In this document: one piece after another, positions 1 through 64,000 of the stretch
Numbering within the stretch: position 1 is the first letter of the stretch
Layout of the letters: every line of letters starts with the position of its first letter
Assembly: GCA_913009335.1 (NCBI GenBank)
Contig: CAJVXN010000002.1
Location: 11,981 to 75,980 of the forward strand
DNA length: 64,000 nt
Reading direction: 5' to 3'
From: an uncultured bacterium
Lineage (GTDB): Bacteria > Omnitrophota > Gorgyraeia > Ghiorseimicrobiales > Ghiorseimicrobiaceae
Made by a program: the position numbers and the translations under genes
The notes under the pieces: model-generated
Database searches by the model: none
What the model saw: the letters and a program-made list of their open reading frames with translations, nothing else
What the model was told of the DNA's origin: nothing

Positions 1-270
1 TTTTTATCTTTGATAGTAAATTGCGATATTTTGCTCGTAGCCGTTTTATATCTTTGTATTGCTTAATAATTTTTAGGTCAACTTTCTTGCCTTGATAAAT
101 AAATTTTACCCTACCCTTTTCTCTTAAGACAATGTAATAGTACTCATGATTTTTAATTTTCTTTTTAATAAGGCTTCCTTTAGGGAACTTGCTTAGCTCT
201 TCTTCGTACTTTTTTTGAATTTTAAGAGAGTTTTCTAATTCTTCTTTTAGAACTGGTTTAATTGCCATCA
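1..270 (-). CDS. hypothetical small protein, partial (C-terminus runs off the window start); start ATGATG at 265-270
   Basis: Open minus-strand frame from ATG at 270 to the window edge (MMAIKPVLKEELENSLKIQKKYEEEL...). A sigma70-like promoter lies upstream on the minus strand (TTGACA, 17 nt, TATATT around 300-345). No recognisable family. Confidence 0.4.
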
Positions 271-559
271 TTGATCCTTTCTAAGTTTACCACACAACTA
301 TGTTCTATTAATATATAATGTATGGTAACAGATGTCAAATAAAAAATACCATACAAGTAGTATTATTTAAGGTACTGTATGGTATAGTACTGCATGGTAT
401 GGCGTATGCGCAATGTAAGTATATTGCCTTAAAATTTAATCCTAATAGTGCTTTCTTGGATTTTTTTAGTGTTGTTCTGTGGTGTGTTGGCTGATTGGCT
501 ATGGGGGTCAATTAGCGCTTTCTTTGGTATTAGACATGGAGAAAGTTTCTGGTTCCTTA

Positions 560-600
560 GATAACCTTACATTTCCGCATTGCGGAAATGTAAGGTTATC
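560..600. other. 20-bp perfect palindrome (GATAACCTTACATTTCCGCA t TGCGGAAATGTAAGGTTATC) immediately 3' of the amidohydrolase stop; hairpin family ATAACYTTACATTT
   Basis: Inverted repeat read directly from the sequence. It shares its stem sequence with the hairpin at 5795-5833. Confidence 0.6.
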
Positions 601-613
601 TTGGTTAAGGGTA

Positions 614-1525
614 TTAACTCTTTGTAATTAAGCTATTTATGTTTTTACCCAGTATTTTATCTTTATCAACTTCCTCTATATTAAGGCTTTTGACTGTATC
701 GATGGATGCGTTAATATTTATGTTGGCTGGATAGTCTGAACCCCAGAGTATTCTATCCTGTGAGAAGAATTCAAGCGCGAGGTTAAATAATGAGGCTGAT
801 TTTACTCCACTGGTATCTACATATACATTGCTTAAGATATCGGTTGGGTTTTTACCTAAATCTTTTACAAATCCCCTGCTACGTAACATGTGATATGTGG
901 AATCAAATCTATCTTTTAAAAATGGTGTTACGCCCGCAAAATGCGCAAAAACGAATTTGACATTAGGGAATTTCCTAAAGGTTCCGGACATCATCATTTT
1001 CCCCAGGCACATTGTTATATCAAACAAAAATTCTATTACCGGCATAAGCAGTGGATCTTTTACCCGCTCAAAACCAATAGGGTTTGATATTTGCGAGTGT
1101 ACGAAAACAGGAAGATTTAAGTTTTCTGCTTCCTTATATATAGGGTGAAACGCCTCTTCGTCTAAGAATTTACCTTCAAAACTTGATGCAAGCGATATTG
1201 CGTCTAATCCCAGGTCTTTAATATGCGCAAGTTCGTTAATCATTGCGTCATTATTATCTATGGGTAAGATGCCTGCTGTAATGAAGCGGCCGGGGTGATT
1301 TTTGCTAGTCTTTGCGATTTCCTCGTTGTAGATAGCACTTACTTTGTCTCTTCCTCTCATATTTAGATGCGCATCACTTGTGGGATATAGGAGAACGGAT
1401 TTTTCAATGCCTGCCTCATCCATTGCCTTAAGCTGCGCGGTAATATCTGACCAGCGTACCTTAAAGAAGGTGGTGTTTTGCGCAATTTTATTAGGAAGCC
1501 AATGTGAATGACTATCAATAATCAT
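614..1525 (-). CDS. amidohydrolase family 2 (ACMSD-like metal-dependent hydrolase)
   Basis: N-terminal MIIDSHSHW motif and overall TIM-barrel amidohydrolase_2-like sequence. Confidence 0.6.
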   Translation of the reverse strand: MIIDSHSHWLPNKIAQNTTFFKVRWSDITAQLKAMDEAGIEKSVLLYPTSDAHLNMRGRDKVSAIYNEEIAKTSKNHPGRFITAGILPIDNNDAMINELAHIKDLGLDAISLASSFEGKFLDEEAFHPIYKEAENLNLPVFVHSQISNPIGFERVKDPLLMPVIEFLFDITMCLGKMMMSGTFRKFPNVKFVFAHFAGVTPFLKDRFDSTYHMLRSRGFVKDLGKNPTDILSNVYVDTSGVKSASLFNLALEFFSQDRILWGSDYPANININASIDTVKSLNIEEVDKDKILGKNINSLITKS

Positions 1526-1552
1526 TAGTGTCCCCTTATCTTTATTATTCTC

Positions 1553-2164
1553 CTACTGGGTCTTAATTAGTTCTACATTATCAACGTAAAATGTGCCTTT
1601 AGCCTTAGCAATAGGCTCAAACTGATAGCTTTTGACAGGAAAGTCTATTATTCCGTTTACATCAGCTGTTGCCGGCTGCCAGTCACTTCTTGCGAAAAAG
1701 TCCTTTAGGGGACAAACGATTTGTTTCCAACCACTAAAGTCGTCCGTAAATATAAATCGCCACATCTCGTCCGTATTATCTTTAATGTCTATGGAAACCC
1801 TTGTTTTTGAATTACTCCCGTATATATAGAATGAAAAAGCATCGAAATTATTCCATTTTATCTTTGTGTGTTTAACCAGCCAGCTTGAATTTTTAGCATC
1901 TAGTTCGAATCCTCTGGCAATCCACATATATCCCCCGCCTATCGCGTCATAGGCAATCTTAAGTGATTGATTCCCTTGATATTTTATATCTTTGCTTGCT
2001 GTAACATCAACTGATGAGCCTTCTCCTGAGCCAAAATCAACGGTGCCTTTAGCTCCTCCGGATATTTCTCCTTCAAAATCATCAATTAATAAAGATTTAT
2101 TTTGAGCGCAGGAACTAATCCCTACGCATAATATAAGTACTAAAATTAAATTTACCGCTTTCAT
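1553..2164 (-). CDS. secreted lipoprotein, unknown function
   Basis: Signal peptide plus lipobox (LCVGISSC), 203 aa. Confidence 0.5.
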   Translation of the reverse strand: MKAVNLILVLILCVGISSCAQNKSLLIDDFEGEISGGAKGTVDFGSGEGSSVDVTASKDIKYQGNQSLKIAYDAIGGGYMWIARGFELDAKNSSWLVKHTKIKWNNFDAFSFYIYGSNSKTRVSIDIKDNTDEMWRFIFTDDFSGWKQIVCPLKDFFARSDWQPATADVNGIIDFPVKSYQFEPIAKAKGTFYVDNVELIKTQ

Positions 2165-2210
2165 CTGTCTTAACTCCTTTCAGTATATTATAAAATTATT
2201 AATAGTTGAG

Positions 2211-2990
2211 TTATTTATCCGGGTGAGCTTGCTTAAACGGTATTACGGGTTTTGTCCATGGAGTTTGTTGATTAATTACCGATATCTCCAACGGGCAGAC
2301 ATTTGCCGGTACATTTAAGGCAAATATAATGGCATCTTCTATCGCCTTTGTCGTCATGAGCCGTGATGTGTCTCCGGTTATTTCTTTTAATTTTCCTGTA
2401 AGGTCAGTATCTGTTACGCCGGGAAGAATCGAGGTTACTTTTATTCCGTGATCGCGCATTTCCCAGAAAAGCCCTTTGCAGAACGCGCGTAATCCAACTT
2501 TTAGCGAGCTGTAAACAATAAAGTTACGCGGTAAGGGGTCACACAGGGTTGAGCCTGAAACCATATTGATAATCGCGCCCGATTTATTCGCTATCATATC
2601 GTTTATTACAAGGCGGATTAGACGTACGTATCCAAGATAGTTCGTATGGGCAAGCCTTTCAAAATCCTCGATAGGTTGTTTCTCAAACGGCGATTGACTG
2701 GATACGCCGGCGTTATTGATTAGAATATCAAGCTTTCCGTATTTTTTTTTGGTTTTATTATATAGATTTTCAAGATCAGCTAATTTTGTAACATCGGTTC
2801 TCACGGCGAGTACCTCTACCTTATGAGTTTTTCTTATTTCATCCGCTGTTTGATTAAGCGGTCCTTCGCTACGTGCCGCAAGAGTTAAGTTTATTCCTTC
2901 ACGGGCAAGTGCTATAGCTATTGCTTTACCTATACCTCTGCTTGATCCTGTTATGATTGCGCTTTTGCCTTTTAAATCGCTCATATTCAC
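2211..2990 (-). CDS. SDR family oxidoreductase (ketoreductase-like, FabG/ActKR-like)
   Basis: Cofactor motif TGSSRGIGKAIA and NNAG; SDR length. Confidence 0.7.
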   Translation of the reverse strand: MNMSDLKGKSAIITGSSRGIGKAIAIALAREGINLTLAARSEGPLNQTADEIRKTHKVEVLAVRTDVTKLADLENLYNKTKKKYGKLDILINNAGVSSQSPFEKQPIEDFERLAHTNYLGYVRLIRLVINDMIANKSGAIINMVSGSTLCDPLPRNFIVYSSLKVGLRAFCKGLFWEMRDHGIKVTSILPGVTDTDLTGKLKEITGDTSRLMTTKAIEDAIIFALNVPANVCPLEISVINQQTPWTKPVIPFKQAHPDK

Positions 2991-4114
2991 CCCTCTATTT
3001 TTAATAATTTTTTTGATGATAGTGATAAAATTAATAAGGCTACTCCCACGCCTATAAAAGTAAATGCGAAACTTTTCTGCATCATAAATCCTCCCAGGGC
3101 AGCCCCTACCCCGCCTGCTAAGAAACGCACCGAACTGTTTAAGCTGGCAATTTCCTGTGTATATAATTTTGGCAGGTCCGTTAGATAGGTTGAGAGGCCC
3201 GAATGATTAATTGTCCAGCCTAATCCCCAAGCAAACATAATCAGCCCAATGAACAATATTTTATTAGTAATGGATAAAGAAATAAGCGCTATTCCCATAA
3301 TCAGCGCTCCGGCTGAAAGAGTAACCAGGCGTCCTTTTTTATCGGAAGATATCCCTCCGAAGAATTCCCCAAAAATACCGGCAAAGCTTACTAATGTAAG
3401 CAGCATGCTGATGGTAAATTTCGAAAATTCATGCTCAATATGGAAATATACTCCCATCCATTGGCGAACTAAATGATATAGCAGGCTTATAAAAAAGATA
3501 TAAATAAACACTCGCAGTATCTTTTGGTTTTTAAATGCCTGGATGTATCTTGATTTATGCCCGTCAGTTTCGATATTGACTTTTTCAAATAGCAGTAAAA
3601 CTAAAATTGCTGTGACAGCGGCAAGCATCGCCGGAATGAGGAATATAAATCGCCACTTAATTATTCCGGTTAAAAATAATCCGCATAGTGAAGATATAAA
3701 CGTGATACTAAAAAATGTTCCTACGGCCTTCCCTCGATTTTTAGCCTCAAAGGTATGCGAGATGTAAATTAAAGCTAGAGGTATTACAGCTGAGGCAAAA
3801 ATACCAGACATGATGCGGAAAATAAATAGGCTGTTTAACCCTCCAGCAACAGATGAGAAAAAGCTAAATACCGAAAATAGACTTAAGACTACAACTAAAA
3901 TATGCTTTATATCGACTCTGCGCGATAGCGGGCCATAAAAAAGAGCGCATGCCCCATAGGGTATCATATAGGCCCAGATGATTCTACCTGCCGCAAAATC
4001 TGATACATCCATTGTTTTTGCAACGGATGGTATAAGTGCCGATATTGCGGCAACATTAAAAGAAATAATAGTTCCTAGTAGGCAAAAAATCCAGTAGTTG
4101 GTTTTTCTAAGCAT
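2987..4114 (-). CDS. MFS transporter
   Basis: About 12 predicted TM helices, 375 aa, MFS-like charge motifs. Confidence 0.6.
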   Translation of the reverse strand: MLRKTNYWIFCLLGTIISFNVAAISALIPSVAKTMDVSDFAAGRIIWAYMIPYGACALFYGPLSRRVDIKHILVVVLSLFSVFSFFSSVAGGLNSLFIFRIMSGIFASAVIPLALIYISHTFEAKNRGKAVGTFFSITFISSLCGLFLTGIIKWRFIFLIPAMLAAVTAILVLLLFEKVNIETDGHKSRYIQAFKNQKILRVFIYIFFISLLYHLVRQWMGVYFHIEHEFSKFTISMLLTLVSFAGIFGEFFGGISSDKKGRLVTLSAGALIMGIALISLSITNKILFIGLIMFAWGLGWTINHSGLSTYLTDLPKLYTQEIASLNSSVRFLAGGVGAALGGFMMQKSFAFTFIGVGVALLILSLSSKKLLKIEG

Positions 4115-4117
4115 TTA

Positions 4118-4239
4118 CCCCGTTAGAGATAGGTCGTCTTTAGACGACCGTCTATCTATCGTAAAATTAGTTGATAAAGCTTGCGTTTCTATAATTGTTA
4201 ATCCCGTTTGATATGCCTTAGGCGTTATCTCTAACGGGG
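4118..4239 (+). repeat. TIR-bounded intergenic repeat element, copy 1 (CCCCGTTAGAGATAGG-hairpin GGTCGTC/GACGACC ... TATCTCTAACGGGG)
   Basis: 14-bp terminal inverted repeats and an internal hairpin read directly. The left end lies 4 nt upstream of the MFS start codon. The right TIR encodes the last 7 codons and the stop of the SRPBCC gene. Confidence 0.8.
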
Positions 4240-4685
4240 TTTACCTTCGCGTTCGCCTCTTTTTCTATTATGTCTTTAAAGATCTTTAGGTTTTCCTGTG
4301 AATGTTTATTTATAAATCCTTCTACCTGCTTGTCATTGTATTTGGCTTTTTTGTCCATGGTGAAGTGTTGTATCCATGTCATGATTACACCGTCGTTAAC
4401 GGGGGTGTAGAGCCAGATGATTTTCATGTATTCAAACGGAAATTTTGGGTCTTTTTTTTCAGCGTAGGCTAGATGATTATCACGAAATAGCAGGCGAAAT
4501 GATTGCCAGGAGTTTCCTTCGTCGTCTGTTAGGCGAAAAGTAAGCTTATTCCCCTCTTTTTTTAAAATCGCGGCCTCTTTATATTCTGAGCCAAATAGTT
4601 CCGTCCATCGGGGAATATCGTTTGAAATATCAAATATTGTTTCATAAGGCGCGTTAATCAATATGGAATTGCTTGTGTGTCCCAT
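4218..4685 (-). CDS. SRPBCC / polyketide cyclase-aromatase-like protein (Polyketide_cyc2-like)
   Basis: 155 aa with an N-terminal pattern typical of the Bet v1-like polyketide cyclase family. The C-terminal 7 codons derive from the repeat element. Confidence 0.55.
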   Translation of the reverse strand: MGHTSNSILINAPYETIFDISNDIPRWTELFGSEYKEAAILKKEGNKLTFRLTDDEGNSWQSFRLLFRDNHLAYAEKKDPKFPFEYMKIIWLYTPVNDGVIMTWIQHFTMDKKAKYNDKQVEGFINKHSQENLKIFKDIIEKEANAKVNPVRDNA

Positions 4686-4723
4686 GTTTTCTCCCTTCGG
4701 TCGAAAAGTTTACAGTTAACAGT

Positions 4724-5521
4724 TTACAAAGTTGCTATCACTCTTGCCCAGGCAGCGCCGGTTTTACGAATTTTTACCGGGAGACAATGCACTTTAAATC
4801 CGTGATCAGGTAATTTATGCAGGCCGCCTAATCTTTCGATATGTATAAATTCTCGCTTTCTTCCGTAAAAATGCGCCGGCCAAAGTACGCTGGGGTCGTT
4901 ATTCTTCATAAATTCCTTTATCATGAATTGATACGGCCTGTCTATTCCCATAGTATCAACACCGAAAATTTTAATACCATTATCTAAAAGATAGTCGATT
5001 GCCGATATATCTACTGCCGGATAATCGGAAAAATAATCTTTACTGCCGAATAGCTTATCCCTTCCGGTAAAAAGCAAAACAATATCCAGCGGCTTTAGCC
5101 GGTAATTTATTCTTTTTAATTCGTCCTGGACGTCTTTCTTTGTGATTGTTTCCCCTGATTTTTTATGGTAGAAGTTAAGCCGCACACCATCTGAGATGCA
5201 CCATTCTAAAGGAATTTGATCAGATGTCTTCGATGCTCTTCCTTCGGATTTGCTTCCGTAATGATAGGAGTAATCAAGGTGGGTTCCAATGTGTACCGGT
5301 GAATGTACCACTTCAAGAGATAGGAATTCTTCATCGGGTAGGTCGTTCTTTTTTATAATGCGTTTACCCAGTAGATACTTTATTTTTCCGGATAAACTTT
5401 TACAAAGTAGGACCTTGTTTAGTTTTTCAATACCGTCTTTATGAGATACGCGGGTGATATGCATATCGTGTACTTCAAAGGCTGTATCGTCAATTGCAAG
5501 GCTTAAGTCTATAATTTTCAT
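4724..5521 (-). CDS. cyclase-family protein (PF04199-like putative cyclase / kynurenine formamidase-like)
   Basis: HIGTHLD metal-binding motif characteristic of the cyclase family. Confidence 0.55.
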   Translation of the reverse strand: MKIIDLSLAIDDTAFEVHDMHITRVSHKDGIEKLNKVLLCKSLSGKIKYLLGKRIIKKNDLPDEEFLSLEVVHSPVHIGTHLDYSYHYGSKSEGRASKTSDQIPLEWCISDGVRLNFYHKKSGETITKKDVQDELKRINYRLKPLDIVLLFTGRDKLFGSKDYFSDYPAVDISAIDYLLDNGIKIFGVDTMGIDRPYQFMIKEFMKNNDPSVLWPAHFYGRKREFIHIERLGGLHKLPDHGFKVHCLPVKIRKTGAAWARVIATL

Positions 5522-5764
5522 TTAGCTAAGCTTTGATCGTATGATGCTGACAATTTCATTGATTGAGTTAAGCTTTGTTACTTCCTTTGCGGATATCTGG
5601 GTATCAAAAGCTTTAGAAAGGGCAATTACAACCTCCACCATTTCTGTTGAATCTACTCCCAGACTATCGTATAGTTTTCCCTCTGGTTTTAGCTCTTCGG
5701 GTTTAACCCCCAGACTTTTAACTATAGTATCGTTTATTTTTTGTTGTATTTCGGCTGTTTCCAT
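5522..5764 (-). CDS. acyl carrier protein
   Basis: 80 aa with the LGVDSTE phosphopantetheine-attachment motif. Confidence 0.8.
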   Translation of the reverse strand: METAEIQQKINDTIVKSLGVKPEELKPEGKLYDSLGVDSTEMVEVVIALSKAFDTQISAKEVTKLNSINEIVSIIRSKLS

Positions 5765-5794
5765 ATTGTACCCCTTTTTTCCTATAATTATCGT

Positions 5795-5833
5795 ATAACT
5801 TTACATTTCCACCTTGTTAAAATGTAAAGTTAT
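5795..5833. other. intercistronic hairpin (ATAACTTTACATTT ... AAATGTAAAGTTAT) between the rSAM stop and the ACP start; same family as 560-600
   Basis: 14-bp inverted repeat with a 12-nt loop, read directly. Confidence 0.55.
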
Positions 5834-5858
5834 TTTAATTATCCTCTATTTTCCAATA

Positions 5859-7319
5859 TTAAATATGCACTTCTCCCTTTGTTGCTCCTGCCTCCCATTT
5901 GTCTACACCGCGCATTACATCCTTAAAGCAAAGCTTTGCCAGTTCGTCAAAATCGCTTTCCAGGATTCTATGGATTCTTCCCGGTTTTGAAAAGAATTCG
6001 CGCATACACCATGAACCGAGTTCGCCCAATTGCTGTATTGAGAGGTGATTTGTCGGCATGACAGGATGCAGAAAATCCCATTTTAGGAAATCAATTTTTT
6101 CAGGCTCAATCCAGTTTTTCTTCATGCCCATTCTCCACATTGGAGAATTTGGAGAGGGTGTTACATAGCCTATCCATAAGATATCAGGGTCGACTTGATC
6201 GGTAAATTCGTATCTTTGTTTTATGATCTGTTCATTGTCGTCTTCAAAACCCATCATTATATCGGCAACAACTGCGATATTGTGCTTGCGTAGTATATCG
6301 ATTGTCTTTTTAATTTGATCAATAGTGATTCCCTTGGCTATTTTTTTCAATTCCTCGGGGGTGGTTACTTCAATACCGAATACACCGGTAAAAAGTCCTG
6401 TTTCTTTCATTAGCGGCAGTATGGGTTCGCAGTTTATCCAGTCGATTGCCCTTCCTAATGATACCCATTTAATGGGATTGTTGTGCGCTTTTTTCAGTTC
6501 ACAGAATTTACGCACTCTTTCAGGATTAGTATTAAAATTATCGTCCTGAAGAACTACTACCTGTACGCCATATTTTTTATGTAAGAGATCAAATTCTTCC
6601 ATTACGCGCTCAGGTGATTTTGCCCGCCATTTTAAGAAGTCTGAAGGGCTCCTGGGGTCATATTGGTCCCATTCATAGCAGAATGTACATGCTGAAGGGC
6701 ATCCGCGGGATGTAACCATATCTACAAATGGTTTCCAGTGTGTATGTCCGACGTATTTATCCATGGGGAATAAATCGTACGCGGGAAGCGGGAGTTTGTC
6801 TAGGTCCATGTTAAGCGGTCTATATGGCCCCATTACAGCTTTGCCATCTACTCTTGCAGCAACTCCGGCTACCTTTGATATATCTTTGTTTTTATCGATT
6901 GCGGCAATCAGGTCGCCGAATGCTTCCTCTTCCGACATAACTATGTAATCAACTGCCGGGTTGGCGTCCAATGTCTGTGTGGGCATTGCTGAATACCACA
7001 GGCCTCCTAATATTATTTTTACCTTAGGCAGAGTTGCTTTTATTTGTTTGGCTGCTTTATTGAAATGCGCAACTACCGCATAACCTCCGTAGGAATGAAG
7101 CTGTTCACCCATAACTATTAAATCAGGATTTTTCTCTTTTATTTTTTCGAGCATTTCATCCATTTCGATTTCGAGGGCCTTGCAGTCTAGAACTTCTAGA
7201 TCTTCATATCCGTTTTCTCTGATAAATGCTGCCCAGTGCGCGTATAATTGATTAGGCGAAACATGTTTTCCGTGTGTTGCCCATGAACCTACTTTTGGCA
7301 TAACAAATAAAATCTTCAT
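5859..7319 (-). CDS. B12-binding radical SAM protein (class B radical SAM, methyltransferase-like)
   Basis: N-terminal B12-binding-like domain plus the CxxxCxxC motif (TSRGCPSACTFC). Confidence 0.7.
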   Translation of the reverse strand: MKILFVMPKVGSWATHGKHVSPNQLYAHWAAFIRENGYEDLEVLDCKALEIEMDEMLEKIKEKNPDLIVMGEQLHSYGGYAVVAHFNKAAKQIKATLPKVKIILGGLWYSAMPTQTLDANPAVDYIVMSEEEAFGDLIAAIDKNKDISKVAGVAARVDGKAVMGPYRPLNMDLDKLPLPAYDLFPMDKYVGHTHWKPFVDMVTSRGCPSACTFCYEWDQYDPRSPSDFLKWRAKSPERVMEEFDLLHKKYGVQVVVLQDDNFNTNPERVRKFCELKKAHNNPIKWVSLGRAIDWINCEPILPLMKETGLFTGVFGIEVTTPEELKKIAKGITIDQIKKTIDILRKHNIAVVADIMMGFEDDNEQIIKQRYEFTDQVDPDILWIGYVTPSPNSPMWRMGMKKNWIEPEKIDFLKWDFLHPVMPTNHLSIQQLGELGSWCMREFFSKPGRIHRILESDFDELAKLCFKDVMRGVDKWEAGATKGEVHI

Positions 7320-7333
7320 TTTTCTTCCTCCTT

Positions 7334-8566
7334 TTATTTATTCTTTTCGATTATCAGCGCTGAATTTATCCCGCCTCTACCGCGCGAGATTATAAGCGCC
7401 TTATTTATTTTATGCTCACTTGCCTCTTTTTTAATGTAATTTAATCCGTCAGGATCAGGATTATCTAGATTTATCGTTGGGGGAATTAAGCTGTTTTGCA
7501 TTGCCAGTATTGTAATGATTAAGTCTATCGCTCCGGAAGCGCCCAGTAAATTCCCAAACATCGATTTTGGACAACTAGCAGGTATGTCTTTTGATCTTTT
7601 ACCAAATACTTCTTTTATTGCCGCGGTCTCACCTTTATCCCAAATATCAATTGCCAAACCATCCAGGCTTATGTAATCTATGTCTTTTGGATTTGCTTTC
7701 GCGTTAATTAAAGCTGTTTTTATTGCTCTGGCAAGTTGAACTCCTTTGGCATCAGGGGTAATTCTGTTTTGTCCGTCACAATTTGAGGCATATCCTGATA
7801 TTACAGCGTTTATATCAGCGCCTCTTTTTGTAGCGCGCGCGAGGCTTTCTAAGACCATTATTCCTGCGCCTTCGCCGATTACGAAGCCGGATTTTTCTTT
7901 ATCAAATGGCCTATAAGCGCCTGGAGGGTTTTGATTGTTTTCGGATAGCCCGCCATAAGTGTTGCAGCACAAAAGAGCATAGGGTGTAACAGGCGCCTCC
8001 ATGCCTCCGGCAAGTATCATATTCAGCTTGCCTTTACTTAAGGTTTTATTTGCGTATCCTATTGCTTCAAGAGAACTTGCTCTATCAGCAACGATAGTTT
8101 TAGAGAATCCCTTTATGCCGTAATATATAGATACTTGTCCTTGCGGAGCTGCCGGAAACCAGGCTGATGCCATATAGGGTGATACACCATCACGGCCCTC
8201 AATATACATATCTCTTAATTCTGTTTCCGCGTATAACCATCCGCCTAACGCATTGCCCAGGAATATTCCTACAAGATTAGGGTCCTCTTTGGCTATGTCA
8301 ATTCCCGCATCTTTTAAAGCAAGCTCTGAAGCGATTAGCGCCATATGCGAAAAAGCATCTATTTTTTTAAGTAGTCGCTCGGAAACATGTGAATATTTTT
8401 CAAGTTCCTCGATTTGTCCGGCAATATGTGACGGGTACTTTGAACTATCAAAGCGCGTGATTTCTTTAACAAAAGATCTCCCTGCTTTAATATTTGCCCA
8501 GAATTGTCTTTTGCCTATGCCGCTTGGGGCAACTACTCCTAATCCCGTAATTGCGATTTTTTCCAT
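7334..8566 (-). CDS. beta-ketoacyl synthase-like protein lacking the catalytic Cys and His residues (chain-length-factor / KS-beta-like partner)
   Basis: KS fold (GLGVVAPSGIG N-terminus). Aligned against the adjacent KS, Cys becomes Arg (IVADRASS) and both His are lost (ISLDG, MFGNLLGAS). Confidence 0.6.
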   Translation of the reverse strand: MEKIAITGLGVVAPSGIGKRQFWANIKAGRSFVKEITRFDSSKYPSHIAGQIEELEKYSHVSERLLKKIDAFSHMALIASELALKDAGIDIAKEDPNLVGIFLGNALGGWLYAETELRDMYIEGRDGVSPYMASAWFPAAPQGQVSIYYGIKGFSKTIVADRASSLEAIGYANKTLSKGKLNMILAGGMEAPVTPYALLCCNTYGGLSENNQNPPGAYRPFDKEKSGFVIGEGAGIMVLESLARATKRGADINAVISGYASNCDGQNRITPDAKGVQLARAIKTALINAKANPKDIDYISLDGLAIDIWDKGETAAIKEVFGKRSKDIPASCPKSMFGNLLGASGAIDLIITILAMQNSLIPPTINLDNPDPDGLNYIKKEASEHKINKALIISRGRGGINSALIIEKNK

Positions 8567-8571
8567 ATTTA

Positions 8572-8695
8572 CCCCGTTAGAGATAGGTCATCTTTAGATG
8601 ACCGTATGTTAAACTAAACTTATTAAACTAAACTTGTTTTTTTATAATTATCTGTTTTCCCGTTATCAATGATGGTGTTGGTATCTCTAACGGGG
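8572..8695 (+). repeat. TIR-bounded intergenic repeat element, copy 2 (hairpin GGTCATC/GATGACC)
   Basis: Same TIRs as copy 1. The hairpin carries compensatory substitutions. It lies 6 nt upstream of the KS-beta-like start codon. Confidence 0.8.
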
Positions 8696-8707
8696 TTTAA
8701 TTCCTTG

Positions 8708-9967
8708 TTATTCAAATCTCCTTAGCACTAAAGATGAATGTACTCCGGAGAATCCGCTACTTGTTTTTAATATTGTATTTACCTTTTGTTTTCGGGCAAC
8801 GTTCGCGATATAGTCAAGGTCGCACTTTGGATCGCGTTCATCCTGGTTTATCGTCGGCGGCAGGATATTATTTTGGAATATCATGGCGCAAATTACAAGC
8901 TCTATTGCGTTTGCCGCGGCCAATGGATGGCCGATCATTGATTTTAGTGAACTAGAAGGTATCTTGTAGGCATAATCACCGAATACCATCTTATAAGCAT
9001 CGGTTTCAAATACGTCGTTCATGCGTGTGGAAGAGCCATGAGCGTTGATATGATCTACTTCAGTGGGTTTTATCCCTGAATCTTTTAATGCTAAATTTAT
9101 GCAGTTTGCCATGGACGTGCCGTCACCCGGCAAGTCTGTCATATGAAACGCATTGCAGCTTGTACCAAATCCTAAAATCTCCGCGTAGATAGGCGCGCTT
9201 CTTTTTTTAGCGTGATCTAATTCTTCCAGGATTAGAATGCCCGCGCCTTCGGATAAAACAAAGCCATCGCGTTTGTTGTCAAATGGACGGCTGGCAGCTT
9301 CGGGGTTATCATTTTTAACAGATAAAACATTTACTACATCAAAGGCCCCGAATGTTATAGGTGTAATGGGTGCCTCGGATGCTCCGGCAATCATTATATC
9401 TGCTTCGTTATCCTGTATCAATTCTAAGGCGTATCCTAATGAGTCTGTTCCGGCTGTACATCCTGTTGAAATGGTGTTACATACACCTTTTAATCCGTAT
9501 TTTGCCGAGAGTTCTATTGAAGGGGTATTAAACATAGATGCGTCATAAAGATCTGGCCGTACCTTGGATGGGTCAATTGGATTCTTGCCATTGTCGGTAA
9601 CCATGGCAAATTCCTCTTCCATGTATTTTGTGCCGCATATCGCATTGGCAAGAGATACTCCTATGCGTTCAGGGTTCTCTTTTGGGAAATCAAGAGCGGA
9701 ATCCTCGATGGCCATCTTAGCTGATGCAACAGCAAACTGAACGTATCTATCCATACGCATTACGTCTTCATGTGTTAGTCCTAATTTAAACGGATCAAAA
9801 TCACGCGCTTCAGCAGCAATCTTGGTATTAAAAATCGATACATCAAAACCGTCTACTAATTTTACGGCTGATTTTCCCGATATGAATGCCTGGTATGCGT
9901 TATCTTTTCCTATGCCATTTGGGGAGATAACCCCAATTCCAGTTATAACTACGCGTCGTTTCTTCAT
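8708..9967 (-). CDS. beta-ketoacyl-ACP synthase (FabF / KS-alpha-like, catalytically complete)
   Basis: Active-site STGCTAG, INAHGSST and MIGHPLAAAN motifs are present. Confidence 0.75.
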   Translation of the reverse strand: MKKRRVVITGIGVISPNGIGKDNAYQAFISGKSAVKLVDGFDVSIFNTKIAAEARDFDPFKLGLTHEDVMRMDRYVQFAVASAKMAIEDSALDFPKENPERIGVSLANAICGTKYMEEEFAMVTDNGKNPIDPSKVRPDLYDASMFNTPSIELSAKYGLKGVCNTISTGCTAGTDSLGYALELIQDNEADIMIAGASEAPITPITFGAFDVVNVLSVKNDNPEAASRPFDNKRDGFVLSEGAGILILEELDHAKKRSAPIYAEILGFGTSCNAFHMTDLPGDGTSMANCINLALKDSGIKPTEVDHINAHGSSTRMNDVFETDAYKMVFGDYAYKIPSSSLKSMIGHPLAAANAIELVICAMIFQNNILPPTINQDERDPKCDLDYIANVARKQKVNTILKTSSGFSGVHSSLVLRRFE

Positions 9968-10014
9968 AATTATTCAGTAACCCTATATGTTTTTCCAAAA
10001 ATATAAATATAAAG

Positions 10015-10617
10015 TTATTTTTTATCCTCCTCTACCCTCGTTACTTTCATTATGATGTTTCCGCCGTCCGGGCATGTTACGGTATCAATTGAGTCCGGAT
10101 TATCCATAAAGGAAAACTTTGCTCCGAAATTAAGCGCAAAAAGCGCCGGGAACGCGGTATGAAATGCCGCTCCGCAAAATCCGGGGATACACTTAAGTCC
10201 GGTTGTCTCCCATTTATCTCCCATTTTATACCCAAAGTGACATTTACCTTTAGCCTTTACTATCTCAATTACCATCTTTTTTGGTTTTGGGCCCTTATGG
10301 TTCGGGTCCTTGGGGATATTTTGTATTTTATCGCTGTCCTTCTCGAATATTTCCGCTTTAAATTCAAGCTTTCCGCCGTCCGGGCATGTTACAAGTAATG
10401 AGCGTTGATTATCCCGAAATGGAAACTTTGCTCCGAAACTTAAAGCATAGATTACGGGAAATAATACGTGCGCAAGCCCCAAGCAAAAATACTTTGGCGG
10501 ATGGGTAAAATCTTCTAGGATTAATTCATCACCTTTTTTATACCCGTGGTAGCAGTGCCCGTAGACATTTTCAACGGTGAGTTTTAATCTGGGAAATGGC
10601 GTATCAGGCTTTGACAT
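10015..10617 (-). CDS. tandem-duplicated TIGR04076-like domain protein
   Basis: Two ~95-aa repeats, each with a GxCxHGYKxGD ... FGAKFxFxDN ... VTCPDGG pattern. Confidence 0.4.
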   Translation of the reverse strand: MSKPDTPFPRLKLTVENVYGHCYHGYKKGDELILEDFTHPPKYFCLGLAHVLFPVIYALSFGAKFPFRDNQRSLLVTCPDGGKLEFKAEIFEKDSDKIQNIPKDPNHKGPKPKKMVIEIVKAKGKCHFGYKMGDKWETTGLKCIPGFCGAAFHTAFPALFALNFGAKFSFMDNPDSIDTVTCPDGGNIIMKVTRVEEDKK

Positions 10618-10625
10618 AAGATCTC

Positions 10626-11633
10626 CTAATTATTAATAAATTCTTTCGTTTCTTTAATTAATTCTTTTTTCGTGAAAAATCGTTTTGTATCTTCGACTTC
10701 ATAGACCATGGCAATTAGTTTGTCGTTTAGGCCGGCGGATAAGTTATTTGCCTTGGCTAGTCTTACAAATTCTCCGTTTATGTAATTGATTTCTGATTTT
10801 CGGTTTCTTTTTATGCTTTGTAGTATTGAGCCGTATAGGGGTTCTTTGCTTAGATTGGACATAATTTGCGAATATGTTTTTGCTGCATTACGTAGTGGTA
10901 TGGATGTGAGTTTGGTTACGCGCTCAACAGGAAAATCAGGTAGTGAAACTAGCTTCACATTTGCCGTTTCTACGATATTCAGCCCTTCTTTCCAGATGCT
11001 TATCGCTATAGCGCTGATATCGATATTGCGAAAGGCCTCCTGCATGCTGATGCCTAGTATTGCCGCAATGCAGTTATTTGCATTTACGAATATTTTCAAG
11101 TATTTCATTGCTTTGATATCATCGCTTATTACTACGTTAAATGCGTCATTGATTGTTTTCTTTATATCATCTATGTCTTTATCGGCTTTTGTTCCAAGTT
11201 TACCGATTATCCAGCTTCCTTCAAAGTTGTGTACTATCTTACCGGAATATAGGCAAGTTGCCCCAAACATTACAATGCTGGATATGATATTATCTTCTGG
11301 TATGTAGTCGGCCACAATATTGTCCGTTTCCACACCGTTTTGAGTAGTCATGATAAGAGAGTTTTTAATAAAATCAAAATTATCTTTTATTGCGGATTCG
11401 ATATCCTGGGTTTTAGTAGTAAGTATCACTAAATCCGGCTGATATATTAATTTTTCATGCGCCTCAATTTTTATATTTAGCTTTCCTTTTACGCCGGAAA
11501 TAATAAGGCCCTCTTGATTTATTCTACCAACCGATTCTTTACGTGCGGCTAGAGTTACATCACTCCCATTTAATTTTAGATATCCGGCAACAAGTCCACC
11601 GATAGCACCCGCGCCGATTACTGTAATTTTCAC
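10626..11633 (-). CDS. 2-dehydropantoate 2-reductase family (ApbA/PanE-like) oxidoreductase
   Basis: N-terminal Rossmann motif MKITVIGAGAIGG and KPR-family length. Confidence 0.55.
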   Translation of the reverse strand: MKITVIGAGAIGGLVAGYLKLNGSDVTLAARKESVGRINQEGLIISGVKGKLNIKIEAHEKLIYQPDLVILTTKTQDIESAIKDNFDFIKNSLIMTTQNGVETDNIVADYIPEDNIISSIVMFGATCLYSGKIVHNFEGSWIIGKLGTKADKDIDDIKKTINDAFNVVISDDIKAMKYLKIFVNANNCIAAILGISMQEAFRNIDISAIAISIWKEGLNIVETANVKLVSLPDFPVERVTKLTSIPLRNAAKTYSQIMSNLSKEPLYGSILQSIKRNRKSEINYINGEFVRLAKANNLSAGLNDKLIAMVYEVEDTKRFFTKKELIKETKEFINN

Positions 11634-11643
11634 GCATTACTCC

Positions 11644-11901
11644 TTATTTACCAAATCCATATTTTTTATAATCAAATCCGCTTTTTTCAAGCAGCCGGAC
11701 CATCATGCTATAGAAAGGCGAGGGTACATCAGAAAAAAACGCGTTAATTATATCTTCTTCATCTACTTCCCCTGCTTTGCGCGCTAGAGCATTTTCTTCG
11801 GCTTTTTTGGTTACGACACTTTCTGTAATTCTGCGATGAAAAACAGGAATTTTTTCAATCATGGATTTAAACTTTGCCTCAACCTCATTGTTCCATTTCA
11901 T
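11644..11901 (-). CDS. PCP_red-like domain protein (protochlorophyllide-reductase C-terminal-like small domain)
   Basis: Pattern W..EAE..F....IP.F.RR.....KAEE.A...G characteristic of the small PCP_red domain. Confidence 0.4.
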   Translation of the reverse strand: MKWNNEVEAKFKSMIEKIPVFHRRITESVVTKKAEENALARKAGEVDEEDIINAFFSDVPSPFYSMMVRLLEKSGFDYKKYGFGK

Positions 11902-11921
11902 TCTTTTTGCTCCTTATACGA

Positions 11922-12131
11922 TTAAAAATATCTAATGACTTCTAGCGGCTTTAATAATTGATTGATAAGAGTATTTTCTTTTTTACCTTTTTGGTATTTT
12001 TCTAAAGATATCTCGCTGCGGTAGAAGTGCCGTTTTAATTCTGTCGCATTGCCTGGCAGCATCTTGTTTGCTTTATAGATATAGATAGATATGTAAATAA
12101 TAAATAAAACCAGAAGTATTTTCTTTAGCAT
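11922..12131 (-). CDS. small membrane protein, hypothetical
   Basis: 69 aa with one N-terminal TM helix. Supported only by the ORF and gene spacing. Confidence 0.3.
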   Translation of the reverse strand: MLKKILLVLFIIYISIYIYKANKMLPGNATELKRHFYRSEISLEKYQKGKKENTLINQLLKPLEVIRYF

Positions 12132-12151
12132 TTTTATTCCTCCTCATTAAC

Positions 12152-13633
12152 TTATGCAAACCAAGAAGTAACCAAAGATTTACCTGTCGGGTTTAGATCG
12201 ATGTTTACATGTTTGGTCTCTGTGTATTCCAGAAGCCCTTCCTTACCTAGCTCGCGTCCGATGCCGCTTTCTTTGTATCCGCCGAATGGCGCTTCATTAT
12301 AGAAACCGCCGAAGGTATTAATCCATACTGTGCCGGAGAGCATTTGCTTAGCTATTCGGTTTGCGCGGTTTAAGTTTTTTGTCCAGACCATGCTTGCTAA
12401 TCCAAATCTGGTATCATTGGCGATTGCTATTGCATCTTGTTCTTTTGTGAATTTAATTATTGATAGTACGGGGCCGAAAATTTCTTCTTGGGCAATACGC
12501 ATGTTGTTTGTAACATTTGCAAATATTGTCGGCTCAAGATAAAATCCTTTTTCTAATTCTCTATCTTCAGGGATATTCCCGCCGTAAAGAAGCTTTGCCT
12601 CTTTTTTACCTATTTCTATGTAATTAATAATAGATTTTCTGTGTTCTTTTGATATGATTGGCCCAAAATCCGTATCAGAGGCAAGGGCATTTCCGATTTT
12701 TAACTTTTTGGTTTTATCAAGCAGCAGTTCTACAAATTTATCGTATATTTTATCTTCCAGGATAAGCCGTGAACCGGCAACGCACATCTGTCCCTGATTC
12801 ATGAATATTGCGCTCATCGCTCCCCCGACTGCTGCTTCTAAGTCGCAATCGGCAAATACTATGTTGGGGCTTTTACCGCCTAATTCCAGGCATACCTTTT
12901 TGGTGTTTTCTGAGGCGAGCTTCATAACCTCGCGACCGGCTGCATTTCCTCCTGTGAAAGAAATCATATTTACTAGTTTGTTTTTTGAAAGTGTCCTGCC
13001 TACTTCATCGCCTTTGCCAGTTACGATATTTACTACTCCCTGCGGTAATTCTATTCTTTCGAATATCTTGGCTAATTCCAGGCATGTTAAGGATGCAAGT
13101 TGTGAGGGTTTAAAGATAACGCTATTTCCCATTATAATAGCGGGGGCAATTTTCCATGCAGCCATTAGCAGTGGGTAGTTCCAGGGTATGATTTGACCTA
13201 TTACGCCTATTGGCTCACGTAATGTGAAGCTAAAGGCCGGATTGTGTATAGGTATGGTTTCACCTTTAATACTTGTCCCAGCAGCTGCGAAATATTCAAA
13301 AGCCGATGCCGCTGTCGGGATATCAATAAAAGTTGTCTGCTTTGTGGTTTTTCCGGTATCTTTTGATTCAAGATTCGCTAAATTATATGCCTCTTCTCTG
13401 ATTATTTGCGCGATTTTGTATAAGTACTGGGCACGTTCAGCAATGGGCATTTTAGGCCACTCGCCCGTATCAAAAGCCTTCCTTGCTGAGCCAATAGCAG
13501 TTTCAGTATCAAGGGTTGTTGCTTGTGGATATGCCGCGATGGTCTCGTTTGTTGAGGGGTTGATGCTTTCTATTTTCTTTTTATTGCTGCTGTCTACCCA
13601 TTTACCATCGATGTACATCTTATATTCATTCAT
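12152..13633 (-). CDS. NAD(P)-dependent aldehyde dehydrogenase
   Basis: ELGGKSP and catalytic-Cys (QGQMCVAGSR) motifs. The start is reassigned to ATG at 13633 (MNEYKMYIDGKWV, with GGAG RBS), because the longer ORF runs into the tandem repeat. Confidence 0.8.
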   Translation of the reverse strand: MNEYKMYIDGKWVDSSNKKKIESINPSTNETIAAYPQATTLDTETAIGSARKAFDTGEWPKMPIAERAQYLYKIAQIIREEAYNLANLESKDTGKTTKQTTFIDIPTAASAFEYFAAAGTSIKGETIPIHNPAFSFTLREPIGVIGQIIPWNYPLLMAAWKIAPAIIMGNSVIFKPSQLASLTCLELAKIFERIELPQGVVNIVTGKGDEVGRTLSKNKLVNMISFTGGNAAGREVMKLASENTKKVCLELGGKSPNIVFADCDLEAAVGGAMSAIFMNQGQMCVAGSRLILEDKIYDKFVELLLDKTKKLKIGNALASDTDFGPIISKEHRKSIINYIEIGKKEAKLLYGGNIPEDRELEKGFYLEPTIFANVTNNMRIAQEEIFGPVLSIIKFTKEQDAIAIANDTRFGLASMVWTKNLNRANRIAKQMLSGTVWINTFGGFYNEAPFGGYKESGIGRELGKEGLLEYTETKHVNIDLNPTGKSLVTSWFA

Positions 13634-13667
13634 CTTATTCTCCGTAACTTCAGATTTTATATTAACC

Positions 13668-13690
13668 TTTGTACACCTACGAGGTGTACA
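13668..13690. promoter_or_regulatory. perfect 9-bp palindrome TGTACACCT-acg-AGGTGTACA, 35-55 nt upstream of the ALDH start (candidate operator)
   Basis: Read directly; position relative to the RBS and start codon. Confidence 0.4.
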
Positions 13691-13696
13691 TGGTTT

Positions 13697-14054
13697 ATTC
13701 AGCACATTCTCCTAAGCAAACTAAGACCATCTTCGATGATTTTAGTTTAGGAATCAGTACTAATTCGGAAGTATAACTTATATCGCTCTTTGAGCTCTAT
13801 AAGTTATGTCCTCATTCAGCACATTCTTCTAAGCAAACTAAGACCATCTTCGATGATTTTAGTTTAGGAATCAGTACTAATTCGGAAGTATAACTTATAT
13901 CGCTCTTTGAGCTCTATAAGTTATGTCCTCATTCAGCACATTCTCCTAAGCAAACTAAGACCATCTTCGATGATTTTAGTTTAGGAATCAGTACTAATTC
14001 GGAAGTATAACTTATATCGCTCTTTGAGCTCTATAAGTTATGTCCTCATTCAGC
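13697..14054. repeat. tandem repeat, 3.06 units of 117 bp, >95% identical; each unit carries two hairpins (AAACTAA...TTAGTTT and ATAACTTATA...TATAAGTTAT)
   Basis: Unit starts at 13697, 13814, 13931 and 14048, read directly. The last partial unit overlaps the stop region of the 14046-15044 gene. Confidence 0.85.
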
Positions 14055-15044
14055 CGGGGCTAACTTCCAAAGGTCAAATATGCGGTTAAACGGCGCATAC
14101 CACCGGGACAGTTTTGCCATATCCCCTTTTAATTTAAGCTTGCGTTGTGTTGTGGCCGCAAACGGGTCCAATTTCCTGCTAAAAACAAGTCTCCAGTAGA
14201 CTATGGATCCGGATATTACAAACTCTGCCGTTTCGTCATTGGTTACTTTATCAATGTTTCCTTTATTAAAATGAAAGTTATATACCTTATTTTCTTCATC
14301 TACCTTTATAGCGAGTCTAGTAGTTAAGTCCAGGCTCTTCCCTTTTTCTTTTATCTGGCTATCGTTATTAACCAGGCTTACGATTTTATCAATATGCTCT
14401 TTTGAGAAAAGTTTGTATTTTTTTAATTCTTCACTGGGGTCATCTGTTTTCGGTAAATCTACTTTGTCCTTTTGTGGATTTGATTGTAAGGCAATATTTA
14501 CCTTGCAGGTTTCATCCAGCATTTGGGTTAAAGAAAATGCCTGCTTGAAGTCTGAGCCTATTGATACAATACCGTGTCTTTTAAGGACAACAATGTTACT
14601 GGTTTCCAGGGCTTTTAATACGGGCTTGACGTTAGTTACTATGGGCCCGTCTTGCTCAAGTGCGGTTATATTGGAGAGATAAAGGCGCGCTTCAAAGTTA
14701 TTAATTTCTAAATTTTTAAAATTAGAATAAAACGCGGTAGTAAACGCGGGATGCGCGTGTATTACCGCGTTGACCTCTTCAAATTTATACGCGCCTAAGT
14801 GAAGGGCTAGTTCGCTTGTGGGTTTAGAGTCGTTTTTATCTAAAACATTTCCTGATTTATCGATTAAAACTATTTCATCCTCTTCCAGGTATCCTAAGTA
14901 GGCATTATGGGTAGTGACTAAAAATTTATCTTTATCTACCCTTACGGATATATTACCTACCGGGCCACAGACAAAGGATCTGTTGGCTAGTTCTTTGGCC
15001 CAGAATAGTATCTCATCTCGTTTATCTTTGTATAGGGTTTTCAT
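14046..15044 (-). CDS. class II aldolase/adducin-family protein (MtnB-like) fused to a C-terminal SCP2-like domain
   Basis: HAHP metal-binding motif (VIHAHPAFTTAF). C-terminal KLKLKGDM...L pattern typical of SCP2. Confidence 0.5.
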   Translation of the reverse strand: MKTLYKDKRDEILFWAKELANRSFVCGPVGNISVRVDKDKFLVTTHNAYLGYLEEDEIVLIDKSGNVLDKNDSKPTSELALHLGAYKFEEVNAVIHAHPAFTTAFYSNFKNLEINNFEARLYLSNITALEQDGPIVTNVKPVLKALETSNIVVLKRHGIVSIGSDFKQAFSLTQMLDETCKVNIALQSNPQKDKVDLPKTDDPSEELKKYKLFSKEHIDKIVSLVNNDSQIKEKGKSLDLTTRLAIKVDEENKVYNFHFNKGNIDKVTNDETAEFVISGSIVYWRLVFSRKLDPFAATTQRKLKLKGDMAKLSRWYAPFNRIFDLWKLAPAE

Positions 15045-15436
15045 GATATTACCTCATTTTGTGGTTTTAGGGTCTTAATTTTTTTTATGCTTACTCTTTT
15101 ACCTAAAAATGTTGATGCGTCTTTATCGGTCAGGGGCATTTTTTTAAGTTGGCCCGCATTAGTTATTTCTACCGGAATTTTATGGAAGTCCGCGAGTATT
15201 TTTACCCCTAAAGCGCCCGGTAGAAAAATATTCCCGTTTGTTTTAAACAGGTATACTTTTTTAATATGCCGCATAAAGAATAAATGCCCTAACGCGCTAT
15301 CGCAGATAAGCGTTGATTTCATCTTTTTCTTTTTTAGTTCTTTCGCCAATATTTTCGCGCCAAATAGGCTTGGCCGCGTTTCACAAAATAATATATTTTC
15401 TTTTTTGTGCCTGGCGTAAAAATCTCTATCCGGCAT
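15041..15436 (-). pseudogene. eIF-2B/MtnA-family C-terminal fragment (truncated paralogue of the adjacent mtnA; possible pseudogene)
   Basis: FCETRPSLFGAKI...LICDSA...NIFLPGALGVKILADFHKIPVEI aligns with the C-terminal half of the MtnA/eIF2B fold. The ORF-track start at 15538 lies inside the repeat element; the internal ATG at 15436 is the likelier start. Confidence 0.4.
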
Positions 15437-15462
15437 TCCGTATATTAGTGTGTAAGTTTTTA

Positions 15463-15587
15463 CCCCGTTAGAGATAGGTCGTCTTTCCGACGACCGTTTA
15501 TTAGTATTAGATTTATTAGCTACGCGTTTCTTTTTCATAATTGATCCGTATTTTTATAAATACGTATAATAGTTATCTCTAACGGGG
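15463..15587 (+). repeat. TIR-bounded intergenic repeat element, copy 3 (hairpin GGTCGTC-TTTCC-GACGACC)
   Basis: Same TIRs. Lies between the mtnA stop and the eIF2B-like fragment. Confidence 0.8.
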
Positions 15588-15594
15588 TTAAGTT

Positions 15595-16590
15595 TTACCA
15601 TTTTTTTGCAAATTCCTCCGGAGTATATATACGGTCAAAAAATATTAGCCCGTTTATCAGATAATTAGGCACAACATCAAAAGCAGGATATATCGCGTCT
15701 TGATTGCCGGAGGTTATACGCGTGTTGCGGAATTTCAGCATTTCTTCTTTTGGCCGGTATTCGATTTTTATATCTTTGATAGTTTTTGTTTGGCCGGGGG
15801 GCTGAACAAAAGAGTAAAACGGTATCCCGAAATGCCTGCTTAGCACCGCTAACTGGTATGTCCCTATTTTATTTACAATATCGCCTTGTTGTGTTGAGCG
15901 GTCCGATCCGACAAGAACCATGTCTATGCGGCACCTTTTTAATATGTCCGCGGCTTGAATATCGCATAAAAGATATATATTAATGCCGGCTTGATGTATC
16001 TCCCACGCGCTCAGGCGTGAACCTTGGAAATAAGGACGGGTTTCAGTTACAAAAAATTCTATTGCTTTACCCATTTTTTGCGCTTCCGCTGCGACAGCTA
16101 CGAGTTCACCGGATACATTGCAGTGGGTTAGAATCTTAGCAGAATTAGGCAGCATGTTTGCCACCAGCTTTGCGCGATACCTGCGGGCGTTCTGTACGGA
16201 ATTTATATATGTAAAGACAGAATTTTTAAGAGATTCGATAAAAACAGCATTATTTGTGTTTTTTAGCATCTTTAGTAGTTCGCTTTGTAATTGAGTAAAT
16301 GCAAATGTGGGACGTGCTGCGGCAAACTTTTTAGTTATTGACCCTGAAAGTTTAGTGAATTTAGAAAGCGAATTTATCTTTTTATTCTTCGCCTCTAGAA
16401 TTAATATATAGTAAAAAAGGAGCACTTGTCCAAATGCGCGCGTTTTCATACTTTTTAATACAGAGACGGCACCTTTTAAGTTTTTGACTTTTATGCGTGT
16501 TTCTTTAAACGGCAGGGCGGTTTCATCCAGCACGGATATGTGTCCGCCTTTGTAAGCAACCGGATTAAAAAGTGGTGATTCGGCTATCAT
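15595..16590 (-). CDS. mtnA: S-methyl-5-thioribose-1-phosphate isomerase (eIF-2B family)
   Basis: TETRPYFQGSRLSAWE and VNKIGTYQLAVLSRHFGIPFY motifs. Confidence 0.7.
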   Translation of the reverse strand: MIAESPLFNPVAYKGGHISVLDETALPFKETRIKVKNLKGAVSVLKSMKTRAFGQVLLFYYILILEAKNKKINSLSKFTKLSGSITKKFAAARPTFAFTQLQSELLKMLKNTNNAVFIESLKNSVFTYINSVQNARRYRAKLVANMLPNSAKILTHCNVSGELVAVAAEAQKMGKAIEFFVTETRPYFQGSRLSAWEIHQAGINIYLLCDIQAADILKRCRIDMVLVGSDRSTQQGDIVNKIGTYQLAVLSRHFGIPFYSFVQPPGQTKTIKDIKIEYRPKEEMLKFRNTRITSGNQDAIYPAFDVVPNYLINGLIFFDRIYTPEEFAKKW

Positions 16591-17336
16591 TTTTTCTCTC
16601 TAATTTTGATTGTTTCAAGGGCTACCTGGATAATTTTTTGCTCGCCTTCGTAATAGTCCATATTCGTAAAACCCATTTCTCCTGTGATTACATTATCGGA
16701 TACGGCAAGTATCGCGGCAGCTTTGGAGTTATTGAGTTGGGCGATAGTTAGAAAACTTGATGAAACCATATCTACCGCAATTGCCCCCAGGGATATGTAT
16801 TTTTCAACGATTTCTTTGGTTTCACGTAATAAAGCATCAGTTGTCCATATTGGCCCTTTGTGGTAGCGTACGCCTAATTTTTCTGCCGCCTCAACAAGGC
16901 TTTGTGTCAGTTCTTCGTCTGCGGCTGTTTTGAAGGAATCTTCGACATAATAAGGGGTTACCCCATCTCCGCGTATTATATCGGTTGCGATAATAATATC
17001 GCCGATTTTAATATCGTCTCGTAAGGCACCGCAGGAGCCGGTACGGATAAGATTTCCTACTCCGCCATTTGTGAGGATTTCCGAGCTAATTGCACTATCT
17101 GCGGAGTATCTACCGCCGTTACCGACTGTTACTTTTGTGCCTAAGAAATCTCCGGAATAGAAAGTATATTCCATGAAAGAAAAATTGCGCACCGGTTCTT
17201 TTATGTGTTTTAAGATGGCATCGCGCCTATCAACAGGACCCGGGACTATTGCGTAGTTTCCGAAGTCACCAGGCTTTATTTGAAGCATTCCCAGTAATTC
17301 TTTTGCGGTTAAATGGATGTCTTTTTTCATGTTCAT
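16587..17336 (-). CDS. purine nucleoside / 5'-methylthioadenosine phosphorylase family (PNP_UDP_1)
   Basis: DeoD/MTAP-like sequence. Genomic context with mtnA. Confidence 0.55.
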   Translation of the reverse strand: MNMKKDIHLTAKELLGMLQIKPGDFGNYAIVPGPVDRRDAILKHIKEPVRNFSFMEYTFYSGDFLGTKVTVGNGGRYSADSAISSEILTNGGVGNLIRTGSCGALRDDIKIGDIIIATDIIRGDGVTPYYVEDSFKTAADEELTQSLVEAAEKLGVRYHKGPIWTTDALLRETKEIVEKYISLGAIAVDMVSSSFLTIAQLNNSKAAAILAVSDNVITGEMGFTNMDYYEGEQKIIQVALETIKIREKK

Positions 17337-17340
17337 TTTA

Positions 17341-18840
17341 TTAGCTCCTTGTTAATGCTGTTTTATCTATTTTTCCTGTACGGTTTTTAGGGAAAGTATC
17401 TACGAATTTAACTGTCTGCGGAACTTTAAATTGCGCTAAATGCTTCTGGCAGAATATTCTTAACTTGCTTTCGGATAAATCACTCTCCTTGTCCTTGATC
17501 ACAAAGGCTTTGATTGCTTCCCCTCTTAATTTATCAGCAATACCGATAACAGCTGCCTCTACTACATCTTTGTGCTTATGAATTACAGCTTCGACCTCCG
17601 GCGCGTAAACAAGCTGTCCGGATATTTTTATCATTTCTTTTTTTCTGTCGACAATATACAGAAACCCATCTTTATCAAATCTGCCTAGATCGCCCGTGTA
17701 AAACCAGTTATTTTTTATTACTCGGGATGTTTCCTCGGGGTTTTTATAGTATTCTTTCATGATCACCCAGCTTTTTAGGGTAATCTCCCCTATGGTATTC
17801 TGAGGAAGTTCTTTATCCTTATCATCGACGATTCTAATATCAATCCATGGTGCGGGCTTACCCACACTTTTAATATTCTTACTTCCTAAAGGAATAACGG
17901 TATTCGGCGGGCATGTTTCTGTTAGCCCCCAGCCGTTTAAAAGATGTGTTTTAGGGCAGTATTCTTGAAAGCGCTTGAGCGCGTCAGGCGCGCTTGGAGC
18001 TCCGAAAACTACCATCCAGCGCAGGCTGGAAAGATCATACTTTTCGAATTCCTTTAATTGTAATATCGCATAATACATTGAGGGTACTATATGAAAACAG
18101 GTAACTTTATATTTAGCAATGTTTTTTAAAAATTCCAAAGGTGAGAACCTTTCCATAAGCACGAGCGTGATATTGTAGATAATGCAATTTTGAAGATAGA
18201 TTAATCCCGCGCTATGTGAAAGCGGCAGAGGACAAAGCTTAGTGTCTTTTTCAGTTAAGTCAACGAAGTATTTCATGGCTTCAGGAGAGCCGGATAGGTG
18301 CCGGTAGCTTAATAATACTCCTTTTGGGTTACCGGATGTCCCTGAGGTATATAATATTAGTGAATTATCGTCTTGGGATATCGCAGGCTCCGTAAATTTA
18401 GGCTCCGCGTTATTTAATATTTCACTGAATTTTAAAAAGTCCCGCTTTTCATTATCGATGAGGATGATTTTTTCTAATGATTTAATTTTATTCTTTAGTT
18501 CTTTAAGCGGGATATTTGCTTTATACTTGGTAATAAGGATTTTGGCCCCTGAATGGTTTAGGCATGATACAATCTCCTCCTCCTTGAGCATGAAATCCAG
18601 AGGGATAACACATAACCCCAGACAAAATGCGGCAAGATAGCTGTATACATACTGCGGGCAATTGGGTAGATATATTGCAATTTTATCCTGAGCTTTTATG
18701 CCTAATTTTTCTAATCCTGCGGCAAGTTGAAAAGCGGCATTTTTTAGCCCAACGGATGTTATTGTTTCATCCTTAAATATTAACGCAGGTTTATCGGGAG
18801 ATCCGGCAGCATTTCTAGCTAATAATTGTTTTGTATTCAT
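17341..18840 (-). CDS. AMP-dependent synthetase/ligase (acyl-CoA synthetase-like)
   Basis: YTSGTSGNPKGV AMP-binding motif, 499 aa. Confidence 0.75.
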   Translation of the reverse strand: MNTKQLLARNAAGSPDKPALIFKDETITSVGLKNAAFQLAAGLEKLGIKAQDKIAIYLPNCPQYVYSYLAAFCLGLCVIPLDFMLKEEEIVSCLNHSGAKILITKYKANIPLKELKNKIKSLEKIILIDNEKRDFLKFSEILNNAEPKFTEPAISQDDNSLILYTSGTSGNPKGVLLSYRHLSGSPEAMKYFVDLTEKDTKLCPLPLSHSAGLIYLQNCIIYNITLVLMERFSPLEFLKNIAKYKVTCFHIVPSMYYAILQLKEFEKYDLSSLRWMVVFGAPSAPDALKRFQEYCPKTHLLNGWGLTETCPPNTVIPLGSKNIKSVGKPAPWIDIRIVDDKDKELPQNTIGEITLKSWVIMKEYYKNPEETSRVIKNNWFYTGDLGRFDKDGFLYIVDRKKEMIKISGQLVYAPEVEAVIHKHKDVVEAAVIGIADKLRGEAIKAFVIKDKESDLSESKLRIFCQKHLAQFKVPQTVKFVDTFPKNRTGKIDKTALTRS

Positions 18841-18908
18841 GAGATTATAGTAAAATTTGACTATCTAAATAATAGTAAAATTTTACTAAATATTTACCAA
18901 TAAGTCAA

Positions 18909-19541
18909 CTACTTTTTGAAGATTATTTTTTTTGGTGAGCCCTTCTTCGGAGGATGCGGTAGATGGCGCAATCCGGATAATAGATTACCCTTTTCTTCCC
19001 ATTCCTTTATACCGCCTTTATAGTCAAGGACATGGGTGTAGCCTAATCCGACTAATTTTTCAGCTGCTTTAGTGCTGATGGAGCAGTGGTAGCTTTGGCA
19101 GTATACAACTATTTTTGTATCGGTTTTAAATAGCTTGGGTGCTGTATCTTGAATTTCCTGTTCAGGGATAGATATTGAATTGAGAATGTGCTGCACGCGG
19201 TAATTATAAAATTCAAGCGTATTTATAAGAATAAATGGTTCGTTGTTTTTTTGCATTTTCTTTAAGTCTTCGATGGTTATTTCCTTATAGCCGTTTGTCA
19301 TGAGAAGGCGGATATTGCATATCGGGCAGGCGGTTTGTTCGGCGCGGTCCGCATGCTTGTGTTTTTCTTTTAGTGCGGATGATGTCTTGCTATTTTTTTT
19401 GGGGGTCGTTTTTGTGCCGGATTCTTTAGTCGTGGATTCATGGCTAGTTTTTTGAATTGGCCCACTCTCTTTCGGCTCTGATGAGCAGCTGGATATTGTG
19501 AATACCAATATTATGCCAAAACTTAGAATTAGATTTCTCAT
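18909..19541 (-). CDS. rhodanese-domain lipoprotein (sulfurtransferase-like)
   Basis: Signal peptide with lipobox. C-terminal rhodanese motif with Cys (VYCQSYHCS). Confidence 0.5.
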   Translation of the reverse strand: MRNLILSFGIILVFTISSCSSEPKESGPIQKTSHESTTKESGTKTTPKKNSKTSSALKEKHKHADRAEQTACPICNIRLLMTNGYKEITIEDLKKMQKNNEPFILINTLEFYNYRVQHILNSISIPEQEIQDTAPKLFKTDTKIVVYCQSYHCSISTKAAEKLVGLGYTHVLDYKGGIKEWEEKGNLLSGLRHLPHPPKKGSPKKIIFKK

Positions 19542-19553
19542 AATAATAAAAAA

Positions 19554-20072
19554 TTAAAAAATTTCGTTAAATAAGTATTTACTGAATTTAATTTCTGCTT
19601 TTATCAACTCGATATTATGCTGAATTATTAATGAAAGCGCGGGTTCTTTTTTTTGCTTTGCCAGCTTATCTTTTGTCTGGGCGAGCCATTTTTTTATTCG
19701 TCTTAACCATTCCAGCCGTTGAGTAAGGCGTTTTGAGGCCATTTTTTTATTCATATATTTTAAGAAGTATATGGATAAATCGGTATTAATAAAAGGACGC
19801 TCGAGCTTAAGAAAGTTTTTATAGAGAAGTTTATTAAATATTTCCTTGCCTTTTTTGGTAATTGAATAGACGAATTTATTAAGACCGGCTTCGGGCTTAA
19901 TATGTTTTTCGGTGAGCAGGCCGTTTTTTTTCATACGTCTTAACGGATAATAGATAGAGGTATTTTCAATTGAGGCATAATTAGCTGCTATTTCACGGAT
20001 AAGTTTTTTAATCTGGTACCCGTGCTTTGGCCCGCTCATTAATAACCCCAATATGATAAGGTCTTGTATCAT
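19554..20072 (-). CDS. PadR-family transcriptional regulator
   Basis: GPKHGYQIKKLI ... YYPLRRMKKNGLL winged-helix PadR signature. Confidence 0.7.
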   Translation of the reverse strand: MIQDLIILGLLMSGPKHGYQIKKLIREIAANYASIENTSIYYPLRRMKKNGLLTEKHIKPEAGLNKFVYSITKKGKEIFNKLLYKNFLKLERPFINTDLSIYFLKYMNKKMASKRLTQRLEWLRRIKKWLAQTKDKLAKQKKEPALSLIIQHNIELIKAEIKFSKYLFNEIF

Positions 20073-20190
20073 AGGACAAGATTTTACCCCGCAAAATTCG
20101 GGATTACCTCAACAAGCACAATAAAATCGTCGAGATTTTATTGGTTGACCCTACGGGCAGATTTTTCTAATGAAAAATCTGGATTTAAGC

Positions 20191-20290
20191 GAGCGATGGG
20201 GATCGAACCCACGTAGGTGGCTTGTCCCGAATGAAGTTATCCTACGTAGTGATTCTTCGGGATCCCGATGTGATTCTTAAGAAGTTTCTA
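20191..20290 (-). other. tRNA-like fragment (T-arm GTGGG-TTCGATC-CCCAT plus acceptor-like 3' strand, preceded by a 9-bp stem hairpin); no matching 5' acceptor strand found
   Basis: Read directly. Not a canonical cloverleaf. Confidence 0.3.
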
Positions 20291-20325
20291 CATTCGGGAG
20301 AAGGCCATTTTTTGCCGCTTATTTA

Positions 20326-20396
20326 AGCGGGAGACGGGAATTGAACCCGCGTATATAGCTTGGAAGGCTATTGTTCTACCACTGAACTACTCCCGC
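20326..20396 (-). tRNA. tRNA-Gly (anticodon TCC)
   Basis: Cloverleaf GCGGGAG / CTCCCGC acceptor, anticodon loop CTTCCAA, T-loop TTCAATT. Confidence 0.85.
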
Positions 20397-20405
20397 AATT
20401 TTTAT

Positions 20406-21164
20406 TTATTTCAATTTTCGCTCATGCTTATTAGTTCTTATCTGGGCAAGTTCCCAGCTGTAGTCATAGAGATGCAGGCCTTTACTTACTGCGATAATTT
20501 CGCCGTCTCCGACGCCGATTTCTTCAGCCATGTAGTTTTTAACTAGTTGTAATCCTCCTAAATTAGAAGGAAATCCTCCCCAGAGATCCCATGATCTAAA
20601 GTACAGAATAAAATGCAGCTTTCCGTAACGTATGCGTGTATCAATAATACGCAGGCATGGCGGATCAATTAGCTTGATATCAGATGGCATGCCTATTTCC
20701 ATAACTGCCTGATTAGTTCCGTGACCGTGTGTCTTGTAGAGATTTATTACTTCTTCGATCTGGTTGCAGTTTAAAGAGATTTCTCTTATCATGCTATTTT
20801 CGCCATCGGTTTTTTCCTCTATGCGCACTTTCGGGTCAACTAGTCGCTCACCATAGGTATAGTCTTCGGTTTTGGTCTTCTGGCCCGTTAAAAGATAGCT
20901 AAGATAAGAGTTTATGTAATTCATATCTGTTGGCGGGGGTATGCTCATGCCTTCCGGTATGATAGGGATTATCTGGTGAGATGGTTTTTTTACTCTAATG
21001 CTTACAAAATCAAATTCCAGGCGCTTTTGGCCTTTATAGCTCCCCCTATCTATAGTGTATATGTGTCCTTTATCCAGGATGGTGGATAGGCACTGAAACC
21101 ATGCGTCATCTAAGTCAAAGGCGTCGATATATACAGGTTTTAAGGATTCTTCTTTTTGTGTCAT
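20406..21164 (-). CDS. thyA: thymidylate synthase (divergent ThyA family)
   Basis: DPPCLRII (active-site Cys region) and FRSWDLWGGFPSNLGGLQL, similar to ThyA QRSCDxxLGLPFNIASYALL. Confidence 0.5.
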   Translation of the reverse strand: MTQKEESLKPVYIDAFDLDDAWFQCLSTILDKGHIYTIDRGSYKGQKRLEFDFVSIRVKKPSHQIIPIIPEGMSIPPPTDMNYINSYLSYLLTGQKTKTEDYTYGERLVDPKVRIEEKTDGENSMIREISLNCNQIEEVINLYKTHGHGTNQAVMEIGMPSDIKLIDPPCLRIIDTRIRYGKLHFILYFRSWDLWGGFPSNLGGLQLVKNYMAEEIGVGDGEIIAVSKGLHLYDYSWELAQIRTNKHERKLK

Positions 21165-21282
21165 AATTTACCTTTAAATGGTGGGACCGTAAAGTTGCTT
21201 ATGGCAACCACGCCCCTAACACACGTAAAAACTTACGTTCACGTGCTTGCGCACGTGATGAAATTCGAAAAGAATTTCATTT

Positions 21283-21620
21283 TACGTGGTGGGCAGGAGA
21301 GGGTTCGAACCTCTGAAGCATTGCGCAGCAGATTTCAAGTGCCCTCAAGTTACCTTGAGGCTTGGACTATCTCATCACCATAGCATATAGGCTTTAGGTG
21401 GTGGGCGCTTAGGCTCTTCCTTTAAAAGAAGGGCCTATATCCTTATTGGATTAGTCTCTGCACCTTCCTATCAATAAAAATTGCGTTGATAGGCTTGGCT
21501 CAGGATTGCCCAAAATATTATTGGGTTTCCCTGAATTCACCCACTTTTCCATCTTATCTTTCGACAAGACGCTGCATTTTATACAGTCTGCCCCCTTTGG
21601 CCACTTGGGTACCTGCCCAG
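21283..21620 (-). ncRNA. structured RNA candidate with a tRNA-like 3' end (T-arm AGAGG-TTCGAAC-CCTCT, acceptor CCTGCCC-A-CCA) pairing perfectly with a 5' strand GGGCAGG ~320 nt upstream; tmRNA (ssrA)-like
   Basis: 7-bp acceptor complementarity, an encoded CCA, a P2-like pairing (CAAGTG / CACTTG) and a GNRA-capped 7-bp helix, all read directly. No convincing tag ORF ending in AA-stop was found. Confidence 0.35.
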
Positions 21621-21918
21621 TCGTTCGCTTTAGTTTATTCATCGTTTTAATAAACTAATAGCGTATATTGTTTTATCTTACGGTTAGCTTGTATTATAAC
21701 GACACTCACTCCTTAAGGAAAAACCCTGATGGTTTTTCCTTAATATTCCTTTTCCTTCCGCAAGGAGTAAATGCCTCTTAAGAGAAAACAATCTTTTCTC
21801 TTAAGAATCTCTTTTTAGGTTTTCGGCTGTCCAATTTTATATCCCGCAAAGCGGGATAACAGCCTTCAAACTTTTATTACTTATTATAAAGAACAAAATA
21901 ATTTTTTTAGGTTTTATT

Positions 21919-21994
21919 TGGAGCTGGCGAGAGGATTTGAACCCCCGACCAGAGGTTTACAAAACCCCTGCTCTACCAACTGAGCTACGCCAGC
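21919..21994 (-). tRNA. tRNA-Thr (anticodon TGT), CCA encoded
   Basis: GCTGGCGTAGCTCAGTTGGTAGAGCA... anticodon loop TTTGTAA, T-loop TTCAAAT, acceptor CGCCAGC-T-CCA. Confidence 0.8.
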
Positions 21995-22032
21995 GTCATT
22001 CGTTATAGTTTATTCAATCAAATTTATTTTTC

Positions 22033-22878
22033 TTATTTACTTTTTTTAATTGCTTCGGGAATTTCCTCTATTATATCTGAGGCAATTAGTCCCAGCTGCG
22101 TTTTTTTCTTTACAGCTAGGTCTCCTGCTTTGCCATGGATATAGGCGCCGTATTTTGCGGCATTGAATGCATCCAGCCTTTGTGCTAAAAATGCACCAAT
22201 TATTCCGCTTAAAACATCACCGGAGCCGGCAGTACTCATGCCTGGGTTGCCGGTTTTATTTATGTAGATATGCTTTTTATCGGCTACTACTGTTTTATAG
22301 CCTTTTAATGCAACCGTAATATTATATTCGACTGCCGCTTTTTTTGCAACACTTTTACGATTGTTTTTTATTTTATCGACGCTGATGGATAAAAGCCGCG
22401 ACATTTCCTTGACATGAGGCGTTATTATAGCATGTTTGTTGCGCAAAAGCTCTGGGTTTTCAGCTAAGGCATTTATACCGTCGGCATCAATTACTAAAGC
22501 TTTTGGGCAATTTTTTATAACTTTCTGGATTAAGCCTTTAGTTGATTTATTTTGTGAAAGACCCGGGCCGATTACGAGTATGTCAGCTTTTTCTTTTAAA
22601 AATTTTATAATTTGCGTGTATGCTTTAGTGCTTAATGTTTTATCTTTAGTTTCCGGTAATACTTTAATCATTCCTTCGGTTAGGCGACGGGCAAAAACAT
22701 TATGTAGTGATTTGGGTATACCCAGGGTTACCAGTCCGGCCCCGGAACGCAAAGCCGCAGCTACCGTTAGTATAGCCGCGCCACAGAATCCGCGGGAACC
22801 TGCTAAGATAAAAACATGCCCGAAATCGCCCTTGTGAGAATTAGTTTTTCTTCGTAACAACTGCGTTGGCAACTGCAT
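22033..22878 (-). CDS. ADP-dependent NAD(P)H-hydrate dehydratase (YjeF C-terminal/carbohydrate kinase-like)
   Basis: KGDFGHVFILAGSRGFCGAAIL ... GAGLVTLG motifs. Confidence 0.65.
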   Translation of the reverse strand: MQLPTQLLRRKTNSHKGDFGHVFILAGSRGFCGAAILTVAAALRSGAGLVTLGIPKSLHNVFARRLTEGMIKVLPETKDKTLSTKAYTQIIKFLKEKADILVIGPGLSQNKSTKGLIQKVIKNCPKALVIDADGINALAENPELLRNKHAIITPHVKEMSRLLSISVDKIKNNRKSVAKKAAVEYNITVALKGYKTVVADKKHIYINKTGNPGMSTAGSGDVLSGIIGAFLAQRLDAFNAAKYGAYIHGKAGDLAVKKKTQLGLIASDIIEEIPEAIKKSK

Positions 22879-23206
22879 AATCTTTAATATGTGAAATTGA
22901 TACGGATATTAGGTATTTCTTATTTATTGATTTTGGTTTTGTTATCGTCGCGTATGGTTTGCCACTTTTTTTATTTACGATTTCAATGTCTTTAAAGCCC
23001 AGTTCTCCCCCATCAGTAGCTTTAATGATTGCTTCTTTAGCCGCAAATCTTCCGGCAAGATGTTCATAGGTTGAGCGTCTTGATTTTGCGTATTCTATCT
23101 CTTTTGTGGTAAATATTCTGTTTAAGAAAAGATCGCCCCATTTTTTGATCGCGCGTCTCAAGCGTTTAATTTCAACTATGTCTATTCCGGTTCCGATTAA
23201 TTCCAT
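22841..23206 (-). CDS. acpS: holo-ACP synthase (4'-phosphopantetheinyl transferase)
   Basis: GIDIVEI ... FAAKEAIIKA motifs, 121 aa. Confidence 0.75.
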   Translation of the reverse strand: MELIGTGIDIVEIKRLRRAIKKWGDLFLNRIFTTKEIEYAKSRRSTYEHLAGRFAAKEAIIKATDGGELGFKDIEIVNKKSGKPYATITKPKSINKKYLISVSISHIKDYAVANAVVTKKN

Positions 23207-23208
23207 AA

Positions 23209-23931
23209 TTATTTTATTAGATTTATCATTTCCTTTATTGCATTTTTCAATCCGAAAAATACAGCCCGGGTTATTATTGAATATCCTATGTTTAATTCTT
23301 CTATTTCGTCAATATCGGCTATAGCTTTTACGTTATGGTAATTTAGTCCGTGCCCCGCGAAAACGCTAAGGCCGATTTTTTTTGCATGTTGGGCAGCTTT
23401 TTTTATTTTTAAAAGTTCATTTTTTTGTTTTTTACCACTGGATAAAGCATATTTTCCGGTATGTATCTCTATTGCGTCTGCGTTTATAGATTTGGCTGTT
23501 TGTATTTGGTGAATATTCGGCTCTATAAATAGACTAACCTTGATTCCCTTTGATTGCAGTTTTGATATAACTTTGCTGATGCGGGATTTTAATTTTATTG
23601 TGTCCAGTCCTCCTTCAGTTGTTAGCTCCTGGCGTTTTTCCGGAACTAGAGTTACCTGATCAGGTTTTGTTTTTGCGGCAATAGCGACAATTTCCGGATT
23701 GATAGACATTTCAAGGTTAAGGTGTGTTACGACAACTTGTTTTAGTGTTTTAAGGTCGCGATCGTTTATGTGGCGTCTGTCTTCTCGCAAGTGAACGACA
23801 ATGCCGTCTGCTCCAGCATTTTCAACTATATTTGCCGCTTGTATCGGATCAGGCGTTAGCCCGCCTCGTAATTGCCTTAAGCTTGCGATATGATCTATGT
23901 TAACACCTAGCCGTTTTTTATTATTTGTCAT
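23209..23931 (-). CDS. pdxJ: pyridoxine 5'-phosphate synthase
   Basis: LGVNIDHIASLRQLRGG..PDP N-terminal signature, 240 aa. Confidence 0.8.
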   Translation of the reverse strand: MTNNKKRLGVNIDHIASLRQLRGGLTPDPIQAANIVENAGADGIVVHLREDRRHINDRDLKTLKQVVVTHLNLEMSINPEIVAIAAKTKPDQVTLVPEKRQELTTEGGLDTIKLKSRISKVISKLQSKGIKVSLFIEPNIHQIQTAKSINADAIEIHTGKYALSSGKKQKNELLKIKKAAQHAKKIGLSVFAGHGLNYHNVKAIADIDEIEELNIGYSIITRAVFFGLKNAIKEMINLIK

Positions 23932-24838
23932 TTGCGTTTATTATTGAGTCAGCAACTTTAACCACATCAGATATTTCAGCTACATCATGTACGCGAACAA
24001 TATGAGCTCCGTTTGCTATAGCTATACCGATAGATGCTGCGGTGCCAAATAGTCGCTCATCCGGATCTTTATTAAGTATATTTCCGATAAATGATTTTCT
24101 CGACGGTCCGATTAAAAGTGGAAGATCTAGTTTTTGGAATTCCCCGAGACGCTTGATAATTTCTAAATTATGCGTTAGCGTTTTACCGAATCCGATACCC
24201 GGGTCTATCATTATTCTATCCTTCGCTATTCCCGAGGAAATAGCAGTTTCTACAGATCTCTTAAGCGTTTGGCTTATTTCTTCAATCAGGGATTCATATT
24301 GGGGGTTATCTTGCATATTCGAGGGGGTACCTTTCATATGCATGAGTATAACTGCTGCGTTGTATTTTTTTATTACCTGCGGCATTTTGTTATCGCGCAG
24401 TGCGGTAATATCATTAACAATAGATGCGCCGTTGTCCAGGGCTTCTTCTGCTATTCTTGGTTTATAGGTATCTATAGATATGGGCGCACTTACTTTTTTT
24501 GCCAATATTTTTACCAATGGGATTATCCGCTTAAGTTCTTCTTCGACTGACACAGCTTGAGAGTTTGGTCTGGATGATTCGCCCCCTATATCTATAATGT
24601 CTGCCCCGTCAGCAATCATTTTTTGGCCCATATCAACGATTTTATCAAGCGAGTAACTCAATAAGCCGTCTCCGCTAAAAGAATCCGGCGTAATATTTAA
24701 TATTCCTATTATGCGAGTCTGATGACCCAGCTCTAAGTCTGTTTTAGCAAGTCTTAAGGTAAATTTCGGACGTGCGTTATACTCTATAGGTTTCATGGTA
24801 ATATTTATAATCTCAGGGGTAGCACAGGGCGGATGCAT
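23921..24838 (-). CDS. folP: dihydropteroate synthase
   Basis: GILNITPDSFSGDG motif. The true start may be the internal MKPIEY. Confidence 0.8.
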   Translation of the reverse strand: MHPPCATPEIINITMKPIEYNARPKFTLRLAKTDLELGHQTRIIGILNITPDSFSGDGLLSYSLDKIVDMGQKMIADGADIIDIGGESSRPNSQAVSVEEELKRIIPLVKILAKKVSAPISIDTYKPRIAEEALDNGASIVNDITALRDNKMPQVIKKYNAAVILMHMKGTPSNMQDNPQYESLIEEISQTLKRSVETAISSGIAKDRIMIDPGIGFGKTLTHNLEIIKRLGEFQKLDLPLLIGPSRKSFIGNILNKDPDERLFGTAASIGIAIANGAHIVRVHDVAEISDVVKVADSIINANDK

Positions 24839-24876
24839 ATTATTTTTAAGAGTATCTTAGAGGGTAATAAAACTAT

Positions 24877-26811
24877 TTACTTAGTCTTGTCTGTATCTTT
24901 TTCTTTTGGTTTGTTTTCGGTTTGGGCTTTATCATTCGAAGCTTTTAAGCCTGTAATTTGCTGCACCTCTTCTACTCCGAGTACTTCTTTTTCTAAAAGT
25001 GCTTTAGCTAAATTCTCTAGTTTTTCTTTGTGCTGTTCAAGGAGTGTTTTTGCGTATTCATGTGCCTGATAGACTATTTTTTTAACTTCTCCGTCAATAA
25101 GGTTTGCCGTTTCCTCGCCGTAATCTCTTTCTTCCATTATATCGCGACCCAAAAATAACGGTCCGTGATGTTTGCCTAGTGTAATATTTCCTATTCGTTC
25201 GCTCATTCCGAACGCGCATACCATGCGCCGGGCAAGTTTGGTTGCTTCGCGTAGGTCATTTTCAGCGCCGGTAGTAATTTCTCCTAAGTTTATCTCTTCG
25301 GATATTCTTCCTCCTAATGCTACAGTTATCCTGCCGAGCAATTCTTTCTTTGCCCAGTAGTGTTTATCTTCTTGCTGGGGCATGATTGTGTATCCGCCTG
25401 CCATGCCTCTGGGGATAATAGATACTTTACGTAGGGGGTCCACTTCCGGAATTAAGAGTGATAGTAGAGCATGTCCTGATTCATGATATGCGACAATTTT
25501 TTTCTCACGTTGGGATATTATTCTGCTTTTTTTCTCCGGTCCCATAAGCACGCGTTCTATCGCAGCTTCTAGTTCTTTCATCGTTACTTCTTTTTTGTTG
25601 AATCGTGCTGCCAAGAGCGCTGATTCATTGCATAAATTTGCCAGGTCTGCTCCGGAGAATCCCGAAGTTTGTCTAGCTACTAGCTTTAAATCTGTATTGG
25701 GAGCAAGTTTTATCTTGCGCATATGCACTTTAAGGATTGCTTCTCTGCCTAATATATCCGGCAGGTTAACTACGATGTGTCTGTCAAATCTTCCCGGACG
25801 CAGCAATGCCTGGTCTAATGTGTCGGGTCTGTTAGTTGCGGCAATTATAATTAAACCTTCCGTAGTATCAAAACCGTCCATTTCTCCTAAGAGTTGATTT
25901 AGGGTTTGTTCGCGTTCGTCGTGCCCTCCGCCGATACCGGAGAAGCGCTGTCGGCCTACAGCGTCTATTTCATCAATAAATACAATACATCCTTTTCCTG
26001 ATATTTTTGCCGCATGTCTTCCCTGTTCAAAGAGATCTCGTACGCGTGAAGCCCCTACGCCTACAAACATCTCTACAAAATCTGAACCGCTCATAGAGAA
26101 AAACGGAACTTCCGCCTCTCCTGATACAGCTTTCGCTAGAAGTGTTTTTCCGCAACCCGGAGGCCCTACAAGCAAGACGCCCTTGGGGATTTTTCCTCCC
26201 AGCTTCTGAAATTTATGTGGATCTTTTAAGAATTCAATTATCTCTTGTAGTTCTTCTTTTGCTTCTTCAATTCCGGCCACATCACCAAAAGTAGCTTTTT
26301 TGGTTTTTGACCCTTGAGGTTTAGCGCGTATTTTACCGAATGACCAGAGTTTGTTGCCCATCTGGCTTCCGCGGTAGCTAAAATACCATAGAAAGCCGAT
26401 AAAAAGCAACATTGGTCCTAAGGAAAAAATAAGGCTTGTCCAAAATGTCTTTAATGGCTTTATTTCAAATCGCGTTACATTTTCCCGAAGCAGGGGTATT
26501 AGGTCCTTATCTTCAGCAGGAATATTTACAAAGAACTTTTCACCACTAGTAAATTTCCCTTCAAGTCGAGCGTCTGTTTTAGCTATGGAGCTTATCATGG
26601 GTTTTTCGGGATTATCTTTAAGTATCTGATAAAATTCTCCGTAGCTTATTTCTCGTGTCGCACCATTCGTTCCGACATCTGTCAGGTTAAAAAGATATAA
26701 CATCCCGAATGCTAAGATAAGTGCTAATAGTATTCGTCGTGTCATGAGGCTGTTTTTATCTTGTTTTTTACGTTTCTTTCTATTTTCGGGTTTATTCATA
26801 TTTATTTGCAT
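24877..26811 (-). CDS. ftsH: ATP-dependent zinc metalloprotease FtsH
   Basis: Walker [12 protein letters not shown] region, HEAGHA-type zinc motif (HESGHAL); N-terminal TM helices. Confidence 0.9.
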
Positions 26812-26970
26812 TATTTCCCCTTATGATTTAGCAACTTTTTTTTTCAATAGGTTATGAATACTTAGCTTTCTGTCTAATTCTGAATTCATTTTATCTCTTC
26901 TAAGCGTATCATAGTATATAACAAACCTCGTGTTTAATCAAGATTTTTCACAGCGCTAGATGCATTTTAA

Positions 26971-28041
26971 TTAAAGCTGTTTTCGCCGATATATTTTAAT
27001 TGTTGATGGTGTTTTTATTGCGGAAATATTATGCGGGAGGTCAACTATGGATTTTTCTTTTCGCGCATCAATTAGGTCATCTAATTCTTGGATATGTTTA
27101 AAACTCAGGCGTCTTAGATTTCCTGTTATTTTCTGTATGGCAAGCCGCAGTACCATTCTTCGTACGGCAGGATGAAGTCTAAGTATTTTATCGGTTTTAA
27201 GGCTTATTTGTGATTTAGAGTTTGCTTTATGTATTTTGGCCAGGCTTTTTTCTGCTTCGGATTTTATGTATTCATAATCTAGTGCCACAGTTTGAGCCGT
27301 ATTTGCCAGGATGCTTACGATGTTTTTATTGTATTTTTTTAGTTTAGGTATAAGGTTGCGTCTTATCCTGTTTCTAAAATAGATGTCTTTTTTATTTGTA
27401 CGATCCAACCTGTATGAAATCTTACGTTTTTTAAGGTAGGTTAAAATCTCTTTTTTAGGTATCTCCAGCAGCGGTCGTATGAGTGTATACTGGCGGATTT
27501 TTCGTTTAGGTAGTATAGCTGAAAGACCATAAAGCCCACTACCGCGCAATAGGCGCATGAGCACTGTTTCTGCCTGATCATCTTTTGTGTGCCCCAGGGC
27601 AATTTTAGCGGCTTTGATATTATCGGTAACTTTAAATAAGAAATCCTGGCGCGCTTTACGGGCGGTTTCTTCAATGGAGGCATTGTTATTTAGCTTTTTA
27701 ATATTAATACTTTCAGAGAAAAAAGGAATATTTAGCCTTGCTGATAACGTTTGGCAAAACAACATGTCTTTTTTAGACTCTTTCCCTCTTAACATATGGT
27801 TAAGGTGGGCCGCGGCAATTTTAAGTGCGAATTCTTTTTTTAAGGAGTTTAGTAAGTATAATAGGGCAACTGAATCCGGGCCGCCTGAAAGGGCGACTAG
27901 TATGGTTTCGTTTTTTGTAATAAGCCGGTGTTTTTTAAGTGATGCTTTAACTTTATTGGTGAGCCCCGTTAGAGATAGGCCATCTTTAGATGGCCGTTTG
28001 CTAACGGTAGAGTTACTAGATATAAATTTATTTTTTTTCAT
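26971..28041 (-). CDS. tilS: tRNA(Ile)-lysidine synthetase
   Basis: PP-loop SGGPDS. The N-terminal ~30 codons, including the ATG at 28041, lie inside repeat copy 4, and no alternative start is obvious. Confidence 0.75.
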   Translation of the reverse strand: MKKNKFISSNSTVSKRPSKDGLSLTGLTNKVKASLKKHRLITKNETILVALSGGPDSVALLYLLNSLKKEFALKIAAAHLNHMLRGKESKKDMLFCQTLSARLNIPFFSESINIKKLNNNASIEETARKARQDFLFKVTDNIKAAKIALGHTKDDQAETVLMRLLRGSGLYGLSAILPKRKIRQYTLIRPLLEIPKKEILTYLKKRKISYRLDRTNKKDIYFRNRIRRNLIPKLKKYNKNIVSILANTAQTVALDYEYIKSEAEKSLAKIHKANSKSQISLKTDKILRLHPAVRRMVLRLAIQKITGNLRRLSFKHIQELDDLIDARKEKSIVDLPHNISAIKTPSTIKIYRRKQL

Positions 28042-28087
28042 TATTAATCGAGGTATATAAATGCTTAATAAGTTATCTCTAACGGGG
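27964..28087 (+). repeat. TIR-bounded intergenic repeat element, copy 4 (hairpin GGCCATC/GATGGCC)
   Basis: Same TIRs. The hairpin carries double compensatory changes. It contributes the apparent start codon and N-terminal extension of tilS. Confidence 0.8.
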
Positions 28088-28107
28088 TGAGCATTTTATG
28101 GGGCGGG

Positions 28108-28908
28108 CTAATCTACGAAATATATTTCTTTTGTCTTGCCGGTTATTGCGTTAACTCTTATTGCGTGGAATATTCCAGTTCGTTTTTCTTCAAAGCCTAC
28201 TATCCAGTATCCATCTCTTGCGTCATCGCTGGTAAAAAGATAGGTCAGCCCTTTTTTTCTGTAGACTTTTTGTGCTTTGGTATATTTTGCAGCCAGCGTT
28301 TTTGCTTCTTTTTTATTTACTATAATTCTTTGATTTTCTGTTGTAATTTTACCCTTTAATTTTTTAGAATTAGTCAGTTTTTTTTGCAGCTCATTAAAGG
28401 AAAGAATATCAATTTTTATTGTATCGCTTGAACAAATTTCCTTGACGGCTCTTTTTAGTAGGGGCGCGCGGTCGCAATAAGTCAGTCTTATTTTGTATGT
28501 TCCGGATTCTATGAAAGGTTCAAGTCCTGCGCTGTTTTCATTCTCCAGGCCTTTCGGTTTTATGTCTAAGGCAAAAAATTCTATTTCCTCAGCAGGCAAA
28601 ACAGCAGAATAGTCCGTTGGTGCAAACGGTCCCCTGTCATCGACAAGTTCGAGTTCATTATCGCTTGGTGTTGTAACGGTTAATGTTGTGTTAAGAAAAG
28701 GGCGTAGGGTTTGAATGTAGGCGACATTTGATCCAAGGTTTATAACGAAACCCCTCAGAGTTATTGTTTCACCTATTGCATATGTTCGCTTGTCAGTTTC
28801 AATCCTAAATCTTACAAGTGGTCTTGTTTCCTTTGCCGGAGCAATAGAACTAAAACTTAAAAGTCCGAATATCGCTATAAGGGCATATAAGATTATTTTT
28901 TTTATCAT
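28108..28908 (-). CDS. secreted protein, unknown function
   Basis: N-terminal signal peptide (MIKKIILYALIAIFGLLSFSSIAPA), 266 aa. Confidence 0.5.
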   Translation of the reverse strand: MIKKIILYALIAIFGLLSFSSIAPAKETRPLVRFRIETDKRTYAIGETITLRGFVINLGSNVAYIQTLRPFLNTTLTVTTPSDNELELVDDRGPFAPTDYSAVLPAEEIEFFALDIKPKGLENENSAGLEPFIESGTYKIRLTYCDRAPLLKRAVKEICSSDTIKIDILSFNELQKKLTNSKKLKGKITTENQRIIVNKKEAKTLAAKYTKAQKVYRKKGLTYLFTSDDARDGYWIVGFEEKRTGIFHAIRVNAITGKTKEIYFVD

Positions 28909-28946
28909 ATTTTCTCCTGCGCAATTACCTCTTTATATGTAAGATA

Positions 28947-28975
28947 TTATACCACTGAAATTTTAAAAATGTAAA
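28947..28975 (-). promoter_or_regulatory. sigma70-like promoter for 28108-28908 (TTTACA, 17 nt, TGgTATAAT extended -10) followed by an AGGAGA RBS
   Basis: Hexamers read directly on the minus strand. Confidence 0.4.
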
Positions 28976-29244
28976 TAATTTATTGATAAAGTAGTGTCAA
29001 GATAATTGTACGCTTTTGTATTTAGGTCCTTTGAAAATTGTTATATGTTCCGTATAACTTTTGGTTGAAGTTTAACTTCAACCAAAGCGCAATTTATTTT
29101 ACATTATAGTATAAATAGCTAATGGTAAGTGTTTGAGGGGGTTGATAAGTGATTTCTATTTATTTTAGGTTAGATGCGCGCGGGTGTTAAGTGCGCAGCC
29201 TGGCGAAGCGTATAATCGCCAGACTGCAAGGAATTTTTAAAATA

Positions 29245-29457
29245 TTATTTAACAGGTGCTGTATCTTGAGCAGGAATCGGGCATAGTCTTTTTGATGTAG
29301 AGCCTACCATGCCCTTCTTGCTTTTGTGGCAATATTTTTCTTTATTGATATGCATGCAAGTCGCTGCAAGAATTAATGTTAGCGCAATGATTGTAAGTAA
29401 AATGTTAGTACATTTCAGTGAGCCGAGTATTCCTGCTGTTGGTTCTTGATTCGCCAT
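29245..29457 (-). CDS. small Cys-rich membrane protein, hypothetical
   Basis: 70 aa with one TM helix. Supported only by the ORF. Confidence 0.25.
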   Translation of the reverse strand: MANQEPTAGILGSLKCTNILLTIIALTLILAATCMHINKEKYCHKSKKGMVGSTSKRLCPIPAQDTAPVK

Positions 29458-29674
29458 TTCTTCCCCCTATGTTTATGATGTTCTTATTCTACTACTATTT
29501 TTTTAATATTGCAAGTACCATTCATTTTAATAGCTATAACCACTGAGGTTTGTATCGCCAATTGTCTGTCCCTTGCCTAAGCGCTTGGAAATTCTTTTCG
29601 CTTCGCTCAATAATTTTCTACGCAGGCTTCGGGATGATTTTTAATAAAGCAAAAAATCATATGAGCCGAAAAAA

Positions 29675-29828
29675 CTACATTGATTCTTTTCTTAATTTCC
29701 GTTTTATTGAAACATCGCGCTTCGATGAACATTTAGAGACGAATTCACTCATCTGGCGCAGCCATTCTAATTTTTTCTTTGCCGGTATGCTCATTAGGCG
29801 TAAAGTGCGTTCTTTATCATTCTCCCAT
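29675..29828 (-). CDS. small basic protein (~51 aa) immediately downstream of the nucleotidyltransferase gene, possible TA partner
   Basis: ATG with a tight spacing to the upstream stop (MIFKWENDKERTLRLMSIPAKKKLEWLRQMSEF...). Not in the ORF track because it is under 60 aa. Coordinates approximate (+/-1). Confidence 0.25.
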
Positions 29829-29835
29829 TTAAATA

Positions 29836-30330
29836 TCATTTCTTTTTTCTCAAGCTCTTTATTCTTTTTAGTTCCTCAATATCAAATTTATCCACTGCGC
29901 GCGCGGATTTCCTCTTCATTTTTAGTAAGTTGTCTATAGAGATAACGGGTAGGGAAATGTTTCCTGCTTTAATATGCAAGGCAGTTTTTCTGGCTTTCTC
30001 AAAAGATATTGGAGAGTCGATAATCAAATCAACTTCTTTCAACACGTCTTTATAAAAATTAAACGCTTTCATATGCTTATTGCTGATCCAATCTTTCCTT
30101 ATTTTTTTATCGGCTAGCCCCAGGGGATCAATCGGCTGTTTTACGTAATAACCGCATTTTTTTAAAATCTTCACAACTTTTTTAAGATTATCATCGCTCA
30201 TTTCAACCAGTATATCTAAATCAGCAGTGCTTCTTAATGAGCCCAGAAGATTAACGGCAATACCGCCGACAATCACATATTTTACTTTATCTTTTTGAAA
30301 TGCCCGTAAAATTTCTTCGTAAATAATCAT
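29836..30330 (-). CDS. nucleotidyltransferase-fold protein (Pol-beta superfamily; AbiEii/MNT-like)
   Basis: VIVGGIAVNLLGSLRSTADLDILVE, a GS...D.D nucleotidyltransferase motif. Confidence 0.45.
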   Translation of the reverse strand: MIIYEEILRAFQKDKVKYVIVGGIAVNLLGSLRSTADLDILVEMSDDNLKKVVKILKKCGYYVKQPIDPLGLADKKIRKDWISNKHMKAFNFYKDVLKEVDLIIDSPISFEKARKTALHIKAGNISLPVISIDNLLKMKRKSARAVDKFDIEELKRIKSLRKKK

Positions 30331-30610
30331 TTGTCCATTGTTTTTGTATTTGATTAATTTGCATTATTATAGCAGAGATGATTTAGGCTTGTAAATAGTT
30401 TATTGGTGGGAGTAGTGCCAAGATAATTATATGCCTTTTGTGTTTAAGTACTGTTGAGGCTAAGCCTCAACAAGCGTTAACTCATATTTTAATAGCCATA
30501 GACCATTATTTTATCTGTCCCTTGCCTAAGCGCTTGGAAATTCTTTTCACTTCGCTTAACAATTTCCCGCGCAGGCTTCGGGATGATTTTTGGTAAAGCC
30601 AAAAATCAAG

Positions 30611-30683
30611 TGACGGCGAATGGACTCGAACCATTGACATAACGGGTATGAGCCGTTTGCTCTACCAACTGAGCTACGCCGCC
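30611..30683 (-). tRNA. tRNA-Met/Ile2 (anticodon CAT), elongator type
   Basis: GGCGGCGTAGCTCAGTTGGTAGAGCA, anticodon loop CTCATAC, T-loop TTCGAGT; the acceptor has one G-U pair. Confidence 0.8.
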
Positions 30684-30689
30684 ATAGTT

Positions 30690-30911
30690 TTATGGAACCA
30701 ATAAAATATTACAAAATTTACCAGCAATAGCGAAAAATCCTACGAGTAATATAATAAAAAGCACTGTAACCAGTAGTATCGCCCTTCTATTTATATAAAT
30801 CAATGTGCAAACAATAAGAAGGATCGGTATTCCTATTGTTAAGGTAAAAGGAATATCTAATTGGATCCACCATTCAGGAATTTTAATTAATAGGTTTTGT
30901 AAATATTCCAT
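30690..30911 (-). CDS. small membrane protein (2 TM), hypothetical
   Basis: 73 aa, hydrophobic. Confidence 0.3.
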   Translation of the reverse strand: MEYLQNLLIKIPEWWIQLDIPFTLTIGIPILLIVCTLIYINRRAILLVTVLFIILLVGFFAIAGKFCNILLVP

Positions 30912-30916
30912 GGTTT

Positions 30917-31705
30917 TTACTTTTTCTTATACGCGTCCAGGAACGAATCGCAGTATATTTGTTTATTACGGATTAATTCTGCGCTAATTAACGCATCCAT
31001 GAGATCTTTGTCTAATGGATCCAGTATCGCCCCTTCTAACCCTGAGCATTGAGCCATAACGAGGAAAGTACGGTTTATCAGGCTGCGGTTAACTGTTCCC
31101 TGGGAAATATTGCTTAATCCTACTATTGTTTTTGGTGCGGGGTCCGATAAAAGTTTAAATTCGCGTAATGCCTCCAATACTTCTTCTGCTTGAGCCTGTG
31201 CTACGTTTACAGGTAAAACAATGGGATCAAGATAGAGTTTTTCGATGGGGAAATTCTTTTCCTGGCAATATGTTACAATTGTTGCTGCTAGTTCCAGTCT
31301 TTGAAATTTATCTTGAGGTACTCCCTTTTTATTCATGGCAAGGCCGATAAGCGAACTATTATATTTTAGTGCCATAGGTACGAGAATATCTAGTCTTTCA
31401 ACATCGGCACCTGTTGAATTTATAACAGTTTGGTTTTTGGCAATAGATAGTCCGGCTTCAATAACATCAGGTTTTGTACTATCCAGCGCGAGTGTTGTAT
31501 CTACTACCTCCTGAATTGTTTCAACCAGCCATTTTATAGTTTCTTTCGGGTTGGCAGATGCCGGTCCGCAGTTTACATCTAGAGCAGATGCGCCGGCATT
31601 AGTTTGGGCAATTGCTAAATCCTGAATTGGTTTTTTATCTTTTGTTTGTATAGCTGCGCCTACTTTTTTATACATTCCGTTGATCAGTTCGCCTACAATA
31701 AACAT
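30917..31705 (-). CDS. acsE: methyltetrahydrofolate:corrinoid/iron-sulfur protein methyltransferase (pterin-binding)
   Basis: MFIVGELINGMYKKVGAAIQ ... ALDVNCGPA, close to the AcsE N-terminus. Confidence 0.7.
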   Translation of the reverse strand: MFIVGELINGMYKKVGAAIQTKDKKPIQDLAIAQTNAGASALDVNCGPASANPKETIKWLVETIQEVVDTTLALDSTKPDVIEAGLSIAKNQTVINSTGADVERLDILVPMALKYNSSLIGLAMNKKGVPQDKFQRLELAATIVTYCQEKNFPIEKLYLDPIVLPVNVAQAQAEEVLEALREFKLLSDPAPKTIVGLSNISQGTVNRSLINRTFLVMAQCSGLEGAILDPLDKDLMDALISAELIRNKQIYCDSFLDAYKKK

Positions 31706-31718
31706 TTACTCTCTCCTT

Positions 31719-32684
31719 CTATTTTTGTAGTAATTGGTTGATGTTTTCTTTTACTATCTCGATTGATTTTGGATGACGCATTATTAAAATGTCGGCACCT
31801 GCCTGAAGGAACGCAGAAGCAGTAACCGCTTCCCAGAGTATGCCTCGCTCCAGCTCTTTGCCCCATTCTGGGAATTCTGACGCAGATGCCTTTGCTTCTT
31901 TTGCCCTCCATGCTTCTTGTCCGACAAAGCATATAAACGGTTGTGCGAGCATCTTGTCTCCGCCTAAAGCTGCAATACGGCCCCTTTCCATTATTGAATA
32001 GGCATATTCTAATCCGTAACCCAGAGCACCGACGGTAGGGTTTATTATAATGCGGTCTGAGGGTAGGCCCATTTCAGTAATTAAGATATTCAGTTGTTTT
32101 GCGATATTTATATCAATTGGCGATTCGGCAATAATATTGTGTCCGTATGCAAGGCATGCCGCGGTAAGTGTCTTGTAGTTTTTCTGCGCGGCATCACCGA
32201 TTAGGCATTTTTCACCTTTGGTGACCTCGGCGCATTTTGGTAATATTAAATTATCTTTTTCCTCATCGTTAGAACCTAAAATAATCAACGGTATTTTGAC
32301 ATTTGCGATTATATCTTTTACGAGTTTAACAGCATCACTTTCGGATTTATTTCCCGCATCCGGATGTGTACCGGCGAGCCTTAAGGCGATAAGATCGGCT
32401 TTAAATTCTGTTTCGCATTTTTTTGCCCACTCAACGGGGTTAGATAATACATCGCCGTATGGTTTTTTTAAAGTATCCGGCCAGTCAACAGGCTCAATAT
32501 CAAAAACCTCCATAGCGATTACAGGTTTATTGGGCATGTCGGATTCTTCGAATAGGTAAGGTAGCCCATTTTGGCCACCGACCTTAATAGCCCTGTCTCG
32601 CGTTCCCCCTTCTTGGCTTGTTGCGCCGATAGTGATTACATCGATTGCGTTAGGCCATTGTTCTTTGAGTAGCTCTTGCGGCAT
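31719..32684 (-). CDS. acsD: corrinoid iron-sulfur protein small subunit (CdhD/AcsD-like)
   Basis: ~320 aa TIM-barrel-like protein between cooC and acsE. Call rests on context plus length, so lower confidence. Confidence 0.5.
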   Translation of the reverse strand: MPQELLKEQWPNAIDVITIGATSQEGGTRDRAIKVGGQNGLPYLFEESDMPNKPVIAMEVFDIEPVDWPDTLKKPYGDVLSNPVEWAKKCETEFKADLIALRLAGTHPDAGNKSESDAVKLVKDIIANVKIPLIILGSNDEEKDNLILPKCAEVTKGEKCLIGDAAQKNYKTLTAACLAYGHNIIAESPIDINIAKQLNILITEMGLPSDRIIINPTVGALGYGLEYAYSIMERGRIAALGGDKMLAQPFICFVGQEAWRAKEAKASASEFPEWGKELERGILWEAVTASAFLQAGADILIMRHPKSIEIVKENINQLLQK

Positions 32685-32728
32685 GTTTCCTCCTTAGGGT
32701 CATAATAATTATTATTTTAGACTCTTCC

Positions 32729-33514
32729 CTAAAATGTATTGGGAAGGCCTACCCTGCTGGGTATATGTTTTTTCATTATGTTGAATGTAGATTTCAACGC
32801 CTCTGATTCATTGCTTAAATCCATGATTGCGCGGTTATTAGTTGCGTATTCTAAAATTTGCGTATCATGAGGTACCAATTCAATTCCTTCATTTGATATA
32901 TCACTAAAATGTTTTATAAGATCGTTTTTATCTGTGCTTTCTGTAACACGGTTAATTATAAAAACGTATTTTTTGATGTCTATGTTTAATTCTTTAATCA
33001 ATGAGTATATTCTTTTGGCAGAATTTATGCCTACGCCTGTCGCATCAGAGATAATAAACATGCAATCGGCACGCCTTGTTGTGCGGCGGGATAAATGCTC
33101 AAGGCCGGCTTCGTTATCAATAACTACAAAGTCGTAATCCCCGGAAATCTTCTGAATAATACCTCGTAAGACATTGTTGGCATAGCAGTAGCATCCCGGT
33201 CCCTCCGGTCTGCCCATTGATAATAGATCCAGGCCTATAGATTCTTCAATTGCAGATTGCACCCGATATTCTATGTATCGGTTTTTTGTCATTCCCGCGG
33301 GAATCTTATCGATGTTTTTGGCGATTTCATCAATGATTGCGCCAATATTCTCAGATGCGCTTATACCTAAGACATCTCCCAGGTTGCTGTTAGGGTCGGC
33401 ATCAATAGCTAAAACAGAGCCCTTATTTTTTTCTCGCAGGAAACGCACCATAAGTGAGGAGATGGTTGTTTTTCCTGTTCCGCCCTTTCCGGCGATAGCA
33501 ATTGTGCAGCTCAT
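32729..33514 (-). CDS. cooC: CooC/AcsF-type Ni-insertion ATPase (MinD/ParA family)
   Basis: Deviant Walker A IAGKGGTGKTT near the N-terminus, 261 aa. Confidence 0.65.
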   Translation of the reverse strand: MSCTIAIAGKGGTGKTTISSLMVRFLREKNKGSVLAIDADPNSNLGDVLGISASENIGAIIDEIAKNIDKIPAGMTKNRYIEYRVQSAIEESIGLDLLSMGRPEGPGCYCYANNVLRGIIQKISGDYDFVVIDNEAGLEHLSRRTTRRADCMFIISDATGVGINSAKRIYSLIKELNIDIKKYVFIINRVTESTDKNDLIKHFSDISNEGIELVPHDTQILEYATNNRAIMDLSNESEALKSTFNIMKKHIPSRVGLPNTF

Positions 33515-35418
33515 AGTTTTATGTTTGCGAATCTGTTAGCATCGGTATGCGGAAAGAATAATGCTGCTACATACTCATCCATATATTTTGGATCTGTGGA
33601 TAATTCAAAATAAGTGATTTTTTTGGCAATTTCTTCTGCTTTTCTCGCTGCATCGCTGGAAAGCATTATTTCTCTTGCGCCTAATAGTGAACTGTTGCCC
33701 ACAAATTTAAATTTACTACGCTCGATATCCGGAAGCAGGCCGATTGTTATCGCATTTTCCATATCGAGGTAATTTCCAAACCCTCCGGCAATAAATACCT
33801 TTTTTATATCGGAAAAATTAAGCTCCATATGTTTTACCAATATGGCTGCGGCAGAATATATTGCTCCTTTTGCCCGCTTGATATTATCTATATCCACATC
33901 ATTTATGTAAATATTATCATCAACAACAAACTCTTTACCTAATTTTCCTACGCGTATATGTTTATTTTCTATATCTTTTATCTTTCCGCTTTTATCAATT
34001 ATGCCGGCTCTTAGCATTTCAGCGATTAAGTCGATATATCCGGAACCGCATATTCCAGCACTTTTAGAATTCAAAATTGTCGTTACATCGGATTCATAAG
34101 TCGATTTATTAATTTTTACGCGTTGTATCGCGCCTTCTCTCGCGCGCATGCCGCATGACACGCCCGAACCTTCAAACGCGGGGCCCGCGGACGCAGCGCA
34201 TGATATCATCCATTCGCGGTTTCCTAAAACAATCTCACCGTTTGTACCTATGTCAATTAAGAGGCATAGGTCTTTTTCTGTATCCATTCCGCAGGCAAGT
34301 ACACCTGCGGTTATGTCTCCTCCGACGTAACTTGATATACCCGGAACGCAGCCTAATAGTCCCCGGGGATTAATTTTAATGCCTGCTTCCTGGGAGCGGA
34401 TTACCGGAACAAAATTTGCCGTAGGCACATAAGGGTCACGTCTTATGTATGTGGGATCCACTCGTAATAAAAGATGCGTCATTGTCGTATTACCCGCGCA
34501 TACGCAACATGTAACATTATTTAAATCAATATTATTTTCTTTGATTAAAGCCTGGATCATATCATTCATACCATCAATAACCGCATGGTGCAGGCGCGAC
34601 AAGCCTTCTTCTTTTTGGGCGTATATTATACGGGTAATAATATCATTACCAAAGGTTGCCTGTTGATTAAATGTTGCCTTGGTGCCTAAGATTTGCTTGG
34701 TGTTTAAGTTAACAAGTTGCCCAGAGATTGTAGTTGTTCCGATATCAAAGGCTATTCCGAAATTATTTTTCGATGTATCACCGGGCTCAATTAGAACAAT
34801 TTCCGTAGTATCGTTTCTATTCCCTAAGGTAACCGTAACCTTAAAATCAGATGAGCGTAATAAATTACCCAGATGGCGAATATTAGCCAGGCCGGTTTGC
34901 ATAATTTTTACATCGCGAACCTTACGGATTTGGCGATAGACTCTTTCAAGGTCGCTGATTCTGTCTTGCAGGTTCGGATCGGGCATCTCCAGATAGAGTC
35001 TGGTTGAAAGCGGCGAATGTATAAAGATGTCTTCATTGATAACAGGTTCACTTTTTTCTATTGATTCGGCTTTTGTGTAGACCCCTTTTAGCCTGGATAA
35101 AAATGCTTCTTCATCGCTTAGTTTTGAAAGATCAAGTCGTGATTCAGGGGGAATTTCTATTTCTACGTTAGATAGCGCGGTAGTCAGACAAGCAAGATAA
35201 AGACCTTTTTTGCGTTCTTCGTTGGTTATTCTTCCCGAAGGTAGCGTAGAAACGCTACCCTTTTTTATGATAACTTTGCATCTGCCGCATACGCCGTCTC
35301 CGGTACAGCTCGAGTTTAAGTTAATCCCCAAAGATATAGCAGCAGAAAGCAAAGTTTTTCCTTTGCCGATTTCTATTGTTTTTTTCTCAGGATAAAATGT
35401 AATTTTGAATTTATCCAT
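33511..35418 (-). CDS. reductive activator of corrinoid Fe-S protein (RACo-like: N-terminal 2Fe-2S ferredoxin plus ASKHA ATPase domain)
   Basis: N-terminal plant-type ferredoxin Cys pattern (CTGDGVCGRCKV), ~630 aa, located between acsC and cooC. Confidence 0.6.
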   Translation of the reverse strand: MDKFKITFYPEKKTIEIGKGKTLLSAAISLGINLNSSCTGDGVCGRCKVIIKKGSVSTLPSGRITNEERKKGLYLACLTTALSNVEIEIPPESRLDLSKLSDEEAFLSRLKGVYTKAESIEKSEPVINEDIFIHSPLSTRLYLEMPDPNLQDRISDLERVYRQIRKVRDVKIMQTGLANIRHLGNLLRSSDFKVTVTLGNRNDTTEIVLIEPGDTSKNNFGIAFDIGTTTISGQLVNLNTKQILGTKATFNQQATFGNDIITRIIYAQKEEGLSRLHHAVIDGMNDMIQALIKENNIDLNNVTCCVCAGNTTMTHLLLRVDPTYIRRDPYVPTANFVPVIRSQEAGIKINPRGLLGCVPGISSYVGGDITAGVLACGMDTEKDLCLLIDIGTNGEIVLGNREWMISCAASAGPAFEGSGVSCGMRAREGAIQRVKINKSTYESDVTTILNSKSAGICGSGYIDLIAEMLRAGIIDKSGKIKDIENKHIRVGKLGKEFVVDDNIYINDVDIDNIKRAKGAIYSAAAILVKHMELNFSDIKKVFIAGGFGNYLDMENAITIGLLPDIERSKFKFVGNSSLLGAREIMLSSDAARKAEEIAKKITYFELSTDPKYMDEYVAALFFPHTDANRFANIKL

Positions 35419-35429
35419 TTTTAATTTTG

Positions 35430-36764
35430 TTACGAATTTAAATTTCTTAAGAAGCTAGGGATTCCCGCTGCTTCACGTGGACCAACTATTACCTTGCGTC
35501 CTGATTTTTCCTCTAAATCCCCACTCATAACAGCAACATATCCGGGTATGATTATGTTATTATGACTTACCTTTTTGGGGATTTCAAATTTATTCAAGGA
35601 TTCTGATATTTTATCGGAAGTAAATTTTTCAGCCGCCCAGGCCGTAAGAACAGACATTCCCTCTGTATCTACACTTACAAGATAAGCCGGTACTTTGCTT
35701 GCCTCAAGCTCGCCTAGAACAGTATAAAACGAAAGAGAAAAATTCGTCGTAATTAATACCGGGGAATCACTTGTTACCTGCCCTATGGGGTATGCTTTAG
35801 GCTCTACCTGCAGCGGTTTCTGCGGGTCAGTGTAAATATTCTGGCGTAGGGTTAAAACAGGAAGTATCTGATACGGGTCAAATCCCTCCAGCAATACTAT
35901 GCCCGTATATTTGAGTATGTAAATACAGGCTTCAATTACTTGTTCGTAGGTGTCGTTATTTTTTATGATTGTTAATGTGGGATAGCCTAAGGGGCGATAG
36001 TTTTTCTTAAGTGCCAGTCTTCGAATTTGTGTTAGGTCCCAGATTTTTTTATTTAGCGGCTTCTCGGCGGTATCTAGTATAAGGCTGTCTACTCCTTCGG
36101 AGTTTATTGATTTGGTTAATTCCGCGAGTTTTTCTAAGTCCGCGTCTTTAGCTACCAAAGGAATGGAAAGCTCTTTGGCGAGTGCGGCAAATTCTTTATA
36201 GTTTTTGCTGTCTGCAGCATAAATAAGGGGCCGCTTTTTTGCGATTGGAGCAGCAGCAGCTTTTATACTTTGGGCATCATTGGATATCAGCACTAATCCC
36301 AAAGGAGTAGCTTCAGATATTTTTTTAACCGCTGCGGCAAATTTCGCACTATCGGAGGTTTGTTTGACGGCAACCAGATTAATTGATATTTCCTGTCCGA
36401 TGCGTTCAAAGTGCAATTTGTTTATTACGGCCAGTCTATCGGTGATATCTTCATCAGATAGGCTGTCTTGGAGGATTATGCCTACGCCTGTGGGATGAAA
36501 GAATTTCTCCTCATGTCTAAATAATACATTTTCGTTGCCAATTTCTAATTTTTTATCGCCTTCGCCTATGGTGATGAGTTTGATCGGTGGTTGAGCTGAT
36601 GCTTCAAGCGCTGCTTTTCCCTCATCGGTTATTTCCGGGCATTTATCCAGTGCCACTGCTTTTTTTGCAAGCTGCATCGCGAAGGCAAGGCATGTAGGAA
36701 ATCCGCATTTGCGGCAATTTGTTTTAGGTAAACGTTTATAAATGTCTAAACCTGATAAAGCCAT
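35430..36764 (-). CDS. acsC: corrinoid iron-sulfur protein large subunit
   Basis: N-terminal 4Fe-4S motif CRKCGFPTCLAFAMQLAKK...C, ~445 aa. Confidence 0.65.
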   Translation of the reverse strand: MALSGLDIYKRLPKTNCRKCGFPTCLAFAMQLAKKAVALDKCPEITDEGKAALEASAQPPIKLITIGEGDKKLEIGNENVLFRHEEKFFHPTGVGIILQDSLSDEDITDRLAVINKLHFERIGQEISINLVAVKQTSDSAKFAAAVKKISEATPLGLVLISNDAQSIKAAAAPIAKKRPLIYAADSKNYKEFAALAKELSIPLVAKDADLEKLAELTKSINSEGVDSLILDTAEKPLNKKIWDLTQIRRLALKKNYRPLGYPTLTIIKNNDTYEQVIEACIYILKYTGIVLLEGFDPYQILPVLTLRQNIYTDPQKPLQVEPKAYPIGQVTSDSPVLITTNFSLSFYTVLGELEASKVPAYLVSVDTEGMSVLTAWAAEKFTSDKISESLNKFEIPKKVSHNNIIIPGYVAVMSGDLEEKSGRKVIVGPREAAGIPSFLRNLNS

Positions 36765-36781
36765 CTGAGTTTCCTCCGTTT

Positions 36782-37192
36782 TTAACGTTTGTTACTTAAC
36801 GTAAAAATATCAAGTGGTGTCTTTTTATGCAATATTTTTGCCAAGCGTTCCGAGGCAGAGTGCCCGGTTGTGTTTTTTAGTTGTTTTAATATTTTATCCT
36901 TTAACCGAAGCGTTATTTTTTTATTCGTTTCGCTATTTTTAAAGTTAACGAAAATGCCTTTTGATTTTAAGATTCGTATATTACCTTTTCCCAGCGTGCA
37001 CCCGGTTGAAAGTTGCAGTCCGTCGATAAGGCAGCTTTTCGGTTTCTTGTGTAGTCCGCTTACGCAAAGGCTTAAGCCGAAATACTTTTTTGCGTTTATT
37101 TTTCTTAGTCCGTATTTACCCATCAAGAGCCCTAAAACCAGCCAGGGGCCCAGATGTCCATGAAATCTAATTGCCGAGTTCAAGGAAGTCAT
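36782..37192 (-). CDS. FmdE-family protein (formylmethanofuran dehydrogenase subunit E-like)
   Basis: RFHGHLGPWLVLG, similar to the FmdE signature fHGHlCPGlalG. Confidence 0.45.
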   Translation of the reverse strand: MTSLNSAIRFHGHLGPWLVLGLLMGKYGLRKINAKKYFGLSLCVSGLHKKPKSCLIDGLQLSTGCTLGKGNIRILKSKGIFVNFKNSETNKKITLRLKDKILKQLKNTTGHSASERLAKILHKKTPLDIFTLSNKR

Positions 37193-37199
37193 TTATTTA

Positions 37200-37323
37200 C
37201 CCCGTTAGAGATAGGTCGTCCTTAGACGACCGTATGTTAAACTAAAACTAACAGATAAACTTACAAGTTCCATAATTATGAATTCATCGTCCATAAGCGC
37301 AAAAGGCATTATCTCTAACGGGG
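37200..37323 (+). repeat. TIR-bounded intergenic repeat element, copy 5 (hairpin GGTCGTC-CTTA-GACGACC)
   Basis: Same TIRs. Lies 8 nt upstream of the FmdE-like start codon. Confidence 0.8.
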
Positions 37324-37327
37324 TTTA

Positions 37328-37448
37328 CCCCGTTAGAGATAGTTCGCCCAGGCGAACGTAAACCAAAGTTATATCCAAATAAAACACATCTCTATGTATT
37401 GCGTTACTATAATAAATCATAGCTATATTTTAGCATCTCTAAGCGGGG
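37328..37448 (+). repeat. TIR-bounded repeat element, copy 6, in tandem with copy 5 (hairpin GTTCGC/GCGAAC; right TIR degenerate CATCTCTAAGCGGGG)
   Basis: Read directly. The right TIR supplies the last codons (NPA-stop) of larB. Confidence 0.65.
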
Positions 37449-38107
37449 TTTATAAGGTTCGCAAAGTATCCGGCACCAAATCCATTATCAATGTTTACTA
37501 CGGTAACACCAGGAGAACAGCTGTTTAGCATTGTAAGAAGTGCCGCTAATCCGTTAAAGCTTGCGCCGTATCCTGTGCTAGTCGGAACCGCTATCACCGG
37601 AGATTTTACTAGTCCGCTTACAATACTTGCCAGTGCTCCCTCCATGCCAGCGACAACTATAATTACGGAGGATTTATATAAGAGTTTTTCTTTATCCATT
37701 AGCCGGTGTATTCCCGCGACTCCTACATCAAACAGGCGTTCAACAGGACTGCCAAGAATTTGACATGTTAAGGCAGCTTCTTCTGCCGCTTCTAAATCTG
37801 CCGTACCGGCACTGACGACTAATACGCTATTTTTTTTAAGCTTTGTTTTTTTGTCTTGGATATAGGCGAGTTTAGCCAGGGGACTATATTTTAATTTAGG
37901 ATAATATTGTTTAAGATGCGTATAGATAGATCGTTTAAGTCTGGTCAGTAAAAGAGTATGCTTTTGCGCGAGTACGATACTAGCGATGTCTTTTATCTGT
38001 TTTTTTGTTTTACCCGGGCAATAAATTGCTTCAGGATATCCTCGCCGATTCTTTCTATCTGTATCAATCTTGGCAAATCCTAAATCACAATAACCTTTTT
38101 GTTTCAT
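37439..38107 (-). CDS. larB: nickel-pincer cofactor biosynthesis carboxylase LarB (PurE-like)
   Basis: N-terminal LarB-type domain plus PurE-like VVAGMEGALASIVSGLVKSPVIAVPTS. Confidence 0.6.
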   Translation of the reverse strand: MKQKGYCDLGFAKIDTDRKNRRGYPEAIYCPGKTKKQIKDIASIVLAQKHTLLLTRLKRSIYTHLKQYYPKLKYSPLAKLAYIQDKKTKLKKNSVLVVSAGTADLEAAEEAALTCQILGSPVERLFDVGVAGIHRLMDKEKLLYKSSVIIVVAGMEGALASIVSGLVKSPVIAVPTSTGYGASFNGLAALLTMLNSCSPGVTVVNIDNGFGAGYFANLINPA

Positions 38108-38454
38108 GTCTTGAGAATGATCCAGAGCATAAAAACGATCAAAATGCTTGAGGCTATATAAAAATCATTAAAATATATAAAGTCAGTTATTCTTTCAAAA
38201 GATGAATACTTTATATGCCTGGTTCTTGTTTTAAATTCAATTTTATCTTGTTGTTTTATACGGTTAATTTGATCTCTTTTAAATCTTAGATGAGTACCTG
38301 CAATTTTATATGCCGGTATTGCGCCTTGTTCGGCAAGTTCGATTACCTCTTGCTCGGTGATCCCTAAGATTTGCGAGACATCCCGTACAGTAATAAGTTT
38401 TTCAGTCACATCGTACCTCTTAAAAAAGGTTCCAAAAATAAACAGCCCTTCCAT
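38104..38454 (-). CDS. HTH (excisionase/MerR-like, HTH_17) DNA-binding protein with a C-terminal TM helix
   Basis: ITVRDVSQILGITEQEVIELAEQGAIPAYKIAGTHLRFKRDQI. The same motif occurs at the C-terminus of the next gene. Confidence 0.45.
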   Translation of the reverse strand: MEGLFIFGTFFKRYDVTEKLITVRDVSQILGITEQEVIELAEQGAIPAYKIAGTHLRFKRDQINRIKQQDKIEFKTRTRHIKYSSFERITDFIYFNDFYIASSILIVFMLWIILKT

Positions 38455-38703
38455 AAACCCGAATTATGCAATAGATCGCGGAATTCGACGTAACCTCTTA
38501 GGCTATCTTGCCTTTCACAAAGCCTCGCCGTACCATAAAGGTATGCCTGCGTTTTCTTTAAGGCAATCTAACCCAATATATTACGTCTCGGTTTTCACGT
38601 CTATTGCACGATTCGGGTTAAACTTAAGCTTGCGGAAGGCTTAAATGTAAATTGGTTAATTATTCGCAGTGTTTAGAGAGGATTTAGGCTTGAAAGTTAT
38701 TAC

Positions 38704-39210
38704 TTATTTTATTGCGCCGCTTGCAATCCACTCGTCGATTTTGCTGCGTTCGAATCTCCATTCATCGCCGTCTTTGTAGGCAGGTACTTTTCCGGAATCA
38801 GCCCAGTCAACAATAGAATCTAGATCCATTTCTAGATACTTGGCTAAGTCTTCAGCTCCGAGTACATCTTCAAGCATGTGGCAGTTACCTTCAAATTTAG
38901 CGCCCACGCCAATGCTGAGCTTGGAAGCTTTGATTGTGCCCTCTACTACTGCCGGAGCAATCAATGAAAGTTGTTCTCTTGCTAGTATTTCACCTTTAAC
39001 ATGTCCGGAAATTTCGATGTTATCTCCGATAATGCGGGCATTTACTACTGCTGTTTCGCTTACGGTAAGCGTACCTCTTGTTTCTAGTACTCCTTCAAAC
39101 TTACCGTTGATACGCAGGTTAACCGGATCTTTGAAGCAAAGGGATCCTGTCATGCTCGCATCAACATCCAGGATTTTTCCGTTGTTTTCGTTTTTTCTGT
39201 CTCTGGCCAT
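38704..39210 (-). CDS. bactofilin-domain protein with a C-terminal HTH_17-like extension
   Basis: Repetitive beta-helix pattern (GxxEGxLxxxGxLxV...) typical of bactofilin/DUF583. C-terminal VPAYKDGDEWRFERSKIDEWI. Confidence 0.5.
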   Translation of the reverse strand: MARDRKNENNGKILDVDASMTGSLCFKDPVNLRINGKFEGVLETRGTLTVSETAVVNARIIGDNIEISGHVKGEILAREQLSLIAPAVVEGTIKASKLSIGVGAKFEGNCHMLEDVLGAEDLAKYLEMDLDSIVDWADSGKVPAYKDGDEWRFERSKIDEWIASGAIK

Positions 39211-39282
39211 AAAACTTCACCCCCCTTCAAACTACATTGTAACTATTAATTTTTATTTGTGATCTTTAGATATTAGGTGCGA

Positions 39283-39717
39283 TTAACACTTCTTAATTAT
39301 AAATTTTTCTATATGGCGTAGAACAAGTAATACAATTAAAACGAAAACAGTGGTAATTAAGGCGGCATATATGAATCCGCAACCTATGGCTAGTCCGATA
39401 CTTGCTACTATCCAGATGGAGGCCGCGGTTGTTAGTCCTTTGACACTATCTTTGTTTTTTATGATAGCGCCAGCACCGATAAAGCCAATACCGGTCATGA
39501 CTCCTGCTGCAATTCTGGAAGGATCTAAATTGCCGACATCCTTATATATATCAAAAATATAGATAGATGTCAACATAATCAGCGTAGAACCAAGGCATAC
39601 CAGTATGTGTGTACGTAGGCCCGCTTCTCTTTTTTGGATTTCACGCTCCAGGCCGATTAAGCCGCCGAATATTACTGCTAGCAGTAGTTTTAAAATCATA
39701 TCGTCATATGTGATCAT
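39283..39717 (-). CDS. MgtC/SapB-family membrane protein
   Basis: LLLAVIFGGLIGLEREIQKREAGLRTH signature. Confidence 0.65.
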   Translation of the reverse strand: MITYDDMILKLLLAVIFGGLIGLEREIQKREAGLRTHILVCLGSTLIMLTSIYIFDIYKDVGNLDPSRIAAGVMTGIGFIGAGAIIKNKDSVKGLTTAASIWIVASIGLAIGCGFIYAALITTVFVLIVLLVLRHIEKFIIKKC

Positions 39718-39814
39718 CGTTCCTCCTTAATCAGGCTATAGCTTACGGAAGCGAAGCTGATATAAGCTATCTTGTTGAATTAATTTTGAAGTTTGAACGA
39801 AAAGGTCATAATAA

Positions 39815-40807
39815 TTATTGTCTTACACCAGCGGGTTCTATTTTCATATTTAATTTCGAGCGAACTCCTTTTCTAAAAAGTTGATAACCAAAACCGGCAA
39901 TCATTGCGGCATTATCTGTGCAGTATTGAGGTTTTGCCAGGTAAATCTTTATCTTTTGAGGTACGGCTTCTGCGTTTAGTTTATCACGGAATCGCCTGTT
40001 GCAGCTTACTCCACCTCCGACAACTAGCGCTTTTATCTTTTTCTTTGAAGCAGCCAGGACAGATTTTTTTACAATGTCATTAAATACTGCTTCTTGAAAA
40101 GCATGCGCAATATTTGCCTTATTTTTTGCGGTTAATTTTTTATCGCGAGCGTTATAAAGTACTGCTGTTTTTATGCCGCTGAAACTAAAATCAAATTCTC
40201 GCTTTAGGTTTCCGCAGGAAAATTTAACTTTTCCTGCCTCTCCTTTTAGGGCAATTTTCTCAACAACGGGCCCGCCGGGATATCCTAATCCTAAGATTTT
40301 GGCTACTTTGTCAAATGCCTCACCTGCGGCATCATCAGCAGTTCGCCCTAGCAATGTAAGCGAGTTAAAATTGGTTACCTTGTATAAGCTCGTGTGTCCT
40401 CCGGAAATTACGAGTCCGATAAAGGGGAAAGCTATTTTCTGTGTTAGGAGCGGAGCGTATAGATGTGCCTTGACGTGGTCTACGCCAATAAGGGGTATAT
40501 TTTTCGCAAAGCTTAAGGCTTTTGCAAAAGAGGCTCCCACTAGTAATGATCCTCCTAATCCCGGACCTTTTGTTACGGCGATTAAATTTACCCGGTCGAT
40601 TTTTACCTTTGCTTTTTTTAGTGCTTCATCAACTACAGGGTAAATGAATTCCAGTTGCGCTCGAGAGGCTATTTCCGGAATTATTCCGCCGTATTTTTTA
40701 TGCAATTGGATGCTTGATGCTATGATATGCGAAAGAACAATATTGCCGTTTTTTATTATTGCGGCGGATGTTTCATCGCAGGATGTCTCAATGCCTAATG
40801 TTATCAT
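39815..40807 (-). CDS. tsaD: tRNA N6-adenosine threonylcarbamoyltransferase
   Basis: MITLGIETSCDETSAAI N-terminus, Kae1/YgjD fold. Confidence 0.85.
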   Translation of the reverse strand: MITLGIETSCDETSAAIIKNGNIVLSHIIASSIQLHKKYGGIIPEIASRAQLEFIYPVVDEALKKAKVKIDRVNLIAVTKGPGLGGSLLVGASFAKALSFAKNIPLIGVDHVKAHLYAPLLTQKIAFPFIGLVISGGHTSLYKVTNFNSLTLLGRTADDAAGEAFDKVAKILGLGYPGGPVVEKIALKGEAGKVKFSCGNLKREFDFSFSGIKTAVLYNARDKKLTAKNKANIAHAFQEAVFNDIVKKSVLAASKKKIKALVVGGGVSCNRRFRDKLNAEAVPQKIKIYLAKPQYCTDNAAMIAGFGYQLFRKGVRSKLNMKIEPAGVRQ

Positions 40808-41634
40808 TTTACTAATTCCGATATAAAAACAAATTTAATACCTTCTTCTTGTTCTAGTTCGGGTATTAGTCTTTCTAGAACTTTTAATGTTGTGATTCTG
40901 TCATGACCTATGCCTATAGCTGTGCCGCGTAATTTAGCTTTTTCTGTTAGAATGCGTAATTGGTTGGCAATGTATTCTTCGTCGTTTTCATTGTCCAGGA
41001 AAACATCGCGGGATGCAAACCTAACGCCTGATTTATTTGCGATTTTTTTACATATGGATTTACTTGTCAGACTGTCGAGAAAAAATAAATTTTGCTTTTT
41101 TAACTGACTAAATATAGTAGTTATTGCCTTTTCGTCTGTTGTAAATTTTGAACCTTGGTGATTTGATACTCCTGCTGCATGCGATATGTTCATCAAATCT
41201 TTTTGCAGGATTGTGATCATTTCACGGGTTGTCATATCTGCCGTGATCGTATTTTCTTCTAAAGGTACTTGGCTGCGTTTATACGGCTCAAGCGGTAAAT
41301 GGAGGAGTATTTCTTTATTTAAGGCATATGCTTCTTCGGCAATACGCCTGGAATAAGTGAGATTAGGTAATACTGCCAAAGTTAGGGGAGATTTTATTTT
41401 TTTTAACGTATCTAAATTTTTAAGGTTGTATCCCCAGTCATCCAGGACAATCGCAATTTTTGCAACATCCGGATCGTTTTGAGGCGCAGTCTCCTTTTCT
41501 GTCTTTAGGATTTGCGGTTTTGACTTGGAAAGTGAAGTGACTTCTTTTTTTTCTTTTTTTGCGGCTCCCAGCAATAGAAAAGCCTGAGCAATTACGATGA
41601 TGGTTAAAGCCGCGATAATTTTATTTTTCATCAT
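40804..41634 (-). CDS. divergent polysaccharide deacetylase (YibQ-like)
   Basis: Signal/TM N-terminus. IAIVLDDWGYN motif. Confidence 0.5.
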   Translation of the reverse strand: MMKNKIIAALTIIVIAQAFLLLGAAKKEKKEVTSLSKSKPQILKTEKETAPQNDPDVAKIAIVLDDWGYNLKNLDTLKKIKSPLTLAVLPNLTYSRRIAEEAYALNKEILLHLPLEPYKRSQVPLEENTITADMTTREMITILQKDLMNISHAAGVSNHQGSKFTTDEKAITTIFSQLKKQNLFFLDSLTSKSICKKIANKSGVRFASRDVFLDNENDEEYIANQLRILTEKAKLRGTAIGIGHDRITTLKVLERLIPELEQEEGIKFVFISELVK

Positions 41635-42898
41635 TTATTTTATTGTATATAAGGATTCCTTTTAATACGTCAATGGCAGCAATTATTTGATTATCCTTTT
41701 TATATTTTTCGTCTTTATCTTCGATTTCTTTATCTTCGATCTCATTGAATACTTTCTCGGAATCAATATCGGGTTTTTCACTGTTTTTCTCTGCGGGTAT
41801 TGGGTTTAGCTTAACGGTAATATCCGGAGTTATCCCTATATCGTGGATGAGGCGCATATTCGGCGTAAAATATTTACTGGTAGTAAGTTTTACAGCTGAG
41901 CCGTCAAGCAGCGGTATTAATGTTTGAACCGAGGCTTTGCCGAATGATTTAGTGCCCATGATTATTGCTCGCCCATAGTCCTGCATTGCACCCGCAAAAA
42001 TTTCACTGCCGGAAGCGCTCCCGTTATTTATTAAAACTACCATTGGCAGATCAAGCAGCGGCTTGCCGTATTTTGATTTAAATTCAGTCTGTGAATCTTC
42101 CCGCCTACCTTGGGTTGATACGATAACTTTATTTTTCTCGATAAATTTTTCGGCCGTATCAACCGCGGATATTAGAAGCCCTCCGGGATTATTACGTAAG
42201 TCCATGATTAAGGCCCGCATGCCTTCTTTGGTAAGGTCATTAAGGACTTTTAGTAAGTCATCTCCTGAGTCTTCACGGAATTCAACGAGGCGTATATAGG
42301 CAATTCCATTTTCGAGGATTCTTGCTTCTTTTATGTCTTTTATCTTTATGATGTCGCGCGTTATTGTAAAATCAAGCAGCTTGCCTTCGCTTTCACGCAG
42401 GACCGTAATAGTGATATCCGTGCCGGGTTTTCCACGCATCTTTTTTACGGCATCGGTTAGCGAGAATCCTCGCGTTACTTCGTCCTCTATCTTGACTATG
42501 CGGTCCAGGCTTTTTATGCCGGCTTTCCATGCAGGTGTATCTTCAATAGGGGTGATTACTGTAATTAATCCGTCTCGTATGGTTATCTCAATGCCTAGTC
42601 CGCCGAATTTCCCTGTGGTATCTACGCGTAATTCATTATATGTATCCGGATCCAGAAATTGACTGTATGCGTCAAGGTTACCCAGCATTCCCTGTAGTGC
42701 CCCGTAAATTAAATCTTTATTTTCTGTTTCTTCTACATAATCACGTTTTATGTAACTAAATACATCGGCAAATAAATCGAGTTGTTTATAAACGTCGTTT
42801 TTGCCTTTTTCTTTTTCCGCCAGGCTGCAGCTGTAATTTAAGAAAACTAAAAAAGCAATTATTGTAATACTTAAAACCAGAAATATTTTCTTACGCAT
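41621..42898 (-). CDS. carboxyl-terminal processing protease (S41 family)
   Basis: PDZ plus S41 core (GSASGSEIFAGA), signal/TM N-terminus. Confidence 0.7.
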   Translation of the reverse strand: MRKKIFLVLSITIIAFLVFLNYSCSLAEKEKGKNDVYKQLDLFADVFSYIKRDYVEETENKDLIYGALQGMLGNLDAYSQFLDPDTYNELRVDTTGKFGGLGIEITIRDGLITVITPIEDTPAWKAGIKSLDRIVKIEDEVTRGFSLTDAVKKMRGKPGTDITITVLRESEGKLLDFTITRDIIKIKDIKEARILENGIAYIRLVEFREDSGDDLLKVLNDLTKEGMRALIMDLRNNPGGLLISAVDTAEKFIEKNKVIVSTQGRREDSQTEFKSKYGKPLLDLPMVVLINNGSASGSEIFAGAMQDYGRAIIMGTKSFGKASVQTLIPLLDGSAVKLTTSKYFTPNMRLIHDIGITPDITVKLNPIPAEKNSEKPDIDSEKVFNEIEDKEIEDKDEKYKKDNQIIAAIDVLKGILIYNKINDEK

Positions 42899-44327
42899 TT
42901 TTAATCCTTTCTTTTAAGATTTCGATTACCATTTTTGGATTTGCTTTGCCCTTGCTTTGTTTCATTACTTGTCCCATTAAAAACATTATGGCGTTTTCTT
43001 TGCCGTTTTTATAATCTCCGACTGGTTTGGGATTGTCTTTTATTACATTATCGGTTATTTCCTCAAGGGCTGATGAGTCGGATATTTGAGCGAGATTTTT
43101 TTCTTTAATGATTGTATCCGCGGATTTACCCGTATGGATCATGTCAGTAAGCACTGTCTTTGCCGTTAAGTTATTGATCTTTCCTTCGTCTGCTATTTTG
43201 AGTAATTTAGTTAATTCTAAAGGTGCAAGTTTTAAATCTTTTACTTGGATTTTGCGGTTGTTTAGTTCTGATGAGAGCGCGCCCTGTATCCAGTTGCTAA
43301 GATTTTTGTATTGTTTATAAGTTTTTGCGCACTCCTCAAAGAAATCTGCCAGATATTTATCAGAGATTAAAATATTCCCGTCATAAACGGATAATTTAAA
43401 TTCGCTCATAAAGCGCGATAACCTTGCCTCTGGAAGCTCCGGTAGATTATTTTTAATTGTATCTATTTCTTCTTGTTTTAATACGAAGGGTACCAAATCC
43501 GGCTCAGGGAAATATCGATAATCATGCGCTTCTTCCTTTGTGCGCATGCTAACGGTTTTTTGTTTTTTCTCATCCCACAACAAGGTCTGTTGCATTATTT
43601 TTTCACCTTTTTCTTTAAGTTTTATCTGGCGCTTTACTTCAAATTCCAAGGCAGCCTTTACGCCCTTAAAAGAATTCATGTTTTTTAATTCTGTCTTAGT
43701 TCCTAGTTTTGTATCCCCTTTTTTTCTTATGGAAATATTCGCATCGCACCTTAGGCTTCCTTTTTCCATGTCACAATCAGAAACATCCAGATATTTAAGT
43801 ATTGCTTTTAGAGTCGTTAGGTAAAGATAGGCTTGCCCCGGTGATCTCATGTCAGGCTCGGATACTATTTCAAGTAACGGGATCCCCGTTCTATTGAAAT
43901 CAACATAGCTTGAAGCAGCATCATCACCTTCATGGATAAGTTTTCCCGCGTCTTCTTCGAGATGTACTCGGGTAATACCGATTTTTTTTGTCTTATCTTT
44001 ATCTTTTATCGTAAGGTGTCCCTTGTATGAAAGCGGGCGATCATATTGGGATATCTGGAAATTCTTAGGCAAATCAGGGTAAAAATAATTTTTCCGGTCG
44101 AATTTAATAAAGGATTCTATGGAACAATTAAGAGCAAGGGCGGTTTTAACTGCATGTTTAAGGGTTTTATGGTTTAATACAGGAAGTACTCCCGGCAATC
44201 CTAAACACACCGGGCAGACTTGAGTATTGGCTGATGCTCCGAATTCAGTTGAACATCCGCAGAAAATTTTTGATTTAGTGTTTAGCTGGGTGTGTACTTC
44301 TAGTCCGATTACTGTTTCGTAACTCAT
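42891..44327 (-). CDS. gatB: Asp/Glu-tRNA amidotransferase subunit B
   Basis: [26 protein letters not shown]-terminus. Confidence 0.9.
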
Positions 44328-45760
44328 AATTTAGGTTTTATTTTACACCAGTTGGTTTCTGCTTCATACGCAGAAGCTATTTTAAATAAGGTATCTTCAG
44401 CGAATGGCTTTGCAATAAGTTGTAATCCTATAGGGAGATTGTTTTTTGTAAATCCGCAAGGTATTGATATTGCCGGTATACCTGCTAAATTTGCTGATAT
44501 TGTATAGATATCCGAGAGATACATTGCCAAGGGGGTTTTTAGTTTTTCACCTTTTTTAAATGCCGGCGTAGGTGATGTAGGTGTTAGTATGCAATCTATG
44601 GTTTTAAATGCATCATCAAAGTCTTTTTTGATTAATGTGCGTACTTTTTGGGCTCTTAGATAATAAGCATCGTAGTACCCGCTGGATAATACATATGTAC
44701 CGAGGATTATACGGCGCTTTGCCTCTTCGCCAAATCCTTCACCTCGCGTTGCCCGATACATCGGAATTAGTCCCTGCCCTGTGTCTTTTCTGTATCCGTA
44801 TTGTACGCCGTCAAAACGCGCAAGATTAGAGCTGGCTTCAGCAGTTGCGATTATGTAGTATACCGCGACAGCATATTGGGTATGCGGAAGTTTTACAGGG
44901 ATAAACTTCGCCCCTTTTTTCTTTAGTAATTCGATTGCAGTATCAACTGCAATTTTTACCTCACGATTAATACCCTTAGTGAAATATTCTTCCGGTAAGC
45001 CTATTGTGATGTTCTTGATATCTTCTCCTAGTGATTTTGTAAAATCGGGTACTTTTATATCGGCAGAAGTTGAATCTTTATGATCATATCCTGCGATAGT
45101 ATTTAAGAGAAGTGCTGAGTCGTAAACATTTTTAGTTAATGGTCCGATTTGATCAAGGCTTGATGCGAATGCAATAAGCCCGTACCGGGAAACTCTGCCG
45201 TATGTGGGCTTAAGCCCTACTACTCCGCAGAAAGATGCTGGTTGCCTTATTGAGCCTCCGGTGTCTGAGCCGATACTCATGATTGTTTCATCAGCAGCAA
45301 CAGCCGCAGCAGAGCCGCCTGATGAGCCGCCGGGGACACAGTCAAGATTGTGTGGATTAGAAGTTGGTCCATAGCAGGAATTTTCGCAGGATGAGCCGAA
45401 TGCGAATTCATCCATATTGGTTTTTCCCCAGAGTATAGCTCCGGCATTTTTAAGGCGAGTGATTACTTCCGCATCGTATGGCGGGTGAAATCCGCTAAGT
45501 ATTTTTGAGGCACAGGTTGTCAGTTGCCCCTCAACACAGATATTATCCTTTATAGAAACCGCAATACTCCAAAGAGGCTGATTGGTTTTTGGACTTGGTT
45601 TTGCTGCAGGATTAATCTTCGGCTTCCTGACAAAGGCCTTTACTTTATCTTCAACTTTATTGATGCGTTCTGTGAGGCTCGCGATTACTGATTTAGGATC
45701 AGTTTTTTGCGTGATAATATCTTTGGCGGAAAGCGAAAATAAGTTATTGTTGTTATTCAT
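44324..45760 (-). CDS. gatA: Asp/Glu-tRNA amidotransferase subunit A (amidase)
   Basis: Amidase signature [12 protein letters not shown]; gatCAB gene order. Confidence 0.9.
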
Positions 45761-45777
45761 TTTAAGCGGGTATTTTA

Positions 45778-46065
45778 TTATTCGATTACTTTGGGGACTT
45801 TAAAGAATCTTTCGTCTTTTGAGGGTGCGTTTTTAAGCGCATCACTTGTTTTTAGAGAGCGAGATACCTCATCTTCGCGGTAGACGTTTTTAATCGGCAA
45901 AACATGACTTGTGGGCGCAACCTCTTTTATATCAACACTTTTTAATTTGTCGATGAAATCGAGGATATCCTGTAAATGTTTTGATAGGATATCCAGTTCT
46001 TTATCTTTCAGCTCAAGGCGCGCAAGATTTGCCGTATATTTTACATCTTCTCTGGATATAGACAT
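45778..46065 (-). CDS. gatC: Asp/Glu-tRNA amidotransferase subunit C
   Basis: 95 aa upstream of gatA, GatC-like sequence. Confidence 0.8.
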
Positions 46066-46148
46066 TTTCTCTCCTAAATTATACTAAAAACAGCTTTTTT
46101 AATATATCATTTTAACTCAGGAAAGTCAATTAAATTTACCGTACCCCT

Positions 46149-46177
46149 TGAAATTATGTGTTTTATGTGGTATATTT
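46149..46177 (+). promoter_or_regulatory. sigma70-like promoter (TTGAAA, 17 nt, TGgTATATT) on the plus strand
   Basis: Hexamers read directly, upstream of the candidate sRNA/leader. Confidence 0.4.
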
Positions 46178-46183
46178 AGAAGG

Positions 46184-46349
46184 TGAGCGTTCTTTAAGAA
46201 TTAAAAGCAAAGGTAAACTATCCGAAAGGGTAGGGCACAAAGCCTTGAGTTTAAGTCTCTGATACACAAGGAGATATGACAGTCAGGCTACCGTATTCCA
46301 ACGTATTGGAATCCGTAAATGCAGCCCATTCTTTTGAATGGGTTTTTTT
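46184..46349 (+). ncRNA. candidate small RNA / cis-regulatory leader ending in an intrinsic terminator (CCCATTC-TTTT-GAATGGG followed by TTTTTTT)
   Basis: Promoter plus terminator ~160 nt apart. Contains a strong SD (AAGGAG) and a ~37-codon ORF that runs into the terminator. It lies 80 nt upstream of the only plus-strand gene in this region. Confidence 0.35.
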
Positions 46350-46428
46350 CTTTGCCCGCCGAGTTTTAGTGGTGGGTTGCCTTTGCTAAATGAGTTGGTA
46401 AATTTGGCAGAAGTGGCGGAGGTGAGAA

Positions 46429-46707
46429 ATGAAAAATTTTAAACTATTAATTGTTCTTTTGGCAATGGTTATGATTATTGCAAATATGGCTTTCGCAGGT
46501 AATACCCAAACTGTTACTGTTTCGTGTACCATACCTTTGGTTCCGGGCTTAAATGTGCCTATTACTGAAGAAACTACGGTTGTTCCTGATGAGGCTGTTA
46601 GTGAACTCTATGAGTACACAATGATAGTCGCCGAACAAGAACCGGAGATAATGCAGGAAGAAACTGTATCTGAAGATTCAACGTTGTATACGTTTTGTTT
46701 GAAGTAG
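46429..46707 (+). CDS. small secreted protein, unknown function
   Basis: Signal peptide MKNFKLLIVLLAMVMIIANMAFA; GGAGGTGA RBS. Confidence 0.5.
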   Translation: MKNFKLLIVLLAMVMIIANMAFAGNTQTVTVSCTIPLVPGLNVPITEETTVVPDEAVSELYEYTMIVAEQEPEIMQEETVSEDSTLYTFCLK

Positions 46708-46733
46708 AAAATTTAACCTCCTGCCACGGAAGG

Positions 46734-46770
46734 TAAAAAAATTGCGCGGTTTTTAAACCGCGCTTTTTTT
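46734..46770. terminator. bidirectional rho-independent terminator (A-run, GCGCGG...CCGCGC stem, T-run)
   Basis: Read directly. Lies between the convergent genes 46429-46707 (+) and 46797-49628 (-). Confidence 0.7.
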
Positions 46771-46796
46771 ATATTTAATTTTAAGTTAAAATTGCC

Positions 46797-49628
46797 CTAC
46801 TCTTTTATTTCTTTTAAAGGAATATTGTATTTAAATGTCATTCCTTCGAAAAGGGTTAGTTCTTTTTTGATTGAGACTTCCGGTAGGTAATGGACGGGTA
46901 TGCTGTTTATGTCTAATGTAACAGTATGCTCACCAGGAGAAGCTCTTCTAAAGAAATATCTTCCTGCGCCGTCTGTTTTTACGCTGGCGCCATTTTCCAA
47001 ACTTAATACAACGTCTCTTAATCCTGTATCTCCGTCTGAAAATCTTCCGTTTTGGTCTTTATCAATAAATACTATACCGGAAACTTCAGAGTTTGCCACA
47101 ATACCAAAATCAATATGCGCGATATGATGATGCGCAAGCAGTGTTGTTTGTATGGCAGGTACGGTTAAGACGTATCCTTTTGGCAGGGTCGTAGCATCAA
47201 TTCTAACATCTACTTCTTTTGCTTTTACCTTCTTAAATTTATAGTAACCTAAAATGTCTGTAGTTTCCTTTTTATTTCCTATGTAAACATCTGCCCCTTC
47301 AACAGGAGGCTCATCATTTTGCCGTAGGCCGTCAGAATTGTAATCTTTATAAACTAATCCTTCTATTGCACCTATGGTTTTCCAACTTGCTCCGGTATCC
47401 CATACATAGCGCATGCCCGCGCGGAAATCAAGCTCAATACGGTCATTCACAGCGTTATTATCCGCCCATACATTTCTTAGTCTGCCGGATATATAGGCCT
47501 CTTTTCCGGATTCAGGGCGATAATTTAATTCGGTGTATCCTTCGAGATAATCCTCCCCAGCTAAGAAGCTTAATACGGACTCAGAATTTTCTTCATCGCG
47601 ATAATTAAGACGAACACTTCCTGAAAGCTTCTCATTGATTTGCCCCGTCCAGTCAAGTCCTGTCTCCCATGCTTCAGGGCGAGTTAGGCCGCTGGTTTGT
47701 TTTTCTCGGGTCCAGGCGACTTCTTTGTTTATGAAATAATATAAATCAGATATAAGGTTAAGTCTTAAACCGGAGACTAATTTATGGCTTCTGTAGTCAA
47801 GGGATGGCGCGCTAAAGTTCGAGATATCATTATATTGATAACTAAAAAATGAACTTAGTCTTTCAAAGCTTGCAAATGTGTGAGTAAGTGTTGTCCAGGC
47901 GCTATGGCTGCGAAGCTCCGAGACTCTTCCTAGTTCATTCTGTAGAGAATAATCAAGACCCAGCGTAGTTAGTCTATCCATCCTGTATGTTGTGTCGATG
48001 TTCAGAGCTTGATTCCATCTATCCTTTTTTTCTTTACTGGGAAATAGCCTGTCGCGGAATACATCAAGTTGCATAGAGCTGTGTAATTTAGGAGTAAATT
48101 GGTAATCGATATTAAATAGCCCTCCTAATTCTCCTACGCGTGAGCCAAAACCTACAATCGTTAAGAATTCTTTATCTATGTCGCGTAATTCTGTTGAGAA
48201 ATTCAAATTAGGACGGCTGTATTGATATCGTAATAGCTGTGAGAAAAAATTGGTATCATGGGCGATTTCATAAGAGAATCCCCATTTATCAAAATTATAA
48301 TCCATTATAAAATCATATGTAAATTCCGGAAGATTTATTTCTCTATCTCTTCCCCATCCGCGGAAAATAGAACCACTGTATGTTTGTTTGTTATCTGGCT
48401 GGTAAACAAGCTTAGTACCGCCTAAGAATTTACTTTCAAGGGTTGCCAGACCCGGAGATAAATTGCCAAACCGTCCACCTCCTTCTCTGCCCCAGAAAAC
48501 CGTATAGTCTATTTTTTTATCAAAAGCCGGAGATTCAAGCATTACACCTCTAAGAGACGATGAGCCAAAGGAAAGATTTTCAACTAGTGGCTGGTAATCA
48601 AAACCTCTGATTGAAAAATCGCGGAAGTTGCGCCATCTTCCTTCGGTTAGCCCCATGGTTAGGTGTGTTAAGTCGGTATTTGTCTGTAATGATCTTATGG
48701 AAAAGGAAGAATCGAAATCTCCGTAAGGAGTGCCTCCTGTTATTCCCATGGAATGACTGTAGGCGTAAGTTTTCCTGTCTAAATCGTCTTTATCCAGGCT
48801 TGCGCCTTCTTCAAAAGATGACCAGTCAACAGAATAACGTATTTTAAAATTACGCTCTTTTTCTTTGGCAATAAGACTTTCTTCCGGGCTAAGCAGGCCC
48901 TCGGGTTTTTCAGGAGTTCCTAAAACACTTATTGTCCAGCGTCCGTTATCATCCCAGAGATGAATATAAGTATAGCCAAGCTGTTTAGCGGTTACCGAGT
49001 ATTTACTAGGGCTGATTTTTTCAATAGCAACAATTGGGGGCTGGGTTACAAGATGTCTTCTAAAATTCATCCCTTCAATTACGATGCTTTTTCCTATTTC
49101 AATCGTAATAGGTTGAATGACATTTTCAAATTCATCATCCAGGGTTAATATGCCGGATATTTTAGGAGTCTTTATTTTTTCTTCTTGCGTGATAAATTCT
49201 TGCGGGGTGATTTTTGCGGGGAATAGTTTTGCTTCGAAATCATCCAGATAAGTTGACACATCGTAATATCTCTTCTCCGGGATATCACGGATTACCTTGC
49301 CTGTTTGAAGTTTATCTAGATATCTCTCAACAGTGGTTTCTCTATCGTGCAAGATGTAGTTTTTAGATATTAACGGCTCATCTATTTCTTTACCTTCAAT
49401 AAGACGAATATATTCCCTGGCAAATTGATTATTGGGTTCTATTATTAAAGCTTTTTTGAATTCATGCAACGCGTCGGCGTATCTGCCGCGCTGGTAATAT
49501 GTAAGGCCCAGTTCGTTTAAGAATTGAGGCATCATCGCATAATTACCCCCTGCGTATACAGGCGCAAAGCCGGAACCTATAAATGTAAAAGCCAAAAATA
49601 ATATGCAAATTTTCTTAAAAATAGACAT
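46797..49628 (-). CDS. large secreted protein with an N-terminal TPR-like region, a beta-rich central domain and C-terminal Cna-B/SdrD-B-like repeats; possible outer-membrane/usher-like component of the adjacent pilus-like cluster
   Basis: Signal peptide. DGDTGLRDVVLSL..DGAGRYFF and SDGLRQNDEPPVEGADVYI repeats. Function uncertain. Confidence 0.35.
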   Translation of the reverse strand: MSIFKKICILFLAFTFIGSGFAPVYAGGNYAMMPQFLNELGLTYYQRGRYADALHEFKKALIIEPNNQFAREYIRLIEGKEIDEPLISKNYILHDRETTVERYLDKLQTGKVIRDIPEKRYYDVSTYLDDFEAKLFPAKITPQEFITQEEKIKTPKISGILTLDDEFENVIQPITIEIGKSIVIEGMNFRRHLVTQPPIVAIEKISPSKYSVTAKQLGYTYIHLWDDNGRWTISVLGTPEKPEGLLSPEESLIAKEKERNFKIRYSVDWSSFEEGASLDKDDLDRKTYAYSHSMGITGGTPYGDFDSSFSIRSLQTNTDLTHLTMGLTEGRWRNFRDFSIRGFDYQPLVENLSFGSSSLRGVMLESPAFDKKIDYTVFWGREGGGRFGNLSPGLATLESKFLGGTKLVYQPDNKQTYSGSIFRGWGRDREINLPEFTYDFIMDYNFDKWGFSYEIAHDTNFFSQLLRYQYSRPNLNFSTELRDIDKEFLTIVGFGSRVGELGGLFNIDYQFTPKLHSSMQLDVFRDRLFPSKEKKDRWNQALNIDTTYRMDRLTTLGLDYSLQNELGRVSELRSHSAWTTLTHTFASFERLSSFFSYQYNDISNFSAPSLDYRSHKLVSGLRLNLISDLYYFINKEVAWTREKQTSGLTRPEAWETGLDWTGQINEKLSGSVRLNYRDEENSESVLSFLAGEDYLEGYTELNYRPESGKEAYISGRLRNVWADNNAVNDRIELDFRAGMRYVWDTGASWKTIGAIEGLVYKDYNSDGLRQNDEPPVEGADVYIGNKKETTDILGYYKFKKVKAKEVDVRIDATTLPKGYVLTVPAIQTTLLAHHHIAHIDFGIVANSEVSGIVFIDKDQNGRFSDGDTGLRDVVLSLENGASVKTDGAGRYFFRRASPGEHTVTLDINSIPVHYLPEVSIKKELTLFEGMTFKYNIPLKEIKE

Positions 49629-49638
49629 ATCTATTTTA

Positions 49639-50487
49639 CTAACGCAGGTCTCCTATTTGTTTTACTTCGCCAAGCGCGTCTACCTCTATTGTTGCCTCAC
49701 GGACTACAATATCATTGGTGTCATGGGTTAGGGTGATAATGATGTCATATATTCCCGTTGGCAGCTTGTCTTTCCATGTGCTTGTTAATTTTGCCGTATC
49801 ATTCGGAAACGTATATATATTATTAAATAATCCGCGAGCATATACTCTACCCCCTCTATCGATGATTGAATATGTTGCTTTCTCGATTATCTGAGATATG
49901 TTTCCTGTATTTTTAAAATCCAGTGATATATCAAGAGATGAGTCTTCGTAATTTTTAGTAAATGAGAGATTAGAAAGGATTGCCGATCTGTCAATAAGTC
50001 CCTTTGGATGAATATAGAAAAGTGTTCCTATTCGCGTGGCTACCATTACGTTTACGCCTTCTTCGCCGACTGCGACGGGTTGGGTTTCAAAAAACATTAT
50101 GGCATAATGCCCTTCTTTTATATCCTCGGGCATTGTTATAGCATATGAGAGAACCTGAGAAGAAAAAGGCGGCATAATAAATTCAGAAGGGGCAAATGTA
50201 ATCCATGAGGCGCAGGAATATTTTGATGTACCTGCGGGCATAAATTTTTTATCGCCGTTTCCCGGGGCCACATAAATCCAGTCTTCAAGGTAGATTTTAA
50301 CAACTAATGGGTTTTCGGATGGATTTTCTATACGTATTTGTCCGGTTTCTGTTTTACCGGGGGTAATAATTGGTTTTAGTTTCATTTTGTCCACGCGGAC
50401 AAAACCATAAGAAAGTGTTGTGAAACTTAAAATAAGGGATAGGGATATTATGGCAGGTAAAAGCAGGAACATGCTTTTTAGTTTCAA
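49639..50487 (-). CDS. periplasmic pilus-chaperone-like protein (PapD-like N-domain pattern)
   Basis: Signal peptide. KPIITPGKTETGQIRIENPSENPLVVKIYLEDW resembles the PapD N-terminal R..F.......L.I.N.....P.L.Q.W pattern. Confidence 0.35.
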   Translation of the reverse strand: MKLKSMFLLLPAIISLSLILSFTTLSYGFVRVDKMKLKPIITPGKTETGQIRIENPSENPLVVKIYLEDWIYVAPGNGDKKFMPAGTSKYSCASWITFAPSEFIMPPFSSQVLSYAITMPEDIKEGHYAIMFFETQPVAVGEEGVNVMVATRIGTLFYIHPKGLIDRSAILSNLSFTKNYEDSSLDISLDFKNTGNISQIIEKATYSIIDRGGRVYARGLFNNIYTFPNDTAKLTSTWKDKLPTGIYDIIITLTHDTNDIVVREATIEVDALGEVKQIGDLR

Positions 50488-50649
50488 AATCGCCTCCTCT
50501 TATTGCTGGTGAGAGTACATAATTTATCCTTTATAGATAGGGGGCCATTTTACTACTACCCCCTACTTATAAAGGTTACTCTTTTATGTTAACTTTTACT
50601 CTGTAACTTGCTTAATTACTATTAGTTATAGATTATCACATTTGTTGAA

Positions 50650-51324
50650 TTAAAGCAATACTAAAGTAAAAGTAACAGTGCCAGAATAGGAGTCAGCTTT
50701 TTGATCCAACGGTATAGGTTCGTGTCCTGCGAAAGGAGCCCCGCCGCCGCTAGCATAAGGCGGAATACCGATATATGTCTGTATGGTTCTTAGATTAGCA
50801 GATGTTCCGCTGCTATAGAGCACTTTTCCTGTTGATTGAAGTGGCCCCCCAGTTCCTAATGACGCGTCAGCCGGCATTGCTTGCCCGCCGTTATCCGCTG
50901 GATTATAACCAGGTGTAATACTTACTCCTTTAGGGAGCACGCCACCGACCGTCCCTGATAATCCTGAACAGGTTGAGGTAATTTGGTATGGTGTACCAAA
51001 TGTCCAACCAGTCAAAAATACGGTATAGTAGTATGGACTTGCAAACCATAGACCCGCATCTGAACCATCAGTTAGGGTATGTGTTAGTGTACCGAATGTG
51101 ATGTTCTTTGCACCGGTATCTACCCATACATCATCAGTGTAATCAGTTGTTGTGCCCTGATCATCTACCTCGAATACAGTACTCATTATCAGTTCGTTTG
51201 TGCCTGATATCGTTGCGGATACCGTAACACTGTCAGTCAGCTGCGCGTGTGCAGCTACACCTGTAAAAAGAACCATAGCCGATAGAGCTAGCATGCTGAT
51301 AAGTACTTTTTTCATGTGTTTCAC
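50650..51324 (-). CDS. spore-coat-U / Csu-type (sigma-fimbrial) pilin-like secreted protein
   Basis: Signal peptide. N-terminal SVTVSATISG, internal ITFGTL and a Cys, and a C-terminal YSGTVTFTLVLL like the SCPU YxDTVTVTV. Confidence 0.4.
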   Translation of the reverse strand: MKHMKKVLISMLALSAMVLFTGVAAHAQLTDSVTVSATISGTNELIMSTVFEVDDQGTTTDYTDDVWVDTGAKNITFGTLTHTLTDGSDAGLWFASPYYYTVFLTGWTFGTPYQITSTCSGLSGTVGGVLPKGVSITPGYNPADNGGQAMPADASLGTGGPLQSTGKVLYSSGTSANLRTIQTYIGIPPYASGGGAPFAGHEPIPLDQKADSYSGTVTFTLVLL

Positions 51325-51420
51325 CTCCTTTTGTTTTGTTGTTGTTATTGTTAATTTCCCAATACGCGTTTTGTTACTAAAAACTTTTTAATAGGTTTTA
51401 CTTTCTATGTTTTCAAAAAA

Positions 51421-52809
51421 CTAAATTTCCGATAGAGAATAGAGTATTTGTGTTGAATAATTACCTCTTTTTACGTCGCGAGGAACTTGCAGTTCATATA
51501 CAATTCCAAATTGCGTCGAAGTACCGTATTTATCGGATGTAAATAATATTGTATCGCCTTTTTTTACGGGTGACTTTGTCAAAATTTTTAAGTCTCCTTT
51601 TGTATCAATACTTTCTGTATTTACGGTAAAATATTTATCTTTTATGGTATCACCGGCTTTATTAGCCAAAAGGGATATTACATTTTGGGTTATTTGATAC
51701 GGCTTGCCTACATTTGTTTTGACCTCAATTAGAACTTCGCTTATCTGCGGAGGGTTTTTTGGGTCTAATTCAAGAAAGTTAATCCCTCCTGTTTCAGAGG
51801 TCGCGTTTATCTGGAATATTTTTTCATTTTCAACTTCCAGATTAAAGATATCCAGTAATCCGGAATTTAAAATTCCCGTACCCCGGAGAATATACTTTAA
51901 TGTGGTTTTATATCTACCAGGTCTCTGCCATGATAGATCTCCCAGGCGATAGGTGATAATAAAATTATCAGGATCGCCGCTTATATTTGAGGTGTAGATA
52001 ACTTGTTCTCGTTTGGATAATGTAGTTGACTGAGCGGCTGCTATCCCTCTTTTATTCCCTCGCACGTTAAAATTTACGCTTTCAAGAGCTAATTTTTTAC
52101 CTTCAAGAGAAGCCAACGGTTGAGGAATAACCTGAATGATTTTAAATTGCTGTCCCAAACCGCCGATTATATCAAAGCCAACTTCGAAGCTATGTTTTGT
52201 TTTATCCGCGTGTTTAAGTGATATTGTTTTTGAATTATCCTGTGTTTCTATGATGATTGCGTTTTCAACAGAGACTTCGGCAAATACATTTAGAACGACT
52301 GTATGCGAATTTTCGGATGAATCAATTGGCTCTAGGGTGTAGCTTATTCTTCCTCGGTACGATCCTGCGGGAACTTCAGAAGTAAGGAGTCGGTAAACTA
52401 GCTGGAATGAATCAGGGGTACCTTGAGTATTAGAGGTATATAAAATAGACCTGGAAAGCGATACAGGTATTTCGTTGGTAACTGAAAGAGTGCCGTATTT
52501 ATTTGTGCCGCGGATGGCATATACCCGTAAGCTGGTATATGGAACTTCGTAGCCGGTTACAGTACTTAATGGATTTAAGACTTGCTGAATTATACGATAT
52601 TGTTTACTTATATTTGAAGTGACTCGCAGCGTAACTTCTTTATTTACAACACCATTAGCTTGAGCTGAAATATTGCCAAAGCGGATATTCTGTCCTCCTT
52701 CAAACGGAGTTACAGAAAGGCTAAATGCTGCAAAAGCAACATTACCAGTTAGCGTGAGTATTGAAAAAATCGCTAGGAAAATAACTGAAATTTTTGGTAG
52801 GTTTTTCAT
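51421..52809 (-). CDS. secreted protein with three ~140-aa internal repeats (candidate tip/adhesin subunit)
   Basis: Signal peptide. Repeats anchored on QYRIIQQV / QFKIIQVI / PYQITQNV ... GRY..I.Y.L. Confidence 0.35.
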   Translation of the reverse strand: MKNLPKISVIFLAIFSILTLTGNVAFAAFSLSVTPFEGGQNIRFGNISAQANGVVNKEVTLRVTSNISKQYRIIQQVLNPLSTVTGYEVPYTSLRVYAIRGTNKYGTLSVTNEIPVSLSRSILYTSNTQGTPDSFQLVYRLLTSEVPAGSYRGRISYTLEPIDSSENSHTVVLNVFAEVSVENAIIIETQDNSKTISLKHADKTKHSFEVGFDIIGGLGQQFKIIQVIPQPLASLEGKKLALESVNFNVRGNKRGIAAAQSTTLSKREQVIYTSNISGDPDNFIITYRLGDLSWQRPGRYKTTLKYILRGTGILNSGLLDIFNLEVENEKIFQINATSETGGINFLELDPKNPPQISEVLIEVKTNVGKPYQITQNVISLLANKAGDTIKDKYFTVNTESIDTKGDLKILTKSPVKKGDTILFTSDKYGTSTQFGIVYELQVPRDVKRGNYSTQILYSLSEI

Positions 52810-53141
52810 TGGGATACTCGCCTATTATTATAATCCTGCGGACAGGATTTGTCAATGCATTTGTACCCGTGTTTGGTACAATGGCGCATCCCAATTGAAT
52901 TGTTCATTTGGAACCCGTGGCACGCCGATTCCTAATGGCGTTATAAGTATAACATATAATATAGCAATGTCAAGGAAGGGCCGATATTGAAGGAAAGCGC
53001 TTTCATAGAATATCTAACTTGTTTATTAACAACAGGTTTCGACTGTAATTAAATATAAAATAGCATCCTCTGTCCTATTTTTTTTCGAATCACAAAAAAA
53101 CTTGCTTTTTTTGTTAAAAAACGTATAATAATGCATAAGTT

Positions 53142-53600
53142 ATGGAAGATTTAAATAATACCACCCCAACTGATTCTATGCCTGTTTCTGGTGCTCCGCG
53201 AAAAAATAACCTTCGTCCGGTAAAGTTTATTATTGTTTTTGTAGTAGGGATTTTAGCGGCAAAAGGAATATTTGTTATTCTGGATAAAAAGGTAATAAAA
53301 CAAAAAACTACACAGACTAAACCAATGTCTCAGGTAGTTACAAAAATAACTCGATCTTCCGAAAGAAATAACGCATCTATAAAAAAGGATGTCTCGCCTG
53401 TCTCAGTTCTCCTGCCTCCTTCTTTTCCGGAATTAACACTAAACGGTATTGCCGCAAGCGGTGAAAGCGGATGGGCGATTATTAATGGTAGAGTTGTTAA
53501 GCCCGGAGATAAGATTAAGGATGCCAAAATCGTAGGAATAACTGAGGAAAAAGTTTATCTTGATTTTAAAGACGAGAGTTTTACGCTTACCTTCGAGTGA
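53142..53600 (+). CDS. membrane-anchored protein with a C-terminal PilP/GspC-like beta domain (tentative)
   Basis: One TM helix. LNGIAASGESGWAIINGRVVKPGDKI..VGITEEKVYL pattern. Promoter TTGCTT, 16 nt, TATAAT at 53102-53129. Confidence 0.3.
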   Translation: MEDLNNTTPTDSMPVSGAPRKNNLRPVKFIIVFVVGILAAKGIFVILDKKVIKQKTTQTKPMSQVVTKITRSSERNNASIKKDVSPVSVLLPPSFPELTLNGIAASGESGWAIINGRVVKPGDKIKDAKIVGITEEKVYLDFKDESFTLTFE

Positions 53601-53685
53601 AAGAGGCAAAGGGGTTTGTGATGATTAACGTATCAGTGCTGAGCTTTCCGGGGTAAATTCTGACAAGCTGCTTCAATATACAGAA

Positions 53686-53970
53686 TCATTTCAATAGATC
53701 TAATCCCTGCAAATAATCTTCATATTCCAAGGGCGCAGCAACACCTATTTTTCCTAAAAAATCTATTGCCGAACTCAAGGGTATTTTTAATTCACTAGCT
53801 AAAGATCCTAAAGAAATCTTCCCTTCTCTATACATACAAAGAAGATGAAATTCCCATCCCTCATTAATTAACTGACGTGCTGCCTGGGATTGATCTGCAT
53901 TATTTTCTTTTGCTAATTTCTTTATATGGCTTAATTCCTCTTGACCAAGTCGTACACTCAAAACACTCAT
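53686..53970 (-). CDS. UPF0175-like putative antitoxin
   Basis: 94 aa. Overlaps the upstream PIN gene by 4 nt. Confidence 0.4.
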   Translation of the reverse strand: MSVLSVRLGQEELSHIKKLAKENNADQSQAARQLINEGWEFHLLCMYREGKISLGSLASELKIPLSSAIDFLGKIGVAAPLEYEDYLQGLDLLK

Positions 53971-54470
53971 TTTTCTCCCATCCTCCTTTCTATTTTACTC
54001 GTTGCATCAAAAATTATTCTATCGTTGTACCTGCCTAATTGCTCCAGCCGCTCTAACTTTACCAAGGCAAGTTCTTTACTAATCCGCTTTTTATAAAACA
54101 CATCCAATAAAAAATGCACAGCTGTAACAAATTTAACTCCCAACACCTTACAGGCCTTGATTGCCTGGCCATCGTCTGTTGCTAATATCGCCTGCTTTTG
54201 CTGCGCTAATAATAATGCTGACGCTTCTCCTTCAGCAAGAACAAAATCATCCTGGAATTTTTTAAACAATGTCTGGTTTTTGACTTTCATCACTCCAATC
54301 TTGCCAGTATTAATAAGCTCGATAATAATCTTGGCATCAAGAAGCTCAGATTTACAAGTCGCTTCAGCCTTTACCTCTTTAGATATAAAGACTTCACGAG
54401 TGTGTACTATAGTTTTTAATATATCCAGCTTTGCCAATAAAATTAATGTCGAAGCATCAAATACGATCAT
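53967..54470 (-). CDS. PIN-domain protein (DUF3368/VapC-like putative toxin)
   Basis: MIVFDASTLILLAKLDIL N-terminal acidic PIN signature; conserved D...E...D spacing. Confidence 0.5.
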   Translation of the reverse strand: MIVFDASTLILLAKLDILKTIVHTREVFISKEVKAEATCKSELLDAKIIIELINTGKIGVMKVKNQTLFKKFQDDFVLAEGEASALLLAQQKQAILATDDGQAIKACKVLGVKFVTAVHFLLDVFYKKRISKELALVKLERLEQLGRYNDRIIFDATSKIERRMGEK

Positions 54471-54666
54471 CGTCCTGCCTTTGTATACATTCTACTACTA
54501 AAGTATACACCAATGAAAGATGTCTGTCAAGATCTATCATTTCTTTTTTTATGCCCCTGATTTTTCTAATAAATCTCTTCTGAACGTCGCAAAAGTGATA
54601 GTTTTTGCGACACTGTTTAATTCGTAAATATTTGAAAGCGAAAGGGAACGCTTCTATTTTTCTTTT

Positions 54667-55785
54667 TTATTCTCTAAGGCTTTCAACAGATTTTTGGATT
54701 ATTTTTAAAGGGATGCCCTCTTTTATGATAACCCGGCCTATTGCCTTAGGAAGGACAAATCTATTTTTGCCATGAATAAATTTTTTATCAAAGGATTGGG
54801 CCTTGATAATACTATTTAATTTTAAACCTTTTATTTTTGATGGCAGGCCGATATTCGCAAGAATATCTGTAATACGTTTTTCTTCTTTTTGATTTGTAAA
54901 TATTTTAAGTTTTCCTGCGATTCTTTGCGCAGCAAGCATTCCTAAAGCTATTGCTTCTCCGTGAGTGTATGCTTTAAACCTCCCTGCTGTCTCTATGGCA
55001 TGTCCGATAGTATGGCCATAATTTAGAATAGTGCGTATCCCTTTTTTTTCTTTTTCATCAAGCGATACTATCTTAGCTTTAATTGCTGCACATTTATTAA
55101 TTATATGTTCAAGATTTTGATTGTTAAGATTGAGTATATTTGAGTAATTTTTCTCAATATATGAAAATAATAATTTATCTTTAATTATGCCGTACTTAAC
55201 CGCCTCTGCCAGTCCGGCCCTTAGCTGTTTTTTAGGCAGGCTCTTAAGAAGCGATATATCACATAAAACAAGGCTTGGCTGGTAAAAAGCTCCTACAAGA
55301 TTTTTTCCGCAGTCAAGGTCAATTGCCACCTTGCCTCCTATGCTGGAGTCAATTTGCCCAAGAAGTGTAGTAGGTATTTGTATATAAGGTATCCCGCGTT
55401 TATACACGCTTGCGATGAAACCGGATAAATCCCCGATTACCCCTCCCCCCAGGGCAATGATAAATACGCGTTTTCCCTTTGCATATTTAGATACCTTATC
55501 AATGAGCTTAAAAGCTATTCTTTGTGATTTGCTTTTTTCGGAATCAGGTACGCATTCAAAGCGATATGATATGCCGCCTTTTTTTAGGCTATTTTCTAAT
55601 TTTGCACCGGCTATTTTCTTAATTTTGGGGTTTGTGATAATTAACGCGTCGCGCCCAATATTAAGTTTCTTAATACAGCCCGGTAAATTTTTTAAAATCC
55701 TGTTGCCTATTAGAATCGAGTAGTTTCTTTTTCCTAAATTCAGTTTTATTTTTTTCACCCAGCCCTTCCTTCTTAATTTTACCAC
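54667..55785 (-). CDS. aroB: 3-dehydroquinate synthase
   Basis: GGGVIGDLSGFIAS and HGEAIA metal-binding motifs. Confidence 0.85.
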   Translation of the reverse strand: MVKLRRKGWVKKIKLNLGKRNYSILIGNRILKNLPGCIKKLNIGRDALIITNPKIKKIAGAKLENSLKKGGISYRFECVPDSEKSKSQRIAFKLIDKVSKYAKGKRVFIIALGGGVIGDLSGFIASVYKRGIPYIQIPTTLLGQIDSSIGGKVAIDLDCGKNLVGAFYQPSLVLCDISLLKSLPKKQLRAGLAEAVKYGIIKDKLLFSYIEKNYSNILNLNNQNLEHIINKCAAIKAKIVSLDEKEKKGIRTILNYGHTIGHAIETAGRFKAYTHGEAIALGMLAAQRIAGKLKIFTNQKEEKRITDILANIGLPSKIKGLKLNSIIKAQSFDKKFIHGKNRFVLPKAIGRVIIKEGIPLKIIQKSVESLRE

Positions 55786-55810
55786 TGCCCTTTAGGAAGG
55801 GCGGGGTTCA

Positions 55811-56407
55811 TTATATGCCTAATATTACGATTAAGCTTTTAACAATCGGCCAGATTATAAAATCAAATAATCCTAACCAGATAAGGCCAAAAAGAATTAT
55901 AAAACCATAGCGTTCAATAGCTACAAAGTATTTAATCAGTCCTTGCGGTAAGATGCCGAGTAAGATACGGGAGCCGTCTAATGGAGGTAGGGGGAATAAA
56001 TTAAATACCGCAAGTACAAGGTTTAGGGTAACGAATAGTTGTAGTATGTATAAGCCCGTATTATTAAAGATATTTGCTTTTATCAAAAGGCTGCCAAGAA
56101 AAGCCATGGCAAAGTTAGCTAATGGGCCAGCTAGGCCGACAAGTGCAATATTGCCTCGATTGCCAAGATTGCGAAAGTTGATCGGTACTGGTTTTGCCCA
56201 GCCAAAAATAAAGGGTGAACGCATCATAATAAGCATTAATGGAAGCACTATTGTACCGAAAGGATCAATATGTGCCAATGGGTTAAGGGTAAGCCGTCCG
56301 GCATATTTTGCCGTAGGATCCCCTAATTTATACGCGCACCACCCATGGGCAAATTCATGAATAACAACTGCCACATAAAAAACAAGAAGTGAGATAAATA
56401 TTGTCAT
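55811..56407 (-). CDS. site-2 protease family zinc metalloprotease (M50)
   Basis: HEFAHGW (HExxH) within a TM helix; polytopic. Confidence 0.7.
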   Translation of the reverse strand: MTIFISLLVFYVAVVIHEFAHGWCAYKLGDPTAKYAGRLTLNPLAHIDPFGTIVLPLMLIMMRSPFIFGWAKPVPINFRNLGNRGNIALVGLAGPLANFAMAFLGSLLIKANIFNNTGLYILQLFVTLNLVLAVFNLFPLPPLDGSRILLGILPQGLIKYFVAIERYGFIILFGLIWLGLFDFIIWPIVKSLIVILGI

Positions 56408-57255
56408 TTTATTATTTCAATCCTTTCGACTTCAATGAGAGGGATTTTTTGATTTTTTCCATCGACTACTTTTCCGAAAATATTTACATCATAGCCGATA
56501 AATCGGTTTAAGGATTTTCGGTCCCCTTTTAAGTAATATTTTAACTTTCCATCAATAACTAATTTATGGCTTCCTTTTCGCCTGAAGAATATACCCATTG
56601 CGCGAATTTTACCTTGAGCCATTGGTTCAGGCTTAATTTCTTCTTTTGCTGCGACTTTAATCGTATTTTCTTCTGTATTTAGAGGCGCAACTATAACTTC
56701 CGGATCAGGCGCGCAGCGCTTCACAAATTTTTTATGCAGCCAGCCAAAGGCTACATTGTCTACACCTGTGATTTCATACCATTCAGGATGAGCTTTAATT
56801 ACTGTAACTATATAGCCAGTATTGATTTTACCGATTATAGAGGCATTTTCACTTGGCTTTGCTCGTAGATTGACGCGGTTGCCCGTAATAGTACCTTTTT
56901 TCGCATGCGTACGTTTTAGAAACTTAACGTTAATAAAACAGCTAGTTGTTTTGGGTAGGGCTATTTTATACCAATCGTATCTTTGAGTGAGTATTTTGAC
57001 CTTTGTTTCCTTTTGAAGCTTATCGAGTGATTCGTAGTTTGTGCTTGGTCCGGCGCGTAGATTGATATCGTTTGAGGTAATCTTTCCCGGAAAAGGAAAT
57101 TCGAAAGCATTTGCATTCGAGGTCAATGCAAATATTAAAGCCACCACACTGAACCATTTTTTTATGTTCATAATCATTGCTGTCCAAATAAAACCGTCAT
57201 TACCCGGTTTAACCGGGTAATCCAGTTTTTTCTCGACGCTGGATTCCCCGATCAA
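56404..57255 (-). CDS. secreted SH3b-domain protein
   Basis: Signal peptide. Two bacterial SH3-like segments (NLRAGPSTNY..W.KI). Confidence 0.4.
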   Translation of the reverse strand: MIGESSVEKKLDYPVKPGNDGFIWTAMIMNIKKWFSVVALIFALTSNANAFEFPFPGKITSNDINLRAGPSTNYESLDKLQKETKVKILTQRYDWYKIALPKTTSCFINVKFLKRTHAKKGTITGNRVNLRAKPSENASIIGKINTGYIVTVIKAHPEWYEITGVDNVAFGWLHKKFVKRCAPDPEVIVAPLNTEENTIKVAAKEEIKPEPMAQGKIRAMGIFFRRKGSHKLVIDGKLKYYLKGDRKSLNRFIGYDVNIFGKVVDGKNQKIPLIEVERIEIIK

Positions 57256-57286
57256 GTCGGGGAATGACAGTGGGCGGAAGAGAAAT

Positions 57287-57406
57287 CCCGTTAGAGATAG
57301 GTCACCGGAGGTGACCGTCTAGCAAGCTAAAACCAGCGCATGACATTACAAATTCCTTAATCATAAATTCCTTAGATATATATTAGAGGTGTTATCTTTA
57401 ACGGGA
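57287..57406 (+). repeat. TIR-bounded intergenic repeat element, copy 7, degenerate (CCCGTTAGAGATAGG, hairpin GGTCACC/GGTGACC, right end TATCTTTAACGGGA)
   Basis: Read directly. Lies 32 nt upstream of the SH3 gene start. Confidence 0.6.
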
Positions 57407-57407
57407 T

Positions 57408-57710
57408 TTATTTTTTAGGGCCTGCAGCACCCTTTGCGGGCTTAGCTTGGCCGGCAGCGTCATTTGTACCTTCAGTGGCTGCTGCGCCTTCAGCAGTAGG
57501 AGCTTCCGTGATCTTTTCTTTTTTAAGTTTAAGTCTTACGGTTTTTATCTTAGGTAGGCCAATGACAGCGTTGCCTTCTTCCCAGAGTCCTTTTTCCATA
57601 AGGTGCTTTATGCGTTCAATGCGCTTTAGTACTGTTCGTTGCTGCTTTGTCTTTCCTAGTGAAACTAAAGATGGATGTAATGACATGTCTTTCTCCTTCA
57701 TTGAGCACAT
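57408..57710 (-). CDS. small basic protein with an Ala/Gly/Lys-rich tail, hypothetical
   Basis: ORF only; the likely start is the internal MSLHPSL. Confidence 0.3.
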   Translation of the reverse strand: MCSMKEKDMSLHPSLVSLGKTKQQRTVLKRIERIKHLMEKGLWEEGNAVIGLPKIKTVRLKLKKEKITEAPTAEGAAATEGTNDAAGQAKPAKGAAGPKK

Positions 57711-57774
57711 AAGTTACGGAAGCTAAGCTGACGTAACTTATAAGTGCGAAGTGAACCCCGCCAAAGGCGGGGTA

Positions 57775-58335
57775 TTACAGTTTTCGTATAAGGCAATCAT
57801 TGTAAAGCCGTTTTAATTTTTTCTGACTTATTTTCGCCTTATCTTTATTGTTAAACATTCCCACGCAAACAATTACATATTTATTTTTCGGTATAACATA
57901 GGCAGTAAAGCCTTTTCTCTCTAAGGTTAACTTTTCTTTCTCGGCAGATGTTTTATTTTTAAATGAGGCAACTTGAACAGTATAGCCTTTAAAGTCAGCT
58001 AGGTTTCTGCGTATTTTGTTTTTTGGTTGTTTTGTTTCTATTCTGGAATTTGCTTTTTTTATCGGTTCTTTGCCTATTACTTTATTGGTTGTTATCGTAC
58101 TCGGGATCTGGATTACGTTTGAATTATTATCAACTGTTTGTATTTTTCTGCCCTTTTCTATTCCCAAAGCATAGGATACAATAAAAATAACTAAAAAGCA
58201 GATTCCAAGAATAATATTTTTCTCATAGGGAGCGATCTTTTCAAAAAACGATCCCTGTATGCGTTTTTTAGGCGTTGTATTCTTCACATGCGGTGTAAAC
58301 AGTTCGAGTTGTGTAGGTTTATTCTTAGTAAACAT
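57775..58335 (-). CDS. SPOR-domain membrane protein
   Basis: One TM helix. C-terminal GYTVQVASFKNKTSAEK...KGF.AYV SPOR pattern. Confidence 0.55.
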   Translation of the reverse strand: MFTKNKPTQLELFTPHVKNTTPKKRIQGSFFEKIAPYEKNIILGICFLVIFIVSYALGIEKGRKIQTVDNNSNVIQIPSTITTNKVIGKEPIKKANSRIETKQPKNKIRRNLADFKGYTVQVASFKNKTSAEKEKLTLERKGFTAYVIPKNKYVIVCVGMFNNKDKAKISQKKLKRLYNDCLIRKL

Positions 58336-58359
58336 AGCTTATCTATTATATAACGAGGA

Positions 58360-59415
58360 CTATTTCAACTGCAAGTATTTTTTTGACTTTTTGGCGACGC
58401 GCATAAGGGCATCGACTACTTTCGGGTCGAATTGAGTTCCGCTGTTATTCTGTATTTCTTTTAGGGCTCTATTAATAGAGATCCTTTCTTTGTATGCCCG
58501 GCCGTAGACCATTGCTTCAAAGGCATCGGCAACAGCCATGATACGTGCGCCTATGGGGATTTGCCTTTTCCTGAGTCCGGATGGGTATCCTGTGCCATCA
58601 TATTTTTCGTGATGGTACATGATTATGGGAAGTGCGGGACGTAAAACTTGCAGATGCTTGATTATCTTAACTCCTTTTAAGGGGTGGTGTTTGATGATAT
58701 CGAATTCCTGGCATGTTAATTTAGAAGGTTTGGCTAAGATTTCGACCGGTATGTCGATTTTTCCTGCATCGTGCAGCAGGGTTGCGTATTCAAGGCTGCA
58801 TGTTTGTCTTTCGTTTAAGTTCATCTCGCGCGCGATAGTTAGTACCATACGTAGGAATTTAGTTGTATGGGTATATGAGCGGGATGTGCCGATGTCCATT
58901 AAGGTCACAAGCGATTTTATGCTCCCTAGTATTATTTTTTGTTGTTCATCGTAGAGCTGGAGATTTCTTACTGCCATAACAGCTTGCGTGCATATATTGA
59001 TAAGCATTTCCTGATCGAATGACTCAAAGGGCATCTTTTTTGAATTGCGCTTTACGATTAAGAAGCCTATGACATCTTCGGAGATTAAGGGTATGCCCAT
59101 AATTGTGCCGTTACGCACGGAATTTCCGGAACGAATAATTTTTAATTCCATTCGGTTCTTAATCAAGCTTTTTTTCTCAACTATGTATTTTCGCTTAGGA
59201 GTTATAAACGCCCTTAAGTTTGAATATCTTTTGTTGGGATTAAGCAGGGATACTGAACAGTATTCCGCGTCCATAATTTGCGCGGTAAGGCGAGATAACC
59301 TCAATATAAGATTTTTTAAATCAAACGTAGAATTGATAAGACGGTAAACAGTATGCATTGCGGAAAATGCCGTCTTATACTTTCTCGTAAGGGTCGAAGA
59401 GTTTTTTGTGCTCAT
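58360..59415 (-). CDS. GAF plus HD-GYP domain c-di-GMP phosphodiesterase-like protein
   Basis: HD motif (LHDAGK) and HHEKYDGTGYP. Confidence 0.7.
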   Translation of the reverse strand: MSTKNSSTLTRKYKTAFSAMHTVYRLINSTFDLKNLILRLSRLTAQIMDAEYCSVSLLNPNKRYSNLRAFITPKRKYIVEKKSLIKNRMELKIIRSGNSVRNGTIMGIPLISEDVIGFLIVKRNSKKMPFESFDQEMLINICTQAVMAVRNLQLYDEQQKIILGSIKSLVTLMDIGTSRSYTHTTKFLRMVLTIAREMNLNERQTCSLEYATLLHDAGKIDIPVEILAKPSKLTCQEFDIIKHHPLKGVKIIKHLQVLRPALPIIMYHHEKYDGTGYPSGLRKRQIPIGARIMAVADAFEAMVYGRAYKERISINRALKEIQNNSGTQFDPKVVDALMRVAKKSKKYLQLK

Positions 59416-60529
59416 TTAATGCGCCTCTATCAGTCATGCCTGCGATGTAATCACATATCGTACGCCTTAATGACGTGGATGAATCTTTCGGCCTTGCTGA
59501 GTCTGGTAGTTGTTCTGGGTTTAGAAGATATTCGTTAAATAGTTCCTTGATAAAACGCTTTGCTTTGTGTGACATCCGTACGACCCGGTAATGCCGGTAC
59601 AGATTATCCATTAAAAAATTTCGCAACGGAATACGCTCTTTCTGCAATTTTTTGCTAAATACAATCATTTTGTATTTTAGGCTTCTGGTCTGAGCCGATG
59701 ATTTTAAGTTTGAATCAAGCAGCTTCTTTTCCGATTCCGATATTATATCTGTTACTTGTAAATCAATCAATGATTTTATTGCTTGGTATTTGTGCTGGGC
59801 ATCGTTTAGCTTTCCGTATTTGTTGTTTATATCCTTAGATATTTTTGCCCATAGGCCGATTTTTTCCAGTTCTTTCTCACTTAACAGGCCGGAAGTAATT
59901 CCGTCGTCTAAGTCATGGTTATTATAGGCGATTTCATCGGCGATGTCTACAACCTGCGTCTCAAGCGTAGGTTGTAAATTTGGTTTTAATTCCTTAATGT
60001 TTTGTTTTCTATCATATATCGTAGAATGTTTGACTATTCCCTCTCTTACTTCCCAGGTTAGGTTTAATCCCTTAAATTTAGGATAACGTCTTTCCAGTAC
60101 ATCGACTACGCGCAGGCCCTGCATGTTATGATCGAATCCGCCGTATTTACGCATTAATTCTCTTAATGTTTCTTCTCCCGCGTGTCCAAAAGGAGTATGT
60201 CCTAAATCATGCGCAAGGGCGATAGCTTCAACCAGGTCTGCATTAAGGCGTAAGGCAGTTGCGATAGTTCGTGCAATTTGAGCGACCTCAATTGTGTGGG
60301 TTAAGCGTGTTCGGTAGTAGTCTCCTTCGTGGTTAACAAACACTTGAGTTTTATATTCCAGTGAGCGAAATGCCGCCGAATGAATAACTCTATCACGGTC
60401 ACGCTGGTAGCATGAGCGATAAAGATGCTCTTCTTCTTTTATTTTTCTGCCGTGAGAATCTTTGCTCTTTGCGGCATAGGGGGATAAATATTTATCTTCG
60501 AATTGTTCAATTTCTTTTCGTGTTAACAT
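59375..60529 (-). CDS. dgt: dGTP triphosphohydrolase-like HD-domain protein
   Basis: HTPFGHAGEE, HDLGH and DxxD motifs, 384 aa. Confidence 0.7.
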   Translation of the reverse strand: MLTRKEIEQFEDKYLSPYAAKSKDSHGRKIKEEEHLYRSCYQRDRDRVIHSAAFRSLEYKTQVFVNHEGDYYRTRLTHTIEVAQIARTIATALRLNADLVEAIALAHDLGHTPFGHAGEETLRELMRKYGGFDHNMQGLRVVDVLERRYPKFKGLNLTWEVREGIVKHSTIYDRKQNIKELKPNLQPTLETQVVDIADEIAYNNHDLDDGITSGLLSEKELEKIGLWAKISKDINNKYGKLNDAQHKYQAIKSLIDLQVTDIISESEKKLLDSNLKSSAQTRSLKYKMIVFSKKLQKERIPLRNFLMDNLYRHYRVVRMSHKAKRFIKELFNEYLLNPEQLPDSARPKDSSTSLRRTICDYIAGMTDRGALNEHKKLFDPYEKV

Positions 60530-60574
60530 ATAATTAAGCTTTAAGAGGCGTTTTTGGCGATATTATTTTCACGC

Positions 60575-61111
60575 TTATTTTGCAGCGCGATTTTTTAATT
60601 TTTGAGTTTTTATAATTTCACTATTTAATGCATCGTAAAGTGATTTTAACGATTGAGAAATAACTTTTGTTTTGGAAATAACAGGCATAAAATTCGTATC
60701 TCCGATCCAGCGCGGTACAATGTGAATATGCATATGTCCGGGGATACCTGCACCGGCAATTTTACCGAGGTTTATTCCGATATTGTATCCTTGCGAGTTA
60801 AGGGTTTTCGTCAGGGTTGTTTGCATGAAGGATGTAGTTTTTATTAGGTCCAGTATTTCGCTATCTTTTAAATCCGAAAAATTCTTTACATGGCGGTACG
60901 GGGTGACCATCAAGTGGCCGTTGTTATAGGGGAATAAATTAATCATTACAAAACAAAGCTTAGATCTAAAGACTACAAAATTTTTCCGGTCATATTTTTT
61001 CTGATCCGTCTTCAAAGAATATATCTTTTTTGCGCGGCAGAAAAGACAATGTTTATTTTTGAGATGATTTTTTATATAAGTTATGCGCCAGGGGGCCCAA
61101 AGTTTATTCAT
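60575..61111 (-). CDS. HIT-superfamily protein
   Basis: Histidine triad HMHIHIVPR. Confidence 0.6.
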   Translation of the reverse strand: MNKLWAPWRITYIKNHLKNKHCLFCRAKKIYSLKTDQKKYDRKNFVVFRSKLCFVMINLFPYNNGHLMVTPYRHVKNFSDLKDSEILDLIKTTSFMQTTLTKTLNSQGYNIGINLGKIAGAGIPGHMHIHIVPRWIGDTNFMPVISKTKVISQSLKSLYDALNSEIIKTQKLKNRAAK

Positions 61112-61595
61112 TATCTAATTTTATGATTTCGGCGTGAATGTTATTATTTATTTTTAAAATGCCGCACGAGTTATATGGCGAAAAAAATGTATCCGTGGGG
61201 CTTCCCGGATTAAAAAATAGTGTTTCTCCTCTTTTTTCATTGAAAGGGCGATGCGAGTGCCCAAAAACAATCACGTCTATATTCCGGTCAAATTCGCCTT
61301 TTACAAAATCCAATAAATAACTAGGATGTCCGCTGCCGTGAATTATTCCGATTGAAAAATTACCTATTTTAAGCACCTCTTTTTTAGGTAATTTTACGCA
61401 GGTTTGCTGCGAATCCATATTTCCGCAGACAGCTTTTACTTCGGCAATCTTGGATAATTTATCAAGCACATCTAGAGAGGTTAGATCTCCCGCGTGAATA
61501 ATTAAATCTACATCTTTAAAGATTTTAAAGATCTGCTTAGGGAGTTTATCGGTGCGCTCGGGTATGTGTGTATCTGAAATAACTCCAATAATCAT
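61104..61595 (-). CDS. YfcE/MJ0936-type metallophosphoesterase
   Basis: GVISDTH ... GD ... GHSH motifs. Confidence 0.7.
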   Translation of the reverse strand: MIIGVISDTHIPERTDKLPKQIFKIFKDVDLIIHAGDLTSLDVLDKLSKIAEVKAVCGNMDSQQTCVKLPKKEVLKIGNFSIGIIHGSGHPSYLLDFVKGEFDRNIDVIVFGHSHRPFNEKRGETLFFNPGSPTDTFFSPYNSCGILKINNNIHAEIIKLDNE

Positions 61596-61735
61596 ATAAT
61601 CCCGGATTTTGCTATTGCAAAATCCGTCCGTAGGGCCGCCAAGAAAAATCTCATCGAGATTTTTCGTAATGGCGGGGTAATCTTAAATTTTGTACGCGCT
61701 TTGGTCACCTACTTACAATCTTATGTTTGTTTATA

Positions 61736-63349
61736 TTAGACGAATATATTAGGCCTTTTGTAAAGTTTCAATAGAGTATTTAAGTCTTGCGTTTGCCAGG
61801 TTATGATTTTTTCCTGAAGAGCTTTTAGTTTCGCGTTTGTCTCTATCGCATTTAAAGTTATTATGATTCTACGCTGTGACCGCGGATGCCCGTAGGTTTT
61901 ACAAACGGATATAAATTCCGCGACATCTGCTGGTGTTATGACATCTTTTTTAATAGCTATAATCCAGGGCATATCAACTGACTTGGCTAGTACTAGCGCA
62001 TCAAAATTTTTAGCGTTATATTGTAATGGTTTTATTTCTTTAAAATGCGAAAGAATAATTTTTTTTCTTTCGATTATAATTGATTCATTAGCGAATAGGT
62101 TAAACAGCTCGATTATCCTATCAATCACATTTTTTTGTAGATGCGATGAAAATGAATCGATTATTTTTGCGATAGCCTCTCTAAAGTTGATTCGTAACAG
62201 CTCCGGATTAACATAATCAATTTCGCTTTTTATCTTATAGATAAGCTCTATCCAGAGAGTCAATGCTTTATCTGTAATATATAAAGTATCGCCATTCTTT
62301 GCTATGATGCCTCTATCGTAAAATCGCGATAATTTTTGCTGGACTATTTTTGTGCTCTTATTTAGATATTTTGCGAGAGTCTTAGATTTATTGTTGCCTG
62401 CAATTATCGCTGATAAAATTTCGATAGATGGTTCATCTTTTCGGTCCGTCGAATCTCTAGTAAAAAGATTCCTAAATTGCTGATTAAGTATACCCCATTT
62501 ATTGAACAGCAAATTTTCAAATGCGGTAATAAAAGTGTTTTCGCTTATGAGGTTTTCTTGCTGCGCGCGCGCAGCAATATTTAATTGATGGCACAATCTA
62601 TCCAAATAAAATGGATTGCCAAGGGTAAAATCAATAAGAAATTTTTTATGAATGTCGCTTATTTGTACGTTTAGATATTGCTGAATAAACCTGTTACTTG
62701 TGTGTGTTGTATAGGGTTTTATTTCTAAGACTTCAAAATTACCGAACAAGAGGGATAATCCGTGAGCGAGTATGTCTTTAGCGCGCGCAACGGATGAACT
62801 TGCGATTAAATACATTGTATTTTTTTGAGTGATGATTTTTTTACCAATATCGCTAAAAATATTTTCACCGCCAATATCTTTTAACCTATGGAATTCATCA
62901 ATGATAAATACTGCCGGCTTATTCGTCTCTTCAAACAAAACTTTAGTCAATTCGAAAATTTCCAGAATTGCTGAGTTTGTTTTTTTCCGCTCGATATTAT
63001 GAATGATTGATTTAATTTTTGCTACAGTTCTAGGGATAAAAGCCTGGGATTTTTCCAGTAAATACGTGAAGTCATTATTCGTTTCGATGCTATGGCTTTT
63101 GAGAAAATTACGCAGTATTTGAATAGAGACACTATTAATTGTTTGGCGTAGGTTAGTAGCGTTAAGTAGTGTATATATTGGCACGATATCGCAACTTTCT
63201 ATATCAGCTAATACGTTGCGTAAAAGTATTGTCTTGCCCGTAAGCGGGCTGCCGATTAGAGCGATATTTTGGCGGTATCCGCTGGTAAGGCCTGCGACGC
63301 GTTTTTTTATTGTTCCGAGAATTTCTTCTCTCCCAAAAACTTTATCCAT
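61736..63349 (-). CDS. AAA-family ATPase (archaeal-ATPase-like with a C-terminal DUF234-like/wHTH region)
   Basis: Walker A GSPLTGKT, Walker B IIDEFH. Confidence 0.5.
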   Translation of the reverse strand: MDKVFGREEILGTIKKRVAGLTSGYRQNIALIGSPLTGKTILLRNVLADIESCDIVPIYTLLNATNLRQTINSVSIQILRNFLKSHSIETNNDFTYLLEKSQAFIPRTVAKIKSIIHNIERKKTNSAILEIFELTKVLFEETNKPAVFIIDEFHRLKDIGGENIFSDIGKKIITQKNTMYLIASSSVARAKDILAHGLSLLFGNFEVLEIKPYTTHTSNRFIQQYLNVQISDIHKKFLIDFTLGNPFYLDRLCHQLNIAARAQQENLISENTFITAFENLLFNKWGILNQQFRNLFTRDSTDRKDEPSIEILSAIIAGNNKSKTLAKYLNKSTKIVQQKLSRFYDRGIIAKNGDTLYITDKALTLWIELIYKIKSEIDYVNPELLRINFREAIAKIIDSFSSHLQKNVIDRIIELFNLFANESIIIERKKIILSHFKEIKPLQYNAKNFDALVLAKSVDMPWIIAIKKDVITPADVAEFISVCKTYGHPRSQRRIIITLNAIETNAKLKALQEKIITWQTQDLNTLLKLYKRPNIFV

Positions 63350-63367
63350 TGGTTTTTAATAAATACT

Positions 63368-63997
63368 TTACGGTAAATAATAAAGGGGATTTTGGGCCCT
63401 ATTCCATCTTCTTACTTGAAAGTGTAGAATTGTTTCTGTTGCTCGGCCGCTAGACCCGGCTTTCGCAATCACAGTACCCTGGTTTACCTTGTCATTTATT
63501 TTTACTAAATTTTGCGAATTATGCGCATAGATAGTAACAAAGCCGTTGTTATGGTCAATTACGATGGTTTTTCCGTAACCTTTCAGATTTTCAGCACAGA
63601 AAGTAACAACCCCTCCGCGCGAACTTGCAATATTCGTACCATATTTTGTCTGTATATTAATGCCTTTATTCGTAATGCGATTATTTTTTTGATTAAAGTA
63701 AGAAATAATTTGACCTTTAACCGGCCATATGAAACTTGCATTGCTGTTTGATTTCGATGAAGCACGCAGTACGCTTTTCTTTTTTTTTACCCCCGGGATC
63801 AATAATTTTTGACCTACGCGTATTTTAGTCTTATCAGCTATTCTATTTACTTTAACGAGTTTTGTTAAGTCTACATTATAGACTTTGGAAATTCTCCAAA
63901 GTGTCTCCCCTTTTTTTACATTATGTATTATACCACGAACACGCGGCATTGGTTTAATTTCTAATGGGAGCCTGTTTCTTGCGGCACATCCGGTCAT
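63368..63997 (-). CDS. LysM plus M23 peptidase lipoprotein
   Basis: Lipobox (MTGCA). LysM (HNVKKGETLWRISKVYNV). M23 motifs (IDHNNGFVTIYAH). Confidence 0.7.
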   Translation of the reverse strand: MTGCAARNRLPLEIKPMPRVRGIIHNVKKGETLWRISKVYNVDLTKLVKVNRIADKTKIRVGQKLLIPGVKKKKSVLRASSKSNSNASFIWPVKGQIISYFNQKNNRITNKGINIQTKYGTNIASSRGGVVTFCAENLKGYGKTIVIDHNNGFVTIYAHNSQNLVKINDKVNQGTVIAKAGSSGRATETILHFQVRRWNRAQNPLYYLP

Positions 63998-64000
63998 TAA

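Follow-up and report, generated by a model that had tools for sequence, protein, structure and literature searches.

Does the gene cluster found in this stretch of 64,000 nucleotides (hereafter the window), which belongs to an uncultured Candidatus Omnitrophota bacterium, encode a type II polyketide synthase, or does it code for a specialised lipid pathway? In the initial annotation, both readings were proposed for positions 2211-13633. Pfam and NCBIfam searches recovered every gene that had been named there, intact, on the minus strand and at its expected position. The limits were too narrow, as genes continue past both ends, and the full cluster spans about 614-18840, with in addition a PadR gene at 19554-20072. 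The Wood-Ljungdahl corrinoid genes mentioned for the same stretch were located at 30917-36764. The cluster had been considered an oddity for such a genome; it is instead the norm among Omnitrophota. Judged from its sequence, the window probably carries a functional type II (aromatic) polyketide synthase operon, whose product would be aromatic (phenolic) and would be made without a requirement for O2. The features of this operon and of the PadR gene are the following.

614-1525, minus: ACMSD-family (Amidohydro_2) metal-dependent decarboxylase, HxH...H...H...D ligands present
1553-2164, minus: CBM11-like predicted lipoprotein, signal peptide and lipobox; variable, 26/41 loci
2211-2990, minus: classical SDR oxidoreductase (Pfam/NCBIfam)
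2987-4114, minus: MFS transporter; variable, 30/41 loci
4118-4239, minus: MITE-like repeat between the SRPBCC and MFS genes
4218-4685, minus: TcmN/WhiE-type mono-domain aromatase/cyclase (SRPBCC; Pfam, PDB matches)
4724-5521, minus: PF04199 (OxyN-type) cyclase (Pfam), HxGTHxDxxxH metal motif whole
5522-5764, minus: acyl carrier protein (ACP), Ser39
5859-7319, minus: class B (B12-binding) radical SAM enzyme, CX3CX2C at residues 207-214
7334-8566, minus: catalytically dead chain-length factor (CLF, KS-beta), Arg162, Asp302, Asn339
8572-8695, minus: MITE-like repeat between the KS and CLF genes
8708-9967, minus: KS-alpha, active ketosynthase (KS), Cys170, His310, His347
10015-10617, minus: tandem-duplicated TIGR04076 protein (two stretches, 94 bits)
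10626-11633, minus: ApbA/PanE-family NAD(P)H oxidoreductase (Pfam, NCBIfam)
11644-11901, minus: DUF2621 small protein (29.4 bits, cutoff 27.7)
11922-12131, minus: 69-aa predicted membrane-anchored small protein
19554-20072, minus: PadR-family regulator (Pfam PF03551)

The complete triad of the KS was confirmed, and the partner had lost its Cys (replaced by Arg) and both His exactly as first noted. Against known structures, the KS scored 383.6 bits with the actinorhodin KS-alpha (1tqy_A) and 367 with AntD, versus 358 at most with any FabF; it has in common with these two proteins the HGSSTxxND motif and a 5-residue segment absent from FabF. In a distance-based neighbour-joining tree, built with two FabF outgroups and without aryl-polyene, polyene or ladderane KS, the KS grouped with actinorhodin KS-alpha, AntD and the clostrubin KS of a Clostridium beijerinckii locus (L005), and the dead KS with the CLFs of C. 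beijerinckii, Ktedonobacter and Archangium (100% bootstrap in both cases). The 'DRAS' motif, which carries the Cys-to-Arg replacement, is present in most of the CLFs grouping with the dead KS. The latter is 44-46% identical to the Clostridium beijerinckii/puniceum CLF, which we take to be clostrubin ClrB. Canonical CLFs have Gln at the Cys position whereas Arg is found here, which weakens any prediction of how the chain is initiated. The CLF dN of about 0.1 with a saturated dS, nearest relatives included, speaks for a strong purifying selection acting on this dead protein, and against a recent horizontal sweep.

Two cyclases accompany this pair. The PF04199 cyclase is 43% identical to its homologue in the C. 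beijerinckii locus. The SRPBCC protein was considered as a possible unrelated Bet v1 protein; its PDB matches are instead the TcmN and WhiE aromatase/cyclases only (87 bits, E ~1e-23). The aligned pocket positions W28, F32, E34, Y35, W65, S67, R69, M91, W95, W108, Q110 and N136 are all kept and the sole change is R82 to K, the pocket residues being those reportedly described by Ames et al. 2008. At the downstream end, the Amidohydro_2 protein is assigned as an ACMSD-type aromatic-acid decarboxylase from its matches, which are ACMSD, LigW and gamma-resorcylate decarboxylases. The KS-CLF-cyclase-SRPBCC-Amidohydro_2-ACP core is the same in the C. beijerinckii locus. An architecture made of KS-alpha, dead chain-length factor, discrete ACP, TcmN/WhiE-type aromatase/cyclase and OxyN-type (PF04199) cyclase, alongside which the decarboxylase is found here, is of the type called ancestral by Hillenmeyer and Hertweck (PMC7693217). 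The KS/CLF grouping and the TcmN/WhiE matches support the type II polyketide synthase first proposed, class B radical SAM enzyme included.

The tailoring genes are less easily read. The radical SAM enzyme is BchE/HpnJ-like but lies under all family cutoffs (BchE 211 for 481, HpnJ 145 for 578 bits), so that any chemistry proposed for it is conjectural. The SDR, initially presented as the ketoreductase of the polyketide synthase, is a generic classical SDR rather than specifically a type II C-9 ketoreductase, and its gene is absent in three related clusters (L003, L005 and L087). In L003 and L087, too, the ApbA/PanE gene sits immediately upstream of the place occupied by TIGR04076. In each TIGR04076 repeat, three Cys and two His are invariant, and the protein is possibly a metal or redox protein; in Bilophila, a TIGR04076 gene lies two genes away from that of a glycyl-radical activating enzyme, and a redox-related role was proposed for it in that study (PMC8667426). 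The gene described as encoding a PCP_red domain is present but this label is weak (16.9 bits, cutoff 32.5).

A relative was detected in at least 175 species genomes, and the best 80 were syntenic. These 80 loci are the closest relatives (CLF identity of at least 74%), among which one clade of the phylum may be over-represented. The upstream genes, ApbA/PanE and DUF2621 (median identity 66%) included, are present in 60/60 loci with an upstream flank. Among the 41 Omnitrophota loci with enough flank, the radical SAM enzyme, ACP, cyclase, SRPBCC protein and SDR are each found in all 41 and the decarboxylase in 40, with homologues of the latter also in L003, L005 and L087. Median identities are 78% for KS, 77% for CLF, 76% for the radical SAM enzyme and 80% for both TIGR04076 and SDR, and synonymous sites are saturated while these core proteins stay 76-80% identical. 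Neighbours are less conserved: 57% for ApbA, 53% for Amidohydro_2, 41% for IF-2B and 41% for PadR. The PadR gene adjoins the cluster in 32 related loci and is, in Omnitrophota, usually the first one upstream of the operon. In two of the loci (L001 and L002), accA is located near the operon.

Five copies of a repeat of 122-125 bp with perfect 14-bp terminal inverted repeats were found, with 0 expected by chance, and two of them do lie inside the cluster where they had been placed. The copy at 4118-4239 provides the final SRPBCC codons and the GGGG that precedes the start codon of MFS. In other Omnitrophota (e.g. L001 and L002), KS and CLF abut; here they are separated by the copy at 8572-8695. 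The contig of GCA_011051015.1 stops inside the KS gene, shortly before the position of that repeat. A third copy lies in the extended cluster, where the operon is preceded by the following genes.

12152-13705, minus: NAD(P)-dependent aldehyde dehydrogenase (Aldedh; PF00171, 598 bits)
14046-15044, minus: class II aldolase with a fused lipid-binding SCP2 domain (PF00596 and PF02036)
15041-15538, minus: short IF-2B-like protein (PF01008)
15463-15587, minus: MITE-like repeat, 125 bp, 14-bp terminal inverted repeats, between the two IF-2B genes
15595-16590, minus: MtnA-like (IF-2B family) sugar-1-phosphate isomerase (PF01008)
16587-17336, minus: divergent hexameric-type nucleoside phosphorylase (PNP_UDP_1; PF01048)
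17341-18840, minus: AMP-forming acyl-CoA (or acyl-ACP) ligase, medium/long-chain or aryl type (PF00501 and PF13193)

The phosphorylase is under the cutoff of each of its NCBIfam matches (Udp, DeoD, Pfs, HpnG), the isomerase reaches 196-211 bits with MtnA models whose cutoffs are 271-279, and the aldolase-SCP2 protein is under the FucA and MtnB cutoffs. The first is encoded in 39 of the 41 Omnitrophota loci and in the Deltaproteobacteria-labelled locus L003, the second in 36 of the 41, and the aldolase-SCP2 gene comes after both in 23 loci, L003 having the same fusion. The short IF-2B-like gene, of which the listed ATG is inside the repeat and the true start therefore probably an ATG near 15436, has a 148-aa counterpart in L003 and is found, among Omnitrophota loci, in L007-L009 only. 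The Aldedh gene, likely to start at 13633 as in the gene call of the related contig L090, comes after the aldolase in 9 loci; AFOR genes are located within or next to clusters L003 and L088, where Omnitrophota carry Aldedh. The ligase (best NCBIfam match PRK06187, 438 bits, under its cutoff) was found next to the cluster in 8 loci, where it occupies three distinct places. This module most likely recycles 5'-deoxyadenosine and would then be a dedicated 'DHAP-shunt'-like clearance route. The DHAP shunt was reportedly described by North et al. in 2020 and Beaudoin et al. in 2018. A medium/long-chain or aryl ligase, in place of an acetyl-CoA synthetase, fits poorly with a simple recycling of 5'-deoxyadenosine to acetyl-CoA.

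The polyketide synthase could be correctly identified and these phosphorylase, isomerase, aldolase, Aldedh and ligase genes nevertheless serve a general housekeeping salvage of SAM by-products (MTA and 5'-deoxyadenosine), as neighbours by descent with no special functional tie to it. We regard this as rather unlikely but worth keeping in mind: the domain composition of the trio is that of the DHAP shunt itself, the module medians of 40-57% contrast with 76-80% for the core, and Aldedh and ligase occur in just 8-9 loci. Against it, adjacency has outlasted a rearrangement, the window and L007-L009 having the module upstream of the cluster where most lineages have it downstream, and the module accompanies the cluster again in L003, of which the CLF is only 58% identical. 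The genes all share one strand and are separated by short gaps. A non-canonical substrate is suggested by the aldolase-SCP2 fusion and by the scores under cutoff, and AFOR in or beside L003 and L088 may mean that a non-homologous enzyme has retained the aldehyde-oxidising step.

A pathway to a fatty-acid-type specialised lipid, be it ladderane-like, an aryl polyene or some other reduced chain, with a dead KS acting as in anammox amxFabF2/amxFabFmut and the B12-radical SAM enzyme modifying the acyl chain, is highly improbable. No dehydratase or enoyl reductase was detected in any Pfam scan of the cluster, and the conserved operon is devoid of FabZ/FabA and of an enoyl reductase. The combination of KS, dead KS, ACP and radical SAM enzyme is reminiscent of the Kuenenia 'Cluster I', but in the anammox dead KS the Cys is replaced by Val or Thr and not by Arg (bioRxiv 10.64898/2026.05.19.726425). 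Surveys of the antiSMASH type list 'ladderane' clusters in Omnitrophota MAGs (PMC9902471), the aldolase bears a lipid-binding SCP2 domain, and the radical SAM enzyme gives a weak match with the ladderane model TIGR04072, whose 77.5 bits fall well short of the cutoff of 360. The lipid reading is also opposed by the aromatic KS-alpha and clostrubin-type CLF groupings and by the conservation, in 40-41 of 41 loci, of an aromatic-acid decarboxylase and both aromatic-polyketide cyclases. Even less probable, and largely refuted, is that the KS genes are ordinary FabF paralogues of housekeeping fatty-acid synthesis, and the cyclase-like genes unrelated housekeeping genes (kynurenine formamidase, Bet v1) that happen to lie nearby. 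The KS exceeds the cutoff of the NCBIfam FabF subfamily model PRK07314 (449 for 387 bits) but not that of the FabF equivalog (461 for 493.75), and KS-alpha structures outscore all those of FabF. Neither member of the pair clusters with FabF, and the partner is under strong purifying selection despite lacking all three catalytic residues. The arylformamidase model gives 23 bits for a cutoff of 223, and the SRPBCC protein matches polyketide aromatase/cyclases only. The housekeeping-like conservation of the operon and the proximity of accA in two loci would suit this explanation, whereas a FabH, FabD, FabG, FabZ or FabI set is missing from the operon.

For the aromatic polyketide synthase, the following pathway can be proposed. 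The KS/CLF heterodimer would convert malonyl-ACP units, loaded via the housekeeping FabD, into an unreduced poly-beta-keto chain, of which the first ring would be closed and aromatised by the TcmN-like cyclase and later rings by the PF04199 cyclase. Once released, the aromatic acid would lose CO2 by decarboxylation. The B12-radical SAM enzyme might catalyse a C-methylation independent of O2 or, in the manner of BchE, an oxidation or a cyclisation, and ApbA, SDR and the Cys/His-rich TIGR04076 protein could contribute further redox tailoring or electron transfer. The linked module would convert 5'-deoxyadenosine, the radical SAM by-product, to DHAP and an aldehyde, the latter giving an acid and then a thioester. 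Transport of the product to the envelope or out of the cell would fall to the CBM11-like lipoprotein and MFS transporter. As the operon is intact and unusually conserved in at least 80 Omnitrophota species genomes, these data suggest that the product has a core role in Omnitrophota biology and is not an occasional antibiotic; it may be an envelope-associated antioxidant, a pigment or a redox-active polyphenol.

The genes of the cluster were assigned by Pfam and NCBIfam scans. The window has a G+C content of about 39% and nearly all of its genes are on the minus strand.

Genes of the cluster in transcription order, with family assignments from the Pfam and NCBIfam scans
19554-20072 (-): PadR regulator
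18909-19541 (-): rhodanese
17341-18840 (-): AMP-forming acyl-CoA ligase
16587-17336 (-): PNP_UDP_1 nucleoside phosphorylase
15595-16590 (-): IF-2B/MtnA-like isomerase
15041-15538 (-): short IF-2B-like ORF
14046-15044 (-): class II aldolase fused to SCP2
12152-13705 (-): aldehyde dehydrogenase (Aldedh)
11922-12131 (-): 69-aa membrane protein
11644-11901 (-): DUF2621 protein
10626-11633 (-): ApbA/PanE reductase
10015-10617 (-): duplicated TIGR04076 protein
8708-9967 (-): active ketosynthase (KS)
7334-8566 (-): KS-like protein (dead KS, chain-length factor, CLF)
5859-7319 (-): B12-binding radical SAM enzyme
5522-5764 (-): ACP (PF00550)
4724-5521 (-): PF04199 cyclase
4218-4685 (-): SRPBCC protein
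2987-4114 (-): MFS transporter
2211-2990 (-): SDR
1553-2164 (-): CBM11-like protein, probable lipoprotein
614-1525 (-): Amidohydro_2 protein

The gene list of the initial annotation is borne out throughout, except for the 'PCP_red' label of 11644-11901, which is a weak match (16.9 bits for a cutoff of 32.5); the passing match of this protein is DUF2621. The borders proposed at 2211-13633 enclose real genes but are too narrow. The block running from the AMP-ligase to the aldehyde dehydrogenase is located upstream of the DUF2621 gene in the window and in its closest relatives (loci L007-L009) and downstream of the operon core in most lineages, so that the real unit covers about 614-18840. With its signal peptide and its lipobox (LILCVGISSC), the CBM11-like protein is probably a lipoprotein.

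The KS has an intact catalytic triad (Cys170, His310 and His347) and the dead KS has Arg162, Asp302 and Asn339 at the equivalent positions. The bit scores of the KS were 383.6 with the actinorhodin KS-alpha (1tqy_A), 367 with Photorhabdus AntD and at most 358 with FabF structures. In pairwise alignments, the KS and the KS-alpha proteins both have a segment where FabF shows a 5-residue gap, and the HGSSTxxND motif of the KS has HGTSTPAGD as its FabF counterpart. In a small neighbour-joining tree with two FabF outgroups, from which aryl-polyene and ladderane KS sequences were absent, the KS joined the actinorhodin KS-alpha, AntD and the KS of the Clostridium beijerinckii locus (L005), and the dead KS joined the CLFs of C. 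beijerinckii, Ktedonobacter and Archangium, with 100% bootstrap in both cases. The two proteins, initially described as a complete KS and its CLF-like partner, are thus placed in the KS-alpha and CLF groups and not with FabF. Both also missed the FabF equivalog TIGR03150 (cutoff 493.75; KS 461, dead KS 374). On these misses, the dead partner, the KS-alpha scores, the alignments and the tree, a pair of ordinary housekeeping FabF paralogues was rejected, and the lack of any fab gene in the operon also speaks against this reading.

The nearest relatives of the dead KS outside the Omnitrophota were searched among 1.84 billion representatives. By exact look-up, they include the CLFs of C. beijerinckii/C. 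puniceum, Ktedonobacter and Archangium. The window CLF is 44-46% identical to that of C. beijerinckii (protein P0134) and Arg replaces the catalytic Cys in both; we take this clostridial CLF (C. beijerinckii/C. puniceum) to be ClrB of the clostrubin PKS. The canonical Gln of actinobacterial CLFs was not found at the KS-Cys position of the window CLF, which carries Arg there. Since most of the nearest CLF-like representatives, including those of C. beijerinckii, Ktedonobacter and Archangium, have the same 'DRAS' motif (Arg for Cys), this Arg is a trait of the non-actinobacterial clade and does not disqualify the protein as a CLF.

The ACP matches PF00550 and carries the phosphopantetheine-attachment Ser39 in a DST motif. 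The SRPBCC protein is a mono-domain aromatase/cyclase (ARO/CYC), as in the tetracenomycin and WhiE spore-pigment PKSs, and its PDB matches are limited to TcmN and WhiE (WhiE-ORFVI), its sole solved relatives (E about 1e-23). Its alignment keeps W28, F32, E34, Y35, W65, S67, R69, M91, W95, W108, Q110 and N136, which are reportedly TcmN pocket residues (Ames et al. 2008), and the pocket shows one change, R82 to K. Mono-domain ARO/CYCs of the TcmN/WhiE type act on unreduced chains. The window system differs from tetracenomycin/WhiE by its low sequence identity, its host phylum, the Arg instead of Gln in the CLF and the lack of an O-methyltransferase fusion and of oxygenases. The PF04199 cyclase (90.6 bits) has the HxGTHxDxxxH motif; its assignment as a kynurenine formamidase was rejected, the arylformamidase model giving 23 bits against 223 and the PDB matches being negligible. 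The Amidohydro_2 protein matches ACMSD and the 5-carboxyvanillate, gamma-resorcylate, 2,3-dihydroxybenzoate and salicylate decarboxylases and retains the HxH...H...H...D ligands, which fits a predicted aromatic-acid decarboxylation. No dehydratase or enoyl reductase was found in the operon by the Pfam scans.

The KS scores, the relatives of the dead KS, the SRPBCC protein with its TcmN/WhiE-only matches and the Amidohydro_2 protein with its aromatic-acid decarboxylase family are four independent lines of sequence evidence, and they support the type II PKS proposed by the initial annotation. On this evidence, the cluster probably encodes a functional type II PKS whose product is an aromatic polyketide.

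An aryl-polyene or ladderane-like pathway had been kept as an alternative. The anammox ladderane 'Cluster I' (amxFabF2/amxFabFmut, amxACP, amxFabZ and radical SAM enzymes) resembles the window operon in its active KS with a dead partner (a KS/CLF-like pair), its dedicated ACP, its radical SAM enzymes and its anaerobic host, which is placed in a PVC-related part of the bacterial tree; we suspect PDB 9S5H, on which a literature search gave no result, to be the anammox heterodimer. In contrast to 'Cluster I', the window operon has aromatic cyclases and a putative aromatic-acid decarboxylase, and its KS groups with aromatic KS-alpha proteins. Moreover, it has no dehydratase/FabZ or enoyl reductase, the dead KS has Arg instead of Val or Thr, and the radical SAM enzyme reaches 77.5 bits with TIGR04072 (lipid-biosynthesis B12/radical SAM) for a cutoff of 360; a ladderane cluster was rejected on these points. 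The absence of a dehydratase, the single ACP and the presence of two aromatic cyclases led to the same conclusion for an aryl-polyene cluster, in which KS/CLF, dehydratases, a ketoreductase, two ACPs, an adenylating starter enzyme and Lol-like export would be expected and aromatic cyclases would not.

The radical SAM enzyme belongs to class B (PF02310 and PF04055, with CX3CX2C at residues 207-214). It remains below the family cutoffs of BchE, its best match (211/481 bits), and of HpnJ (145/578 bits), and as judged from these scores it falls in no named family. Two of the 80 related loci (L034 and L042) have no detected radical SAM gene between CLF and ACP and are otherwise intact (KS-CLF-ACP-cyclase); they may be natural 'minus radical SAM' variants for comparison. 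Three Cys and two His are invariant in each repeat of the TIGR04076 protein. In Bilophila, a TIGR04076 gene lies two genes away from a glycyl-radical activating enzyme (PMC8667426). An ActIII-type C-9 ketoreductase function of the SDR was not supported, only generic SDR and FabG matches being obtained.

The conservation of the operon was explored with one genome per GTDB species. A relative was present in 175 genomes, and the best 80 of these 175 have a CLF identity of at least 74%. All window proteins were compared with the related loci by tblastn, and occupancy was counted where the flank sufficed. The dominant order, on one strand and with short gaps, is PadR, DUF2621, ApbA, TIGR04076 (two copies), KS, CLF, radical SAM, ACP, cyclase, SRPBCC, (MFS), SDR, (CBM11), Amidohydro_2, PNP, IF-2B, aldolase/SCP2, (Aldedh) and (AMP-ligase). 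KS, TIGR04076, ApbA and DUF2621 were present in 60/60 loci with enough flank, and radical SAM, ACP, cyclase, SRPBCC and SDR in 41/41. For the same number of loci, the counts were 40 for Amidohydro_2, 39 for PNP, 36 for IF-2B, 26 for the CBM11-like protein and 23 for the aldolase, the last count being limited by the 10-kb flank. The median identity to the window protein was 80% for TIGR04076 and SDR, 78% for KS, 77% for CLF, 76% for radical SAM, 57% for ApbA, 54% for ACP, 53% for Amidohydro_2, 47% for MFS and 41% for both IF-2B and PadR. Between the core genes of the window and those of the three closest genomes, dN was 0.08-0.14 while dS was saturated (at least 2.2 or undefined). The dead KS is thus under strong purifying selection, and a recent horizontal spread was rejected as the cause of the high identity.

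The homologues of dead KS, radical SAM and TIGR04076 at 72-100% identity are nearly all labelled as Candidatus Omnitrophica/Omnitrophota MAGs. At 74-79% CLF identity, the operon also occurs in records labelled Planctomycetales, Planctomycetia, Pseudomonadota, Patescibacteria or Thermodesulfobacteriota (L022, L031, L042, L046, L057, L058, L061, L062 and others), and a radical SAM protein 74% identical to that of the window (P0479) is carried by a 3.3-Mb contig labelled Thermodesulfobacteriota. These contigs are either mislabelled or mis-binned Omnitrophota or the result of transfers. Two contigs of the MAG binchicken_co115_127 (L067 and L068) show equal identities to the window for every gene of the operon, suggesting that the region is duplicated or the bin redundant. 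In L001 and L002, accA (acetyl-CoA carboxylase carboxyltransferase alpha subunit) is directly upstream of the PadR gene preceding the PKS operon, this PadR gene adjoining the operon in L001 and lying about 5 kb upstream in L002; the accA placement may tie the operon to malonyl-CoA supply.

More distant loci were also found. A Deltaproteobacteria-labelled MAG (L003), with a CLF 58% identical to that of the window, contains radical SAM, ApbA, two TIGR04076 genes, KS, CLF, ACP, cyclase, SRPBCC, MFS, Amidohydro_2, PNP, two IF-2B genes, aldolase/SCP2, two AFOR genes and an amine-oxidase-like gene. A third lineage (L087 and L088) has ApbA, KS, CLF, ACP, cyclase, SRPBCC and Amidohydro_2, with two small proteins at the TIGR04076 position and, in L088, an AFOR gene just upstream. 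In other Gram-negative lineages, the related clusters include MMPL, LolA-like or MacB-type export genes.

Among known systems, the clostrubin (clr) PKS of C. beijerinckii/C. puniceum is similar in having KS-alpha followed by a CLF with Arg for Cys, a PF04199 (OxyN-type) cyclase (43% identical), a TcmN-type SRPBCC cyclase (41%), an Amidohydro_2 protein (34%), a discrete ACP and an anaerobic host. The KS-CLF-cyclase-SRPBCC-Amidohydro_2-ACP core of the C. beijerinckii locus is also that of the window. Compared with clostrubin, the Omnitrophota operon adds the B12-radical SAM gene between CLF and ACP, ApbA, two TIGR04076 genes and DUF2621 upstream, the SDR and the phosphorylase/isomerase/aldolase-SCP2 module, and it is devoid of the clostridial PPTase, CMD, DUF362, DUF169, FrsA-like and KS-III genes. 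It is kept in at least 80 species genomes, whereas the clostrubin-type clusters are sporadic. The clostrubin PKS has been discussed as an ancestral type II PKS, the ancestral architecture being 'KS-CLF-ACP-TcmN-OxyN' (PMC7693217), with which the window core agrees. The related 'ancestral' non-actinobacterial PKSs compared were dendrubin den, AQ-256 ant and the Ktedonobacter minimal PKS. In a 2023 catalogue of type II PKSs, Candidatus Omnitrophica is one of 14 phyla in which KS-CLF pairs occur and is not described further (PMC10132072), and the main Omnitrophota genomics paper mentions neither polyketides nor radical SAM enzymes (PMC10066038). In a Cariaco Basin survey, antiSMASH 'ladderane' clusters were reported in Omnitrophota MAGs (PMC9902471), which may or may not correspond to the window operon. 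No literature description was found of the B12-radical SAM, ApbA, TIGR04076 and DUF2621 additions to a type II PKS, of the embedded salvage-like module, of the many-species conservation, of the Arg-type CLF motif or of the product. The window operon is a type II PKS of the clostrubin-like non-actinobacterial clade, new in its composition and evolutionary behaviour.

The window also contains copies of a MITE-like element of 122-125 bp, located at 4118-4239, 8572-8695, 15463-15587, 27964-28087 and 37200-37323. Its ends are perfect 14-bp terminal inverted repeats, CCCCGTTAGAGATA...TATCTCTAACGGGG, and additional ends occur at 37328-37341 (solo) and 57286-57299 (degenerate). Copies differ by compensatory changes in an internal hairpin. 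They all have a single orientation and lie in intergenic spacers of minus-strand operons, where each stops 1-8 nt before a start codon or provides a GGGG upstream of one. The copy at 4118-4239 supplies the last codons of the SRPBCC ORF, and the starts listed for the ORFs 15041-15538 and 26971-28041 fall inside copies and are probably wrong. The element was not found in 89 related loci and Rfam gave no known RNA family within the cluster. A TIGR04076 protein 100% identical to that of the window is encoded in GCA_011051015.1 (L090, DRER01000055.1), the contig of which stops inside the KS gene (397/419 residues), right before the KS-CLF repeat element; this element evidently fragments short-read assemblies of the cluster. 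No exact match to the window CLF was present in the contig collection.

Outside the cluster, the Wood-Ljungdahl corrinoid genes mentioned by the initial annotation were recovered as a methyl-branch/corrinoid set at 30917-36764 (-), made of an AcsE-like pterin-binding protein, two CdhD-family CFeSP subunits, a CooC-like ATPase and RACo (corrinoid activator), which is followed by an FmdE-like protein. A tRNA-Tyr(GTA) gene (21287-21618, -) carries a group I intron of 247 nt in its anticodon loop (Rfam RF00028, 102.9 bits, 21343-21593), and the split tRNA is recovered by ARAGORN with introns allowed. A split thymidylate-synthase-like gene near this tRNA was discarded, the ORF 20406-21164 being full length. 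A c-di-GMP-I riboswitch (74 bits) is present at 46202-46295 (+), among genes that are nearly all on the minus strand.

From the observed parts list and family assignments, we infer the tailoring steps and the biological role. KS/CLF and ACP would build an unreduced poly-beta-keto chain, which the TcmN-like and PF04199 cyclases would fold and aromatise, and the acid, once released, would be decarboxylated by the ACMSD-type enzyme. The class B radical SAM enzyme could carry out an oxygen-independent methylation or a BchE-like step, and ApbA, SDR and TIGR04076 could supply electrons or act in redox tailoring. At the envelope, the product would be handled by the MFS transporter and the CBM11-like lipoprotein, and the MMPL, LolA-like and MacB-type genes of related clusters are a hint of an envelope-located product. 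Some regulators of the PadR family respond to phenolic acids, and the PadR regulator is weakly consistent with a phenolic product. Clostrubin was reportedly found by Shabuer and colleagues in 2015 to aid the oxygen tolerance of its anaerobe; by analogy, the product may protect anaerobes from oxygen or be a redox-active polyphenol.

The salvage-like module deserves separate consideration. In the DHAP shunt (MtnP or Pfs+MtnK, MtnA, Ald2), 5'-deoxyadenosine or MTA is converted into DHAP and an aldehyde by a phosphorylase, the MtnA isomerase and a class II aldolase. In the window module, genes of these three families (nucleoside phosphorylase, MtnA-like isomerase, class II aldolase) follow one another in that order, with the aldehyde dehydrogenase next, and this enzyme and the CoA ligase would finish a route back to a thioester. 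A functional tie of the module to the operon is likely because its linkage to an operon with a radical SAM gene has outlasted a rearrangement and is seen again in a lineage whose label is that of another phylum. In L003 and L088, AFOR genes inside or beside the clusters may fill the aldehyde-oxidising role held by Aldedh in the Omnitrophota. Unlike the DHAP shunt, the module forms a physical part of a PKS operon, its aldolase carries an SCP2 fusion, some lineages have an extra short IF-2B paralogue, and its phosphorylase, isomerase and aldolase are all below the cutoffs of the curated equivalogs (MtnA 196/279, MtnB 59/137 and DeoD 96/232 bits). These missed cutoffs, the lipid-binding SCP2 on the aldolase and the aryl or medium/long-chain ligase are at odds with simple recycling.

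These misfits leave a narrow opening for a reading in which an adenosylated intermediate is fed back to the PKS. The 5'-deoxyadenosyl group of SAM would then be a building block and not waste, and the product a core metabolite formed wholly without oxygen (e.g. a quinone-like electron carrier or an envelope antioxidant). The radical SAM enzyme would adenosylate an intermediate, as known for HpnH and MqnE; the divergent phosphorylase would remove adenine; the MtnA-like isomerase and the SCP2-fused aldolase would shorten the ribose to an aldehyde arm of two carbons; oxidation of this arm would fall to the aldehyde dehydrogenase (or AFOR), and its re-activation, e.g. as a PKS starter unit, to the aryl/medium-chain CoA ligase. 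We consider this alternative improbable. A quinone pathway as such found no support, as no UbiA, UbiD, UbiX or Men/Mqn genes occur within the window. If true, the building-block scheme would be a new way to feed a type II PKS and would give a first case in which a product of a type II PKS serves as a primary metabolite throughout a clade of a phylum.

As for the aromatic type II PKS, which we prefer, such systems are known mostly from actinobacteria, where their products are optional antibiotics and pigments. The present setting is unusual: the genomes that carry the operon are small and streamlined and come from an uncultured phylum, and at least 80 species share its gene order. It is a compact natural case of an 'ancestral' KS-CLF-ACP-OxyN-TcmN set combined with presumably oxygen-independent radical SAM tailoring, and a rare case of a biosynthetic operon that includes genes for the probable handling of 5'-deoxyadenosine. 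It gives a pathway setting to the orphan families TIGR04076 and DUF2621 and, in a phylum without cultured members, offers a clearly delimited target for heterologous expression. Although not categorically new, such a strongly constrained aromatic PKS is surprising in an uncultured phylum, and the case is well defined and testable. With synonymous sites saturated, the identity of about 77% retained by the dead subunit and by the B12-radical SAM enzyme suggests an aromatic polyketide with a physiological role in anaerobes.

Follow-up and report, generated by a model that had tools for sequence, protein, structure and literature searches.

Short inverted-repeat elements with a structure-conserved hairpin at gene starts in Omnitrophota, Patescibacteria and other bacteria

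We describe seven short repeats bounded by terminal inverted repeats (TIRs) in a 64-kb stretch of bacterial DNA (the window, by which we mean the whole stretch that was analysed). These copies are inserted DNA: a 4-bp target-site duplication (TSD) is present at their flanks, and close relatives have no element at the corresponding sites. We consider it very likely that they form a family of MITEs, miniature DNA transposons that are non-autonomous and encode no protein. The element is built of a 14-bp TIR (Y-CCCGTTAGAGATA), a short, perfect, G+C-rich hairpin abutting it and, beyond an A+T-rich free interior, the second TIR; its termini are Y-CCCG, and we write its ends as YCCCGTTAGAGATA...TATCTCTAACGGGR. 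All genes of the window lie on a single strand, and the window also contains tRNAs and a group I intron. A phage origin of the window was rejected: it carries housekeeping genes, and the best matches are to Omnitrophota.

Copies in the window

A search of the window for CCCCGTTAGAGATA with up to two mismatches gave 14 matches, compared to 0.23 expected and a maximum of 4 in 100 shuffles. Thirteen of them pair up into seven copies of 121-125 bp each (7 copies per 64 kb), and the remaining one is unpaired, falls at 2283-2296 within an adh_short-type ORF and is probably due to chance. Both TIRs are exact in five of the seven copies, the orientation is identical for all seven, and a perfect 6-7 bp hairpin adjoins one TIR in every copy. 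The TIR stem together with the hairpin was predicted by folding in all seven (z-scores -3.5 to -7.0), and an exact 4-bp TSD surrounds five of them. The copies are the following:

Copy 1, 4118..4239, minus strand: 122 bp, both 14-bp TIRs exact, hairpin 4132-4149; TSD TTTA at 4114-4117 and 4240-4243; between a polyketide-cyclase-like gene and an MFS transporter.
Copy 2, 8572..8695, minus strand: 124 bp, exact TIRs, hairpin 8586-8603 (GGTCATC/GATGACC); TSD TTTA at 8568-8571 and 8696-8699; between two ketoacyl-synthase genes, the downstream ATG 6 nt past the element.
Copy 3, 15463..15587, minus strand: 125 bp, exact TIRs, hairpin 15477-15495; flanks TTTA/TTAA (3/4 match), located in A-runs.
Copy 4, 27964..28087, minus strand: 124 bp, exact TIRs, hairpin 27978-27995 (GGCCATC/GATGGCC); TSD TGAG at 27960-27963 and 28088-28091, in the gene direction CTCA, i.e. 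tilS codons 2-3.
Copy 5, 37200..37323, minus strand: 124 bp, exact TIRs, hairpin 37214-37231; TSD TTTA at 37196-37199 and 37324-37327; upstream of an FmdE-family gene, the ATG 8 nt past the element.
Copy 6, 37328..37448, minus strand: 121 bp, left TIR exact, right TIR degenerate (ATCTCTAAGCGGGG), hairpin 37342-37357 (GTTCGC/GCGAAC); in tandem with copy 5, with one TTTA common to both and a second TTTA at 37449-37452; downstream of an AIR-carboxylase/LarB-like gene.
Copy 7, 57286..57406, minus strand: 121 bp, outer pair T..A, 1 and 2 mismatches in the TIRs, hairpin 57300-57316 (GGTCACC/GGTGACC); flanks GAAA/TTTA, no TSD; between a 100-aa ORF and an SH3-domain gene.

The junction of copy 1, read in the gene direction, is GGGG/TAAA/TG, so the start ATG overlaps the TSD. 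Copy 7 is an older copy. The original prediction of seven TIR-bounded copies in a single orientation was thus correct, as were the hairpin arms it quoted; six of its start positions stand, and copy 7 begins at 57286 rather than at 57287. The 4-bp direct repeats flanking the copies had been overlooked in it.

Target duplications, empty sites and distribution

The 14-bp TIR was also found in more than 113 loci outside the window. Among the 119 copies overall, 66 are flanked by an exact 4-bp TSD (shuffle mean 8.5, maximum 17), and the signal is confined to one register, the one immediately flanking the 14-bp TIR. An exact TSD was likewise present in 55 of 101 copies of an independent metagenome set. 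The TSDs are mostly of the form T-N-N-A (TGAA, TAAA, TCAA, TGGA), with CTTG, CACG and others found too, and they differ between closely related copies, e.g. TTTA in L070 and CACG in L084. About 45% of the copies have no exact TSD, which counts against the MITE reading. When one exact TIR was required in the metagenome set, the other TIR was exact in 37/101 copies, off by one in 47/101 and off by two or three in 17/101, a spread that fits decay after insertion.

The orthologous sites of copies 1-4 are empty in syntenic relatives with 82-94% amino-acid identity. The site of copy 1 is empty in L115 and L118, and that of copy 2 in L114 (94% amino-acid identity; GGAATTAAGAAATGG), L115, L117 and L118. 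Relatives also lack copy 3, and their orthologues begin MGKINTYTLIYG; the site of copy 4 is empty in L131, and the 88% orthologue P0122 begins MLTQKVKASLKK. One of these relatives, the MAG JAUXSB01 (empty in L118), has copies elsewhere in its genome (L026). With all four examined sites empty in related Omnitrophota, the comparison of orthologous intergenic regions suggested in the original prediction spoke for the MITE-like element proposed there, whose mobility is apparent from the TSDs and from these sites.

The same TIRs are present in at least four phyla (Patescibacteria, Omnitrophota, Planctomycetota and Elusimicrobiota), which contradicts the earlier view of an element specific to one lineage. 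Single matches in Ignavibacteria and Desulfobacterota may stem from MAG contamination. TIRs that are nearly identical across distant phyla are unusual for a MITE, and this, too, counts against the MITE reading. The size of the element is 40-150 bp in the wider copy sets, with the main peak at 110-130 bp. In viral contigs the two-TIR pattern gave no matches, and the single-TIR pattern was found at 9 loci, only one of which is a copy, a 56-nt mini copy with the TSD TCTG. The elements had no match in Rfam at the gathering threshold, an Rfam E-value search returned only chance microRNA and snoRNA matches (E at least 0.27), and a literature search with the TIR sequence and topical terms found nothing relevant, in agreement with the expectation that the element is undescribed.

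Translation starts and the subterminal hairpin

Surviving copies are located directly at translation starts or a few bases away. A long ORF begins on the terminal base of the element in 64/119 copies; in Patescibacteria the ATG or GTG of a long ORF begins with the terminal A or G of the element in 49/59 copies (83%), and the outer pair is T..A in 51/59. In this Patescibacteria subfamily the terminal A/G of the element and the TG of the duplicated target form a rebuilt start codon. An old start codon precedes the left copy of the TSD in 37/37 cases. The loci contain 8732 TGAA sites in total, 875 of them intergenic and 157 at starts. uORFs that begin at the old start codon have varied stop positions, from which no clear pattern of coupling emerges. 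There is a weak excess of SD-like motifs (7/63) at 4-7 nt ahead of the element, as if the stem-loop were skipped. Both orientations of the element relative to the gene occur (65 versus 24); with respect to operon context the counts (27:22 versus 9:15) follow the trend expected for an orientation-dependent polarity of the hairpin, and this trend is not significant. The genes downstream of the copies are unrelated, and topA alone recurs, twice.

The original prediction had placed every copy in an intergenic gap 4-32 nt before a start codon, and this does not hold for copies 3 and 4, which lie in the first codons of the downstream ORFs. Copy 3 was inserted ∼11 nt inside a small IF-2B/MtnA-like ORF, and the present MtnA-like ORF (15041-15538) starts at an ATG within the element (15538-15536) and continues in frame through the hairpin and the TIR. 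Copy 4 interrupts the first codons of tilS; the ORF now begins at an in-element ATG (28041-28039) and is 26 residues longer, and these 26 element-encoded residues are included in the public tilS annotation; the predicted N-terminus reads MKKNKFISS. Both genes have thus been kept open by an in-frame ATG from the element. As the start codon is rebuilt or donated in frame at such junctions, the element can occupy essential genes. Tandem copies have one 4-bp site in common in the window (copies 5 and 6) and in L022. Together with the 83% start-codon pattern in Patescibacteria, they could reflect active targeting rather than selection alone.

The hairpin is kept in structure and is free in sequence, as had been proposed from the window copies. 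A perfect stem at the edge of the TIR is present in 71/119 copies with 44 distinct stem sequences, compared to 13/2380 shuffled interiors. Six of the seven stem pairs have changes on both sides, and the covariation score was reached by 0/500 shuffles. Among ∼500 stem pairs there are no G-U pairs and almost no mismatches. The many stem sequences, the near absence of mismatches and the lack of wobble pairs favour a cis signal at the level of DNA rather than a regulatory RNA.

This bears on the best-surviving alternative, that the host selects a cis-regulatory or processing RNA before genes (an RNase III site, translational operator, thermosensor or leader) and itself keeps the TIR stem and the hairpin. 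The very stable predicted fold with its strongly negative z-scores, the covariation, the location at start codons and the weak SD-like excess are consistent with such an RNA, but we consider it unlikely: close relatives differ in whether a site is occupied, the copies are flanked by TSDs, both orientations relative to the gene occur, the downstream genes are unrelated, the second TIR decays, the interior has no conserved unpaired bases, the stems have no G-U pairs and no Rfam family matches. A structured intercistronic RNA, which the original prediction had also offered, is for these reasons not supported as the primary nature of the element.

A lower probability still has to be given to a REP/REPIN-like element that a Y1 transposase of the RAYT/IS200 type would move as single-stranded DNA. 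The element forms a foldback over its whole length, its perfect subterminal hairpin without wobble pairs would suit single-stranded DNA, and Y1_Tnp genes are present in related Omnitrophota (L115, L117). Y1/HUH transposition, however, gives no target duplication, whereas here the 4-bp TSD is exact and variable in sequence. Moreover, the relatives with Y1_Tnp hold a different, 30-nt REP-like palindrome and no TIR elements in 21-kb syntenic stretches, while the window has TIR elements, no Y1_Tnp at the syntenic position (that position only) and no paired REP-like palindrome. The REP-like repeat of the related genomes sits at the very same intergenic junctions.

Invertible promoter switches (invertons), i.e. 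inverted repeats around a promoter that is flipped by a site-specific recombinase, are highly improbable. They would explain why sequence-conserved inverted repeats enclose ∼95 bp immediately before genes, why a TATAAT-like box tends to lie 40-49 nt from the hairpin-distal end, and why both orientations are seen across genomes, but TSDs and empty sites show insertion of the whole element, the orientation is the same in all window copies, promoter-like sites in the window are no commoner than in shuffles (64 versus 59), and no invertase gene was noticed in the loci, where ORFs were clustered and a few profiled. In the accompanying terminator scan the hairpin of copy 3 alone was classed as terminator-like, and the sequence that follows the hairpin is generally not U-rich.

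Integron attC sites (consensus core 5'-RYYYAAC...GTTRRRY-3'), or an attC cluster without integrase, are the least credible explanation. The TIR motif GTTAGAG/CTCTAAC is near that core, and the ∼120-bp length, co-directional genes and single window orientation resemble a chromosomal cassette array, but the polarity is reversed (5'-GTTAGAG...CTCTAAC-3' on both strands), neighbouring copies are separated by 4-20 kb that contain housekeeping operons, the empty sites show that the 122-bp unit alone was inserted with a 4-bp TSD, and no integron integrase was among the window ORFs profiled.

Proposed mechanism and relation to known systems

If the copies are MITEs, their transposition would depend on a DDE-type transposase supplied in trans, which would make cuts staggered by 4 bp and is perhaps of the piggyBac/IS1380 kind. 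The TIR would be the binding site of this transposase, and the hairpin may act as a cis-acting structural signal marking one end; both would persist because element lineages are selected for mobility, and not through the host. For the most part, the pattern at start sites would be a residue of selection in gene-dense genomes, as insertions there would harm neither neighbouring gene because stop and start signals are duplicated or rebuilt. In a co-transcribed element, the 14-bp stem would stack on the hairpin and bring the flanks together, which might help translation to restart.

Neither the window nor ∼1.5 Mb of loci around the copies yielded an autonomous element or a transposase with these TIRs at its ends. 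TIR-core pairs 170-6000 bp apart were all combinations of separate small copies, with no full-length parent, and clustering of 892 neighbouring ORFs yielded no transposase family. The mobilising enzyme and its family are therefore guesses. An IS110-type transposase beside a tandem array of mini copies in L137 was rejected as a candidate, being a single case and not bounded by the TIRs.

A bolder and rather doubtful reading is that of a specialised 'start-site' transposon system, in which a prokaryotic piggyBac/IS1380-like transposase, spread horizontally among ultra-small bacteria (Patescibacteria, Omnitrophota, others), would actively target the translation-initiation region. The ends (terminal A/G, internal ATG-Lys-Lys) would have evolved to rebuild or donate start codons, so that insertions would be tolerated by genes as essential as tilS, topA and rpsL and would be seamlessly reversible, portable and possibly regulatory 5' modules.

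MITEs as such are familiar; here one TIR sequence is common to distant phyla that include the smallest and most gene-dense bacteria, and the subterminal hairpin, notably, stays perfect while its sequence is free to change. Should this be confirmed, the family would illustrate how a selfish element can survive where genomes have next to no spare DNA, account for wrongly called N-termini in MAG annotations such as that of tilS, and point to a widely transferred transposase in Patescibacteria and Omnitrophota.

Among known systems, IS1380 elements have CC ends and a 4-5 bp duplication. The left end of piggyBac is CCCTAGAAAGATAG (PMC5861402), which matches the element (CCCGTTAGAGATAG) at 10/14 positions, and the ends begin with 5'-CCC. 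The target duplication of piggyBac is given as TTAA, 4 bp, in PMC7351741; the duplication of our element has the same length and is mostly a relaxed T-N-N-A rather than TTAA. Both have palindromic subterminal motifs inside their ends (PMC5861402), although that of piggyBac is read sequence-specifically by a zinc-finger domain, whereas the palindrome of the element varies in sequence. No transposase of the piggyBac or IS1380 family was found beside the element TIRs. We take the resemblance in end sequence (CCC..., a TNNA-like 4-bp duplication, a subterminal palindrome) as a lead.

REP and REPIN-RAYT systems are likewise short, many-copy, intergenic palindromic repeats with foldback hairpins, but REPINs are Y1-dependent and have no target duplication, in contrast to the exact 4-bp TSDs and sequence-conserved 14-bp TIRs found here. 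There is also a likeness to bacterial MITEs that are co-transcribed with genes, namely Correia/NEMIS of Neisseria, ERIC/IRU, RUP and the BOX type, which share with the element a size of 100-150 bp without coding capacity, TIRs that fold into a long mRNA hairpin, many dispersed copies near gene starts, target duplication, and presence or absence between strains. Correia elements have 26-bp TIRs, duplicate TA and, to our knowledge, are confined to Neisseria. The window family differs from them in its 14-bp TIRs of another sequence, its 4-bp TSD, the structure-conserved hairpin at one end only, its occurrence in several phyla and its junctions that rebuild start codons, and is not a Correia element. 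Finally, Rickettsia palindromic elements are small, palindromic and mobile and can sit in protein-coding genes without destroying them. Their insertions preserve the reading frame and lengthen the protein by an internal peptide segment, whereas the elements of the window family are located at the extreme 5' end, where they supply or rebuild the start codon.

Copies of the element in the window

When the 14-bp terminal inverted repeat (TIR) CCCCGTTAGAGATA was searched for with up to 2 mismatches, it gave 14 matches in the window against 0.23 expected, and 13 of these pair into seven elements of 121-125 bp, which lie where the original prediction had placed them:

4118-4239, copy 1
8572-8695, copy 2
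15463-15587, copy 3
27964-28087, copy 4
37200-37323, copy 5
37328-37448, copy 6, right TIR degenerate
57286-57406, copy 7, 1-2 TIR mismatches

Both 14-bp TIRs are exact in five of the seven. The orientation is identical in 7/7, as predicted, and the hairpin arm sequences had been read correctly. Since this orientation is uniform and nearly all ORFs in the window are on the minus strand, the layout along transcription is 5' TIR, A+T-rich interior, ACGG-hairpin-CC, 3' TIR, after which the next gene begins. The window is ordinary Omnitrophota chromosome (MFS, FabF-like, MtnA-like, TilS, FtsH, GatA/B, TsaD and CdhD/RACo genes), and the closest protein matches of its genes are named Omnitrophica/Omnitrophota. 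Other features observed there were:

2283-2296 (-), solitary TIR-like 14-mer with 2 mismatches, within an adh_short-type ORF (2211-2990); probably chance, because no partner TIR was found for it
21343-21593 (-), complete group I intron (Rfam RF00028, 102.9 bits), flanked by tRNA-Thr (21919-21994) on one side and, on the other, by an ORF (20406-21164) with a thymidylate synthase match in its C-terminal half
46202-46295 (+), c-di-GMP-I riboswitch (74 bits) on the strand opposite almost all genes, followed by a 92-aa ORF (46429-46707, +) with no Pfam match

Evidence for mobility

Among the matches listed, 119 copies were found by their TIRs alone. In 66 of them the 4 bases immediately outside the 14-bp TIR are the same on the left and on the right, whereas shuffling left against right flanks gave 8.5 on average and 17 at most; no such signal was seen at other registers or lengths in these copies. 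In the window, the target-site duplication (TSD) is exact in five of the seven copies (TTTA in four, TGAG in one), matches at 3/4 positions inside A-runs in one, and is lacking in copy 7, the degenerate one. An independent metagenome set gave exact TSDs in 55 of 101 distinct elements among the matches listed. As TSDs differ between related copies, the repeat arises at insertion and is not carried along by the element.

Presence or absence was also compared in relatives, where the sites of copies 1-4 are empty. In loci whose ketoacyl-synthase orthologues are 94% (L114), 85% (L115/116), 82% (L117) and 83% (L118) identical, copies 1, 2 and 3 have no counterpart, the genes at their sites either overlapping or lying 14-40 nt apart; L114 reads GGAATTAAGAAATGG at the place where the window has GGAATTAAA, the element and TAAATATGG. 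Copy 4 is likewise missing from the tilS site of an 88% relative (L131). The MAG that L118 belongs to does have two copies elsewhere, in locus L026. When one exact TIR was demanded in the metagenome set, the other was exact in 37/101, had one mismatch in 47/101 and 2-3 mismatches in 17/101 (among the matches listed), so the ends decay after insertion; the perfect TIR conservation in the first set, for which both TIRs were searched, is partly imposed by the search pattern. The 4-bp TSDs and the empty syntenic sites bear out the predicted MITE-like TIR element, and there is good support for our core claim, a mobile non-autonomous TIR element.

Tandem pairs of elements, the two members separated by exactly one shared 4-bp TSD, lie at window 37200-37448 and at 3369-3617 of L022, a locus outside the window. 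One target thus took two insertions, a hint of site or end targeting. Copy 3 is flanked (window 15588-15600 and 15445-15462) by a 9-10 nt direct repeat (TAAAACTTA / TAAAAACTTA) with no clean 4-bp TSD; slippage in A-runs may account for this repeat.

We infer a mobilising enzyme. The check for a transposase with matching ends covered some 1.5 Mb of loci and found no segment >170 bp bounded by the element TIRs, no recurrent transposase family near the copies and no transposase among the window ORFs profiled (selected by size and position). Transposase-type genes of two kinds turned up, listed here together with nearby repeats:

L115 13028-13726 and L117 12992-13654, Y1_Tnp (IS200-like, possibly RAYT; 220-232 aa), conserved between the cluster's ACP and cyclase genes; missing at the corresponding position in the window and L118
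L117 9962-10001, L118 about 9960-10001 and 14587-14631, REP-like palindrome of about 30 nt (AGTAACACCGCGTAGGTGTTAC)
L137 3765-4020, three tandem mini copies sharing CTTG, followed after 5 nt by a XerC/D-like integrase gene
L137 4286-5250, IS110-family gene, frameshifted

The IS110-type gene, which is frameshifted and lies 270 nt from the mini copies, does not fit. The Y1_Tnp genes were rejected as they accompany the different, REP-like palindrome, present at the same junctions. In related Omnitrophota this palindrome occupies intergenic junctions that hold the TIR element in the window, and such junctions appear to be common landing sites for small mobile repeats.

Hairpin and phyletic range

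The original prediction of a hairpin that stays paired while its sequence varies is supported: directly inside one TIR, 71 of the 119 copies have a perfect Watson-Crick stem (6 bp or longer), with 44 different stem sequences (among the matches listed), compared to 13 of 2380 shuffled interiors. Usually a 7-bp stem starting GG is followed by a 3-4 nt loop and then GT. In a seed alignment both partners vary in 6/7 stem pairs, a score that neither shuffles nor slid registers came near; this alignment was picked for pairing, and the unbiased test is that of the 119 copies. In about a third of the copies (among the matches listed) the local hairpin is replaced by an extended stem that pairs over a long range, or by another variant. 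Short forms of 40-90 nt are little beyond TIR-hairpin-TIR. Folded as single strands, 7/7 window copies stack their TIR stem and hairpin on each other (z -3.5 to -7).

RNA helices under selection normally contain many G-U pairs. Among the matches listed, only four copies have a single stem mismatch and there are zero G-T pairs in about 500 stem pairs, which argues, without proving it, for a DNA-level signal or a signal copied from arm to arm. The hairpin presumably has a role in the life of the element.

Lineage specificity, which had been predicted, did not hold. The family scan (one genome per species, both TIRs, 80-110 nt spacing) gave at least 113 loci, and the metagenome scan (one TIR + GGTC) at least 120.

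Copies by phylum as given in the record titles, with ends and position relative to start codons (among the matches listed)
Patescibacteria (many classes): 59 copies; T..A outer TIR pair in 51/59, offset 0 in 49/59
Omnitrophota: 17 copies; C..G ends, start codon usually 1-12 nt beyond, TSD mostly TAAA
Elusimicrobiota: 12 copies; mostly away from starts
Planctomycetota: 11 copies
Ignavibacteria and Desulfobacterota: one copy each; both of Patescibacteria type in appearance, may be binning contaminants
Unclassified MAGs: further copies

Viral contigs gave one mini copy only, the sole true match in the viral collection (L125 = L159, 555-610; 56 nt, TIR-hairpin-TIR, TSD TCTG).

Translation starts and known systems

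In 64 of the 119 copies the element's terminal base is itself the first base of a long ORF; this A or G forms ATG (53) or GTG (11) with the TG of the TSD (among the matches listed). Where the TSD is exact, A, G or T precedes its left copy and the old start codon is still readable (37/37 among the matches listed), ATG or TTG having been converted to GTG in several copies. This shows that the terminal base is the element's own and that insertion split the start codon behind its first base. The same loci contain TGAA at 157 ORF starts, 875 intergenic sites and 8732 sites in total; the start bias therefore goes far beyond what avoidance of coding DNA alone would give. In about 10-15 copies the upstream long ORF stops at TGA within the left TSD copy (ATGA stop/start overlaps), where the 4-bp duplication and the terminal purine would keep both genes intact. 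Shine-Dalgarno (SD)-like motifs at normal distance from the old start codon were found in 2/63 element-bearing genes versus 18% of control genes, which fits survival only at genes independent of SD.

Downstream genes are mutually unrelated, and only topA recurs, in two Patescibacteria with different element interiors. There (L043 3975-4090 and L112 1315-1429) the elements lie exactly on the start codon of topA genes 63% identical, both with TSD TGAA and with unrelated interiors, representing either independent insertions at one hotspot or an old insertion with its interior replaced.

The original prediction placed every copy 4-32 nt upstream of a start codon, which is wrong for copies 3 and 4, as these lie inside genes. 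The tilS orthologue (88% identity) begins MLTQKVKASLKK, whereas window tilS reads ATGCTCA, copy 4 and CTCACCAATAAAG; therefore the TSD CTCA represents tilS codons 2-3 and the old ATG was severed. The ORF now starts at an ATG within copy 4 (AATAATGAAAAAA), in frame across hairpin and TIR, and gains 26 residues; public assemblies annotate the identical 356-aa TilS (public protein P0121, 100% identical). Copy 3 interrupts the small MtnA-like ORF about 11 nt into the coding sequence. The orthologues begin MGKINTYTLIYG; in the window VKTYTLIYG follows the copy, and the start comes from an in-frame ATG that again belongs to this internal motif (CAATTATGAAAAAG).

The hairpin is gene-proximal in 65 copies and gene-distal in 24 (among the matches listed), and beside the gene in 7/7 window copies. 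The preferred place of a TATAAT-like box, which faces outward, is 40-49 nt from the hairpin-distal end; promoter-like sites in the window were not commoner than in shuffles, and orientation versus operon context gave a non-significant trend only. The element may affect gene expression.

That the element is undescribed was borne out as far as Rfam and the literature go: Rfam has no family matching the TIR elements, and no paper with the element sequence was found. The specific definitions of REP/REPIN and attC do not cover them. The closest mechanistic lead is the piggyBac/IS1380 group, whose ends likewise start CCC. In IS1380, CC ends and a 4-5 bp duplication are the points of resemblance. The left end of piggyBac, CCCTAGAAAGATAG (PMC5861402), is like CCCGTTAGAGATAG at 10/14 positions, and piggyBac has palindromic subterminal motifs (PMC5861402) and a 4-bp duplication, TTAA (PMC7351741). 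We do not file the family there because no transposase was found in the loci searched. The family is a real, apparently undescribed MITE family with a wide phyletic range and an unusual start-codon lifestyle, and its mode of working is like that of bacterial MITEs such as Correia elements, although it falls outside the specific Correia definition.

Follow-up and report, generated by a model that had tools for sequence, protein, structure and literature searches.

How does the spacer between two genes of a chromosomal operon come to hold three almost identical copies of a structured 117-nt unit, and what could these copies do there? The question is raised by the window analysed here, a stretch of 64,000 nucleotides from a Candidatus Omnitrophota bacterium whose aldolase is 67-69% identical to those of the nearest GTDB representatives. 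Between the genes for an aldolase-SCP2 fusion protein and an aldehyde dehydrogenase (ALDH), the original prediction had placed a near-identical 117-bp tandem array of three units and a partial fourth, and this is confirmed at 99-100% identity. Tandem Repeats Finder reports the array at 13697-14054 with a period of 117, 3.1 copies, 99% matches, 0 indels and a score of 709, making it by far the strongest tandem repeat of the window. A repeat search gives 3.06 copies, with repeat starts at 13697, 13814 and 13931 at 100, 99 and 100% identity. On the minus strand, the whole array (13697..14054) consists of three 117-nt units and the 7-nt start of a fourth: GCTGAAT followed by 110 nt, three times over, then GCTGAAT, then AAACC. 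Unit 1 (13938..14054, minus) adjoins the aldolase gene and opens with GCT GAA TGA. Unit 2 (13821..13937, minus) carries the sole difference between units, a SNP at 13828 (C to T on the plus strand) that turns AGGAG into AGAAG on the minus strand, and unit 3 (13704..13820, minus) is followed by the 7-nt partial repeat GCTGAAT at 13697-13703. One SNP in 351 nt bears out the suggestion of a recent expansion or homogenisation. A coding repeat is ruled out, as no ORF of at least 40 aa runs through the array on either strand even though 117 is divisible by 3, and CRISPR is ruled out by units that are contiguous and without spacers.

Two hairpins had been described in each unit. Both are present in all units (3/3 in the repeat search), and their sequences are unrelated to each other. 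The long hairpin, here called hairpin A, reads ATAACTTATATCGCTC-ttt-GAGCTCTATAAGTTAT in each unit; that of unit 1 spans 35 nt at 14007..14041 on the minus strand, with copies at 13890-13924 and 13773-13807. It begins 5 nt past the aldolase stop codon, and a closing GGA/TCC helix begins right at the stop. The second hairpin, containing AAACTAA, had been drawn with 7 bp and a 17-nt loop, but is better described as 14-nt arms, 86% complementary, around a 3-nt loop (AAACTAAGACCATC-ttc-GATGATTTTAGTTT). The core of this hairpin B lies at 13952..13982 (minus) in unit 1, with copies at 13835-13865 and 13718-13748. The predicted fold lengthens this stem outward by pairing UUCCU with AGGAG, an SD-like run close to the unit's 3' end, and a homologue of the hairpin is found in the relative contig L034 (TAAACTAAAATTATCGA...). 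The predicted RNA fold of each unit has a free energy of -40.3 kcal/mol and z = -6.2. Rfam covariance models, searched at a permissive E-value, gave chance matches only, the best of them 28 bits for a plant miRNA model whose gathering threshold is 140.

The gene context between the aldolase-SCP2 stop and ALDH is as originally claimed. The upstream gene (14046..15044, minus) encodes a class II aldolase fused to an SCP2 domain (PF00596, 9e-32; PF02036, 7e-9), and the downstream gene (12152..13633, minus) encodes ALDH (PF00171, 1e-179), for which the exact protein with the same start is on record. The minus strand carries every large ORF of the window, and the genes around the array are co-directional. 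On the gene strand, the array runs from the last two codons of aldolase-SCP2 and its TGA to 63 nt before the ALDH start. The rest of the intergenic region (13634..13696, minus) contains the palindrome TGTACACCTacgAGGTGTACA at 13670-13690, with wider imperfect arms at 13663-13697, and the Shine-Dalgarno (SD) sequence of ALDH, GGAG at 13640-13643, ahead of the ALDH ATG at 13633. This palindrome had been noted before, although it begins at 13670 and not at 13668. Upstream of aldolase-SCP2 are genes for an AMP-dependent ligase, a PNP/MTAP-type phosphorylase, an IF-2B/MtnA-type isomerase and a short (truncated) IF-2B paralogue, and the gene order of the operon is kept in relatives. Neither a sigma-70-like promoter nor a sense-strand terminator is predicted in 13400-14300, and the one terminator-like site there belongs to the antisense strand and falls at the 13670-13690 palindrome; what had been called the ALDH promoter region is thus not predicted to hold a promoter of this type. 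Because the conserved genes are co-directional and no promoter or terminator is predicted, the array would lie inside a polycistronic transcript, and it is most likely co-transcribed within the operon, between aldolase-SCP2 and ALDH.

A candidate promoter/operator of the operon, recognised from sequence and by pattern search and not scored by the promoter scan, is located at 18841..18908 (minus). It combines TTGACT with two palindromes, TAGTAAAATTT(T/G)ACTA, such that the candidate operator palindrome TAGTAAAATTTTACTA occurs twice at 18848-18888, and the region is conserved in the relative contig L033 (1529-1619). A pattern search of the array for TAGTAAAATTTTACTA found none. Just upstream of the candidate promoter/operator are genes for a PadR-family regulator (19554-20072) and a rhodanese. 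The operon at 12152-18908 resembles a 5'-deoxynucleoside/methylthioadenosine salvage ('DHAP shunt'-like) route, and the aldolase-SCP2 fusion is conserved in Omnitrophota, its SCP2 part alone weakly matching Asgard archaeal MAGs. Elsewhere the window holds ordinary chromosomal genes, such as those for FtsH, TilS, PdxJ, FolP, CODH/ACS subunits, GatAB and TsaD. Among its ORFs of at least 120 aa there is no transposase, RAYT, integrase/tyrosine recombinase, replication or partition gene, and blastn found no similarity to plasmids or phages.

The same locus was compared across relatives. In five of their contigs (L005, L006, L007, L031 and L035) the genes overlap or only 14-82 nt follow the aldolase: as called, the aldolase and ALDH genes of L035 share 4 nt, those of L006 are separated by a 14-nt spacer, and in L007 the next gene follows the aldolase after 82 nt. 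The spacers of L005 (48 nt) and L031 (69 nt) each contain one palindrome, ATAACTTTACATTT...AAATGTAAAGTTAT, immediately 5' of the SD. Deleting the array in silico leaves GCT GAA TAA and a 66-nt spacer in which one palindrome and the SD remain, an arrangement comparable to those of L031 and L005, and we take 13634-13696 to be the probable ancestral spacer. The window palindrome at 13663-13697 has the same base and occupies the same position as the intercistronic palindrome of L005 and L031. Simple intergenic palindromes with the base (A)TAAC(C/T)TT...AA(G)GTTAT and variable tips form a family with sites at 559-601, 5795-5833 and 13663-13697 of the window, at 9017-9057 and 12481-12521 of L005 (two copies that are one base apart) and at 1388-1426 of L031. 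The palindrome beside the array had been regarded as operator-like; it is instead a member of this family, sitting where relatives have their single intercistronic hairpin. The base of hairpin A, ATAACTT/AAGTTAT, is also found in other intergenic palindromes by pattern search.

Units are present at this locus in other relatives. In L030, whose aldolase is 83% identical, at least 1.4 diverged units stand right after the same stop codon, the second beginning 111 nt after the first, and in L033 (aldolase 73% identical) a unit homologue is directly 3' of the same stop. The order of modules in L030 and L033 is the stop, a (G/C)(G/C)ACA(T/C)(A/G)A(C/G)TT hairpin, (C/G)CGA(A/G)TT, a long hairpin, GCTTAG, a G-rich run and AATGA. 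The contigs L033 and L034, both from a single sequencing run, share a 29-nt overlap; if they are joined, as we infer they should be, the result is a single unit whose hairpin B has 109 nt inserted in its loop. The insert (L033 6358-6456 plus L034 1-30) has its own repeated motif, GTAAGGTCTA(C/T)CCTT..., and insert-like GGTCTATCC..GGATA hairpins occur in two spacers of contig L039 (4443-4551 and 6778-6810) and are absent from the window; it may be a nested third small element. The number of units at this locus in relatives is therefore 0, 1 or at least 1.4, and presence or absence differs even among close relatives with 82-83% identical aldolases (L031 versus L030).

Outside the array, neither blastn nor nhmmer found further copies of the unit in the 64 kb. 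A covariance model (R1) was built from a MAFFT alignment of four units from the window and related sequences (A1), in which RNAalifold finds two hairpins with compensatory change at 19 of 42 pairs, and was run through cmsearch with filters off. With R1, the region of unit 1 (13923-14054) scores 107.5 bits and that of unit 3 (13690-13820) scores 98.3 bits, and further copies do appear. A diverged shorter copy with hairpin A and a short GC-rich hairpin B is located at 57696..57780 on the plus strand (51.5 bits, E 6e-9); antisense to the flanking genes, it takes up everything between the stop codon of the gene at 57775-58335 and the SD that precedes a small ORF. Another diverged shorter copy (39725..39811, plus strand and antisense; 32.5 bits, E 6e-5) fills the TsaD-MgtC intergenic region. 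A full-length copy, again antisense to the genes, lies between efp and accB at 1218-1348 of L039 (47.8 bits, E 8e-9), a contig of the same species that reaches ~9-10 kb beyond the window. This genome thus has four element loci within the ~74 kb searched, three of the four antisense to genes. Two more units of contig L034 (1808-1936 and 1961-2063) occupy a different spacer, which separates the ApbA gene from a gene encoding 85 aa, and in this contig the G-rich run is the only SD-like sequence 5' of the ALDH and ApbA start codons.

All copies of the family are intergenic; they occur in both orientations and, besides the host, in two related Omnitrophota species. The dispersed copies keep the order of the modules and the linker GCGAATTnATCCCG. 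In the more distant relatives L005-L007, L035 and L036, R1 gave no convincing match. Copies within the genome are so diverged that blastn and nhmmer miss them when given the unit alone. Such divergence would be unusual for a recently active mobile element, and would also fit selection on structure acting locus by locus. In an alignment of eight copies (A2), which was fitted to the R1 model so that its pairing counts are inflated, 91.3% of cells form standard pairs, a share that drops to 31-42% once the partners are shifted by 1-3 columns, and 28 of 42 pairs (13 of 21 in helix 1) are changed on both sides. The observed pairing values were reached by none of 500 shuffles. The MAFFT alignment A1, with its 19 compensatory pairs, is independent of that fit. 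With two hairpins that show compensatory changes across eight copies, the units are indeed structured modules, as had been supposed. G:T (G:U) pairs outnumber A:C pairs by 17 to 3 on the top strand of the element, a slight hint that this strand folds when single-stranded, as RNA or DNA.

Searches with exact and degenerate hairpin patterns gave no match in GTDB representatives (host species not included), IMG/VR or JGI metagenome contigs, and the degenerate hairpin-A pattern on its own likewise had none in IMG/VR. The element pattern of L030 and L033 had no match in the JGI collection either, which also missed L030, itself a JGI contig, and the negatives from the hairpin patterns are weak for this reason. 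A literature search returned no paper on repeat elements of Omnitrophota. The original prediction was to fall if the unit proved to be part of a larger known repeat element. In substance this is the case, since the unit belongs to a wider family of repeat elements, but the family is not one that was previously known.

Several other explanations of the array have to be weighed against a dispersed element. All data are short-read metagenome assemblies and three of five contigs break in the repeat, which could point to a repeat that was collapsed or expanded by the assembler. However, two assemblies of different strains give the same G-A-G order of units: contig DRER01000055.1 (L003, MAG GCA_011051015.1), from a 99.7% identical assembly and with 22 of 8538 positions differing from the window, has an identical three-unit array with the SNP likewise in the middle unit. 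In addition, two Logan contigs assembled at k=31 end exactly 30 nt into the repeated stretch, one from each side, and because this distance is k-1, at least two copies must be present in the reads. The array is a true repeat and not an artefact of one assembly, and an artefact is accordingly highly improbable. As a further observation on these assemblies, a MEGAHIT k=127 contig from sample DRR093005 (L001) ends in unit 1 at ~13946, one base before the G/A SNP position, and its final 126-mer is unique; this hints that the sample may hold variants of the array at the SNP site. The strain comparison also bears on the two uses that were first imagined for the array, that of an iteron- or operator-like array bound by protein at the DNA level and that of a phase-variable 'contingency' spacer that would tune ALDH through its copy number. 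Palindromes do recur at a regular 117-bp spacing, the operon is preceded by a gene for a PadR-family regulator, and the L001 break could be read as a sign of array heterogeneity. Yet the two strains, 0.26% apart, share both the copy number (three) and the SNP, the array and its immediate surroundings have no predicted sigma-70-like promoter, the setting is a housekeeping chromosome with no replication or partition (Rep/Par) genes, and the candidate operator motif is absent from the array. Both uses are very unlikely on these grounds. Since the one SNP in 351 nt is common to both strains, amplification would be recent yet older than the strain split.

The structure of the units could also be that of discrete small RNAs of ~117 nt each, either cut from the operon transcript or transcribed independently, and acting in trans in the manner of the naRNAs from E. 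coli REP325. Each unit folds stably by itself (-40 kcal/mol, z = -6.2), and covariation backs the fold, as does the excess of G:U over A:C on the top strand (17 to 3). The same covariation, however, is seen in palindromic DNA elements, and with no promoter-like site, no Rfam match and dispersed copies on either strand relative to transcription, we give small RNAs little credence. Somewhat less improbable, though still doubtful, is a purely local event in which the native intercistronic regulatory region, made up of hairpins and an SD-like sequence, was duplicated in place, the likeness at other loci reflecting a generic intergenic hairpin 'grammar' inherited vertically within the clade. The copies that match best (L030, L033/L034) belong to the orthologous locus, those at other loci are diverged, no transposase was seen, and the 3' end of the unit (TTAGGAGAATGTGCTGAATGA) is identical to the ALDH initiation region (TACGGAGAATAAGATGAATGA) at 16 of 21 positions in a hand alignment. 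What speaks against local duplication is the presence of copies in at least four non-orthologous intergenic regions, in both orientations and with the same module order and linker, together with the difference in presence between the close relatives L031 and L030.

The reading that we favour is that the unit is probably an undescribed dispersed intergenic element that was inserted at the aldolase stop, was amplified in tandem and acts in a BIME-like fashion within the operon mRNA. The element is small and non-coding, is composed of two different hairpins and belongs to a clade of Candidatus Omnitrophota. Hairpin A has the base ...ACATAA(C/G)TT.../...AA(G/C)TTAT..., and hairpin B is longer, the 3' strand of its base being an SD-like G-rich run (GGAGAAT or GGGGAAA). 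A single element may have inserted at the stop codon of aldolase-SCP2, its first bases completing the present TGA, and amplification to three copies would then have proceeded, most simply, by unequal recombination or replication slippage between the 7-nt GCTGAAT direct repeats. No mobility event was directly seen, and transposase, RAYT and integrase genes are absent from the 64 kb. The array would be transcribed together with the genes for the AMP-dependent ligase, nucleoside phosphorylase, MtnA-like isomerase, aldolase-SCP2, ALDH and further genes. Its six RNA hairpins most likely behave like REP/BIME clusters of E. coli operons: they would shield the upstream message from 3' exonucleases and would lower read-through or coupling into ALDH, with a higher upstream-to-downstream expression ratio as the outcome. 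That the array raises this ratio within the operon is proposed because the E. coli BIME-2 cluster is the best-documented analogue. What the data show is the array, the family with its dispersal and its conserved two-hairpin structure, and the short spacers of relatives; the history of insertion and amplification, the co-transcription and the effect on expression are what we infer. With three of the four loci antisense to genes, a function in the sense RNA cannot be general for the family.

A second, unrelated family of elements was observed in the same window. It has six copies of ~120 nt, all in the same orientation (4119-4238, 8573-8694, 15464-15586, 27965-28086, 37201-37322 and 57287-57405), and beyond these six there are a solo end at 37329-37341 and sites in L039 (5584-5722) and in L040 (555-611). 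Its copies are bounded by 13-15-nt terminal inverted repeats that match perfectly (CCCGTTAGAGATA...TATCTCTAACGGG); inside lies the hairpin GGTCGTC-TTTA-GACGACC, and the interiors are only 56-73% identical. In at least three copies (4119, 8573 and 37201) the gene-proximal end, GGGGTAAAT(AA)ATG, is the SD and start codon of the next gene. Because copies overlap the 5' ends of the longest ORFs at 15464 and 27965, the start codons of these ORFs are probably mis-set. A 57-nt minimal version of this family occurs on an IMG/VR contig. Two short ORFs with good SDs that are missing from the ORF list were also seen on the minus strand, one in 5522-5858 (start ATGGAAACAGCC... at ~5756) and one in 57256-57774 (start ATGTCATTACATCC... 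at ~57680); the former may encode an acyl-carrier-like protein beside the ketoacyl synthase genes.

A more far-reaching view, which we consider unlikely, is that the first element is not merely selfish DNA but a portable intercistronic RNA cassette under selection. Such a cassette would supply its own TGA stop at its 5' edge and a stop-proximal hairpin. Its hairpin B would sequester the SD-like run, which would be a real SD where the element abuts the next gene, as at ALDH and ApbA in L034, and the tandem copy number would give a graded uncoupling of upstream and downstream genes. If this were true, then together with the second family and its SD-plus-ATG ends it would mean that, in this Omnitrophota lineage, a large part of the signals for translation initiation and operon polarity are built from repeat elements. 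The family of the element that we prefer would be the first small-repeat-element family documented for Omnitrophota, a phylum known almost solely from metagenomes, with the second family found in passing. The array accounts for the breaks of short-read assemblies at this operon, and R1 is a covariance model that can be used for a census of the family. If the effect on expression were confirmed, it would provide an independent, non-proteobacterial case of hairpin clusters tuning the ratios of operon genes, like REP325. The novelty is modest, and no new class of mechanism or system is involved.

How, then, does the element compare with known repeats? An integron attC array is ruled out, as there is no tyrosine recombinase in the window and the flanking genes form an operon that is syntenic across species and are not cassettes. 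ERIC/IRU, Correia, RUP and BOX are MITE-like intergenic repeats (reviewed in PMC3184786, PMC2229807 and PMC10969869). Like them, the element is non-coding, ~100-130 bp long and found in transcribed intergenic regions in either orientation; its presence varies between relatives, and it forms stable RNA or DNA hairpins and can supply its neighbours with regulatory signals. Unlike MITEs, it has no terminal inverted repeats over the 117-nt unit, only a weak 6-nt GGACAT/ATGTGC, and its copies are far more diverged than those of typical MITE bursts. No target-site duplication is unambiguous, since the flanking 7-nt GCTGAAT is also the repeat junction. Elements derived from IS200/IS605 (palindrome-associated elements; background in part from PMC3333891) have subterminal hairpins and no terminal inverted repeats. 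Like such non-autonomous elements, the unit lacks terminal inverted repeats, has two different subterminal hairpins and borders at its left end on an invariant short sequence, ...AATGA/AGTGA in this case. It differs from them in that no TnpA or TnpB was found and that its few copies show no orientation bias.

REPs and BIMEs are closer in several respects. A REP is an imperfect extragenic palindrome of 20-40 nt, usually in a 3'-UTR, a description that fits hairpin A with its 35 nt and its place 5 nt past a stop codon. However, the flanks read GAGGAC/ATAAC...GTTAT/ACTTCC, a GTAG/CTAC foot is absent, by eye, from all aligned copies, and whereas a BIME joins a REP to an inverted REP of the same class through linkers, hairpins A and B are unrelated. 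The stems here are AT-rich, the unit is longer (117 nt) and the phylum is Omnitrophota. REPs exceed ~100 copies per genome; here four loci occur in the ~74 kb searched. The RAYT (Y1 transposase) gene that goes with REPs is not found among the window ORFs of at least 120 aa. Defining features of REPs and of MITEs are lacking in this element, and the nearest analogue of the array is the tandem BIME-2/REP325 cluster of E. coli. BIME-2 clusters of that species hold several copies in tandem, which are strongly conserved at a given locus and differ from strain to strain (PMC3333891). REP325, with six two-hairpin units between yjdM and yjdN, is both a partial terminator and a stabiliser of the upstream mRNA (bioRxiv 10.64898/2026.03.23.713779). 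The Omnitrophota array resembles these clusters in its tandem two-hairpin units, near-identical within the locus and without a poly-U terminator, in its place in a transcribed spacer between co-directional genes, and in belonging to a family that is dispersed over intergenic regions.
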